Virus record (IMG/VR): IMGVR_UViG_3300025886_000131
Span: 1 to 26,739 of that record
Direction: 5' to 3' (one strand)
Length of the DNA: 26,739 nucleotides
Source of the DNA: a virus
Lineage: Duplodnaviria > Caudoviricetes
Shown here: in pieces, positions 1-26,739 of the stretch
Position numbering within the stretch: the first letter of the stretch is position 1
Layout of the letters: each line of letters begins with the position of its first letter
Translations under genes and position numbers: made by a program
The notes under the pieces: model-generated
What the model saw: only the letters and a program-made list of their open reading frames with translations
Database searches by the model: none
Told to the model about the DNA's origin: nothing

Positions 1-92
1 TACTTTGCAAAGCCTATATCTGATCTTGATACAAATTTGTTTACAACACGTTCAACAACTGGATCTCTAAACTCTATTTCTTGTTTACTCAT
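1..92 (-). CDS. Partial CDS (N-terminus), possible all-alpha NTP pyrophosphohydrolase-like phage protein
   Basis: ATG at 92-90 overlaps the stop of the upstream gene; reads MSKQEIEFRDPVVERVVNKFVSRSDIGFAK and runs off the window edge. Confidence 0.5.
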   Translation of the reverse strand, partial: MSKQEIEFRDPVVERVVNKFVSRSDIGFAK

Positions 93-880
93 TATAGTGT
101 TTGTTTTAAACCGGTTTTTACAAATGTTCCATTTAGCATTGTACCTGTACGATTAGCTATTTCATCATAAGCTGCATCAATACAGTTTTCAATTTGCATG
201 CCCTCTAACACAGCTAGATTAGTTAATACAACAACAATATCGCCAATAGCATCTTTAATTTCGTAAGCATCTTTAGTTAATAAAGCAGCAGCTAATTCGC
301 CAGCCTCTTCCATAAGCTTAACGTACTGCGTATGTGAATTGCCTGTGTCGTATATACCTCTTTCTAGAGCCCACTGTCTTATAAGATCAAATCTCTCGCA
401 GTCTTTAGATTTTGTAACGCAGTTTTCAGTAGTAACGTTAATACTCTCTAATAAGGCTTTGTTATATACATAGCATCTGTTATCATTAAACATAGAGGTT
501 CTAGCGTTAGCCATTATCCAAGGTATATTCTCGTTTGTGATTGTAAATTTTCCGTGAGATGTTTCCCAGCTTAAGTCTAAATTGTCCATTAGTTGACCTT
601 TTAATTTGTTAAGTGGAACTGGAAATGTACTTGTTTGCTCTGTTGCGTTAATGTTCATTTTCTTGTTTTTAGTGATTAAATTCTTATAAGATTGTCTGTC
701 TACTTTATAGCCATAAGACTTTTGAAGTTCTATCTCCTTCTGTGATATTTTGCTAATATCATCAGTTGAAAATAGAACCTCATATTCTCCAGGTTTATAA
801 CCTTGCTGTTTTGTAACCCTACTGTTAAGATTACGTGTGACTCCGATTTTTTTACCGGGAATGTGATAGATTGTATACAT
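92..880 (-). CDS. MazG-like nucleotide pyrophosphohydrolase with N-terminal GIY-YIG-like region
   Basis: C-terminal KLMEEAGELAAA...IKDAIGDIVVVL is a MazG-type EExxE...DxxxD pattern; N-terminal YTIYHIPGKKIGVTRNLNSR resembles a GIY-YIG start. Confidence 0.75.
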   Translation of the reverse strand: MYTIYHIPGKKIGVTRNLNSRVTKQQGYKPGEYEVLFSTDDISKISQKEIELQKSYGYKVDRQSYKNLITKNKKMNINATEQTSTFPVPLNKLKGQLMDNLDLSWETSHGKFTITNENIPWIMANARTSMFNDNRCYVYNKALLESINVTTENCVTKSKDCERFDLIRQWALERGIYDTGNSHTQYVKLMEEAGELAAALLTKDAYEIKDAIGDIVVVLTNLAVLEGMQIENCIDAAYDEIANRTGTMLNGTFVKTGLKQTL

Positions 881-881
881 A

Positions 882-977
882 TTATTCTGGTTTTGTTAAA
901 ATAGCTTCAGATGGTATATTGATAACCCTGTCTCCAAAGGTTTCTGTCATCATTTTGTCAAATTCTTCTTTAGTCAT
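882..977 (-). CDS. Small hypothetical protein (31 aa)
   Basis: MTKEEFDKMMTETFGDRVINIPSEAILTKPE fills the gap between thyA and the MazG-like gene. Confidence 0.45.
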   Translation of the reverse strand: MTKEEFDKMMTETFGDRVINIPSEAILTKPE

Positions 978-985
978 ATTTTTAT

Positions 986-1819
986 TTATTTACCAACACT
1001 TAGCTCTGCTTTAATTGCAGCATAAGGATTGTAGTTATTTAATTTAATGGTGCTTTTGTTTGGTATAGATATTTCTGATTTATTATAAAAATCAATCATA
1101 CTTATGCCTGCTTTTAATTCTAATCTAGGCATTGCTCTTCTAGGTCGATCTCTATACTCTTTAGCTTGATCTAAATGATTATTATACAAGTGACAATCTC
1201 CAAGTTGCCCAATCAATTGCCCTGCTTTTAAGCCAGCTCCTTGAGCTAACATTTCTAATAGTAGACCGTACATTGTAATATCGTAAGGTAAACCTAAGAA
1301 AACATCAGCAGATCGTTGTTGCCACATCAAATCCATAACTCCATTATTAATATAAACTTGAAAAGCATAATGGCAAGGAGGCAACGCCATATCGCTTAGC
1401 TCGTGTGGAGCCCATGCGCTAACTATCATACGCCTTGAATCAGGATTGTGGTTAATGCTATACACAAGATTTTTAAGCTGATCTACGCCGTTAAAATCGC
1501 GCCATTGTTTTCCGTATACAGGGCCTAATGTTTCATCAGTTCTGCCTGAGCGTTCATAATCTGGTCGCCAGTATTTAACACCGTTATCTTCAAGATATTT
1601 TAAATCAGTTCTACCATTTAATATCCAAAGCAATTCAGTGCGTGCTGCATTGAAGCTAATTCGCTTTCCTGTGAGGATTGGAAATCCATCCGACATATCA
1701 TGGCGTATAGTTCTTCCGAAGACAGACTTTGTCCCTGTCCCTGTTCTATCCGATTTAGATAATCCTCTGTTGAGTATTTCTGAAATAAGTCCTTTGTATT
1801 CATTTTCTATGTTTGTCAT
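986..1819 (-). CDS. thyA: Thymidylate synthase
   Basis: DRTGTGT, LGPVYGKQWR, PDSRRMIVSAW, MALPPCH (catalytic Cys), QRSADVFLGLPY, GDCHLY. Start moved to MTNIENEY (1819) from the 1951 ATG of the ORF track. Confidence 0.95.
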   Translation of the reverse strand: MTNIENEYKGLISEILNRGLSKSDRTGTGTKSVFGRTIRHDMSDGFPILTGKRISFNAARTELLWILNGRTDLKYLEDNGVKYWRPDYERSGRTDETLGPVYGKQWRDFNGVDQLKNLVYSINHNPDSRRMIVSAWAPHELSDMALPPCHYAFQVYINNGVMDLMWQQRSADVFLGLPYDITMYGLLLEMLAQGAGLKAGQLIGQLGDCHLYNNHLDQAKEYRDRPRRAMPRLELKAGISMIDFYNKSEISIPNKSTIKLNNYNPYAAIKAELSVGK

Positions 1820-2048
1820 AATAGTATTTGTAATATTCAAATATTTTTGCCCATATCTCTGTCTTACCATAAGTATCAGGACTAGTATTTGTTTTACCCT
1901 TGTTTTTAATAACAACGTACCAAGCTGTATCGTTTTTAGCTGATGGTGCAATTGCTATATCGTTTCTGATACACCAGCGTTGAGCTTCCCAAAGGATTTC
2001 TTTGAATGGGCTTTTACCCATATCGCATTTTTTCTTTGCTACTCCCAT
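1800..2048 (-). CDS. Hypothetical protein
   Basis: ORF between primase-helicase and thyA; likely start MGVAKKK overlapping the primase stop. Confidence 0.6.
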   Translation of the reverse strand: MGVAKKKCDMGKSPFKEILWEAQRWCIRNDIAIAPSAKNDTAWYVVIKNKGKTNTSPDTYGKTEIWAKIFEYYKYYYDKHRK

Positions 2049-3745
2049 GGCATTGGTGTTCCGTCTAAAGCAATTGGCTGATGAGGTATAAAGCAACCTG
2101 ATTTAGGTTCCCATTTGAAATGAGCTTCAGCTCCATTCTCTCCTAAGTTTTGGAATTTAACTTTGAGAACTTTCGCTTTAACAGTTTTCGCTTCATAATC
2201 CCTGTGTACCAATATACCGTGATAACTAGCATCATACCACTCACCGCCACCTTTAATATTGTACATAGTCGGTTCTTCAATTTTACCATCTTTATCTTTA
2301 TACATTTTAGTTGGATGAGCTACTATGAAAACTAATACATCATACTTTTTAGCAAAGATTTCAATCTTAGCAAGATATTCCATGGTGTACCTGTTAACAT
2401 CATCGGACCCTCCGACGTCTCTAACTTTATTAAATGGATCAATAACCAAACATTTAATACCTTTACGCTTAACTAACTCAGCTGCTTTCTTTAATACAGA
2501 ATCTAATGTGTAGCGCTCCATATCAATGTGATAGTAATTGCTGTTGCAATGATCTGCTACTTGATTCCAACGCTCGCCTCCAATATCTTCTTTAGTCGGC
2601 ATACCTTGCCAAGTCTTACGCATTAGTTTATGAGCATGTAGATAAGTTGGTTGATTTTCCGGCGACGCAAACGCTGTTTTCCATCCGTAGTTATTATTAT
2701 ATCCGACAACCATTTGATCGACGAAATCACTCTTACCGGAACTAGGAATACCAGTAACAGTAATGAATTGACCAGTATATGTTGAAAAGATATCATCGAA
2801 ATTTTGCAACCCGATTTGAAATCCAGGTTTAAAGCCATTACGCACAAAGTCTGTAACCTCATCTTCGATATCTCTGAACGTTGTAACATTTTCGAGTGGG
2901 ACTGGCTTTGATTTTGAAATACGCTCTGATAACCTTTCTTTTCCATACTTTAGTAAATATTCATTAGCGTCTTTACAATCTTCAAATGTAGTTATGTAAC
3001 AAACTTCAGATCCTAATCTACGGATTAACTCTGCTTGTAATGCTTGCCCTGCTTCATCTGAATCACATGCTAGTATAATCTTATCTTTGTCTTCAAAGTA
3101 ATCAATACAGCTGTCTAAATAATCTAAATTGTTAGTATTAAGTGTTGCTCCGTTTGGAACTGATACTGCGTTTGTTATACCAGCTTCGTGTAGTGCAAGC
3201 ACATCCATTTCGCCTTCAACAATAACACAATACTCAAAACCTACAATGCTGTCAATATTATAAAATACTTTTTCAGCACCTTTGTATAATTTAAAATTCT
3301 TTCTTCCATCACGGTATTTAACATTAGTTAATTCACCGCCCATAAAATAATTGAACTTTATTACATTCTCGGTCTTTTGTGTTTGTGGCATCCACTCAGG
3401 ACCCTCAGTAACTTTTAAGTCGATGAGAGTCTGATGTGAAATACCTCTTGTTTTAAACCACTCTTCAACTTTCATTCCAGGTTCGTTGTGTATAGCAACT
3501 TGCTCAGGTTTGATGTATACTTTTTCAGCTTTACCCTTACGCTGATAAGTATGTAATTGAAATGATTTATCACAATTGTGACAAGTACCGAGACCCCGTT
3601 CCCAATCATAAGAAGCACACTTTGCTTTCTGATTTTTAGGTTTTCTATCAGCAGAACAAAGAGGGCATATACCCTGCTTATTGCCTTCTTCAAGCTTATG
3701 CACATTGAAATCTTCAATTGCAAATCCATTGATCTCTGTATTCAT
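2039..3745 (-). CDS. DNA primase-helicase (T7 gp4/Twinkle-like)
   Basis: Zn finger CPLC...CHNC, TOPRIM IVEGEMD and DSDEAG, Walker A GIPSSGKS, Walker B LVIDP, VAHPTK. Confidence 0.93.
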   Translation of the reverse strand: MNTEINGFAIEDFNVHKLEEGNKQGICPLCSADRKPKNQKAKCASYDWERGLGTCHNCDKSFQLHTYQRKGKAEKVYIKPEQVAIHNEPGMKVEEWFKTRGISHQTLIDLKVTEGPEWMPQTQKTENVIKFNYFMGGELTNVKYRDGRKNFKLYKGAEKVFYNIDSIVGFEYCVIVEGEMDVLALHEAGITNAVSVPNGATLNTNNLDYLDSCIDYFEDKDKIILACDSDEAGQALQAELIRRLGSEVCYITTFEDCKDANEYLLKYGKERLSERISKSKPVPLENVTTFRDIEDEVTDFVRNGFKPGFQIGLQNFDDIFSTYTGQFITVTGIPSSGKSDFVDQMVVGYNNNYGWKTAFASPENQPTYLHAHKLMRKTWQGMPTKEDIGGERWNQVADHCNSNYYHIDMERYTLDSVLKKAAELVKRKGIKCLVIDPFNKVRDVGGSDDVNRYTMEYLAKIEIFAKKYDVLVFIVAHPTKMYKDKDGKIEEPTMYNIKGGGEWYDASYHGILVHRDYEAKTVKAKVLKVKFQNLGENGAEAHFKWEPKSGCFIPHQPIALDGTPMPWE

Positions 3746-3765
3746 TTAATTAAATTGAATTGTTA

Positions 3766-3855
3766 TTACTCTTCATCTAAGCACTCTGGACATATGTCGC
3801 AATAATCAAAGTCACACTTAGTCATAACTTCTTTGCACATTTCACATTGATCCAC
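3766..3855 (-). CDS. Small Cys-rich peptide (29 aa), possible Zn-binding
   Basis: GTG start overlaps the upstream stop (TAGTG); MDQCEMCKEVMTKCDFDYCDICPECLDEE. Confidence 0.55.
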   Translation of the reverse strand: MDQCEMCKEVMTKCDFDYCDICPECLDEE

Positions 3856-4163
3856 TAAAATGGTAAATCATCTGGTGGTCCGACTTGTGCTGCTGGCTGC
3901 TGAGGTTGATCAGTTCTAGGTGCTGCTGCTACATTTACATCGTTTGTCCACACAACTTTAACATTACCAAGGTATGTTTTAGGAGCTTTACCTTCTCGCT
4001 CTTCTTTTGTTTGATCAACAATGACTGGACCTTGATTTCCAAATTGATCTACTTCATCATTGATAGTAATTGTAATAGGTAAATACTTACCCTTCTTGCC
4101 GATGATAATCTTATCTTTCGGAATTTCATTCAAGTTGATACTTGCTTTAATAATACTTGCCAT
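3855..4163 (-). CDS. Putative single-stranded DNA-binding protein
   Basis: Small beta-rich protein with a Q/P linker and acidic DDLPF C-terminal tip; located in the replication module. Confidence 0.65.
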   Translation of the reverse strand: MASIIKASINLNEIPKDKIIIGKKGKYLPITITINDEVDQFGNQGPVIVDQTKEEREGKAPKTYLGNVKVVWTNDVNVAAAPRTDQPQQPAAQVGPPDDLPF

Positions 4164-4184
4164 AATTTTATTGTTTTAATTTAT

Positions 4185-4220
4185 TATATTATCTATTGTT
4201 ATTCGTGTTAGTTTTGTAAA
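4185..4220 (-). promoter_or_regulatory. Class I promoter-like motif
   Basis: TTTACAAAA-N5-ACGA-N9-GATAATATA on the minus strand, upstream of the SSB-like gene. Confidence 0.7.
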
Positions 4221-4222
4221 CA

Positions 4223-4963
4223 TTATAATGTCTGCTGAACTAGGTATTGAGCTGGGTCAAAGTCTTTATCTTTATAGAATAATCTATACTGATCTATCGC
4301 TTGCTCCACTTTATCTTTACCTCTTTCTAAAAACTGAGGAGAACAATCGAATATACCTATATTACCAGTTAATTTATCCGCTGTTATGAATATCATATCC
4401 ATATCAAAGTACGTTGAATAAATGTAGGCCTGGCTGTCATAGTTATACTCTTTTGCACTATAAGCGAATTTATCTAAATTAGATGTTGTTTTAAGATCAA
4501 CCACTAATTGTTGTGTGTTATTCTTAATATCGCCTTTCAGTTTCCACCATTCACCACCTAGTTCTAATACTCCTGGCACTTCGTATTCAACATCAATATC
4601 TTGTATTAATTCTTGACATACTTTGTTAGCCATTAGCTTATCCCTTAAGACGGATAATGCATCCGCTTCTTTCTGTAATAAACACATTTTACCTTCTGAT
4701 AACTCTTTATATATTTTAGAGTTTCTAGTAGATGCATCTATTATTTTGTATTGTTCCAGTTTGTCTGGTTCAAGTACTAATGTATGAAAATAACCACCTT
4801 TTACTAAATTTGGATTACCTTCAATAGGTTTTTTGAAACTAAGTGGATCTCGCATTAAAGACCTTATATCTGAATTGCTTAAGTACTGTTTTCCAAAATC
4901 TCCATAATAATCGTCGTCATTCTCTAATCTTTTTAAAATTTCTAGCTTTTCTGTTTCTGTCAT
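4223..4963 (-). CDS. PD-(D/E)XK exonuclease (RecE/ExoVIII-like)
   Basis: LSNSDIR, GGYFHTLVLEP, KGDIK...VVDLKTTS, YDSQAYIY; adjacent to the ERF gene. Confidence 0.8.
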   Translation of the reverse strand: MTETEKLEILKRLENDDDYYGDFGKQYLSNSDIRSLMRDPLSFKKPIEGNPNLVKGGYFHTLVLEPDKLEQYKIIDASTRNSKIYKELSEGKMCLLQKEADALSVLRDKLMANKVCQELIQDIDVEYEVPGVLELGGEWWKLKGDIKNNTQQLVVDLKTTSNLDKFAYSAKEYNYDSQAYIYSTYFDMDMIFITADKLTGNIGIFDCSPQFLERGKDKVEQAIDQYRLFYKDKDFDPAQYLVQQTL

Positions 4964-5472
4964 AAAGTTTTTAGTATTTCAGCAGGTATTTCATACTTCC
5001 CTTTAATAGCTTCTAGACTTCCCCCTGCTTTTAGGAAAGCTTTAGCTTTTGTTAATGCTTGACCTTCTAATTTAGGCTTCACAGATTCTTTCTTACCGTG
5101 ATCTGCGTCTTGAGTGTCATCAATTAAGAATAGATTCCCTAACGCATATTTTTTACCATAACTAGAAGCACTACCGAATTTCTGCGGCATTTGCATACCC
5201 TTCTGAAGTAGATCTACTCCAACAACAGCTGTTGCATGTATAGCATCTACGCCGTCAGTAATAGTAGCTTTAGATTCTAGTATAGGAAAATCAGTGTTAG
5301 ATATTAATTCTTCGCTGATCGTTACCGATACGCCTAGTCTTAATAAAAAAGGTTTTGTTGCTTCAAGGATGTCTTCGGCGGACCTGAAGTTGTACTTGCC
5401 GAAAGAGTTAAATCTACTTTTTTTCGATTTGAACTCGGTTTGGATTGTTGCTAATTTTTCGTTTAATTTCAT
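4960..5472 (-). CDS. ERF-family single-strand annealing protein
   Basis: KSRFNSFGKYNFRSAEDILEA and GSASSYGKKYALGNLF motifs. Confidence 0.85.
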   Translation of the reverse strand: MKLNEKLATIQTEFKSKKSRFNSFGKYNFRSAEDILEATKPFLLRLGVSVTISEELISNTDFPILESKATITDGVDAIHATAVVGVDLLQKGMQMPQKFGSASSYGKKYALGNLFLIDDTQDADHGKKESVKPKLEGQALTKAKAFLKAGGSLEAIKGKYEIPAEILKTL

Positions 5473-5494
5473 TCGTTCTTAGTTTAGTAGCTTA

Positions 5495-5526
5495 TATATA
5501 ATTACATACACTTGCTGTTTATTTAC
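5495..5526 (-). promoter_or_regulatory. Class II promoter-like motif
   Basis: GTAA-N17-GTAATTATATA between the sigma gene and the ERF gene. Confidence 0.5.
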
Positions 5527-5544
5527 ATCTATTTTTCACCTAAT

Positions 5545-6303
5545 TTAAAGATAATCAAGCACTTGCGTTGGGTCTACAGAGTCAATTAGTTTTTCTATAG
5601 CCTGCTTTTTAAGCTCTGAAACTCTCACATATCCGCTTGGTCCTTTAAAGTTTAACTCTTCAGCTATAGCTTTACCTGGCATTTTATCGCAGTCTAAACC
5701 GTAGCTTAAACGCAATACCTCATACTGAATATCTGTTAGATATTTTTTACATAAGCCAGTCAAGTAAGTATTCATCAACGCTATATTGTAAGGCTCTGAC
5801 GTGTCAGGTATATTCTCAGACCATTTCTCAGCAGTATCAGAATCTATATCTATACTTTTGAATACGGAATTAAAGAAGATAGCTACTAACGCTTTGTCCT
5901 TGCCAAAATCTTTTTGGATCTCGTTTAGCTTGTATTCAGGGATTCTCATATCGCCTCTATTAATGTTTATAGCGCGTCTAATTGTTCCTTTAATACGTTT
6001 AGCTAAGAATGATTTAATTGTCTTCTCAGGGTCGTCAGATTCAATCACTCTGTTAATATCTAGCTTATCAACCGCTTTAATTAAACCTATAGATCCTTCT
6101 TGTATTAAGTCATTAATACTTAGCACTCCGGATGCTTGATCAGAAGTTGAAAACTTTCTTGCTATATTTTCTACTAAAGGTAAAAACTTAACTATAAGTT
6201 CATCTCTAGTATACTCATCCCAAAACTTACCTTCTAAATTATATATAGATTTTTTTACGTCTTCTTTGTATCTTATATAGTTTTGTATATTATACTTCTT
6301 CAT
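5545..6303 (-). CDS. Phage-encoded RNA polymerase sigma-70-family factor
   Basis: Region 2 LPLVENIARKF...DLIQEGSIGLIKAVDK; region 4 EVLRLSYGL...AIAEEL...RVSELKKQAIEKL. Confidence 0.88.
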   Translation of the reverse strand: MKKYNIQNYIRYKEDVKKSIYNLEGKFWDEYTRDELIVKFLPLVENIARKFSTSDQASGVLSINDLIQEGSIGLIKAVDKLDINRVIESDDPEKTIKSFLAKRIKGTIRRAININRGDMRIPEYKLNEIQKDFGKDKALVAIFFNSVFKSIDIDSDTAEKWSENIPDTSEPYNIALMNTYLTGLCKKYLTDIQYEVLRLSYGLDCDKMPGKAIAEELNFKGPSGYVRVSELKKQAIEKLIDSVDPTQVLDYL

Positions 6304-6484
6304 ACTCGTCTATTATTTTAAAGGCTTTCGCCATTCTATTGTCATCAGCATAGTATATATTGCCGATCTTTGCCATCCACTCGTTAAATTCCTGTGTCAT
6401 AGTTGGTGGTATTGTATCATTATTGTCTTGCCAAGTGTCGGCATAACAATCAAAGTTATTTTCAAATATTTGTCCTATATCCAT
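6290..6484 (-). CDS. Hypothetical protein
   Basis: 64 aa ORF overlapping the sigma start, same strand. Confidence 0.5.
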   Translation of the reverse strand: MDIGQIFENNFDCYADTWQDNNDTIPPTMTQEFNEWMAKIGNIYYADDNRMAKAFKIIDEYEEV

Positions 6485-6606
6485 AATTCTATTTATTTTA
6501 ATCCGTTAAAAAACTAATCTTACCCAAACCGTTGCACAGATCTACTATCTATTTATTTAATACACAAGCTTTTTTTACTTTATTTCATCACCAACATTAA
6601 AACGTT

Positions 6607-6657
6607 GGTCAACAGTTGATAAGAAGCATTACACGCTTTCTTATCTTGGTGTTAGCC
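6607..6657 (+). repeat. attC-like site 1
   Basis: GGTCAAC agtt GATAAGAAGC..GCTTTCTTATC ttggt GTTAGCC; one extra unpaired base in the stem. Confidence 0.65.
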
Positions 6658-6867
6658 ACAATTAATTAATTCTATTAATCTATCTGCAAGCCATTCTTGG
6701 TCTTCGTGGTCTTCTATGTATTTAAGGTCAACTTCTTTTAATTCTGTAATTAACAGTTCACGTTGTTGGCTAACATCAAATAAAACCAATAACTCATCTA
6801 CTGCTTCTTTAGGTTCTAAATGTCCACTTTCAACTTTACCTACTATTTGTTCAAATTTATCTTTCAT
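6652..6867 (-). CDS. Cassette-associated hypothetical protein
   Basis: Starts in the loop of site 2, crosses GTTAGCC (LFDVSQQR) and stops on the TAA of GGCTAAC. Confidence 0.6.
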   Translation of the reverse strand: MKDKFEQIVGKVESGHLEPKEAVDELLVLFDVSQQRELLITELKEVDLKYIEDHEDQEWLADRLIELINCG

Positions 6868-6900
6868 ATCGTTACTTGTTTTATCTGTATTACGTTAGGC
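6768..6900 (+). repeat. attC-like site 2
   Basis: GGCTAAC atc AAATAAAACCAATAAC..GTTACTTGTTTTATCT gtattac GTTAGGC (13/16 complementary). Confidence 0.65.
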
Positions 6901-7056
6901 AACATATACTTCTGTGTATGTTATTGCAATAAACGGTATTAAGTAAATCTTACTTTTAAATTTGCACTCTCCTTTTACACCTACATTACTTTTAACATAT
7001 CCAAAGCCTACGTTAAAAATTGGACTAAATGTTATTTGTTTGTCTACTAATTTCAT
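6895..7056 (-). CDS. Cassette hypothetical protein (53 aa)
   Basis: MKLVDKQITFSPIFNVGFGY...TEVYVA, bounded by GTTAGGCAAC/GTTGCCTAAC; stop lies inside GCCTAAC. Confidence 0.6.
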   Translation of the reverse strand: MKLVDKQITFSPIFNVGFGYVKSNVGVKGECKFKSKIYLIPFIAITYTEVYVA

Positions 7057-7065
7057 AATTACGTT

Positions 7066-7160
7066 GCCTAACAATGGCTAAAGTTAATAGCCTCGCAAGG
7101 TCTTGTTATAATTTGATGGTTAATATTAAAGGCTACTAACCTTAGCCTCGTCCGATAAAA
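7066..7160 (+). repeat. attC-like site 3 (degenerate core)
   Basis: GCCTAAC aat GGCTAAAGTTAATAGCC..GGCTACTAACCTTAGCC tcgtcc GATAAAA (15/17 complementary). Confidence 0.6.
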
Positions 7161-7210
7161 AACATTAAAACGATTTTTTATACTATACGTTGTAAAACAT
7201 TAAAACGATT

Positions 7211-7461
7211 TTACAACAAAGTATATAAATAATGCTACATTCCGTAACTATCATCCATCATCTTTTCAACCGCTTCCATTCCTTTAATAATTTTCTTAAA
7301 TGGTTCATCTAATAATTTTGGGTCTAAATGAAATATATGACCGTATTCCTCTATCTTGTAATAGAAGTCAATTATTTCACTCATTTCCGCTTTCTTTATT
7401 TCTCTTATATCTGACATATCGTTTTATTTAATCCGCACTATTCATATACTAAGCGTTATAT
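7211..7461 (+). repeat. attC-like site 4 with an ORF in its loop
   Basis: TTACAAC aaa GTATATAAATAATGC..GCACTATTCATATAC taagc GTTATAT (13/15 complementary). Confidence 0.65.
7235..7417 (-). CDS. Hypothetical protein (60 aa) inside the loop of attC-like site 4
   Basis: ORF track; lies between the two arms. Confidence 0.6.
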   Translation of the reverse strand: MSDIREIKKAEMSEIIDFYYKIEEYGHIFHLDPKLLDEPFKKIIKGMEAVEKMMDDSYGM

Positions 7462-7671
7462 GCAATTAAGCAAATCCGTTTCTATTTGGTTTATTTCGTC
7501 AAGGGTTCTGTTCAATGGTAAGTACTTTCTATGTGGTTCGTTATTAAGGTTGTCAATTTCAAACCACTTCCATTCATAAATCGCATCTTTAGGGTCTTTA
7601 TAGTTAGGTGGTACAAATTCATTTTGCTCATCCTTAACACCCCAAAGTCCGTTCTTTTTAAATAATTTCAT
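7456..7671 (-). CDS. Cassette hypothetical protein (71 aa)
   Basis: Likely start MKLFKKNGLWGVKDE; bounded by GTTATATGC/GCATATAAC; stop lies in the TAAC box. Confidence 0.6.
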   Translation of the reverse strand: MKLFKKNGLWGVKDEQNEFVPPNYKDPKDAIYEWKWFEIDNLNNEPHRKYLPLNRTLDEINQIETDLLNCI

Positions 7672-7690
7672 TTCAAAATTGCTTAAAAGC

Positions 7691-7785
7691 ATATAACACC
7701 GTATATAGTTTATATGCCTAGTTAATATTCGTTTTAATTCAAAGTGTAGTTTAATGGCACACAAACCATATACAACACGTTGTAA
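7691..7785 (+). repeat. attC-like site 5
   Basis: ATATAAC acc GTATATAGTTTATATGCC..GGCACACAAACCATATAC aacac GTTGTAA (15/18 complementary). Confidence 0.7.
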
Positions 7786-7789
7786 ACAA

Positions 7790-8038
7790 TTACATACCGT
7801 TGTATATTTGGTGCATTTTTACTGCTTCATTTCCATAACCATTAATTGCTAACTTATTTGCCAACTTAAATACTTCGGTATGCAACTGCTCGCTATCGCT
7901 TTCACAACTATGCGTATAATTAATAGCTTCTAATAGCTCTTTTGCAATGTCAGTTATGTCTTCTTGTCTAAAAAAAGAACAGTTATTCTCATTAAATCCG
8001 TGTTCTTCAAATATATTTATTATTTTTTGTAGTTCCAT
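7790..8038 (-). CDS. Cassette-associated hypothetical protein
   Basis: Starts in the loop of site 6 and crosses the arm and GTT box (AINYTHSC). Confidence 0.6.
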   Translation of the reverse strand: MELQKIINIFEEHGFNENNCSFFRQEDITDIAKELLEAINYTHSCESDSEQLHTEVFKLANKLAINGYGNEAVKMHQIYNGM

Positions 8039-8094
8039 TTTTGTTAATTTTAATTATTATTCAACGCTACTAATCATACACTTTCAAGTTGTAA
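7902..8094 (+). repeat. attC-like site 6
   Basis: TCACAAC tat GCGTATAATTAATAGC..GCTACTAATCATACAC tttcaa GTTGTAA (13/16 complementary). Confidence 0.65.
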
Positions 8095-8098
8095 GTAA

Positions 8099-8290
8099 TT
8101 ACAAGCGTTCTATTATTTCATCTAATTGGTCAGTGTTGTGTAATTGGCAGTTATTATAAGCGAAATCCTTTAAATCTTCAACCGCTTGTAACTTCCCTTC
8201 GGTATTGCTAACAACGGGTAAAATTAATTCTTTAACTACCTTTATAAAAGCCTCCTTAGTCATTGCCATAACAACATCGCCATCTACCAT
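8099..8290 (-). CDS. Cassette-associated hypothetical protein
   Basis: Crosses the half-site at 8206-8227 (LILPVVSN). Confidence 0.55.
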   Translation of the reverse strand: MVDGDVVMAMTKEAFIKVVKELILPVVSNTEGKLQAVEDLKDFAYNNCQLHNTDQLDEIIERL

Positions 8291-8907
8291 AGTTGTTGGT
8301 TTAGTAATTCTTTTTCTTTTTTAAGTTCATTACTCATGTTTCTATATATAGTTCTGCTAGAACACTTTAAAGTTTCAGCTAACTTAACCATAGTTATAAT
8401 TTCGTTTTCGTGGTTAATAAAAATCATAGCATCGTATATTTCACTGCTGGATATTTTAGATCTACCTACTAGCTTACCTACTATAGAGAGCTTTTGTCGC
8501 ATATCAAGACCGCTATAATCCTTAAAGATTACTTTACGTAACTTATTAGGAGGAGGTGTTTCGAGATCCATTAAAGACACATCGTATATCATGCTTTGTA
8601 GTAGTTGCTCTGAAACTTTAAACGTAACAAATCCTGCTTTCTTATTACATATATACTTAGACATCGCTTCAAAGCCTTCTTGATCCATCTGAGGATTCAA
8701 GTACCATAATACATACAAATGCCATTTAAGACTCCTATATGTATTGATTTTAGCTTTAGAATTAAATAGTGTATAGCATTGACGTGTACCCGCTTCGTAG
8801 TAATTACCCCAATCAAATACTTCTGTTGGTTTGTCATCTACTGGATCACATCTATAGAATATCCTATGACGATCTAAATATGATGTATCTCTTGTATAAT
8901 GCGACAT
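8284..8907 (-). CDS. DNA-binding protein with C-terminal helix-turn-helix
   Basis: ITMVKLAETLKCSSRTIYRNM HTH pattern; start codon lies inside a 52 bp palindrome. Confidence 0.65.
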   Translation of the reverse strand: MSHYTRDTSYLDRHRIFYRCDPVDDKPTEVFDWGNYYEAGTRQCYTLFNSKAKINTYRSLKWHLYVLWYLNPQMDQEGFEAMSKYICNKKAGFVTFKVSEQLLQSMIYDVSLMDLETPPPNKLRKVIFKDYSGLDMRQKLSIVGKLVGRSKISSSEIYDAMIFINHENEIITMVKLAETLKCSSRTIYRNMSNELKKEKELLNQQLW

Positions 8908-8949
8908 TAGCCTCTTACTATTAAATAATTAACAAGCTATCGTCACACT
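8898..8949 (-). promoter_or_regulatory. Palindromic element, copy C
   Basis: Minus strand AGTGTGACGATAGCTTGTTAATTATTTAATAGTAAGAGGCTAATGTCGCATT; homologous to 15882 and 17263. Confidence 0.7.
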
Positions 8950-9011
8950 TTCGTTTCGATGCTTCAGTTGTTTGTTTTGGCGGAATCATAATATTTATTG
9001 AAAATAAATAA

Positions 9012-9284
9012 TTACCGGTCATTCAATCGTTTTTGCAGCACCTCTATCTGATCATTAATTTGAGGTACTAATTCATACTGCTCTGTTGCTATGTACTCCA
9101 ATCGTTTAGCTCTAAGTACATTTAACTCCTCTTCTAAAGTTAAATATGCTTTAGGCTTTTTACCAGAATACTTATCCATTTGTATTTCGAAGTCAGCATC
9201 CCACTGTTGTTGCTTTTCAACTAACTTCTCCATTACTTTTGTTGAAACTACTTCTGCTAACTTTTCAATTTGTTTATCAGTCAT
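9012..9284 (-). CDS. Hypothetical coiled-coil protein, possible C-terminal UVR-like motif
   Basis: ATEQYELVPQINDQIEVL resembles the UvrB/C motif; directly downstream of a class I promoter. Confidence 0.55.
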   Translation of the reverse strand: MTDKQIEKLAEVVSTKVMEKLVEKQQQWDADFEIQMDKYSGKKPKAYLTLEEELNVLRAKRLEYIATEQYELVPQINDQIEVLQKRLNDR

Positions 9285-9297
9285 TTTTTATATTTAT

Positions 9298-9333
9298 TAT
9301 ATTATCTATTGCCGCTCGTAGCGGTTCCGTATT
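9298..9333 (-). promoter_or_regulatory. Class I promoter-like motif
   Basis: ACGA-N9-GATAATATA with upstream TACGGAA variant. Confidence 0.65.
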
Positions 9334-9802
9334 ACTTTGCTCTTAATATTATGCTTTCGTTAGCATTTCTTACTGTGTGTTTTTCGTTTTCGTAATAATT
9401 CCAGTACGCATCTACACTACATTCAGTTTTATATTCGTCAGGCATACACTGTGGAGGTTGCGTAAACGCTTGGTTACTAATACGCTTAGGAAAAGTGTAT
9501 AGCACATCACGACATTTACTTATTGTTAAATGCTGTTTGCCGTAACGTTTAGTATACTCTTCGCCTAGTGCTAACATATGTTCGTAAGCCCAGAAGTAAT
9601 TTTCAGCAGAAGCTCGTACCCACACTGCGGACGGATGGTTTTTGTGTGTCGCTTTGTAAGGTACATCTGCTTCTTCTTCATCTAATATAATATGTGCAGT
9701 GCATAGTAATTGAGCTGTTTCAAGGATCATCTTTACTACATGCTTATTATATTGTACTTGTGCTGCTTTTTTAGGACAGTGAGATAGATAGAATATATTC
9801 AT
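9332..9802 (-). CDS. Pyrimidine-dimer DNA glycosylase-like (DenV-related) protein
   Basis: MNIFYL..., KHVVKMILETAQLLCTAH, YKATHKNHPSAVW, PPQCMPDEYK pattern. Confidence 0.7.
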   Translation of the reverse strand: MNIFYLSHCPKKAAQVQYNKHVVKMILETAQLLCTAHIILDEEEADVPYKATHKNHPSAVWVRASAENYFWAYEHMLALGEEYTKRYGKQHLTISKCRDVLYTFPKRISNQAFTQPPQCMPDEYKTECSVDAYWNYYENEKHTVRNANESIILRAK

Positions 9803-9804
9803 AG

Positions 9805-10023
9805 TTATCTTGTAAATTTAAAGTCGTTCTTAATATACTTGTTAAAGAATCTACCCTTAGATCTTGCTTCGATTAAACCATTAAAGACATGGTAAGGAAC
9901 TCCCTCGTAAGTATAAACAGCTGATGGTAAATCAAGTGATAAGTTTTTAGATTCGTAGTTGTATTCTGCGCATTGTACAGCGCTTGAGTCAAATTCAAAA
10001 TAGCCTTTGGTATTATTGTTCAT
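9805..10023 (-). CDS. KTSC domain protein
   Basis: SSAV...YNYESKNL...YTYEGVP...LIEARSKGRFFNKYIK. Confidence 0.8.
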   Translation of the reverse strand: MNNNTKGYFEFDSSAVQCAEYNYESKNLSLDLPSAVYTYEGVPYHVFNGLIEARSKGRFFNKYIKNDFKFTR

Positions 10024-10038
10024 AAGTTTATTGTTTAT

Positions 10039-10074
10039 TATATTATCGTTACTTGTTCGTGTTTAGTTTGTAAA
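10039..10074 (-). promoter_or_regulatory. Class I promoter-like motif
   Basis: TTTACAAAC-N5-ACGA-N9-GATAATATA. Confidence 0.7.
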
Positions 10075-10077
10075 TTA

Positions 10078-10242
10078 TTACTCATAGAATTCGTCTATTG
10101 TTTTATGGTGATAGCCCATAGCTTTAACTATTTCTAACCATAGCTCATGAAGTTCTTCAAGTGTTAAGTCTGAACGATCTACTTGAGTAGATATTTCTTT
10201 ATTATAGTAATTTAATGTTATTTTTAACGGTTCTTTGTGCAT
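10078..10242 (-). CDS. Small hypothetical protein (54 aa)
   Basis: MHKEPLKITLNYYNKEISTQVDRSDLTLEELHELW..., fills the gap between genes. Confidence 0.55.
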   Translation of the reverse strand: MHKEPLKITLNYYNKEISTQVDRSDLTLEELHELWLEIVKAMGYHHKTIDEFYE

Positions 10243-10253
10243 AATTTATTATT

Positions 10254-10859
10254 TTAGTGAAATATTAATCCTACTTTATTTGTTTTATTAAACCATCTAG
10301 TAGCCATTAGATCAGTAGATGAAGCATCGGTATAACCAGCAGAAACAAGATCGCTATGACTAGAAAATATTTTGGTGTGTCTATGTTGTCTCTCATCTAT
10401 TAAATGTTTTTGCTTTCCTGAATCAGAAAATATTATATCATAATTACTTGGCAAAGATGTTTTTAACATCATATCAATCATATTGGTGTAACTGTAAAAC
10501 CGCACGTTCGGATTGTGTATAGCAATCGCGATCCACTTGTTTAAATAAGCGTTAGAATAGTAATCGCCGCTGTCATGCACTCTTACGTAGTCAGGTTTCT
10601 TCTTACGTATTTCAGCATTCATAGCTTCGATAAAGTCATCAGTCTTTGATAACTGGTAACGATTTTCAAACGCTGGTTTTACATTACTCCAGATGTAGGC
10701 TCCTTTCTTAGCGTAACAGAATTTAACACAACTGTCAGCCATGGGGCACGTCAGCTTCCCGCTAGCAGATTTGTAGGCAGGAATACCGAAGTTAAAAACC
10801 CGAAGCCCTAATGCTTTAGATGTTTTTTTAAGTTTGGAATTTTGGGTTAGTAGATTCAT
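10254..10859 (-). CDS. Gp88-like phage protein (three-Cys motif)
   Basis: LLTQNSKLKK, FGIPA, TCPMADSCVKFCYA, VRVHDSGDYY, FYSYT. Confidence 0.7.
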   Translation of the reverse strand: MNLLTQNSKLKKTSKALGLRVFNFGIPAYKSASGKLTCPMADSCVKFCYAKKGAYIWSNVKPAFENRYQLSKTDDFIEAMNAEIRKKKPDYVRVHDSGDYYSNAYLNKWIAIAIHNPNVRFYSYTNMIDMMLKTSLPSNYDIIFSDSGKQKHLIDERQHRHTKIFSSHSDLVSAGYTDASSTDLMATRWFNKTNKVGLIFH

Positions 10860-10971
10860 AATTATTCTTCGTTATCTTTTTTTCGCATTCTCCAGTCAAG
10901 GTATATTGGACCTATAAAAGATGCAGAAAATATGGTTAATAGTACTAGGTTTGTAGTCGTTATCATACAAA

Positions 10972-11007
10972 TATATTATCGATAAGTGATCGTGTTAGTT
11001 TTGTAAC
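10972..11007 (-). promoter_or_regulatory. Class I promoter-like motif
   Basis: GTTACAAAA-N5-ACGA-N9-GATAATATA. Confidence 0.7.
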
Positions 11008-11174
11008 TACCAGCTAGATGGTCTTGTTCTACGTATAATAGCGGTATTAGTTTGAGTATCTATTAGTTTATCAGGAGATACAGAGGCTTGTTTACCGTCT
11101 TCATACTGTATTATGCATAGGTCATAGCCGTGATGTAATAAATCTACGGCTTGTCCTTCGAATCTATAGCTCAT
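11007..11174 (-). CDS. Small hypothetical protein (55 aa)
   Basis: MSYRFEGQAVDLLHHGYDLCIIQYEDGKQASV... Confidence 0.5.
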   Translation of the reverse strand: MSYRFEGQAVDLLHHGYDLCIIQYEDGKQASVSPDKLIDTQTNTAIIRRTRPSSW

Positions 11175-11176
11175 AA

Positions 11177-11440
11177 TTAATCTAATAAAACCATATAGGC
11201 TTCAGTGTTGTTTTTACGAAACCACGTTAATGCTTTTTGAAACTCATTAACCTGCTTTTTTGTTACAGTTTTTGGCGCTACTTCGAATATATAGTTGCTA
11301 CCCATTATATAATCGTAGATAGAGAGCTCGAGAGCGTTAAGTGTATAGCATTCGCCGCTAAAACTGTTAGTAACTTTTTCACCTTTATCATAGATCATAC
11401 CTTGAAACCATTTAGGCACTTTTTGCTCGTTAGTTTTCAT
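11177..11440 (-). CDS. Hypothetical early protein
   Basis: ORF track; tightly packed with neighbours on the same strand. Confidence 0.65.
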   Translation of the reverse strand: MKTNEQKVPKWFQGMIYDKGEKVTNSFSGECYTLNALELSIYDYIMGSNYIFEVAPKTVTKKQVNEFQKALTWFRKNNTEAYMVLLD

Positions 11441-11789
11441 CTTCGTCGCTTATTATGTTAAACAAATTTTCTATACCATCAGATATTTCTTCAGATAATT
11501 GATCGGTATCATTAAATTCTATGCTACCTAAAGCTAGTGAATTGTTGTAGTCAATTTCGAAATCAACCTCATAGCTATCTACGTTACTAAGACTGCTTGC
11601 GTTTATTGATTGTTCTATTACATCTCTAATGTCATTAACAATATCTCTGGTAATTTTTACTTTGTTAACGGCTTCTAATTGGCCTTCAACGATTTTAAGA
11701 TCGTCTTTAACTACTTTAGCGTTTAGTTCTAGCGAGTTTAGTGTAATTTCTAACTCGTTTACTTTGTCTTGTAATTCTGCTTTTGTCAT
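11430..11789 (-). CDS. Hypothetical acidic coiled-coil protein
   Basis: ORF track; heptad-rich N-terminus and acidic C-terminus. Confidence 0.65.
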   Translation of the reverse strand: MTKAELQDKVNELEITLNSLELNAKVVKDDLKIVEGQLEAVNKVKITRDIVNDIRDVIEQSINASSLSNVDSYEVDFEIDYNNSLALGSIEFNDTDQLSEEISDGIENLFNIISDEDEN

Positions 11790-11790
11790 A

Positions 11791-12009
11791 TTATTGGGTT
11801 TTATTTGATTTTTCTATTAATTCGGCAATATACTGCCATACTTTTAATTCTGTTTTATTACCTTCAGCAACTAATACAAATTGCTCACGTGATATGTCAC
11901 CACCGTAGAAGCCACACTCGAGGTCAACCACATCTCGACGGATCTGAAAGTTTAGCATTGAGATCTTAGCGAAAGCTTTGTCGCTAGCTCGGTTGTGTAT
12001 AGCACTCAT
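11791..12009 (-). CDS. Hypothetical early protein
   Basis: ORF track; TAATG overlap with the upstream gene. Confidence 0.6.
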   Translation of the reverse strand: MSAIHNRASDKAFAKISMLNFQIRRDVVDLECGFYGGDISREQFVLVAEGNKTELKVWQYIAELIEKSNKTQ

Positions 12010-12242
12010 TAGTCTTTAACGAATAATTGTTCGCCGAATCGATACATAAACACTGAAACATAACAGTTATCAACGTCGCAGAAAGTCATAATAGACTCGA
12101 CTTCGCCTATAGTAAGATCGCTATAGAACTTGTTATCGATTAAAAGTTTTGTAACTCGAGCTACTGAGTCGGCATATTCTGGGGCGTTACTATTAAGATT
12201 AACTAATAGTTTAGGCTGCAAGCGGTCATAAAGTGTTTTCAT
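12009..12242 (-). CDS. Hypothetical early protein
   Basis: ORF track; first gene after the promoter motif at 12268. Confidence 0.65.
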   Translation of the reverse strand: MKTLYDRLQPKLLVNLNSNAPEYADSVARVTKLLIDNKFYSDLTIGEVESIMTFCDVDNCYVSVFMYRFGEQLFVKD

Positions 12243-12267
12243 TATATTATATTTAGTTTATTACAAT

Positions 12268-12303
12268 TATATTATCGAATATAGTTCGTGTTTATTTTGT
12301 AAT
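12268..12303 (-). promoter_or_regulatory. Class I promoter-like motif
   Basis: ATTACAAAA-N5-ACGA-N9-GATAATATA. Confidence 0.7.
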
Positions 12304-12474
12304 TTTTGTTTGGTTTACTAAGTCATTACCTAACATTTCGTAAGTTTCACCGTCTTCTAATGAACACTCGTTTTTCACGAAATCCCATATTTCTCTGATG
12401 TACTGACCTTCACATCCCGGTTTGTTTTGTTTTTTGAAGTACTCTATAGTATCTTCATTCCAATAGTATTTCAT
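12292..12474 (-). CDS. Hypothetical protein, paralog of 15460..15639
   Basis: Shared YWN..TI..FK and FV...C.LED.ET.EM...DL.N. Confidence 0.65.
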   Translation of the reverse strand: MKYYWNEDTIEYFKKQNKPGCEGQYIREIWDFVKNECSLEDGETYEMLGNDLVNQTKITK

Positions 12475-12614
12475 ATTATTTGAATTTTGCCGCGACTTCG
12501 TATATTTCTTGTCGATCGTCTTTATCTAGGTTGTTGATGTTCAAGCTAGCGTATTGTTTCAGTGCATAGTGTATAAATATGCAATCGCTTTCTGTTAATT
12601 CTATATTTCTCATA

Positions 12615-12935
12615 TTATTTAGTTTTATAAGGTGTTGTTTTTAAGTATGCTGCTTCAAATTCTTGAGACTTTTTATAGTAAAAATCACCAAAGGTGTTTT
12701 CGCCATATAGTTGTTCGTACAAGGTTTTGAATCCAATGTATTGAACTTTTTTGTCGTTTATAAAGAAACCTAATTCTATTTCGCTAATGTCGTGACCATA
12801 CTTTTTACCTATTCCAGGAACTTCTGATACCATACTGTATACTCTTGCTTCTATTTGAAACATACCCTCATCTTTAGTGAATTTAGTGAACACACTAAGA
12901 TCCGTAATTTCATCTACTTTTTTAATTTTACTCAT
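12615..12935 (-). CDS. Hypothetical early protein
   Basis: ORF track, 106 aa. Confidence 0.65.
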   Translation of the reverse strand: MSKIKKVDEITDLSVFTKFTKDEGMFQIEARVYSMVSEVPGIGKKYGHDISEIELGFFINDKKVQYIGFKTLYEQLYGENTFGDFYYKKSQEFEAAYLKTTPYKTK

Positions 12936-12955
12936 TTTACTTGATTTAATTTGTT

Positions 12956-13054
12956 AGTAACTAGTGAGGAATCGAACCTCATACTCGTCAGTAGTATTTG
13001 GTTTGTGGAGTCAAAGCCACAATTATTTTAAGATACCAAACCATACCTAGTTTC
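12956..13054 (-). ncRNA. tRNA-like RNA or degenerate tRNA
   Basis: Perfect T-arm TGAGG-TTCGATT-CCTCA followed by CTAGTT, which pairs with upstream AACTAG; hairpin TTGTGG-CTTTGACT-CCACAA; no canonical D-arm and no CCA. Confidence 0.5.
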
Positions 13055-13206
13055 CGGCTCATTACGTGATCATTAATCGTATCTTTCGCCAATTGCTCTC
13101 ATGCCATAACTCACCACCAATAATGCACCACACCGTATCTCCCCCCTGAGTTCCTAGTTATACTTGCACCTGGATTTTATAGTTCATACCTTGTTGAGCT
13201 TTGTTA

Positions 13207-13437
13207 TTATTCAATTATATTATCGATACCGCTTCGTGTTAGTTCCGCAAGCATTATTGTCACCGCGCCGATCATAACTTCAGAGTGTATAGCACTGTAT
13301 TCTTCGCCGTCTTGAGGAAAATCTTCCAATTGCCAATCAACACTATCTTCCATTAGTTCCAGCGTTACACTGGCAATACCCATTGCGATCTCGTCTAAAG
13401 CTACTGTTCTATCTGTTATTTCCATGTTGTCTTCCAT
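13207..13437 (-). CDS. Hypothetical acidic protein
   Basis: ORF track. Confidence 0.6.
   Translation of the reverse strand: MEDNMEITDRTVALDEIAMGIASVTLELMEDSVDWQLEDFPQDGEEYSAIHSEVMIGAVTIMLAELTRSGIDNIIE
13216..13251 (-). promoter_or_regulatory. Class I promoter-like motif
   Basis: ACGA-N9-GATAATATA with TTGCGGAA variant; upstream of the tRNA-like region. Confidence 0.65.
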
Positions 13438-13462
13438 TTACGTTTTAAATATATATACTTCA

Positions 13463-13759
13463 TTATTGAGGGAATTCTTCTCGCTGAGCGATTGCGGTGT
13501 GAAATGTCCACATGCACTTGTTAATAAATGATAGAGTACTTACCGATGCTTTCTCTATAGAAAAAGTGTATAGCATAGAGTTATAGAATTCCGTTAGGCC
13601 CGGATCGCTTTTGCACCAGTCTTTCTTAAAGCCCTCATAGAAATCACCTTGCATAAAGTTCATACCTATTATTTTACGTTGCTTGTTATACTCTAAGTAT
13701 ATCCACCGATCGTCATCTTCACACCATACGTGTTCTACTTTGTCTATATCGTAATTCAT
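13463..13759 (-). CDS. Hypothetical early protein
   Basis: ORF track; TAATG overlap. Confidence 0.65.
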   Translation of the reverse strand: MNYDIDKVEHVWCEDDDRWIYLEYNKQRKIIGMNFMQGDFYEGFKKDWCKSDPGLTEFYNSMLYTFSIEKASVSTLSFINKCMWTFHTAIAQREEFPQ

Positions 13760-14028
13760 TAGTTCTGACAGTTTTTGTTGTTAAAGTTCATTAAGTGTTG
13801 GATGCGATCAACGTGGTTCGGTATTAATTCTCGCTTGTAGTAATATCCGTGATTACTACTTTCTTTAAGTAATAACTTATTGATTTGGTACACCTGGGTT
13901 TTGTTGCTATAGCGATTAGGATTTTTAGTGCTCACTCTAACATAACCGTTAGTGTAGGTTATTCCGATTCTTCCGTCGTTTAATTCAAAATGTAGTGATC
14001 CGTTTTTAGTAATTTTAAATAGTTTCAT
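13759..14028 (-). CDS. Hypothetical early protein
   Basis: ORF track. Confidence 0.65.
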   Translation of the reverse strand: MKLFKITKNGSLHFELNDGRIGITYTNGYVRVSTKNPNRYSNKTQVYQINKLLLKESSNHGYYYKRELIPNHVDRIQHLMNFNNKNCQN

Positions 14029-14049
14029 AGGTATAGTATTTAGTTATTA

Positions 14050-14229
14050 TTAATTTTTAGGTACGTAAGTTAAGCCTTTATAGTTAAACCACTCTGTAAT
14101 TCCGTCTTGTTCGTCGTATTCATTCCAGATAAAAGCGAATCTTTGTGGTAGATCGCCGATCAAGTATGGTTTGAATACTTTACCGTTTAGACTTATTAGT
14201 TTTGATTTTAGAAATTTTACTTTGTTCAT
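14050..14229 (-). CDS. Hypothetical early protein (59 aa)
   Basis: Start moved to MNKVKFL, just downstream of the promoter motif at 14251. Confidence 0.6.
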   Translation of the reverse strand: MNKVKFLKSKLISLNGKVFKPYLIGDLPQRFAFIWNEYDEQDGITEWFNYKGLTYVPKN

Positions 14230-14250
14230 GATTAGTATTTTAGATTCATA

Positions 14251-14286
14251 TATATTATCGATACCGCATCGTATTAGATTTGTAAT
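14251..14286 (-). promoter_or_regulatory. Class I promoter-like motif
   Basis: ATTACAAAT-N5-ACGA-N9-GATAATATA. Confidence 0.7.
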
Positions 14287-14288
14287 TA

Positions 14289-14504
14289 TTATTTGATCGG
14301 TTCGTTGTAGTGATTCCATAGATTAGTGTGTGAATGGTTTTTGCCTTTACCGCTTGCACCCTTCGACTCCATCTTCCAAGATTTATATTGTTTGTCGGTC
14401 ATTTGACCACATTCTCCACCTTGTTTAACAACATTGTTGCGGTGTATAGCATTCGCCTTCTTCTGGTTTTCAACGTATTCGCACGCTTCTTTCATAGTCA
14501 TCAT
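14289..14504 (-). CDS. Hypothetical early protein
   Basis: ORF track; ATGA overlap. Confidence 0.6.
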   Translation of the reverse strand: MMTMKEACEYVENQKKANAIHRNNVVKQGGECGQMTDKQYKSWKMESKGASGKGKNHSHTNLWNHYNEPIK

Positions 14505-14695
14505 AGTATTCTTTTTAGTTGTTCCTTAATTAACATTATATCTTCGTCGCTTACTAAAACTTCTTCATCGCCTGGTCGATCGTGTATAGTATCGTACATT
14601 GCATCATGAAAGTAGTTACCTACTATCTTATCTAAGCGATTAGCGATCTCTTTAATTTCTTCCCAGGTTAATTTGGTTGTGTTTATATTTCCCAT
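14501..14695 (-). CDS. Hypothetical early protein
   Basis: ORF track. Confidence 0.6.
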   Translation of the reverse strand: MGNINTTKLTWEEIKEIANRLDKIVGNYFHDAMYDTIHDRPGDEEVLVSDEDIMLIKEQLKRIL

Positions 14696-14868
14696 GTTAT
14701 ATCGGTTGGATTATAGTCTCTATCTTCGTAGTCTAATACTGAATGCACTTCGCCTCGGTATTTACTTGCAAATTGTATAGCATCTTCGCGAGTATCGAAG
14801 TCGTAGTGATCTTCGCTATAGTCATCACCATCTTCACTGTGTGTTCTTAATTCTACTGAATATCTCAT
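14683..14868 (-). CDS. Hypothetical acidic protein
   Basis: ORF track; D/E-rich. Confidence 0.6.
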   Translation of the reverse strand: MRYSVELRTHSEDGDDYSEDHYDFDTREDAIQFASKYRGEVHSVLDYEDRDYNPTDITWEI

Positions 14869-14894
14869 AATATTGGTTTTTAGTTATTAATTAT

Positions 14895-14993
14895 TTATTC
14901 TTCATCTTCGTCAAATTCCGCCCACTCTAGGCAATCACCGCATCGATCGGAGTTCAGTAAACTTGGTTCCGCACCGCAACAATTACTCCACAT
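14895..14993 (-). CDS. Small Cys-rich zinc-ribbon-like peptide (32 aa)
   Basis: MWSNCCGAEPSLLNSDRCGDCLEWAEFDEDEE. Confidence 0.6.
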   Translation of the reverse strand: MWSNCCGAEPSLLNSDRCGDCLEWAEFDEDEE

Positions 14994-15303
14994 CGGTAGA
15001 TAGTATTTCACCTAAATGTCTCACATTCGAAGGTAGATTAGTACTTTGACTCCAGTAACCGCGTTTCAACCAATTAGGTAGGATATTTAGTTTAGGTAAC
15101 ATGACCTTTAATACCTCATCGTGATTGTATTTTATGGTTTGACCCTTGTTATTGGTGAAAGTGATTTCTTGATTTCGACCGTACCACGACTTCCGAACTA
15201 CGAAGTTTTTACGTGTTATTGGTGGAAATACCGCTTTTAGTTGTTCCGGTGTTAACTCTTTTAGTAGTTGTTCTTGAGTTTTAATAGTTTGTTCAGTAGA
15301 CAT
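14983..15303 (-). CDS. Hypothetical early protein, paralog of 16248..16565
   Basis: Shared FPPI.RKNFVVRKSW.GRNQ.ITFTNNK and KRGYWSQSTNLP.NVRHL. Confidence 0.8.
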   Translation of the reverse strand: MSTEQTIKTQEQLLKELTPEQLKAVFPPITRKNFVVRKSWYGRNQEITFTNNKGQTIKYNHDEVLKVMLPKLNILPNWLKRGYWSQSTNLPSNVRHLGEILSTDVE

Positions 15304-15357
15304 GATAATTTGGTTTTATAAGTTAATAATTAAATTCGTATTTTGTTAGTATTCATA

Positions 15358-15393
15358 TATATTATCGAACGGTGTTCGTAACGGTTTTGTAAA
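15358..15393 (-). promoter_or_regulatory. Class I promoter-like motif
   Basis: TTTACAAAA-N5-ACGA-N9-GATAATATA. Confidence 0.7.
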
Positions 15394-15459
15394 GATCGAA
15401 GGTGTATATTTATTTTGTAGTATAAATAGTAGAGTAGTTGTAACTCACCTCTTAAGTGC

Positions 15460-15639
15460 TTAAAACACTCGATTTATTAGGTCAATTACGAACATTTCTT
15501 CAGTTTCGTCGTCTTCGAGTATACAATCGATCTCTACGAACTCTGTTATCGCTGCAATTGTTTGTTTTAGGGTTAAATAGTTTGATTCGAACTTAAAATG
15601 CGCTATTGTTTGGTCATTCCAGTAAATTGGCTTCTTCAT
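15460..15639 (-). CDS. Hypothetical protein (59 aa), paralog of 12292..12474
   Basis: MKKPIYWNDQTIAHFKFESNYLTLKQTIAAITEFVEIDCILEDDETEEMFVIDLINRVF. Confidence 0.65.
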   Translation of the reverse strand: MKKPIYWNDQTIAHFKFESNYLTLKQTIAAITEFVEIDCILEDDETEEMFVIDLINRVF

Positions 15640-15680
15640 ATTCTTTGTTTTGATCTGTTATACTTAATTTGTTATTCATA

Positions 15681-15716
15681 TATATTATCAATACCTCGTC
15701 GTGTAGGTTTTGTAAA
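15681..15716 (-). promoter_or_regulatory. Class I promoter-like motif
   Basis: TTTACAAAA-N5-ACGA-N9-GATAATATA, abutted by TGCTATACGC. Confidence 0.7.
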
Positions 15717-15881
15717 TGCTATACGCGGAAAAAACGGTAATTTTCAATAGAAAATACTAAGATTTAGCTAAATACCTAAAATGCTATACGCTGCCGCGTA
15801 GGGCGGAGTCTACTCTTCCGATTCTATTGCAAGATCAGGCCATTAAACCGCTACTTATTAGGTAACGGCTGGGTAATTAAG

Positions 15882-15931
15882 AGTGTGACATTAGCCTGTT
15901 ATATATAATAGTAGTAGGCTATCGTCGCACT
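15882..15931 (+). promoter_or_regulatory. Palindromic element, copy A
   Basis: AGTGTGACATTAGCCTGTTATATATAATAGTAGTAGGCTATCGTCGCACT. Confidence 0.7.
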
Positions 15932-15932
15932 G

Positions 15933-16073
15933 CTAGGATGATGATCCGAACTCTTGGATGCATCGTGCAGTCATCTCTTGTTCGTCTGACCATCCTGAAG
16001 GATATTCCTCGATGTATGTGCATTGCACGTATTTGGATCCATCTGGTCTGGTAATTGTTTTGCTTGTGTACAT
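15933..16073 (-). CDS. Small hypothetical protein (46 aa)
   Basis: MYTSKTITRPDGSKYVQCTYIEEYPSGWSDEQEMTARCIQEFGSSS. Confidence 0.45.
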   Translation of the reverse strand: MYTSKTITRPDGSKYVQCTYIEEYPSGWSDEQEMTARCIQEFGSSS

Positions 16074-16180
16074 ATTATTGTTTTATTTGGTGGATAGCTT
16101 TAGCGATTAATTTAAGTTCATCAAAGATGGTTAGAAAGAAATTGTTGATAGTTTTCATGTTATAGTTATTTAGATTCGTA

Positions 16181-16216
16181 TATATTATCAGTTGTTATTC
16201 GTAATGGTTTTGTAGG
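16181..16216 (-). promoter_or_regulatory. Class I promoter-like motif
   Basis: CCTACAAAA-N5-ACGA-N9-GATAATATA. Confidence 0.7.
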
Positions 16217-16247
16217 GGATCGAAAAGATCCTGTTAAGGAGGAGAGG

Positions 16248-16565
16248 TTATTTAGACCCCTCCGTTGCATCTGCAATGTCTGCTAGATGTCTAACATTAG
16301 TTGGCAGATTAGTTGACTGTGACCAGTATCCGCGCTTGATCCAGCAAGGCATTATGCTTAGTTTCGGCAACATCGCTTCAAGTATCGTATCGTGATTGTA
16401 TGTTACGACTTGGTCTTTATTGTTCGTAAAGGTAATGATCTGGTTGCGTCCGAGCCATGATTTTCTGACTACAAAGTTCTTGCGATTGATTGGTGGGAAG
16501 ATTAATGCTTTTTCTTCATTAGACATTTTTGCGATTGCATTGGTAATTAATTCTTGACTGTTCAT
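16248..16565 (-). CDS. Hypothetical early protein, paralog of 14983..15303
   Basis: High amino-acid similarity to 14983..15303. Confidence 0.8.
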   Translation of the reverse strand: MNSQELITNAIAKMSNEEKALIFPPINRKNFVVRKSWLGRNQIITFTNNKDQVVTYNHDTILEAMLPKLSIMPCWIKRGYWSQSTNLPTNVRHLADIADATEGSK

Positions 16566-16609
16566 AATTTACTGTTTTTATTTATTATTATTATTATTTG
16601 TTATTCACT

Positions 16610-16645
16610 TATATTATCAGGTTGCAGTCGTGATGGTTTTGCAAC
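16610..16645 (-). promoter_or_regulatory. Class I promoter-like motif
   Basis: GTTGCAAAA-N5-ACGA-N9-GATAATATA. Confidence 0.7.
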
Positions 16646-16679
16646 TATTTTTTAAAATGCAGGGGTTGAGGAGGAGAGG

Positions 16680-16850
16680 TTATGGAATTGGCGTAAAATC
16701 CATCAGATCGTTGTACTCTGCGATCAAAGCATCGTACTGAGGTGTCAGATGTTCGAACCCACCGTCTCGGATCAATATCTCAAGAGAGTCGATTATAGAT
16801 TCAAGGCGCAATTCAGGGTGGGCAATCATTAGAGATTTTTTCATGGTCAT
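16680..16850 (-). CDS. Small hypothetical protein (56 aa), first gene of the left arm
   Basis: MTMKKSLMIAHPELRLESIIDSLEILIRDGGFEHLTPQYDALIAEYNDLMDFTPIP, directly after the promoter motif at 16868. Confidence 0.55.
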   Translation of the reverse strand: MTMKKSLMIAHPELRLESIIDSLEILIRDGGFEHLTPQYDALIAEYNDLMDFTPIP

Positions 16851-16867
16851 TATTATTTAGATTCACT

Positions 16868-16903
16868 TATATTATCAGTAGCCGGTCGTAGTAGTCTTGT
16901 AAA
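16868..16903 (-). promoter_or_regulatory. Class I promoter-like motif
   Basis: TTTACAAGA-N5-ACGA-N9-GATAATATA, abutted by TGCTATACGC. Confidence 0.7.
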
Positions 16904-17000
16904 TGCTATACGCTTCGCTACGCTCCGCGATCATACATGAACAAGAGAGGTTATCGGTACAGCTTCCATTAGCTACAGCATAGATCGTACGGCAACACCG

Positions 17001-17042
17001 CAGACCAGGACCAGAGTCATAGCGCCAACAGACCAGGACCAG
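17001..17042 (+). repeat. Direct repeat CAGACCAGGACCAG x2
   Basis: Copies at 17001-17014 and 17029-17042 in the non-coding divergence region. Confidence 0.7.
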
Positions 17043-17262
17043 GCACCAGCACGTAGCTACATACCACAGGATACCTCAACAATACACAGGAAAACGTATC
17101 AAAAGGTCAAAGCATATGATTAAACACCAAAAATAAACGGGGACTGGGTCAAAGCAAATGCGTTTCCTTATCGAACCGGGTCAGTAGAAATTAGTATATA
17201 ACCCCCAAGCTCTAAGTATCTAATAAAAAATTTTTTTCAAAAAAAAATCTCTTTTGATCCCC

Positions 17263-17312
17263 AGTGCGACAATAGGTAGTTATATATTATAGTAAGAGGC
17301 TAACGTCGCATT
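17263..17312 (+). promoter_or_regulatory. Palindromic element, copy B
   Basis: AGTGCGACAATAGGTAGTTATATATTATAGTAAGAGGCTAACGTCGCATT. Confidence 0.7.
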
Positions 17313-17322
17313 TGATGGACCC

Positions 17323-17353
17323 GTAAGTACTGTCGTATATATGTAAGTATATA
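17323..17353 (+). promoter_or_regulatory. Class II promoter-like motif
   Basis: GTAA-N16-GTAAGTATATA ending 4 nt before the ATG at 17358. Confidence 0.5.
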
Positions 17354-17357
17354 AGGT

Positions 17358-17624
17358 ATGGGAAAACAAAAACTAACGGCTAAGGGAGCAGCTACGAAAA
17401 AAGCTAGAGATATTGCTTATGCAAAAGGAATAGCCTGGAACGGTAAACCCACATCTCAGCACAGAAGAACAGAAAAGAAAGCGGAGAACCAAAGGATAGG
17501 GCAGAATAGTACATCGGACATACATCATATTGATGGTAAAGTCGGTAACACTAGAAGAGTATCTATAAAAAAGAACAGAGACACGTTCGGAAGCGGGGAT
17601 CGTCAAAAAACAAGAACAACGTAA
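17358..17624 (+). CDS. Small basic protein, possible degenerate HNH-like motif
   Basis: K/R-rich; DIHHIDG...SIKKNR resembles part of an HNH motif. Confidence 0.55.
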   Translation: MGKQKLTAKGAATKKARDIAYAKGIAWNGKPTSQHRRTEKKAENQRIGQNSTSDIHHIDGKVGNTRRVSIKKNRDTFGSGDRQKTRTT

Positions 17625-17635
17625 AAAAATAAAAC

Positions 17636-18913
17636 ATGGCTATAATTTATTCATACCCCACGGCAGTACCAAAGTTAATAGACAAAATAATAATCACTCA
17701 ATCATACGATGTTAATGCCGCAGCTCCTATAGAGGGTAATCCTACTAGAGCAGCATTGATATCTGATATTGGAGATTTATTAGGTGTAACAACAGGTACA
17801 GCTAATACCCTTCCAATGTTTTCCAGTGCCGGATTAGTAGACTCTCCCATATACACAGTACCCGGCTCCGAGGGGGTTACTATTGAAAATGAACTAGCCG
17901 TTCCGAAAATAAACTTTGGGTTCAACACTTATTACGGTAGAGATATGACTATCTCTGGAATTGCAGACGGAACTTTTGACGGAATACAGGTTACTAACGA
18001 ACTTGTTATTGGGAAGTTAGCTAATACCACAGGTGATCTTGCTATGTATTTTAAATACGGAGATGAAAGAGTAGGGGGAATTTATTTAGATGACGATGCC
18101 TCTCAGCAAGGACTCTCTTTTTACGTGCAGGAATCTGCAACAAATGCAAACATAGTTAAAAAGATATCTCTAAGAGAGGGAACAACTATTGGTAGCGCAT
18201 TAGCAACTACTCTTCCACCTGCCAACGGATTAGCTGTGCAGGGTGACGTAAAGGCATTAGGTAACGCTACTTTCGGAGAAGATGATTCACAAGAAGTTAC
18301 CATGGAATCTACTTTAAATATACAAGGACCTGTAAAAGATAGTGGGAGTAATTTAGGGGGTGACCAGCAAGTTTTGGTTTCTAATGCAAGTGGCAATGTA
18401 GCTTGGGGAGCTCTTCCTACAGGTACGGTAAAAGGAACCGGTGCAGTAAACTTTGTTCCTAAATGGTCAGCTACCGATACACTACAAAATAGTATTATAT
18501 TTGACGATGGGACTAATGTTGGTATTGGAACTTCAGGAACAAACCCTGCGGATAAACTGCATGTACAAGGTGCTGTAAGAGCGGTAGTTGCAGGTTCAAG
18601 CGGTGCTGCTTTTAATGCAACCAATGCCTTTGGTGTCACTTCGTCCATTCGTTTTGGTGATAACCACGCAGTGCTAGCATTAAAAAATAACTCAAACGTT
18701 GTAGCTGCAAGAATAAGTTCTAGTGGTTTTTCTTTTTTTAATGGTGGAAATGTAGGTATCGGAACAGAATCTCCTGCTTCACAACTTACGGTTAACGGGG
18801 GAGATATTGAGGTTGAGGATGAAAACAAAGGGTTAATATTACATTCGCCTAATAACACGCGTTATAGAATTACGGTTGCAAATGATGGAACACTATCTAC
18901 AGCAGCGATATAA
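17636..18913 (+). CDS. Virion structural or tail fibre-like protein
   Basis: G/T/N-rich; two NVGIGT..P...L.V.G repeats; C-terminal GLILHSPNNTRYRITVANDGTL. Confidence 0.7.
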   Translation: MAIIYSYPTAVPKLIDKIIITQSYDVNAAAPIEGNPTRAALISDIGDLLGVTTGTANTLPMFSSAGLVDSPIYTVPGSEGVTIENELAVPKINFGFNTYYGRDMTISGIADGTFDGIQVTNELVIGKLANTTGDLAMYFKYGDERVGGIYLDDDASQQGLSFYVQESATNANIVKKISLREGTTIGSALATTLPPANGLAVQGDVKALGNATFGEDDSQEVTMESTLNIQGPVKDSGSNLGGDQQVLVSNASGNVAWGALPTGTVKGTGAVNFVPKWSATDTLQNSIIFDDGTNVGIGTSGTNPADKLHVQGAVRAVVAGSSGAAFNATNAFGVTSSIRFGDNHAVLALKNNSNVVAARISSSGFSFFNGGNVGIGTESPASQLTVNGGDIEVEDENKGLILHSPNNTRYRITVANDGTLSTAAI

Positions 18914-18942
18914 AAAGTAAAAACAATAATTAAAACATCGAT

Positions 18943-19638
18943 ATGGCAAATATATCAAGTTATCCAAAAGCCACACCTACAGTATCGGACTTGTTGGTAG
19001 GTACTTCTACATCATTGAATCAGACAAGAAACTTTTCAATTGCTGATGTAGCCACTTTTGGTTCAGGTACTGATAGTAACTCATTAATGCTTAATAATGT
19101 AAAGATGAGGTCTGAATGGTCTAACTCAATAGCGGGGCAATTTGTTATTAGCGCTTTATTTACTAATTTAAGATACCCTTTATTAAAAGTTAATTTTGAA
19201 AACCTTCAGTTAAACGTAGGGTCAACATATAAGCTAATAATAGAAAGATTTAAAAGACCTTCCTCAAGAAAAGTTGCTGGAGGAATTCTAGAATATAGAG
19301 ATGCAGGATACAAAAGACAAAAACCGTTTGACTCTGGGGCTCCTTATAACGGTAGAGTTATAGAAATACCTATAACAGCTACTAGTGGGCAATTATTTGA
19401 CTTTAAATTAGATTTATACTATCCATGCGCAGGAACCGTTGTATTTAATGACACTGTTTTTCCAAAAGTAGCTGGTACTAGATCAACATTTCCTATTTCT
19501 GAATCAAAGCAATATGTAGCTTTTAGAATATCACAAACAACAAATGGTGTTACTAAAACTTCTCCAGTGCTACAAGAGTTAACTATGCTAGGCACGTTAG
19601 ATGGAGGGAATAGAAGAGTAACTTTTATACCAAGATAA
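18943..19638 (+). CDS. Putative virion protein
   Basis: N-terminus MANISSYP..TP...D resembles that of the upstream gene (MAIIYSYP..VP...D). Confidence 0.6.
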   Translation: MANISSYPKATPTVSDLLVGTSTSLNQTRNFSIADVATFGSGTDSNSLMLNNVKMRSEWSNSIAGQFVISALFTNLRYPLLKVNFENLQLNVGSTYKLIIERFKRPSSRKVAGGILEYRDAGYKRQKPFDSGAPYNGRVIEIPITATSGQLFDFKLDLYYPCAGTVVFNDTVFPKVAGTRSTFPISESKQYVAFRISQTTNGVTKTSPVLQELTMLGTLDGGNRRVTFIPR

Positions 19639-19658
19639 AAAATATAGAGCCTTCCTTT

Positions 19659-19714
19659 GAGTCCTCCACGTGAGGGTTCTGTTGGGTCCTCCACGTGAGG
19701 GCCCTGTTGAGGGC
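19659..19714 (+). repeat. 25 bp tandem repeat with a CACGTG-centred quasi-palindrome; possible terminator
   Basis: GAGTCCTCCACGTGAGGGTTCTGTT / GGGTCCTCCACGTGAGGGCCCTGTT, followed by a T-run. Confidence 0.6.
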
Positions 19715-19777
19715 TTATTTTTTAAAAGTAAACGTAAAATAAAACACAGCGCACTATTTACAGCAGCTTTATAAGAA

Positions 19778-19808
19778 GTAAAGTTTACTTAAATCACGTA
19801 ATAATAAA
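19778..19808 (+). promoter_or_regulatory. Class II promoter-like motif
   Basis: GTAA-N16-GTAATAATAAA upstream of groEL. Confidence 0.5.
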
Positions 19809-19861
19809 CTTAAGGAAGTTAAAATATAATAAATAATAAAATTTAATCAAATTAATTAAAC

Positions 19862-21415
19862 ATGTCAAACCAAATTGTAAAAAATCTCACCTTCGGTGAG
19901 AAGGCAAAGACCAATGTATTTAAAGGTATCGAAAAGCTTACAAAAGCTGTTAGTTCTACCTTAGGAGCCAGTGGAAAATGCGTATTACTAGAAAACGAAT
20001 TAGGTAAACCTGTTATTACCAAAGATGGTGTAACGGTTGCAAATTCAATAACACTTAGAGATCCTATTGAAAATATGGGTGCAACGCTTCTAAAGGAAGC
20101 AGCTAGGCAAACTGTTAAAGAAGCTGGAGATGGAACCACAACAGCTACAGTCTTAGCTCACTCAATATTATTAGAAGCATACGCTGCTAAAAACAGTGGA
20201 TCAAGGGAAATGAAGGAAGGTGTCGAATCGGCTACTAAAAAAGTAATTGAGTATCTAGAAAAGCTAGCGGTACCTGTTGAAGGAGATATGGTAAACCATG
20301 TTGCAACAATTTCTTCTAACAACGATAAAGAGCTTGGTAATGTTATTGCTGAGGCTTTTAAACAAGTGGGTAAGAATGGAGTTGTTACTATGGAGGTTTC
20401 AAATGATAGCGAAACAAGTTACGAAGTAATAAATGGAGCTGCAATAGATAAACCTTTAAAGAACTTCCACTTTATCACAGACGAAAGTAAAAAAGAAGCT
20501 GTACTTGAAAATCCATTAGTATTACTAGTAGAAAACAAAATAGAAAACATACGTAAGATACAAAGTGTTTTAGAGTATGTTATAAAAAACAATGAGCCTT
20601 TATTAATTATTGGCGAAGCAGATGAGCAAGTAGTATCCGCTTTAGCTATGAATAAAAAGAAAGGTAATATCAAAGTCAATATTATTGACACTCCTGACTT
20701 TGGAATATACAGAAAAGAAAAGCTTCAGGATATAGCTCTCTTAACAGGTGCTACGGTCGTGAATGAAGACCTTGGTGATGACTTAGATATGATAGAGGTA
20801 GAAATGCTAGGAAAGTGTTTAAAGTCCATTACAAACGACCAGGAGACCATTATACAAGTAGGAGATACATCTATTAAAGTTCAAGAAGTTATCGATTCGA
20901 TACAAGATGACATTAAAAAAGAAACTTTACCAGGTAAGCTTAATAGATTAGAAAAAAGATTAGGTTTATTATCTTGTAAAGTAGCTGTTATAAAAGTAGG
21001 TGCAAGCTCAGAGGTTGAGCTTAAAGAAAAGCAAGATAGAGTTGAAGATGCGATGTGTGCTACAAAAGCTGCTATTAAAGAAGGTATTGTACCAGGTGGT
21101 GGTATTGCTTTATTAAATGCTTCTACTTATGTTAAACCAAGCAACGATAATGAAAAAGTTTTACTAGAAGCTATTAAAGCGCCTTATTTAACTATACTAA
21201 AAAACGCTGGTTTAGAAGAAGTATATCCGAAAGGAAAAGGCAAAGGAATTAATGTAGTTACCGGTAAAGACGTTAATATGATTAAGTCTGGTATTATTGA
21301 TCCTTTATTAGTTACTAAAAGCGCATTAAAGAACGCAGCATCAGTAGCTACAACTATATTGTCAACAGATTGTGTAATCAACAACTTAAGAGTAGAAGAT
21401 GAAAGCAATAGGTAG
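19862..21415 (+). CDS. groEL: Chaperonin GroEL (phage-encoded)
   Basis: ITKDGVTVA, AGDGTTTATVLA, GIVPGGGIAL, GIIDP..V..SAL.NAASVA. Confidence 0.95.
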   Translation: MSNQIVKNLTFGEKAKTNVFKGIEKLTKAVSSTLGASGKCVLLENELGKPVITKDGVTVANSITLRDPIENMGATLLKEAARQTVKEAGDGTTTATVLAHSILLEAYAAKNSGSREMKEGVESATKKVIEYLEKLAVPVEGDMVNHVATISSNNDKELGNVIAEAFKQVGKNGVVTMEVSNDSETSYEVINGAAIDKPLKNFHFITDESKKEAVLENPLVLLVENKIENIRKIQSVLEYVIKNNEPLLIIGEADEQVVSALAMNKKKGNIKVNIIDTPDFGIYRKEKLQDIALLTGATVVNEDLGDDLDMIEVEMLGKCLKSITNDQETIIQVGDTSIKVQEVIDSIQDDIKKETLPGKLNRLEKRLGLLSCKVAVIKVGASSEVELKEKQDRVEDAMCATKAAIKEGIVPGGGIALLNASTYVKPSNDNEKVLLEAIKAPYLTILKNAGLEEVYPKGKGKGINVVTGKDVNMIKSGIIDPLLVTKSALKNAASVATTILSTDCVINNLRVEDESNR

Positions 21416-21659
21416 AAACTTGATAATAAAGATCATTAAAGAAGCAACTACTAAAACAAAAGGTGGTTTAATACTTAATGAAAAAAGTAGAGAAGATATA
21501 AGATATCGTAAAGCTACTATTGTATCCGTTGGAACAGATGTTGAAGGTGTAACGAAAGACGATACAATCTATTTTGACAGAAACGCTGGACACGGAATAG
21601 AAATAGACAACGAGAAACTACACGTTATAAAGAATCAAGATGTAGTAGTCGTATTATGA
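21399..21659 (+). CDS. groES: Co-chaperonin GroES
   Basis: KTKGGLIL mobile loop, ATIVSVG, cpn10-like size; adjacent to groEL. Confidence 0.9.
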   Translation: MKAIGRNLIIKIIKEATTKTKGGLILNEKSREDIRYRKATIVSVGTDVEGVTKDDTIYFDRNAGHGIEIDNEKLHVIKNQDVVVVL

Positions 21660-22102
21660 AACGATTAGAAGCAAGGGATATTAAAGATATGAACTTGCTA
21701 AAGCACTATCGTGTTATACGTAAATGGGCATGTAGGAATAACGGTTTAAACGATGCAGATCTTGAACTACTTATTTATTTCGATTGCATGGAGTTTTTTA
21801 CTAAACACGATTTTAAAATAGGTACATACGCTTATAGCTGGGATAATAGACGATGGAATAGGTTACTGAAAGAAGGGTGGATTGTAGTGTGGAGAACACG
21901 TAATAGAACCACTCAAAAATATAACATATATAAAGTATCCTTTAAGTGTAAACAGCTAATAAGCAAAATGTATCGAATAATGTTAGGAGAAGAAGATATA
22001 CCTTCTAGCGAAAAAAGAAACAGTATTATGCGTGGTAAAACGTATACAGATAAGGTTTTACAAACAGCAATACATAACGTTAACAAAGATAAAAATAGAT
22101 AA
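21656..22102 (+). CDS. Hypothetical protein, possible winged-helix
   Basis: LNDADLELLIYF...WNRLLKEGWIVVWR...IYKVSFK pattern; ATGA overlap with groES. Confidence 0.55.
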   Translation: MKRLEARDIKDMNLLKHYRVIRKWACRNNGLNDADLELLIYFDCMEFFTKHDFKIGTYAYSWDNRRWNRLLKEGWIVVWRTRNRTTQKYNIYKVSFKCKQLISKMYRIMLGEEDIPSSEKRNSIMRGKTYTDKVLQTAIHNVNKDKNR

Positions 22103-22104
22103 TC

Positions 22105-23883
22105 ATGGCGCCTAAGAAAAAGAAAAAGAATAAATTAGGATACGAGCAAGATCCAGGGCGTGGTGAATTGAACAAAACGGGTAGAGATATACCTTCTAAT
22201 TTATTGCAAGTTACAGGAGACACTCCTGAATACTATAAAGCTGCGGAAGAGGGTACTTTTGCTAATATTCCAAATGTTTTAGACGAAGTAGTTATTGTTG
22301 CTGGTAATGATTATAATAAACAGCCTAACTTTAATAGCTTAACTAAATCAGAAAGAAAACTTTCTAAAGGAAAAGGAGTTATTGGTAGAGCTTTAAGGCA
22401 AAAAGCTAGAGGAGAGAAACCTTCACAAATGACAACCGCCTCGTTTTTAGGCGGTATTGCAGAAGGTGTTGGAAGCTTAATTCAAGCACCTCAGTCATTA
22501 GCAGTTGAGGGAATTGAAAAAATGAGAGGCAACCCTTCTTCTTTTACAAATGCAGTAACACCCGGCAAACAAAGAACGCCTTCTCAAACAATGGGTTTAG
22601 AGGATAAACCAGGGTGGGATGTAGGTGGATCTTTGAATACAGCTATGGATCTACTAGGAGACCCTTCAAATTTATTTGGAATAGGTGCAGCAAGTAAGAT
22701 TATGAAAGGTGCAAAAAATGTACCTAAAGTATTAAAAAACGCGCCTAAACTTGGCGATGATGTATCTAGCTCTATTAAAAACTTTTTTAGTCCTGGGCAA
22801 AATCTAGAAGGTGTTAGTGATATAGGAGCAAGGCTTTCTACGCCAAATCCTAAGAACGCTGACAAGATGGGGTTTTTAAGTAATATAACAGGAAAAAACA
22901 AGAAAGCTGTTGCAGAAATAGAACCGTTAGTTAGAGAGCTAGCTAAAGAAGGAAAAAACTATAAGGAAGTTATAAGTGAAACTGTAACTAATATGAGTAG
23001 CCCTCAAGGCCAACAAAGACTAAAGGATGAAGCTATTGCATATGCTAAACTTACGGGTAAAAAAATGGATGCAAAATCTATTAAAGAAGATGTTAAACAA
23101 ACTATTTCAACCATAAAAAACTCGGGTAGTGCTAATATTGATGCAAGTAAAGCTATAAGGAAAGATGGCTCGTTGAATAGGAGTAAAGCTATGCAAGCTA
23201 TATATGGTACAGAACAAACAGCTCGTGGCAGCAGCGTAAAGCTGAACAAAGCTGGGGGGAGTTTAATAAATAGTGGACAAGCTCAGGAGATGTCTTCTCA
23301 TATAGGGGCAAACATATCAGGCAAAGCGCCTATTAAGCATGAGATAGGTCATATGATTAAAGGGAACAAGTATAACGCAACTGGAAAAGGAAGCCCTATA
23401 GATATAGAGTTAAGAGCTCTTAAGCAGATTCCAGATGAATCATTAACTGCAACTCAAAAAGCAAGCAAAGGTTATTTTAATAAAGTAACACCATATCAAA
23501 AGTCAGAGAAACTTTATTCGGGTGGACGCTCAATGCGTCGCGCAGCGTTAGACCCGGAGCCGTCTTCATTCGCGCAAGAGCTAAGACAGCAAATGTTAAC
23601 CGACAAGTTTATATCAAATAAAAAAGGTACTTGGTCTGACATAACACAAAATGACTTAACTAAAGCTAGCGAGTTTTACAAGAAAAATCCTAGAGGAAGT
23701 ATTACAACACGTAAAGATGGTTCTAAAGGAGGATTTATAAGTTCGACTAGAATGTTTGATTTTGTTGATAAATCTTCTTTTTCTGATTTAGCAAAAAGTA
23801 TGAATAAGCTAACGGGGGCGGTTGCGCCAGTCGGAATAGGTGGAGCTAGTCTTAGCAGTATGTTTGGAAAAAAGAAAAAATAG
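22105..23883 (+). CDS. Large basic G/K-rich protein with HExxH motif; putative internal virion protein
   Basis: 592 aa; IKHEIGH motif; low-complexity composition. Confidence 0.55.
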   Translation: MAPKKKKKNKLGYEQDPGRGELNKTGRDIPSNLLQVTGDTPEYYKAAEEGTFANIPNVLDEVVIVAGNDYNKQPNFNSLTKSERKLSKGKGVIGRALRQKARGEKPSQMTTASFLGGIAEGVGSLIQAPQSLAVEGIEKMRGNPSSFTNAVTPGKQRTPSQTMGLEDKPGWDVGGSLNTAMDLLGDPSNLFGIGAASKIMKGAKNVPKVLKNAPKLGDDVSSSIKNFFSPGQNLEGVSDIGARLSTPNPKNADKMGFLSNITGKNKKAVAEIEPLVRELAKEGKNYKEVISETVTNMSSPQGQQRLKDEAIAYAKLTGKKMDAKSIKEDVKQTISTIKNSGSANIDASKAIRKDGSLNRSKAMQAIYGTEQTARGSSVKLNKAGGSLINSGQAQEMSSHIGANISGKAPIKHEIGHMIKGNKYNATGKGSPIDIELRALKQIPDESLTATQKASKGYFNKVTPYQKSEKLYSGGRSMRRAALDPEPSSFAQELRQQMLTDKFISNKKGTWSDITQNDLTKASEFYKKNPRGSITTRKDGSKGGFISSTRMFDFVDKSSFSDLAKSMNKLTGAVAPVGIGGASLSSMFGKKKK

Positions 23884-23908
23884 ATTAACTTAAAAAAAAA
23901 ATAAAATT

Positions 23909-24313
23909 ATGTTTGGAGCAGCAATAGGAGGAGCTTTCGGGGGAGGCGGTGGTGGAAATGACGGCCCTTTAAATTTAGAAGGGTACGAAGGTACACGTAA
24001 AGGAATGGCTGGAATGGTGGACAAGGCTAGGTATTCAGCTGACCGTCAAGCGGGAATATTGGACAGTTATACGAACCCTGCAACAGCAGTAGCCGGAGGA
24101 CCAGTGGGCTTAGAAGGAGGAGGAGCTACATCAGCGCCTGTTATTCCTATGTCTGATTCATATAATGCAGCAGCTTCGTCACCTGTTTTCCCTCCAGCAG
24201 CTCAAGATCAAGCAGCGGCTGTATTTGGCAGCAACAATGAAAGGCAAGGTTCTACGTCTGGATTTAAACAAGAAGTTAAAGAAAGAATTATGACAGACTT
24301 AAATTCATTATAA
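23909..24313 (+). CDS. G/A-rich hypothetical protein
   Basis: ORF track. Confidence 0.6.
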   Translation: MFGAAIGGAFGGGGGGNDGPLNLEGYEGTRKGMAGMVDKARYSADRQAGILDSYTNPATAVAGGPVGLEGGGATSAPVIPMSDSYNAAASSPVFPPAAQDQAAAVFGSNNERQGSTSGFKQEVKERIMTDLNSL

Positions 24314-24317
24314 CAAC

Positions 24318-24737
24318 ATGAGGGAGATAAACAAAGTAATAGTACATTGCACTGCTACTCCTGAAAACAGAGTTGTTACCGTAGAAGACGTACGTCAATG
24401 GCACAAAGCTAGAGGATGGAGTGATATTGGTTATCATATAATGATTTACTTAGATGGAACTGTTCACGAAGGAAGACCAATAGAAAGGAGTGGTGCTCAT
24501 TGTAAAGGTCAGAACAAAAACTCTATAGGTATCGCTTATGTCGGAGGAGTTGATAAAGATATGAACCCTAAAGATACGCGTACGGAATGTCAAAAAGAAG
24601 CTTTGTGTAATATACTAGAACATTATAAAACTAAATATCCAAAGGTAGAAATATTTGGTCATAGAGATTTTTCTTCGAAAGCATGCCCTAGTTTTGATGC
24701 TACCAAAGAATACGAAAATATAACTAATATGTGGTAA
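24318..24737 (+). CDS. N-acetylmuramoyl-L-alanine amidase (T7 lysozyme-like endolysin)
   Basis: IVHCTAT, GWSDIGYH, GAHCKGQN..SIGI, GHRDF..KACPSF. Confidence 0.92.
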   Translation: MREINKVIVHCTATPENRVVTVEDVRQWHKARGWSDIGYHIMIYLDGTVHEGRPIERSGAHCKGQNKNSIGIAYVGGVDKDMNPKDTRTECQKEALCNILEHYKTKYPKVEIFGHRDFSSKACPSFDATKEYENITNMW

Positions 24738-24738
24738 T

Positions 24739-24855
24739 ATGAAAAAGAAAAAGAAAACACCCTGTTGGGATTCTCACAAAATGGTAGGATTAAAAATGAA
24801 GTCAGGTAGAAAGGTACCTAATTGTGTACCTAAAAAGAAAACACGTAAAAAATAA
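24739..24855 (+). CDS. Small basic peptide (38 aa)
   Basis: MKKKKKTPCWDSHKMVGLKMKSGRKVPNCVPKKKTRKK. Confidence 0.6.
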   Translation: MKKKKKTPCWDSHKMVGLKMKSGRKVPNCVPKKKTRKK

Positions 24856-24860
24856 ATATT

Positions 24861-24977
24861 ATGCCAGCAGGAAAAGGAACATACGGTTCAAAAAGAGGAA
24901 GACCACCAGCGAAAAAGAAAGCTAAAGTGATTAAAAAGAAAGTAATAAAAAAAAAGCCTTGCGGTTGTAAACATTAA
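24861..24977 (+). CDS. Small basic peptide with AT-hook-like motif (38 aa)
   Basis: MPAGKGTYGSKRGRPPAKKK...KPCGCKH. Confidence 0.6.
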   Translation: MPAGKGTYGSKRGRPPAKKKAKVIKKKVIKKKPCGCKH

Positions 24978-24982
24978 TAACC

Positions 24983-25273
24983 ATGGCGGATAAAGCAAAA
25001 ATGGCTTGTAATAAGCCGGTGAAATCAGATCGAGCTGGTAAAAAGAAAATGGTTAAAGGCTGCGAAGGTGGTAAAGAAAAACTAATTCATTTTGGAGCTT
25101 CTGGATATGGACATAACTACAGCGCTGCGGCTCGTAAGTCATTTAAAGCTCGCCACAAATGTAGTACTGCAAAAAGTAAGTTAACTGCTAGATATTGGTC
25201 TTGTAAGAAATTATGGGGCGGAAGCGGCGGTTCTACAAAGTCTAACCCCAAAGGAGTTCAAGGTAAATTTTAA
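24983..25273 (+). CDS. Basic phage protein
   Basis: IHFGASG...ARKSFKARHKC...ARYWSCKKLW. Confidence 0.7.
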   Translation: MADKAKMACNKPVKSDRAGKKKMVKGCEGGKEKLIHFGASGYGHNYSAAARKSFKARHKCSTAKSKLTARYWSCKKLWGGSGGSTKSNPKGVQGKF

Positions 25274-25276
25274 TAT

Positions 25277-25675
25277 ATGAGTTGGTTAAGTAAATTATTA
25301 GGTAGTGGTACAAAAGGTTTAGGTGATCTAGCTAAAGATATTAGAGAGGCTCTTAAAGGTAAAGAACTAGATCCTAATAAGCAGCTTGACATTGCGGCTA
25401 AGTTAGCTGAAGTACAAACTAAAATTAATGTAGCAGAAGCTACTCACAGATCTGTATTTGTTGCAGGCTGGAGACCTTTTGTAGGGTGGGTTTGTGGATT
25501 TGGATTATTATACGCAGTATTATTAGAACCTTTACTTAGGTTCATATTTACAGTAAACGGGTGGGAGTCAACTTTCCCTATTATAGATACAACTATTACA
25601 CTGCAAGTGCTATTCGGAATGTTAGGATTAGCAGGTTTTAGATCATACGAAAAGAAAAACAATTTAACAAAATAA
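25277..25675 (+). CDS. Holin (GTA 3TM holin-like)
   Basis: SVFVAGWRPFVGWVCG, hydrophobic segments, LFGMLGLAGFRSYEK; near the endolysin. Confidence 0.8.
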   Translation: MSWLSKLLGSGTKGLGDLAKDIREALKGKELDPNKQLDIAAKLAEVQTKINVAEATHRSVFVAGWRPFVGWVCGFGLLYAVLLEPLLRFIFTVNGWESTFPIIDTTITLQVLFGMLGLAGFRSYEKKNNLTK

Positions 25676-25687
25676 TAAATAAAAGAA

Positions 25688-25966
25688 ATGGGAAGGTATT
25701 ATAACTTAGAACAAGAAACAAAGGCGATCTCAAGAGACGCTAAGGCAATAACTAAAAGTGACACAAATTTTACAGAAGCATTTGTACCTAGAGGAGAAGC
25801 TGCTTTATACGTAGGTACTGGTGGAGATTTATCAGTTAGAATGGCTGGTGACAATAGTGATGCTACTATAGTTATTAAAAACGTAGCAGATGGTTCTTTT
25901 TTACCTATTGTAGTGAAAGCTGTATTGGTTGCAACAACAGCGAGTGATATTTTAGCTATAAACTAG
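25688..25966 (+). CDS. Head spike base-like protein (RcGTA Rcc01079-like)
   Basis: AITKSD, ALYVGTGGDLSV, GSFLPIVVKAV..TTASDI. Confidence 0.65.
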   Translation: MGRYYNLEQETKAISRDAKAITKSDTNFTEAFVPRGEAALYVGTGGDLSVRMAGDNSDATIVIKNVADGSFLPIVVKAVLVATTASDILAIN

Positions 25967-25972
25967 TAGGGT

Positions 25973-26125
25973 ATGCTGAGTCTACTTAACACGTCTTTTA
26001 CTATTTTAAATAAAAAAGGATTAGTATCTCCTCTTTTAGCTAAATTAGAAGCAAGATCGACATACTTCGAAAACAAAATTTGCACTACTGCAATTTTAAA
26101 GAAACTAGAAAACATTAAATCATAA
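25973..26125 (+). CDS. Small hypothetical protein (50 aa)
   Basis: ORF with TAATG overlap into the next gene. Confidence 0.5.
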   Translation: MLSLLNTSFTILNKKGLVSPLLAKLEARSTYFENKICTTAILKKLENIKS

Positions 26126-26739
26126 TGAGCAACCTACTTAAAGACGCATCAATACTTCTTACACCCACCGGATATGATAATGGCAGCATGAATGCTATTA
26201 AACCTGAAAACGGAGATGGTGATTTCACTTTCTCACGTAATTCAGCAGCTACAAGGGTTAATGCACAAGGTTTAGTTGAGAATGTACAAATACTTTCAAG
26301 TAATTTACTATCAAATGGAGACTTTTCACAAGAGGGTAGCGAGTTAGTAACTAATGGAGATTTTAGTAATGGATTAACTAATTGGATTTATCAAGGAGAT
26401 AGTGTTACTATTGTAGATGGTGCGGCAAGAATAAATAGGGTTACAAATACAACTTTTATACAACAGAATATTTTAACATCTAATAAAACTTATTTAGTAG
26501 AGTTTGATGTTTTAAACGAGGCAGATAATAATGGAACTTTTATAGTAAGATTAGGTAGTAATAATGTTTATGACGTTGTAACTTATGAAGGTACAAGGTT
26601 TTCTAAATATATTGTTTCTAATGGTTCTGATTTTAGATTATATTCATCTTCGGATAATGGCGTAGTTTATGTAGACAACATCTCGGTTAAAGAAGTTGGG
26701 CAAGATTGGACATTGGGAAGTGGTTGGAGTATTGGAGAT
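26125..26739 (+). CDS. Partial head spike/fibre-like protein with carbohydrate-binding-type repeats
   Basis: MSNLLKDASILLTPTGY...GDFTFSRNSAATRVNAQGLVE, ELVTNGDFS; open to the window end. Confidence 0.65.
   Translation, partial: MSNLLKDASILLTPTGYDNGSMNAIKPENGDGDFTFSRNSAATRVNAQGLVENVQILSSNLLSNGDFSQEGSELVTNGDFSNGLTNWIYQGDSVTIVDGAARINRVTNTTFIQQNILTSNKTYLVEFDVLNEADNNGTFIVRLGSNNVYDVVTYEGTRFSKYIVSNGSDFRLYSSSDNGVVYVDNISVKEVGQDWTLGSGWSIGD

Follow-up and report, generated by a model that had tools for sequence, protein, structure and literature searches.

The window analysed here, a stretch of 26,739 nucleotides, comes from a family of uncultured aquatic phages with relatives among the Flavobacteria phages. 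A 10-letter word, TGCTATACRY, is spread through its early genes, and a small HNH-like gene lies at the start of the late arm (Table 1). All 15 coordinates listed for this word in the original prediction are correct. The exact sequence GTGTATAGCA is seen nine times on the plus strand and once on the minus strand. Its core GTATAGCA, which ranks first among the window's 8-, 9- and 10-mers, is seen 11 times on the plus strand and four times on the minus strand, in agreement with the 15 core copies claimed, and no core copy is present at 17–26.7 kb, as also claimed. With one mismatch or fewer, there are 16 sites, whereas 100 dinucleotide shuffles of the window averaged 2.04 and never exceeded 10; the additional site is GTGTATAGTA at 14582. 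Thirteen of the 16 sites are genic, at offsets of 5 to 405 bases within the genes, and the statement that the copies fall in all three frames holds. The proposed comparison with synonymous-codon shuffles gave nine exact sense copies, compared with 0.48 on average and at most 4 across 3000 shuffles. Early genes hold about one copy per kb, and the density is graded from the early end. The word is, in short, enriched and concentrated in one genome half, and most copies lie within genes, on the coding strand.

Table 1. Features of the window; for the word and its variants, the strand is the one bearing the word.
Feature	Position	Strand	Context
Word TGCTATACAC	1456..1465	+	Inside thyA, antisense to the gene; putative cut 1459/1460
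Word	3488..3497	-	Coding strand, primase-helicase gene, A-I-H
Word TGCTATACAT	5236..5245	-	Coding strand, Erf gene, A-I-H
Word	8769..8778	-	Coding strand, 207-aa HTH gene, C-Y-T
Word	9495..9504	-	Coding strand, pyrimidine-dimer-glycosylase-like gene, L-Y-T
Word	10515..10524	-	Coding strand, GP88-family gene, A-I-H
Word	11341..11350	-	Coding strand, 87-aa gene, C-Y-T
Word	11995..12004	-	Coding strand, codons 2-5 of 72-aa gene
Word	13285..13294	-	Coding strand, 76-aa gene, A-I-H
Word	13566..13575	-	Coding strand, 98-aa gene, L-Y-T
Word	14442..14451	-	Coding strand, 71-aa gene, A-I-H
Near copy TACTATACAC	14582..14591	-	Change in otherwise invariant core
Variant TGCTATACAA	14773..14782	-	Coding strand, 61-aa gene
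Word TGCTATACGC	15717..15726	+	Intergenic, abuts TTTACA box of promoter 15682-15716
Word TGCTATACGC	15782..15791	+	Intergenic, 65 bp further upstream of promoter 15682-15716
Word TGCTATACGC	16904..16913	+	Abuts first early promoter 16869-16903; putative cut 16907/16908
GCGGAGC / GCGTAGC / GCGAAGC run, small GNA-loop inverted repeats	16911..16929	-	Leads into the 16904 site
HNH-like gene, 88 aa, basic, cysteine-free	17358..17624	+	First late-arm gene; candidate reader/nickase
Block at ~1.7-1.9x early-arm contig depth	14965..16926	.	Four DNA runs

Third codon positions at the sites are identical in 527 of 645 comparisons with relatives (82%), versus 4474 of 8192 (55%) where these residues occur away from the sites. 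This suppression of synonymous change supports the predicted cis-acting signal under selection. At 13285, third codon positions are conserved in 47/47. The word in the GP88-family gene is all-or-none across 101 homologue rows, that in the Erf gene is kept in homologues down to 57% identity, and the one at 1456 persists in 8 of 11 variants of the sequence at that position (thyA homologues of at least 71% identity). The near copy at 14582 may be non-functional.

Within the early genes of the family, the word is on the coding strand at 106 independent positions versus 13 on the other. Codon use was rejected as the source of this polarity, as a codon model predicts 6.15 versus 5.25 per 100,000 codons. 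In the late arm of related genomes, where genes run the other way, 16 of the 10-mers are on the early-coding strand versus 5 (p 0.027), while the 8-mers are divided 10:10. The late-arm copies are antisense to the genes and appear to follow the DNA strand rather than transcription.

The copies on the opposite strand are also selected. They adjoin the first promoters and are often tandem and hairpin-flanked; in the window they make up 4 of the 15 core copies, and relatives add 203 promoter-side contexts. Small inverted repeats of the kind that leads into the 16904 site are enriched at promoter-side sites throughout the family. The two reversed copies noted earlier beside promoters, at 15717 and 16904, do abut the TTTACA box. 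Promoter-side sites are located at -29 to -60, against the upstream promoter box, in both orientations (203 and 56). Neither the promoter core nor the stretch of 24 bases behind the GATAATA start contains a site. The orientation flip proposed between 14.8 and 15.7 kb is present in the window, but it is not a general rule, because both orientations are interleaved within the first 3 kb in relatives. This rules out a single flip point or origin and indicates that orientation is set by context (gene body or promoter flank). Neighbours of opposite orientation are never less than 50 bp apart, and only 1 of 142 pairs is under 100 bp; 87 of 576 same-orientation pairs are less than 16 bp apart. Such spacing fits avoidance of double breaks and equally slippage, and is therefore not counted as support.

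The protein encoded at 17358–17624 has invariant D54, H57, N73 and R74 in 88 homologues, and D56 is nearly invariant. Its predicted structure is a strand-strand-helix (53–74), with strands at 53–57 and 65–69 and a helix at 70–74. The positions expected of an HNH (beta-beta-alpha-metal) nuclease are present: D-x-x-H, with the predicted general-base His, on the first strand, and N-R, with the predicted metal-binding Asn, on the helix. The nearest named Atlas cluster is HNH_3, at 0.93. HNH rows are on top in Foldseek, where the best E-value of 0.047 is not significant; the fold search gave nothing with Z of 5 or more, and neither Pfam nor PDB sequences gave a match. A profile search of 1.84 billion proteins yielded 289 matches, all unnamed. 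This protein has a distant relative in the phages tf and LUZ24, connected through intermediates. The link was found only via phiEco32 gp58; the narrow family profile alone gave no homologue there, and the direct match between the window and tf proteins is weak. The HNH columns recur in phiEco32 gp58 and the tf ORF. Elemovirus gp46 is another distant homologue; against the nick reading, no comparable word was found in Elemovirus. The 17358–17624 protein is likely the reader of TGCTATACRY and is its predicted nickase.

The presence of the word follows this gene. After deduplication, the word is present in 102 of 117 loci with the gene versus 1 of 43 without it (102 with both, 15 with the gene only, 1 with the word only and 42 with neither). 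Site density is 0.68 per kb in 155 loci with the gene and 0.077 per kb in 50 without. The 10-mer occurs in 3–23 copies in whole records with the gene (n = 15), 0–3 copies in those without (n = 9), and 3 copies in the one whole record with a stop in the gene. Based on the GroEL tree, the nine independent starred pairs changed in the same direction 5.7 times and in the opposite direction 0.0 times (median p 0.031); the tree of the early A1 protein gave only p 0.125. The 15 loci where an apparently intact gene has no word speak against the nick reading. 

Other readers of the word were considered and rejected. The 106-aa early protein (14983–15303; 1375 homologues, none with Pfam, and no fold match) also occurs in genomes without the word, as does the 148-aa wHTH-like late protein. 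On inspection, neither the latter nor the 207-aa HTH protein showed a residue pattern parting carriers from non-carriers. The top words of non-carriers, GTTCACACTCAT, GTAGCTACA and AATCGACACA, are few or repeat-bound and were not established as equivalents.

Some contigs stop at one point within the word. The ends were taken from public contigs, not raw reads, and a contig end tells neither which strand was cut nor the nature or virion origin of a break. Among 789 unique locus ends, nine start precisely with the ATACRY of TGCT^ATACRY, with 1.03 expected (P 1.4e-6), which indicates a break there; the other nine registers tested have 0–3 ends each. Where the missing flank is visible in another locus, it is TGCT in 5/5, and one contig stops on the other side of the cut, after TGCT. 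The nine include two assemblies of this phage (L002 and L494), which end at window position 1460. Of the register-exact ends, eight fall at opposite-strand sites, with the late-arm side retained. That only one is at the commoner coding-strand sites is against the nick reading, as is the fact that listed contigs of this phage run through many sites (four runs). No register end was found among 32 of 904 contig pieces from the runs of this phage. A nick on one strand need not terminate a contig.

Based on the single register of contig ends and the loss of the word together with the HNH-like gene, TGCTATACRY is likely, with a probability of roughly 0.7, a site nicked by the phage's own HNH-like protein. 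Nick sites are thereby favoured among the four candidates offered originally. The predicted nickase would cut the word-bearing strand between TGCT and ATAC. The gene heads the late arm, and therefore the protein would be made late, leaving nicks in packaged DNA. Most of these would affect the non-template strand in the genes that are first to enter and to be transcribed; a nick there would not obstruct RNA polymerase and could serve as a swivel or recombination entry. More tentatively, opposite-strand copies might be confined to places where a cut of the template strand is harmless, just upstream of the first promoters. These copies, often with hairpins alongside, might set the genome end beside those promoters or contribute to making it, and promoter-side copies may mark genome ends.

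It is possible, if doubtful, that the opposite-strand copies serve mainly for packaging or terminus cuts by the HNH protein with terminase (cos- or pac-like), with coding-strand nicking secondary. The enzyme and the cut register would be common to both readings, and only the purpose differs. The strand and retained side of the register-exact ends fit this, as do the 69 of 114 contig ends near the gene that lie in the first 2 kb, and the hairpins with an end at the cut, seen at 36 of 256 promoter-side sites versus 1.4% in shuffles. HNH genes next to cos and terminase are described as common in passages of PMC3592412. The depth of the 14965–16926 block also fits, one of its edges being at the 16904 site, with depth changes and unitig breaks across 16899–16926 (four runs). 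The block may be a terminal repeat, or a co-occurring relative may share it; in three runs, loose ends diverge at 16928, and the depth step may stem from such sharing. Against packaging as the main role, the gene is missing from 9 of the 25 records searched, so ends must also arise in another way. Contigs also end at the thyA site, which lies 15 kb from the promoters, and the strong selection on coding-strand copies is left unexplained.

A plain binding site is also possible. An operator- or stoperator-like site, at which a late protein (a non-cutting HNH-like protein or another) shuts off early transcription, is improbable. In cluster A mycobacteriophages, operators and stoperators are an asymmetric word that is polar in the early region and also found beside promoters. 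TGCTATACRY shares the asymmetry, the early-region polarity and the copies against the upstream promoter box, and the candidate gene sits in the late arm. However, the word is in mid-gene rather than at gene junctions, and it occurs in either orientation at promoters, contrary to the stoperator rule that orientation follows transcription at every site. The frequent repressor positions, the promoter core and the 24 bases behind its start, are free of sites, and late-arm copies appear to disregard transcription. Neither the 106-aa nor the 148-aa protein tracks the word, which is tied instead to a nuclease-like gene and to DNA ends; binding alone would not make contigs end in one register. Among the 65 proteins of a whole relative (G013), no integrase or repressor family was found.

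A host signal (Chi-like or a host-factor box) mimicked by the phage is very improbable. The word is short, asymmetric, polar and concentrated towards the presumed entering end, as such a signal could be, but its presence follows the phage gene. The 120 genomes surveyed, all from the family to which a Flavobacteriaceae MAG belongs, have 0–9 copies each versus 0–7 for the reversed control, and without enrichment there the Chi-like candidate is not upheld. The 12 matches in genome G027 and the 8 in one contig of G029 are clustered like phage DNA, those of G027 with a 62,630-bp repeat spacing. An RNA element or extended -10 promoter box is equally remote: TGCTATAC resembles the extended -10 consensus TGnTATAAT and the coding-strand bias would fit, but the conserved last T is replaced by A or G at 98% of sites, no second box is seen in the flanks, the offsets within genes vary from 5 to 405 bases, the orientation is reversed in the copies that lie upstream of the first promoters, and DNA contigs end inside the word, so that the RNA candidate leaves both these copies and the DNA ends unexplained.

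The nick-site reading places the word beside known systems. In tf, nicks were mapped at TACT/RTGMC, cut after base 4, with 11 of 14 in the left half (PMC3517423), and the words of tf/LUZ24-like phages are TACT/RTGMC and WACTRTGAC (PMC3517423, PMC11780129). As far as the passages of these sources describe them, they resemble the present word in being short and asymmetric with a strict core, in 9–16 copies mostly on the coding strand of the early half, in similar letters (TRCTAT), in the register after base 4, and in the two-arm podovirus genome. In addition, tf and LUZ24 both encode the distantly related small HNH protein. On the other hand, the tf/LUZ24 copies in these passages are all on one strand, and known nick words occupy one strand only, which is against the nick reading; the present family has a second selected class on the other strand, tandem, with hairpins and against the first promoters. 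The passages map nicks and name no enzyme, whereas here an enzyme candidate is named and we infer the nick. In the 30–77 kb region of phiEco32, there are just two TACTRTGMC, both on one strand.

The single-chain interruptions of T5 and phiKMV-like phages are motif-linked and denser in one half, and T5 has the late genes sciA and sciB (passages of PMC3517423 and PMC11780129). According to the same passages, interruptions are dispensable, with nickless mutants there, comparable with the repeated gene loss here. T5.153, beside the portal, carries a CxxC/HH/CxxH HNH-like pattern. This protein, presumably SciB, is zinc-type and does not match the profile of the present HNH-like family, and the T5 and phiKMV words are unrelated to TGCTATACRY. 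HK97 gp74 is an HNH nicking endonuclease beside cos/terminase. As with the cos-side nickases in passages of PMC3592412, a small HNH protein is found near the presumed genome end and DNA ends at the site, but the present motif is cysteine-free and minimal, with many coding sites instead of one cos.

The gene is also carried by the cultured Pervagoviridae phi38:1, phi40:1 and Calle and by Maribacter phage Panino. The phi38:1 copy is gp80, annotated in its record as 'structural protein'; gp80 is not named in PMC13288928, which leaves the record annotation as the basis for placing it in the virion. These carriers have a one-strand early-arm word, CACTATCA, with an RCTAT core (strand counts 15:1 in phi38:1, 24:2 in Panino and 7:0 in the Panino late arm). 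The word differs from that of the present family, and no opposite-strand class was seen. Against the nick reading, 20 of 24 records with the phi38:1-type gene, many of them partial, show no clear CACTATCA bias, and many phi38:1 copies are just before start codons. No contig end at CACT/ATCA was found among 47 phi38:1-type loci. Literature searches returned no nick report for phi38:1, phi40:1, Calle or Panino, and, among the papers listed, no description of TGCTATACRY or of nicks in the present family.

It can be tentatively speculated, at somewhat less than even odds, that a minimal virion-borne HNH protein is the site-specific nickase long looked for in tailed phages, with words that differ between lineages but share an RCTAT core (TGCT^ATAC, CACT^ATCA and TACT^RTGAC). 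In the present family it would have two jobs: nicking the non-template strand of early genes, and setting the genome end against the first promoters by hairpin-flanked cuts of the other strand.

That phage genomes can carry motif-linked nicks has been known for around 50 years, without an agreed function (PMC11780129, in section 3.9). Here, an enzyme candidate is offered that has repeatedly been lost with its word, and motif-linked nicking would extend to abundant marine and freshwater Bacteroidota-type podoviruses. Ends of public metagenome contigs could reveal cut positions. Because cultured phi38:1 and Panino hold both the gene and a one-strand word, the nick idea is testable, and phi38:1, Panino and tf would be the systems in which to test the enzyme and the purpose of the nicks.

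The original prediction had placed a polarised 10-mer, here TGCTATACRY, within coding sequence throughout the left arm of this phage, and each of its site coordinates was verified in the window. The word is over-represented, as had been claimed, with 16 sites at up to one mismatch against 2.04 expected, and it is the top entry in the 8-, 9- and 10-mer lists of the window. Codon-preserving shuffling bears this out: there are nine exact coding-strand copies, while the maximum in 3000 synonymous shuffles is four. Orthologous genes, down to 57% protein identity, either keep the site whole or have lost it together with its amino acids. The predicted suppression of synonymous change at the sites is also seen, third positions being identical in 527/645 (82%) versus 4474/8192 (55%) elsewhere. 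Across 279 sense and 163 antisense contexts the consensus is sharp: TGCTATAC, next A/G, and the last position mostly C/T. No second box is seen in their flanks. As judged from the sequences, the word is under selection.

The record, which the window covers entirely, is a fragment of a 58–68-kb phage. The complete relative G013 additionally has terminase, portal, a 3009-aa protein, and ribonucleotide reductase. Among 65 proteins scanned in G013, no integrase or repressor family was found; a DNA polymerase gene was not found among them either, though primase-helicase, ligase, and ribonucleotide reductase are present. The closest cultured terminases are those of Flavobacterium and Cellulophaga podoviruses (32–43%), and therefore the host is inferred to belong to Bacteroidota. 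A host word was considered and rejected: in 120 genomes, all from the family to which a Flavobacteriaceae MAG belongs, the 10-mer has 0–9 copies per genome and the reversed control 0–7. The two arms differ in their nearest relatives (17358–23883 versus the left arm), GroEL being 81% identical to that of the relative record G011 and 52–64% to others, which suggests that arms have been exchanged close to where the early and late parts meet.

Features of the window, with coordinates where assigned
Feature	Position	Strand	Remarks
Left arm			leftward reading: small early genes, then sigma factor, Erf, exonuclease, primase-helicase, thyA, MazG
Right arm			GroEL, GroES, lysis genes
HNH-like ORF, candidate nickase	17358–17624	+	88 aa; first gene of the late arm
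Ten tripartite early promoters	10040–16903	-	T(T)TACAA-N-ACG-N-GATAATA
Second element	about 8900–8950, 15885–15930, 17290–17310		GTGYGACGATAGC, ~25 bases, GCTAATGTCRCA; imperfect inverted repeat
Basic 105-aa protein, two paralogues	14983–15303, 16248–16565		conserved; directly behind first promoters
148-aa protein	21656–22102		behind GroES in nearly all relatives; winged-helix-like pattern by eye
Small-ORF block	6388–8284		1.9 kb; related strains in two runs lack it; the word does not occur in it; 7155–7233 matches Cellulophaga phage phi39:1
tRNA-like short stretch	near 12950–13040 (block 12940–13200)		attracts very deep contigs
Deep part of RNA-library contigs	13000–14800		one relative; depth over 13.0–14.5 kb far above the rest

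The HNH-like protein is basic and, in the window, cysteine-free. D54, H57, N73, and R74 are invariant among 88 homologues, and these residues lie in a predicted strand-strand-helix unit after two helices (pLDDT 82). Pfam and PDB sequence searches gave no match. In PHROGs, 57 of the 88 homologues fall in an unnamed family; in the Atlas, the closest named cluster is HNH_3. Fold searches gave no significant match, with HNH proteins occupying the top of the viral list.

Word and gene are lost together. By protein clustering of 21 records, with G007 set aside, the ORF is missing from the four fully searched records without the word. Where a locus includes 4 kb or more of upstream DNA, site density is 0.68/kb with the gene (155 loci) and 0.077/kb without it (50 loci). 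After removal of duplicates and loci below 3 kb, 102 loci have both gene and word, 15 the gene only, one the word only, and 42 neither. Based on the GroEL tree (FastTree, 121 rows), nine independent starred pairs give 5.7 concordant and 0.0 opposite changes (median p 0.031); the tree of the short early A1 protein gives seven pairs, 3.6 concordant and 0.0 opposite (p 0.125). Among 25 whole records picked to cover both gene states, word copies number 0–3 in the nine without the gene, three in the one whose gene has an in-frame stop, and 3–23 in the 15 with the gene. The word is absent from 15/117 gene-bearing loci, so either the gene does not suffice or it can lose its specificity or fall out of use. 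At 80 loci with the GP88 gene, the word is present in most and absent in one lineage. In the relative G159, the HNH-like gene (62195–62434) contains an in-frame TAA and three word copies are left; this is a system in decay.

Some relatives without the word have other recurrent sequences. MW202828 (Manatee Spring podovirus) contains the perfect palindrome GTGTCGTTAACGACAC 11 times in its early region, 40000–50000; its protein at the same place as the 148-aa protein is annotated "repressor protein". A sister lineage (L033, L050–L065) lacking both word and HNH-like gene has GTTCACAC(T/C)CAT in three sense copies and one antisense copy, 2–4 kb apart, which are probably its promoters.

DNA ends fall inside the word. 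Counting each contig end once, 114 lie no more than 6 kb from the gene; seven of these stop exactly after RYGTAT and one after CTGTAT. ATACRY starts number eight against 0.89 expected in 695 ends; in five cases another locus supplies the missing flank, and each time it reads TGCT. One further ATACRY end, at a coding-strand site, came from 122 newly collected ends. The pooled count is 9/789, a denominator that includes flank cuts, versus 1.03 expected, and nine other registers give 0–3. Eight of the nine ends are at opposite-strand sites. Contig L231 stops on the other side of the cut, after TGCT. Two records of this phage, L002 and L494, which may not be independent data, end at window position 1460 within the thyA site; in four runs of this phage, contigs among those listed run through word sites. 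The ends thus fall in one register, and the contigs are silent on which strand is cut. Hairpins beside several end sites could bias ends to the neighbourhood, not to one base.

Across 21 whole or near-whole records, the early arm is densely populated with the word over its first 10 kb and more sparsely further out. In 854 distinct site contexts, early genes contain 348 coding-strand versus 24 opposite copies, and promoter flanks reverse this bias, with 203 opposite versus 56 coding-strand copies. Counted as independent positions, early genes have 106 versus 13, where the codon model expects near parity. In 839 promoter contexts, sites cluster at -29 to -60 from the GATAATA box, adjoining the TACA box, and are frequently tandem, spaced 9–14 bp; none lies between -28 and +24. 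The noted flip of orientation exists in the window, but not as a general single point, because orientations interleave in many relatives. A stem of at least 5 bp ends at the inferred cut in 36/256 promoter-side sites versus 1.4% in shuffles, and in just 9/632 coding-strand sites. GNA-loop DNA hairpins are unusually stable. The second element in the table could be a type of promoter used by the phage sigma factor; a site bound by a dimer is the alternative. The basic 105-aa protein has 1375 homologues in long and short subtypes, and family and fold searches with it found no match.

A stoperator-like role is less favoured by the late arm. There, 10-mers are 8:5 for the early-coding strand in 15 gene-bearing records; the five exceptions all map to 31–34 kb, the region of the giant protein. 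Ten additional records give 8:0, and five further gene-bearing records are left out of this count. The pooled 16:5 (p 0.027, the genomes being related to each other; 8-mers, 10:10) therefore speaks more for a strand rule of the kind that nick words follow than for stoperators.

In four DNA runs, contigs over 14965–16926 are ~1.7–1.9 times as deep as over the early arm. One edge of this block spans the 16904 site, and the block is a possible terminal repeat. A relative may be the source of the extra depth instead: in three of the four runs, one diverges at 16928.

Homologues of the gene are present in phi38:1, phi40:1, and Calle, with the annotation "structural protein", and in Panino. None of the four is enriched in TGCTATAC. 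Another one-strand word, CACTATCA, is distributed 15:1 in phi38:1 and 24:2 in Panino, and 7:0 in the Panino late arm, read in the opposite direction. Many phi38:1 copies lie just before start codons, so they may have a role in translation there. Among 24 records with the phi38:1-type gene subtype, a clear CACTATCA bias is seen in four, and the remainder are mostly partial or unrelated. Elemovirus gp46 is distantly homologous, and no word was found there. Among frames of phiEco32, tf, LUZ24, and T5, the top match of a broadened profile is phiEco32 gp58 (E 0.023), which in turn finds frames 16126–16413 of tf (E 2e-26) and 15622–15930 of LUZ24 (E 1e-23). Each of these HNH-like frames overlaps the annotated gene (tf_29, LUZ24 gp26) or is read in another frame. 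The D-H and N columns align, the link passes via the generic podovirus members L406 and L410, and direct window-to-tf scores are weak. The two frames are homologous to phiEco32 gp58 and are candidates for the tf nickase.

Motif-linked nick sites are a known kind of system. According to PMC3517423, the nicks of tf are confined to one strand and always follow the fourth base of TACTRTGMC, and 11/14 lie in the left half. PMC11780129 gives 542 copies of a related nick word, 88% overlapping coding sequence and mostly on the coding strand. No description of TGCTATACRY or of nicks in these phages was found in the open-access literature, supplements aside. New here are an enzyme candidate with repeated co-loss, a two-strand layout, and cultured phages, such as phi38:1 and Panino, suitable for testing.

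It can be proposed that the late HNH-like protein nicks TGCT^ATACRY, and that packaged DNA would bear nicks chiefly on the non-template strand of the first-read genes. Opposite-strand sites would be tolerated only upstream of the first promoters, where they may help form the genome end. The nicks might serve torsional relief in entry and transcription, packaging, or recombination; in tf and T5 their purpose is likewise undecided. The crAss-like virion polymerase gp66 is described as favouring single-stranded templates (bioRxiv 2020.03.07.982082), and therefore promoter-side nicks and hairpins would be useful if the 3009-aa protein is a gp66-like virion polymerase.

Follow-up and report, generated by a model that had tools for sequence, protein, structure and literature searches.

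A 1,890-bp insertion in a marine phage carries seven small gene cassettes between self-pairing DNA hairpins

Introduction

How an array of hairpin-bounded gene cassettes comes to lie in a lytic phage, and what might cut and join its units when no integrase is encoded nearby, are the questions raised by this locus. The window analysed here is a 26,739-nt stretch of DNA from a marine phage, in which a 1,890-bp insert carries seven small gene cassettes between self-pairing DNA hairpins. A sequence-only reading had described an integron-like array of attC-like hairpins, shuffled and recombined in trans by an IntI-like tyrosine recombinase. The integron mechanism (IntI, attI, attC) is taken here as laid out in the relevant part of PMC4792948.

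Anatomy of the hairpin sites

The six hairpin elements of the sequence-only reading were located as claimed. On the coding (minus) strand they share a plan in which AAC and a 5-6-nt spacer precede two arms around a loop, and a 2-4-nt spacer and GTT follow; their AAC-to-GTT spans, together with a relic adjoining site 3, are as follows.

7906..8090, minus strand: site 6, with 16-bp arms and spacers 6/3; an 82-aa ORF starts in its loop
7695..7781, minus strand: site 5, with 18-bp arms, spacers 5/3 and a non-coding loop
7215..7457, minus strand: site 4, with 15-16-bp arms and a loop that contains a whole 60-aa ORF
7155..7189, minus strand: 35-nt relic, which puts ATC instead of AAC at site 3
7070..7156, minus strand: site 3, with 18-bp arms and ATC as left box
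6772..6896, minus strand: site 2, with 17-bp arms and spacers 6/2; a 71-aa ORF starts in its loop
6611..6653, minus strand: site 1, a short hairpin with one bulged base and spacers 5/4

Such a cluster lies far above chance. Between 6450 and 8300 the detector returned four sites at a score of at least 13 (mean 0.017, maximum 1 in 300 dinucleotide shuffles) and five at a score of at least 9 (mean 0.42, maximum 3 in 300 shuffles), site 3 being missed because of its ATC. The arms are complementary although variable in sequence, as had been proposed, each left arm finding its best partner in its own right arm in a 7x7 matrix. Over five sites and the split site described below, with the bulged site 1 left out, 105 arm pairs comprise 89 Watson-Crick pairs, 15 G.T pairs on the minus strand and a single other mismatch; nearly all departures from Watson-Crick pairing on this strand (15 of 16) are thus G.T, in agreement with the sequence-only reading. 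When both strands were folded the predicted better-folding strand was also evident, arm duplexes being stronger on the minus strand in 6/6 sites and whole sites folding better on it in 5/6, the exception being site 1, which is also the only site in the window with extrahelical bases.

The ends of the segments between sites pair at 5, 5, 5, 5, 4, 3 and 1 of the five positions after GTT, so that self-complementary ends, a further feature of the earlier description, are found in five of the seven window segments (at least 4/5 positions) and two pair poorly (1 and 3 of 5). The companion claim, that the boxes of a single site do not match beyond AAC/GTT, did not hold, as one to four of the five positions in these boxes are complementary (four at site 2). 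In a survey that covered 192 sites at 52 phage loci, the two ends of a given segment are complementary at 4.18/5 positions (n=96) versus 1.88/5 for the boxes closing one site. No bulge is needed in 170/192 phage sites and 30/33 host sites, counts that come from a detector which charges for bulges, and spacers of 6/3, 5/2 and 5/3 account for 163/192 phage sites in a scan confined to 5-7 and 2-4 nt.

The GAT reported for site 3 is present but belongs with the 35-nt relic, which other copies lack: it forms a direct repeat at 35-nt spacing, is skipped in run X10 and is absent in L143. The relic likely represents a truncated mini-hairpin (left arm plus CGTTTTAATG loop). An empty 29-nt segment (7189-7217) comes after site 4, and site 6 occurs alone, from AAC to GTT, in L086.

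The insertion and its empty site

The array had been placed at 6514..8227; its six sites stand, but a seventh, split site had been missed, and comparison with relatives sets the element at 6398-8287. Its boundaries and the genes and half-sites that bear on its entry are listed below.

6398..8287, minus strand: the 1,890-bp insertion, a circularly permuted array of seven cassettes and the 35-nt relic, delimited by joint comparison with relatives
8288..8295, minus strand: 8-bp direct repeat, upstream copy, in which the resident small gene of the phage has its start codon
6398..6405, minus strand: 8-bp direct repeat CAACTATG (coding strand), downstream copy; extends to 12 bp if one mismatch is allowed
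4223..5472, minus strand: exonuclease VIII-like and ERF single-strand annealing genes of the phage, outside the array
6406..6533, minus strand: split site, first half, with AAC (6533-6531), a 5-nt spacer, the left arm (6525-6505) and the initial part of the loop
8210..8287, minus strand: split site, second half, with the remaining loop, the right arm (8236-8216), a 3-nt spacer and GTT (8212-8210)

A sibling that is ∼98% identical (run X15 record 8; 19 differences over 1,111 nt) has an empty site without exactly the 1,890 bp. The joint from 6397 to 8288, which skips 1,890 nt with eight ambiguous letters, is found in four of the eight sequencing runs compared, runs X3, X7 and X8 showing the same joint as X15 record 8. 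The array is absent from all 74 relatives having both flanking genes. Among relatives sharing the sigma gene only L001 and L002 hold it, and both match the window except for one base outside the array, so that comparison of cassette order among these relatives is uninformative; among the matches listed for the eight runs, no array variant was found in which the same phage backbone had lost a cassette. Entry by microhomology at the 8-bp chance match, and not via the array's own hairpin sites, is most likely, and the phage's exonuclease VIII-like and ERF genes are candidate machinery for such a crossover.

The arms of the split site (6505-6525 and 8216-8236) form 18 Watson-Crick and three G.T pairs, and their duplex is predicted at -13.3 kcal/mol versus -2.6 to -6.8 for non-cognate arms. 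The site is whole in run X13 record 3, where the 6406-6533 half is contiguous with 8287-8205; the viral contigs searched did not contain this intact DNA. The protein of the split cassette is intact in P0031-P0033 and in cluster members, and its gene is common (clusters of 10 and two members). An interpretation of the terminal arms as transposon-like inverted repeats was abandoned once the intact site and the intact protein appeared. Judged from the permuted order, the insert most likely entered as a seven-cassette circle.

A linear donor, in which a longer array holding the split cassette twice in direct orientation underwent two crossovers at the same 8-bp match and no circle existed, would leave the same final sequence. 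It accords with the abundance of the split cassette's gene and with a free circle not having been observed, but it calls for a repeated cassette exactly at both ends and two crossovers instead of one, and no such donor occurs among the loci or runs examined, making this route quite improbable by comparison with a circle. The empty site, the joint and the intact donor site together record the entry of an array into a lytic phage without an attachment site, a route merely suggested in the pertinent passages of Qi et al. (2023; PMC9892861).

The cassette unit and its crossover point

Sequence comparison defines the cassette as a hairpin and the segment that follows it on the coding strand, gained or lost at AAC. 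The near-identical phages L245 and L255 differ by one 280-nt TAAC-bounded cassette and match at 99.3% and 99.8% identity on its two flanks, the only shared sequence at this clean indel being 4 nt (TAAC). The unit 7455-7781 recurs without a single difference in runs X8 and X10, both of one study, and at 86% identity in L083, the unit 7187-7460 recurs with two differences in run X7, and L219 and L222 have loop and segment in common and diverge after AAC. The same AAC can be followed immediately by unrelated hairpins. The break point lies between AA and C on the coding strand, that is between G and TT on the plus strand, where the sequence-only reading had proposed to look for the breakpoints of cassette gain and loss. 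The GTT side had been entertained as the main crossover and was dropped, since near-identical copies break at AAC. A 15-nt right-arm pattern search matched mostly loci without arrays; of 10 metagenome loci, L221 and L227 are chance matches, L223 and L226 are the window's phage, and L220 and L225 repeat earlier loci.

The spacer after AAC differs in 4/9 same-loop pairs, which is not predicted by a strict unit broken between AA and C, and the first of the two poorly ended window segments switches family well after GTT, a pattern that points to homologous recombination off the core.

Small genes threaded through the sites

The ORFs within and at the edges of the array are all short.

8099..8290, minus strand: 63-aa ORF, the second part of the split cassette's gene, from the phage's ATG and reading through GTT
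7790..8038, minus strand: 82-aa ORF, starting in the site 6 loop and reading through GTT
7456..7671, minus strand: 71-aa ORF lying between site 5 and site 4, with a stop that overlaps TAAC
7235..7417, minus strand: 60-aa ORF, entirely in the site 4 loop
6895..7053, minus strand: 52-aa ORF lying between site 3 and site 2, with a stop that overlaps TAAC
6652..6867, minus strand: 71-aa ORF, starting in the site 2 loop and continuing in frame through GTT
6290..6484, minus strand: 64-aa fusion ORF, with its first 29 residues from the split cassette's gene and the remainder from the phage's resident small gene

Front and back protein halves occur in other combinations in other sequences. For genes that read through GTT, both halves are found together in 1/39 homologues versus 72-88 of 95 in the control. 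The two halves of the 82-aa ORF are found separately, in L086 and L087, and homologues of the 71-aa ORF at 6652..6867 are mostly half-matches; those of the 60-aa ORF, a control, are whole. In 20/30 front-half homologues of the read-through 71-aa ORF the shared stem after GTT is retained, which prevents the breakpoint from being located at that point. The cassette proteins matched no Pfam or PHROGs family and their ESM Atlas matches are under 0.9; no family was found for the 71-aa ORF at 7456..7671.

As had been stated for the window, phage ORFs lie on the better-folding strand (92/98 units), whereas host genes lie opposite to it (22/23). Cassettes, some of them built from two exchangeable halves, offer a source for many small orphan genes of Flavobacteria phages.

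Beyond what the sequence-only reading contained are the permuted insertion with its probable entry by microhomology, the ORFs beginning in hairpin loops, and the GTT side as a second joint for the reassortment of protein halves.

A recombinase at the head of host arrays

In Flavobacteriaceae chromosomes the same site family is found in arrays that directly follow a Xer-like recombinase. This tyrosine recombinase (374-403 aa) heads the arrays and is co-oriented with their cassettes, a hairpin site being present at most 1.5 kb downstream in 18/22 loci and upstream on that strand in 0/29; its relatives are found in 43/61 Flavobacteriaceae genomes. A lone GTT box was seen by eye just behind the recombinase in host loci (L280 and L282). 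No attI-like head was found in the window, its array being headed by half of the split site.

The host recombinase is without the IntI insertion, having 30 residues where VchIntIA has 73. It scores 179-219 bits on TIGR02249, in two stretches and below the cut-off of 265 in 5/5 cases, and 190-236 bits on NF040815 (cut-off 220). Its catalytic domain aligns gap-free to archaeal XerA and Xer-type recombinases (4A8E, 5HXY; E 5.6e-44) and is accompanied by about 95 extra N-terminal residues (model pLDDT 87). The modelled N-terminal domain may resemble the SMARCAL1 HARP, XPB N-terminal and UvsW N-terminal domains, at modest scores: Foldseek placed SMARCAL1 HARP at rank 1, weakly (E 0.093), and VIA gave XPB a Z of 7.4 (rmsd 1.7, 57 aligned), UvsW 7.3 and 4o66 4.3, and a sequence-profile search of this N-terminus for HARP, XPB-N and UvsW-N found no match.

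The observation that no integrase lies nearby was borne out in the window and in two contigs of the same phage (G001 and G002, 58% and 32% complete; 37 kb was searched and a 63.6-kb contig exists), a recombinase being found neither among the 31 window ORFs, nor in these contigs, nor by protein search. None is present in three other array-bearing records and none over the cut-off in five more, and one complete phage (L288) carries a short recombinase behind such an array; the window's phage may thus have one of its own. The host recombinase is linked to the sites by position only and, because it is without the IntI insertion at these arrays, the responsible enzyme is likely not IntI. The proposal of a shuffled array of attC-like sites recombined in trans is supported, but not that its enzyme is an IntI.

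A classical CALIN served in trans by a true IntI integrase would account for the AAC/GTT cores, the complementary cassette ends and the one better-folding strand, and according to the assay results in PMC9892861 five of six phage-borne sites recombined with IntI1, one of these from Polaribacter phage P12002L. However, the second spacer is 2-4 nt here versus 5 in the aadA7 control, the bulge is dispensable in most phage and host sites (170/192 and 30/33), and the linked recombinase remains below the TIGR02249 cut-off; moreover, by the same assay results, P12002L_attC1, a full member of the present family, failed with IntI1 as folding strand. Service by IntI is accordingly judged highly improbable.

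It could also be supposed that the phages employ no site-specific enzyme, the hairpins being shared linkers (possibly RNA structures) and shuffling the outcome of homologous or annealing-protein recombination between similar stems. Such a process would suit an insertion located at an 8-bp match and not at a hairpin site, with ERF and exonuclease encoded 1-2 kb away; the stems belong to few shared families, the first segment is a hybrid whose junction lies well downstream of GTT, and mRNA would fold too with genes on the folding strand. It remains unlikely in view of the clean 280-nt indel with just the 4 nt TAAC in common and of the unrelated hairpins directly preceded by the same AAC. Host genes occupy the other strand while the same strand folds, which fits DNA over mRNA, Rfam covariance models gave 0 matches at E<=5 across the whole window, and a recombinase heads the host arrays.

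A model for excision, entry and reassortment

The favoured explanation is that the permuted seven-cassette array likely entered the phage as a circle at the 8-bp match, and that the Flavobacteriaceae Xer-like recombinase likely cuts and joins its cassettes while the DNA is single-stranded and folded. With the unit given by comparison (hairpin plus following coding-strand segment, exchanged at AAC), the coding strand would fold and the host recombinase would act in trans during infection, exchanging one strand between AA and C much as IntI does on the attC bottom strand and releasing circles of one or several cassettes. The permutation places the crossover into the phage inside one cassette's gene; a circle, presumably of such enzymatic origin, would have crossed in there, probably with the help of the ERF annealing protein that the phage encodes; the site of that cassette would thereby have been divided and a pair of in-frame fusion genes created. 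Phage genes follow a pattern in which they lie on the folding strand and many of them, having started in a loop, continue across GTT. On a longer time scale, loops and the segments downstream of them are reassorted at or just after GTT, which yields new small proteins. This second exchange could be the work of the same recombinase on the opposite side of mostly bulge-less hairpins, of homologous recombination in shared stems, or of both.

A wider reading is possible and is put forward tentatively: Bacteroidota and their phages may share an overlooked integron class in which an insertion-less recombinase acts on bulge-less hairpins and, because these are recognised, exchanges at both site ends are possible. 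Phage genes threaded through the sites would then represent combinatorial protein building, with loop leaders and segment bodies, kept in frame, combining into proteins, and multi-cassette circles would enter unrelated lytic phages, the window being one capture. The need of hairpin recombination for the insertion and for extrahelical bases becomes testable with named marine sites and enzymes. No description of such a system was found in the literature searched, mostly open-access papers and few subscription papers.

Comparison with known systems

The array resembles integron attC cassettes in its sequence-variable AAC/GTT hairpins, complementary ends, one better-folding strand and crossover at the AAC of that strand, and resembles integrons in stop codons that overlap TAAC and in the recombinase that heads chromosomal arrays. 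It differs in its spacers (5-6/2-4 versus the canonical 6 and 5 nt of the bottom strand in the aadA7 control), in the extrahelical base that is mostly missing from phage and host sites, in loops of up to about 200 nt or more with gene starts or whole genes, and in phage ORFs that lie on the folding strand, some reading through GTT. Unlike IntI, the linked recombinase has no IntI insertion, carries an extra N-terminal domain and is co-oriented with the cassettes; the insertion is held essential to integron function in the sections of PMC8138268 and PMC4792948 concerned with it. Archaeal XerA and Xer-type recombinases differ in turn, the host enzyme adding about 95 N-terminal residues and preceding a hairpin array.

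With more than one attC-like site and an integrase found neither in the window nor in G001 or G002 (an incomplete phage genome), the array is like a CALIN, and it is like the phage CALINs in the corresponding account of Qi et al. (2023; PMC9892861) in being an integrase-less attC-like cluster of a marine Bacteroidota phage. That account treats two sites of P12002L as classical attC, of which attC2 worked and attC1 was the one of six sites that did not recombine with IntI1. The latter has the same 6/3 spacers, CGTTTTAATG loop and right-arm end as site 3, and the detector placed eight hairpin sites on one strand in 18 kb of the P12002L genome. A host array, an insertion-less recombinase, a reversed gene strand, a permuted insertion and chimeric proteins do not feature in the portion of PMC9892861 that treats these sites.

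The manner of entry has its own parallel. Phage mosaicism arises through single-strand annealing proteins (ERF, RecT, Red-beta) at short matches, and the 8-12-bp match at the insertion and the nearby ERF gene conform to this; unlike such mosaicism, the DNA acquired here is a permuted array of site-bounded cassettes.

Genomic setting of the array

The window is a partial, tailed-phage-like genome with genes for a primase-helicase, thymidylate synthase, an exonuclease VIII-like protein, ERF, a sigma factor, GroEL/ES, an amidase and a holin, and the sequencing runs containing its array are marine metagenomes. The cultured phages with DNA similarity to it are exclusively phages of Cellulophaga, Polaribacter and Tenacibaculum, and a search with the site pattern matched only Bacteroidota genomes (8 records); because both are limited to these taxa, the host is probably a flavobacterium. 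The features concerned are:

6398-8287, minus (coding) strand: array, flanked by an HTH gene (8284-8907) and a sigma gene (5545-6303)
6398-6405 and 8288-8295: 8-letter direct repeat
6595-6604, 7163-7172 and 7198-7207: loop CGTTTTAATG (coding strand), in empty segments and a relic
19862-21659: the phage's own GroEL and GroES

An intergenic motif occurs seven times (4186-4216, 10973-11003, 15359-15389, 15682-15712, 16182-16212, 16611-16641 and 16869-16899) and in none of 100 shuffled sequences. Read on the minus strand, the motif ends with GATAATAT; it precedes minus-strand genes and is likely the phage's early promoter. One copy precedes each of two similar minus-strand ORFs of 105-106 aa (14983-15303 and 16248-16565), apparent paralogues as judged by eye.

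Insertion and circular permutation

Eighty sigma-gene loci were compared, two from the window's phage and 78 others. Both flanking genes are present in 74 of the 78, separated by anything from a 10-nt overlap to 832 nt, as against 1,984 nt in the window, and no match to a cassette ORF was found in these 74 relatives. The HTH-sigma junction is an insertion hotspot, carrying differing, unrelated small inserts without hairpin sites in eight relatives (L015, L028, L033, L055, L061, L071, L072 and L080). In four of eight metagenome runs aligned, 6397 is joined to 8288, skipping 1,890 nt, with eight letters that fit either side. A 3,071-nt contig of run X15 crosses this joint and differs at 19 positions in 1,111 nt, indicating that a sibling phage of ∼98% identity has an empty site; on these alignments the array is shown to be an insertion. 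A small resident gene has its start codon within the 8-letter repeat; in locus L003 this gene directly follows the HTH gene.

The first right arm of the array (8236-8216) and its last left arm (6525-6505) form a duplex of 18 Watson-Crick and 3 G.T pairs, at -13.3 kcal/mol compared with -2.6 to -6.8 for other partners. Run X13 contains a 330-nt contig (depth 4.9) in which 6526-6398 continues without a gap into 8287-8205, and in database proteins (P0031-P0033 and 10 further cluster members) the first 29 residues of ORF 6290-6484 are joined to the start of ORF 8099-8290. Together these observations show that one site and one gene were split in two and that the insertion is circularly permuted; in-frame fusion ORFs stand at both of its joints. 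The simplest reading is a single crossover, at the 8-bp match, between the phage and a seven-cassette donor that would have been circular. An improbable alternative to the circle is a linear donor carrying the split cassette twice. The crossover on the circle reading may have been carried out by ERF, as suggested by its gene 1 kb away and by the properties of such proteins.

Structure of the hairpin sites

On the coding strand each site runs from AAC through a 5-6-nt spacer, the left arm, the loop, the right arm and a 2-4-nt spacer to GTT. The detector found four sites scoring at least 13 in 6450-8300 (300 shuffles: mean 0.017, maximum 1) and, in the rest of the window, only one extra match per strand. 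A site-like match inside the ERF gene (5141-5359; score 13.8, spacers 6/5) is probably due to chance. Each arm pairs specifically with its cognate arm, the 105 arm pairs comprising 89 Watson-Crick, 15 G.T (coding strand) and 1 other mismatch. The sequence-only reading had described hairpins with AAC/GTT boxes and variable but complementary arms, their mismatches nearly all A.C on the plus and G.T on the minus strand, and was right in both respects, as also in finding the segments between sites self-complementary at their ends (5, 5, 5, 5, 4, 3 and 1 of 5 positions). It had further taken the boxes of a single site to be unmatched beyond AAC/GTT; they in fact pair at 1-4 of 5 positions. Over 52 phage loci (192 sites, window included) a segment's own ends pair at a mean of 4.18/5 (n=96) vs 1.88 for the boxes closing one site. 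G.T pairs number 446 vs 98 other mismatches and 170 of the 192 sites lack a bulge, totals biased in those directions by a detector that favours G.T pairs and penalises bulges.

Site 3 has an ATC box because a 35-nt relic directly precedes it; run X10 skips 36 nt at the relic, and in locus L143 the same neighbours are joined by a normal AAC, with no relic. The loop CGTTTTAATG, also present in P12002L_attC1 and other phages, is a mark of empty cassettes and mini-hairpins. Besides their end boxes, segments 7787-7908 and 8098-8192 contain an inner stem, set apart by a ∼12-nt unpaired stretch on its 5′ side; once excised, a cassette would fold into a rod that has a loop at either end. The 5-6-nt spacer after AAC is completely different in four of nine same-loop pairs from phage loci and in all pairs sharing the upstream segment only.

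Breakpoints at AAC and around GTT

Near-identical cassette copies break at AAC. Loci L245 and L255 (99.3% identity over 2,298 nt, 99.8% over 614 nt) differ by a single 280-nt hairpin-plus-segment with TAAC at its bounds, the kind of cassette gain or loss, with breakpoints at G/TT, that the sequence-only reading had proposed looking for. Longer contigs of runs X8 and X10 (one study) contain window 7455-7781 unchanged (0 differences), L083 has it at 86% in a different gene context, and 7187-7460 recurs with 2 differences in run X7. L219 and L222 have loop and segment in common and diverge after AAC, as do all intact copies of that segment. These copies show unit boundaries that, by alignment, lie at AAC; a passage of PMC4792948 places the IntI cut of attC at AA|C of the folding strand.

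The longest ORF lies on the folding strand in 92 of 98 phage-array units, the reverse of the usual integron arrangement, as had been proposed. Sixteen of the 92 lie in the loop, 28 in the segment and 48 cross GTT (27, 19 and 2 by frame), the last count being inflated since many loci were chosen with a read-through pattern. Among 39 homologues of the 71-aa ORF 6652-6867, a match to the front only is found in 30, to the back only in 7 (one of them a fragment), to both halves in 1 and to neither in 1, and 27 of 32 homologues of the 63-aa ORF 8099-8290 match its back only, with fronts in 23 clusters; for a control 60-aa ORF inside a loop, both halves are present at 50% identity in 88 of 95 homologues, and at 60% in 72. 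For the window's 82-aa ORF, L086 has only the loop, from AAC to slightly beyond GTT, and L087 only the segment. Sites paired between different loci share the loop only (8), the downstream segment only (11, of which 6 come from loci chosen for that segment), the upstream segment only (9), loop plus downstream segment (1) or all three parts (1); 6 more have one part too short for scoring. Such comparisons show that protein halves are reassorted.

Breaks at GTT with unrelated left arms are seen in L243/L245 and L212/L218. Against a sharp break, the common stem after GTT is kept in 20 of the 30 front-only homologues, same-loop pairs often have several bases past GTT in common, and in the first segment of the window the change of family lies well beyond GTT. 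The breaks at AAC and the blurred GTT side suggest that routine shuffling leaves genes whole and that chimeras form more slowly. For classical attC, PMC4792948 describes extrahelical bases as favouring one strand and preventing the second exchange; their rarity in the present sites would permit exchange on the other side, a possible cause of the breaks near GTT. Homologous recombination in shared stems also accounts for part of the GTT-side data.

Host arrays and a candidate recombinase

Sites of the same kind are arrayed on the chromosomes of Polaribacter irgensii, Winogradskyella damuponensis and Microcosmobacter, where larger genes run opposite to the folding strand in 22 of 23 units, the classical orientation. 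At the head of these arrays, co-oriented with the genes, is a tyrosine recombinase of 374-403 aa, the genomic linkage being shown by the loci themselves. Of 61 Flavobacteriaceae genomes, 43 encode relatives at E≤1e-60; among 30 loci retrieved, a site follows the recombinase in 18 of the 22 with at least 1 kb downstream, and precedes it on that strand in 0 of 29. In P. irgensii (L280, 13599-18770) the recombinase directly follows two genes whose sequences, read by eye, look DnaE-like and DinB-like, an apparent error-prone DNA polymerase pair.

This enzyme is likely the one acting on these sites, and recombination would proceed on a folded single strand, in trans. An IntI, as envisaged earlier, is not supported by the recombinases of the host arrays: five of five tested fall under the TIGR02249 cut-off, matching in two stretches, and the one aligned has 30 residues at the position where VchIntIA has 73, and aligns unbroken to archaeal XerA. 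Its extra N-terminal domain (model pLDDT 87) gave SMARCAL1 HARP at rank 1 in Foldseek (E 0.093), and VIA-align placed XPB N-terminal first (Z 7.4, rmsd 1.7, 57 aligned), with UvsW N-terminal at Z 7.3; a resemblance of the modelled fold to HARP/XPB/UvsW N-terminal domains is offered as a lead.

Searches of the available part of the window's phage genome detected no recombinase, in keeping with the earlier remark that no integrase lies nearby; nor was one detected in two array-bearing phages, each at least 90% complete. A complete 69.8-kb phage (G075; L288 4689-6744) has a short Xer-type recombinase, which lacks the N-terminal domain and immediately follows a phage-type array on the same strand. 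In two cultured phages, suitable as bench models, sites were detected in regions that include DNA methyltransferase genes; PF00589 had no match in phage JQ.

L088 247-1920 and 7032-9960, one strand: 8 sites, Polaribacter phage P12002L
L090 364-4516 and 38932-40475, one strand: 15 sites, Tenacibaculum phage JQ

Relation to integrons

Qi et al. (2023; PMC9892861) described 17 integrase-less clusters in phages, one in P12002L, whose attC1 is, by its sequence, a member of the window's site family. There attC1 was the sole site of six not recombined by IntI1; the primer given for it corresponds to the folding strand, as in the aadA7 control. Its neighbour attC2 recombined with IntI1 and in our reading looks like a right arm plus a loosely chosen left box. 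Our partial literature search found no published description of the present system. Bacteroidota are listed among phyla with integrons in a section of PMC8618304, and a section of PMC8138268 treats the IntI insertion as essential, though not fully conserved in an integron-like subgroup. The attC-type array of the sequence-only reading stands in part: the window's array works like an integron cassette array, but differs from one in extrahelical bases, spacers, gene strand and IntI.

Follow-up and report, generated by a model that had tools for sequence, protein, structure and literature searches.

Integrons (IntI, attI and attC, in class 1 and sedentary chromosomal forms) are known for the shuffling of whole genes. 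In the mosaic exchange of phage genomes, short conserved boundary or linker stretches guide single-strand annealing proteins, and the boundaries lie between genes. Clusters of attC sites without an integrase (CALINs) occur in virulent phages, e.g., Polaribacter phage P12002L (Qi et al. 2023, PMC9892861); the accessible text of that paper treats the cassettes as whole genes and describes no reversed polarity, loop-coded N-terminal halves or chimeras. The shuffling of modules through attC is otherwise found, in the literature located, only as an engineering proposal: according to the accessible part of Nivina et al. 2020 (PMC7439510), a synthetic attC site in a coding sequence doubles as a peptide linker, and shuffling of modules by the integrase is proposed. 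Outside subscription papers and bioRxiv supplements, the literature yielded no natural half-gene shuffling and no account of the host platform described below, and the available parts of PMC8565304 and PMC8618304 contain nothing on this system. Phage attC clusters and engineered coding attC sites are known, and natural half-gene shuffling appears to be new.

The DNA analyzed here (the window, 26,739 nucleotides) is the whole of a 26.7-kb viral contig, IMGVR_UViG_3300025886_000131, from a Flavobacteria-type phage with genes that include a sigma factor, an ERF-family protein and an exonuclease. The cassette array of this phage (Table 1) resembles integrons in its R''/L''/L'/R' hairpin sites with unequal spacers and complementary flanking boxes, and the related bacterial loci resemble them in possessing a recombinase, a first junction that lacks a hairpin and an array of promoterless genes. 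It differs in that the host enzyme falls below the integron integrase cut-off, aligns with the integrase model in two separate pieces and points the same way as the cassettes, and in that the phage genes occupy the opposite strand, begin within loops that reach ~200 nt and consist of halves that uncouple at R''. In common with the CALINs of virulent phages, its attC-like sites cluster without an integrase; P12002L shares site DNA with the array, and P12002L_0037 has the same layout. A cassette gene of an attC cluster is expected whole, on the top strand and outside the site, whereas the phage ORFs, coded on the opposite strand, either cross the sites or fill them. Compared with the synthetic coding sites (as described in the accessible part of PMC7439510), which are engineered and short, the arrangement is natural and antisense, with the N-terminal half in the loop and the joint at R''. 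As in phage mosaic exchange, an annealing protein (ERF) is encoded, but the joint lies inside an ORF, at a recombination hairpin. The array works like an integron yet departs from the definition both in its cassette layout and in the recombinases of its host relatives, and is a real, new form of integron cassette. By a modest balance of probability, it consists of integron-like cassettes of Flavobacteriaceae that are read antisense by the phage, the gene halves being re-paired in frame by a tyrosine recombinase of the host type that would act at both feet of the site.

Table 1. Features of the array and of the replication genes next to it, by window position
Feature	Position	Strand	Remarks
PDDEXK-like exonuclease	4223..4963	-	adjoins ERF; PF12684, E 5.5e-15
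ERF-family single-strand annealing protein	4960..5472	-	PF04404, E 1.4e-26; candidate short-homology engine
64-aa ORF created by the insertion	6290..6484	-	front of loop gene fused in frame to a small gene that trails the 207-aa gene in relatives
Inserted cassette array	6398..8287		1,890 bp = 630 codons; opened within one site loop
L' arm and R' box	6512..6537	+	missing half of half-site 8206..8229; 12/14 arm bases complementary
Short attC-like site	6607..6657	+	loop without ORF; fold z -2.7 and -3.1
71-aa chimeric ORF	6652..6867	-	N-half coded in loop, then arm, GTT (Val32), linker SQQRELL and C-cargo; stops on TAAC of R'
attC-like site	6768..6900	+	loop holds start and N-half of ORF 6652..6867; arm-pair scan, fold, box pairing
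53-aa ORF	6895..7056	-	wholly within a body; stop on TAAC; no family match
Two fused sites	7066..7195	+	fused at ~7149, boxes between them lost; fold shows two hairpins
Empty 29-nt mini-body	7189..7217		two matching boxes around hairpin tip CGTTTTAATG (- strand)
251-nt attC-like site	7211..7461	+	whole gene in loop; arm-pair scan
60-aa ORF	7235..7417	-	wholly in loop, between arms of site 7211..7461
71-aa ORF	7456..7671	-	wholly within a body; stop on TAAC
95-nt attC-like site	7691..7785	+	loop non-coding; top score in arm-pair scan
82-aa chimeric ORF	7790..8038	-	N-half, then arm AINYTHS, GTT (residues 44-45), linker and C-cargo
attC-like site	7902..8094	+	loop holds N-half of ORF 7790..8038; arm matches host arm
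63-aa chimeric ORF	8099..8290	-	N-half shortened by insertion; crosses half-site 8206..8229
Half-site	8206..8229	+	R'' box and L'' arm

The sites read R'' AAC ... R' GTT on the + strand. Like attC sites, they have inverted R''/R' boxes with AAC/GTT cores, inner arms and unequal spacers; like a CALIN, the array comprises six whole sites and one split site in a single orientation, with no integrase nearby. Spacers in the two halves of the split site measure 5 and 3 nt and match those of the host. When the entire window is scanned for AAC-arm...arm-GTT pairs, six + strand pairs reach a score of at least 10, and four of them, including the two best, are array sites; at a score of at least 8, there are 50 pairs compared to 28-39 in five block shuffles. 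Folding of whole sites is modest (e.g., z of 0.2 for 6768-6900 and -1.2 for 7691-7785, - strand). Because the long sites fold no better than shuffled sequences, the case is built on the relatives and on the pairing of the boxes. Boxes on either side of a body are complementary at 7 of 7 bases in four of the seven window bodies and at 6, 5 and 4 bases in the rest, and this pairing is stronger proof than folding that the sites are real. Among the relatives, the site at 7066 retains an intact R' in the locus L129 and in a contig of run X7, and the interior of site 7691-7785 is common to L106 and Cellulophaga phage phi39:1. Entire units recur as well: 7455-7781 (ORF 7456-7671 with its own site) with other flanks in X8, 7187-7460 (site 7211-7461) with different flanks in the X7 contig, and 7455-7698 (ORF 7456-7671) in X21, with a different site after R''. 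The two-arm pattern of site 7691-7785 has no match in bacterial genomes, and the window has none in Rfam. The arms are of one length yet occupy two reading frames across the genes (sites 6768-6900 and 7902-8094), and the host-type arm has a stop in the third frame.

Every array ORF is on the - strand, the same as the flanking genes. The sequence-only reading had placed one ORF (7235-7417) entirely inside a loop, had two others (6652-6867 and 7790-8038) start in a loop and continue through the arm and GTT, and had a fourth (8099-8290) cross a half-site; all its coordinates agree with the window sequence, and the partner of the half-site has been located at 6512-6537. It was also right that the TAA of the TAAC box serves as the stop codon of three ORFs (6895-7056, 7456-7671 and 6652-6867); ORFs 7790-8038 and 8099-8290 stop 10 nt ahead of TAAC. 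Cultured phages carry genes of this kind, namely phi13:2 gp029, QIG62300 of Tenacibaculum phage JQ and P12002L_0037, and scans of viral sequences with the 71-aa ORF 6652-6867 identify this phage alone. In RNA runs, array contigs are represented only by short or divergent pieces (share 0.05-0.07), which speak neither for nor against transcription. Most likely, the array encodes small accessory proteins that belong to the replication operon.

The genes that flank the array, one for a 207-aa protein (8284-8907) and the other for the sigma factor, are at most 50 nt apart in 34 of 77 related phage loci among the matches listed, which identifies the array as an insertion; in other related loci, again among the matches listed, small genes lie between the two. 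One related locus, L003, has the junction without an array, and the empty allele is present in the public runs X3 and X8, with position 6397 joined to 8288 through 8 shared letters. Both alleles, empty and filled, occur in the X3 sample. The array ends have 8 bases in common (6398-6405 and 8288-8295), and the simplest reading is that the array, which was opened inside one loop, would have come as a circle. Relatives of ORF 6290-6484, which was created by this event, align with residues 25-64 only, and its front is joined to the N-terminal half of ORF 8099-8290 in the proteins P0180-P0182. A scan for the unsplit insertion junction gave a single match, L264, due to chance, so that the unsplit loop gene is known solely from these proteins. 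Another locus (L030:6620-8800) has a separate, unrelated 2.2-kb cassette array, seemingly of the same build, at the equivalent position, with the 207-aa gene on one side and the sigma gene on the other.

The arm of site 7902-8094 is also found in ~410 stretches of bacterial genomes, almost all of them from Flavobacteriaceae among the 80 matches listed. The gene next to these host sites opposes the phage direction in 94 of 100 cases, and host bodies contain a gene on the strand equal to window + in 137 of 139. Spacers of 3 and 5-6 nt characterize 256 of the 257 host site matches, and 130 of 157 host bodies have complementary flanking boxes. In five Flavobacteriaceae chromosomes (L130, L148, L151, L184 and L193), a tyrosine recombinase of 376-404 aa is encoded upstream of the array, co-oriented with the cassettes, and is followed by a GTT box that, by eye, is not preceded by an attC arm and accordingly resembles attI; a matching R'' is seen in three of the five. 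Short palindromes precede the first GTT box of the host platforms. The four host recombinases tested against TIGR02249 score 187-216 bits, all below the cut-off of 265, and match in two stretches, so that they likely lack the IntI-specific insertion, which is tied to single-strand recombination (PMC7790495, in its accessible text). Of 101 genomes sampled within a single host family, 55 encode relatives of the host recombinase at E 1e-60 or better; the accessible part of the IntegronFinder 2.0 preprint (10.1101/2022.02.28.482270) records one complete integron in Bacteroidetes, in Salinibacter.

The first host cassette after the recombinase begins at the other GTT, not at the one that phage ORFs cross. 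Given this start and the opposite strand of the host genes, routine exchange would cut at the stop-codon TAAC and move the chimeric gene whole. The canonical crossover is thus predicted to be G|TT on window +, i.e., the TAAC at phage stop codons, and a chimera would require a further exchange, located at R'' or in the linker that follows. The sequence-only reading had the phage coding strand as the top strand, which the host data rule out; the GTT that it took for the crossover point is R'' read antisense. Of its proposal that cassette exchange at GTT swaps C-terminal halves, the chimeric outcome stands and the polarity is reversed. Published experiments with IntI1 fit the host polarity if the listed oligonucleotide is the top strand, which is our own reading of the accessible text of PMC9892861: a P12002L site listed in host polarity recombined through the bottom strand only, with no top-strand recombinants, and a Polaribacter phage site listed in the direction of the phage genes did not recombine. 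In Cellulophaga phage phi13:2, a tyrosine recombinase (gp038, L268:8662-9948) is encoded just after the array; it was considered as the engine and rejected, since its identity with the host enzyme is 23% and it lies on the opposite strand relative to the sites.

Comparison of homologs shows that the halves of the crossing ORFs have separate histories. With a half called shared at 60% identity or more while the other half is below 35%, 164 of the 180 non-self matches of the three crossing ORFs share one half only, and just two are full length, which disposes of the possibility, raised in the sequence-only reading, that homologs align throughout with no junction at the GTT box. For ORF 6652-6867, the 39 matches include 25 N-only, 6 C-only, 2 full-length and 6 other; for ORF 7790-8038, 81 of the 109 non-self matches are C-only, 20 N-only and 8 other, with none full length; and for ORF 8099-8290, there are 29 C-only and 3 N-only matches among 32. 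All breakpoints estimated for ORF 6652-6867 fall between residues 26 and 43; among its 25 N-only matches, 10 break within two residues of the GTT valine and 12 at the end of the seven-residue linker. In the 82-aa ORF 7790-8038, the arm is retained in 46 of the 81 C-only matches. One cargo follows ~54 different N-cores (78 proteins), and two N-halves precede ~27 and ~20 different cargoes. At the DNA level, the locus L085 is 94.7% identical over exactly 7904-8090, the site interior from AAC to GTT, and differs on either side of it. The control consisted of 17 small ORFs outside the array, which produced 236 matches, none of the half type (the matches come from neighbouring loci of related phages, a set that leans towards orthologs). 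Chimeras with re-paired halves exist, and the same N-half is joined in frame to unrelated C-halves, and vice versa, at the GTT-coded residue or up to 7 codons past it, as had been anticipated; the enzyme behind them would be of the host type. In the protein P0132, the C-cargo of ORF 7790-8038 seems to be fused in frame to a member of a small gene family that this phage encodes outside the array (window 14501-14695), so that cargoes may also join ordinary genes.

The halves uncouple at R'' as often as at R'. Among 108 phage sites, counted without the overlapping pair L277/L278, the same cargo has a different N-core in 10 of 12 disjoint pairs and the same N-core has a different cargo in 9 of 10 pairs; across R', the corresponding numbers are 10/10 and 4/5. 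The arm stays with the N-core (0-3 mismatches in 19) but not with the cargo (in 9 of 10, the arms differ by 6-11 mismatches), which places the break at GTT or in the linker. Where linkers are shared, homologous exchange can operate. One 23-nt linker is found behind 21 arm classes, and one arm ahead of 10 linker types. Since arms and linkers assort freely, a cut at GTT is needed, and homology alone cannot start new pairs. Integron-type exchange at the G|TT of R' is evident from the recurring units 7455-7781 and 7187-7460 and from 10 of 52 DNA ends at R' (background 4.1%), in a sample chosen by arm from which matches shorter than 45 nt were dropped. The same end test places 13 ends at the inner box, 26 elsewhere and 3 at R'', the last being no more than the 4.1% background and lending R'' no support.

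For the chimeras, a recombinase that acts at both feet with ERF as helper is somewhat probable and is preferred to ERF acting alone. First, the usual exchange at R', the TAAC of the stop codons, would move the whole chimeric gene and build arrays. Second, exchange at R'', the GTT within the ORF, would leave an existing N-half and arm in place and supply them with a new body; in integron terms, this would be a top-strand reaction, and for IntI1, cutting of the top strand at R'' occurs at a 1,000-10,000-fold lower rate, which rises on loss of the extrahelical bases (PMC5027507, accessible part). Third, the phage ERF would add exchanges in the shared arms and linkers of 20-25 nt, and may have inserted the array via 8-13 matching bases. 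Finally, the frame would be kept by the single arm length, with arm frame and linker length coupled and the second GTT in the same codon phase, and selection would remove the out-of-frame remainder. A search for PF00589 tyrosine recombinases in five phage records (two complete, one a longer contig of this phage) gave no match, and the recombinase is therefore assumed to be supplied in trans.

A possible, though distinctly less probable, explanation is that the recombinase cuts R' only and moves whole genes, with chimeras made by ERF/exonuclease annealing in the shared arms and linkers as boundary sequences. The two enzymes are encoded 1-2 kb from the array, which itself entered through 8 shared bases inside a loop. 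The arm retained in over half of the C-only matches of the 82-aa ORF, the 13 DNA ends at the end of shared linkers and a similar number on the arm's loop side, among the ends located elsewhere, are what annealing predicts; many breakpoints in these positions fit homology and count against a recombinase at R''. The inactivity of IntI1 on the site listed in phage direction (PMC9892861, accessible text) points the same way, and the lack of top-strand recombinants from the other site likewise counts against exchange at R''. Yet annealing cannot make the new arm-linker pairs, which are many and share little beyond GTT: as a case of short-homology mosaicism, the locus has ERF and the 8-base insertion joint, but the arm-linker pairs need a cut at GTT. 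Also at odds with annealing are the N-only matches of ORF 6652-6867 that break next to the GTT valine and a host body in L174/L176 that is 96% identical, with an unrelated downstream site. A recombinase at both feet, helped by ERF, thus remains the preferred origin of the chimeras.

The bodies themselves are nested. In the phage direction, a body consists of GTT, linker, inner GTT, cargo, AAT, 7 nt and AAC. Of 40 sites, 31 had a body that could be parsed, and in 30 of these the inner GTT keeps one codon phase. Each cargo has an inverted repeat of its own at its ends, with means of 6.9 and 8.9 bp compared to 3.5 and 3.7 for cross pairs; in host bodies, the 13-nt outer repeat is present and this cargo-end extension is absent. 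The hairpin tip CGTTTTAATG, at window positions 6595, 7163 and 7198 (- strand), is found in site interiors and in empty bodies; across 43 viral loci, 44 copies point in the phage direction and none in the reverse. This nesting, the cargo-end repeats and the empty mini-body 7189-7217 with its directional tip would suit an origin of the cassettes by repeated capture of DNA into empty tips or mini-bodies, so that loops and cargoes were built there with little later re-pairing. Such an origin is unlikely: halves that are 95-100% identical occur with unrelated partners, so that re-pairing is recent and repeated, and no capture enzyme was found. The preferred model of re-pairing by a recombinase at both feet does not account for the nesting, which may be a trace of the way in which cassettes form.

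Where a viral site has the arm of 7902-8094 and sufficient flanking sequence, an ORF runs from a loop ATG through the box in 30 of 31 cases, the site of the window included, and in none in the other five frames, whereas only 2 of 112 host sites have an ORF through the box. With the linker of ORF 6652-6867, 58 of 60 viral sites are in frame, and the two other frames have none. Taken together, the frame is open in 88 of 91 phage sites; in both sets, the motif itself closes one alternative frame. In small samples, pN/pS is 0.09 for C-halves (3 disjoint pairs) and 0.47 for N-cores (8 pairs, p 0.012). In the loop ORF 7235-7417, 5 of 28 synonymous and 4 of 152 non-synonymous sites are changed, a ratio of 0.15 from one variant contig. 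These patterns of selection suggest that the ORFs are translated and that the N-cores are weakly constrained; the C-cargo is likely to be the selected part, the loop giving a translation start and a loosely constrained leader. That the ORFs are untranslated by-products of AT-rich site DNA, with half-sharing of no consequence for proteins, is very improbable given the single open frame of phage but not host sites and the excess of synonymous changes, even though the array ORFs have no match in PHROGs or Pfam and the 82-aa ORF has no feature match in the ESM Atlas, uninformative structure rows and a weak predicted structure (pLDDT 0.60).

More tentatively, an undescribed integron-like recombinase of Bacteroidota, without the IntI helix, might cut both hairpin feet, and phages might have turned it into a combinatorial generator of genes. 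N-halves encoded in loops, linkers that preserve the frame and cargoes that end in stems of their own would then be assembled, much as V(D)J segments are, into small proteins by the thousands, with the nested bodies and empty tips as intermediates in the making of cassettes. Related marine phages of Flavobacteria join the halves in dozens of in-frame pairings; should this come about by recombination at the site foot, as is likely, the site would be a natural protein-shuffling device. If new proteins do arise at the sites in nature, this would account for some of the many small orphan genes in these phages. The findings also point to a class of recombinases that integron-integrase models score below the cut-off, and cassette creation becomes testable with the cultured phages Cellulophaga phi13:2 and Polaribacter P12002L. 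In three cultured phages (L265, L266 and L267), DNA methyltransferase genes lie in or beside the arrays, apparently as whole-gene bodies. Elsewhere in the window, the + strand ORFs at 19862-21659 presumably encode GroEL- and GroES-like proteins, and a repeat family, D1, has eleven copies of 56 nt between 4171 and 16909, located ahead of - strand genes.
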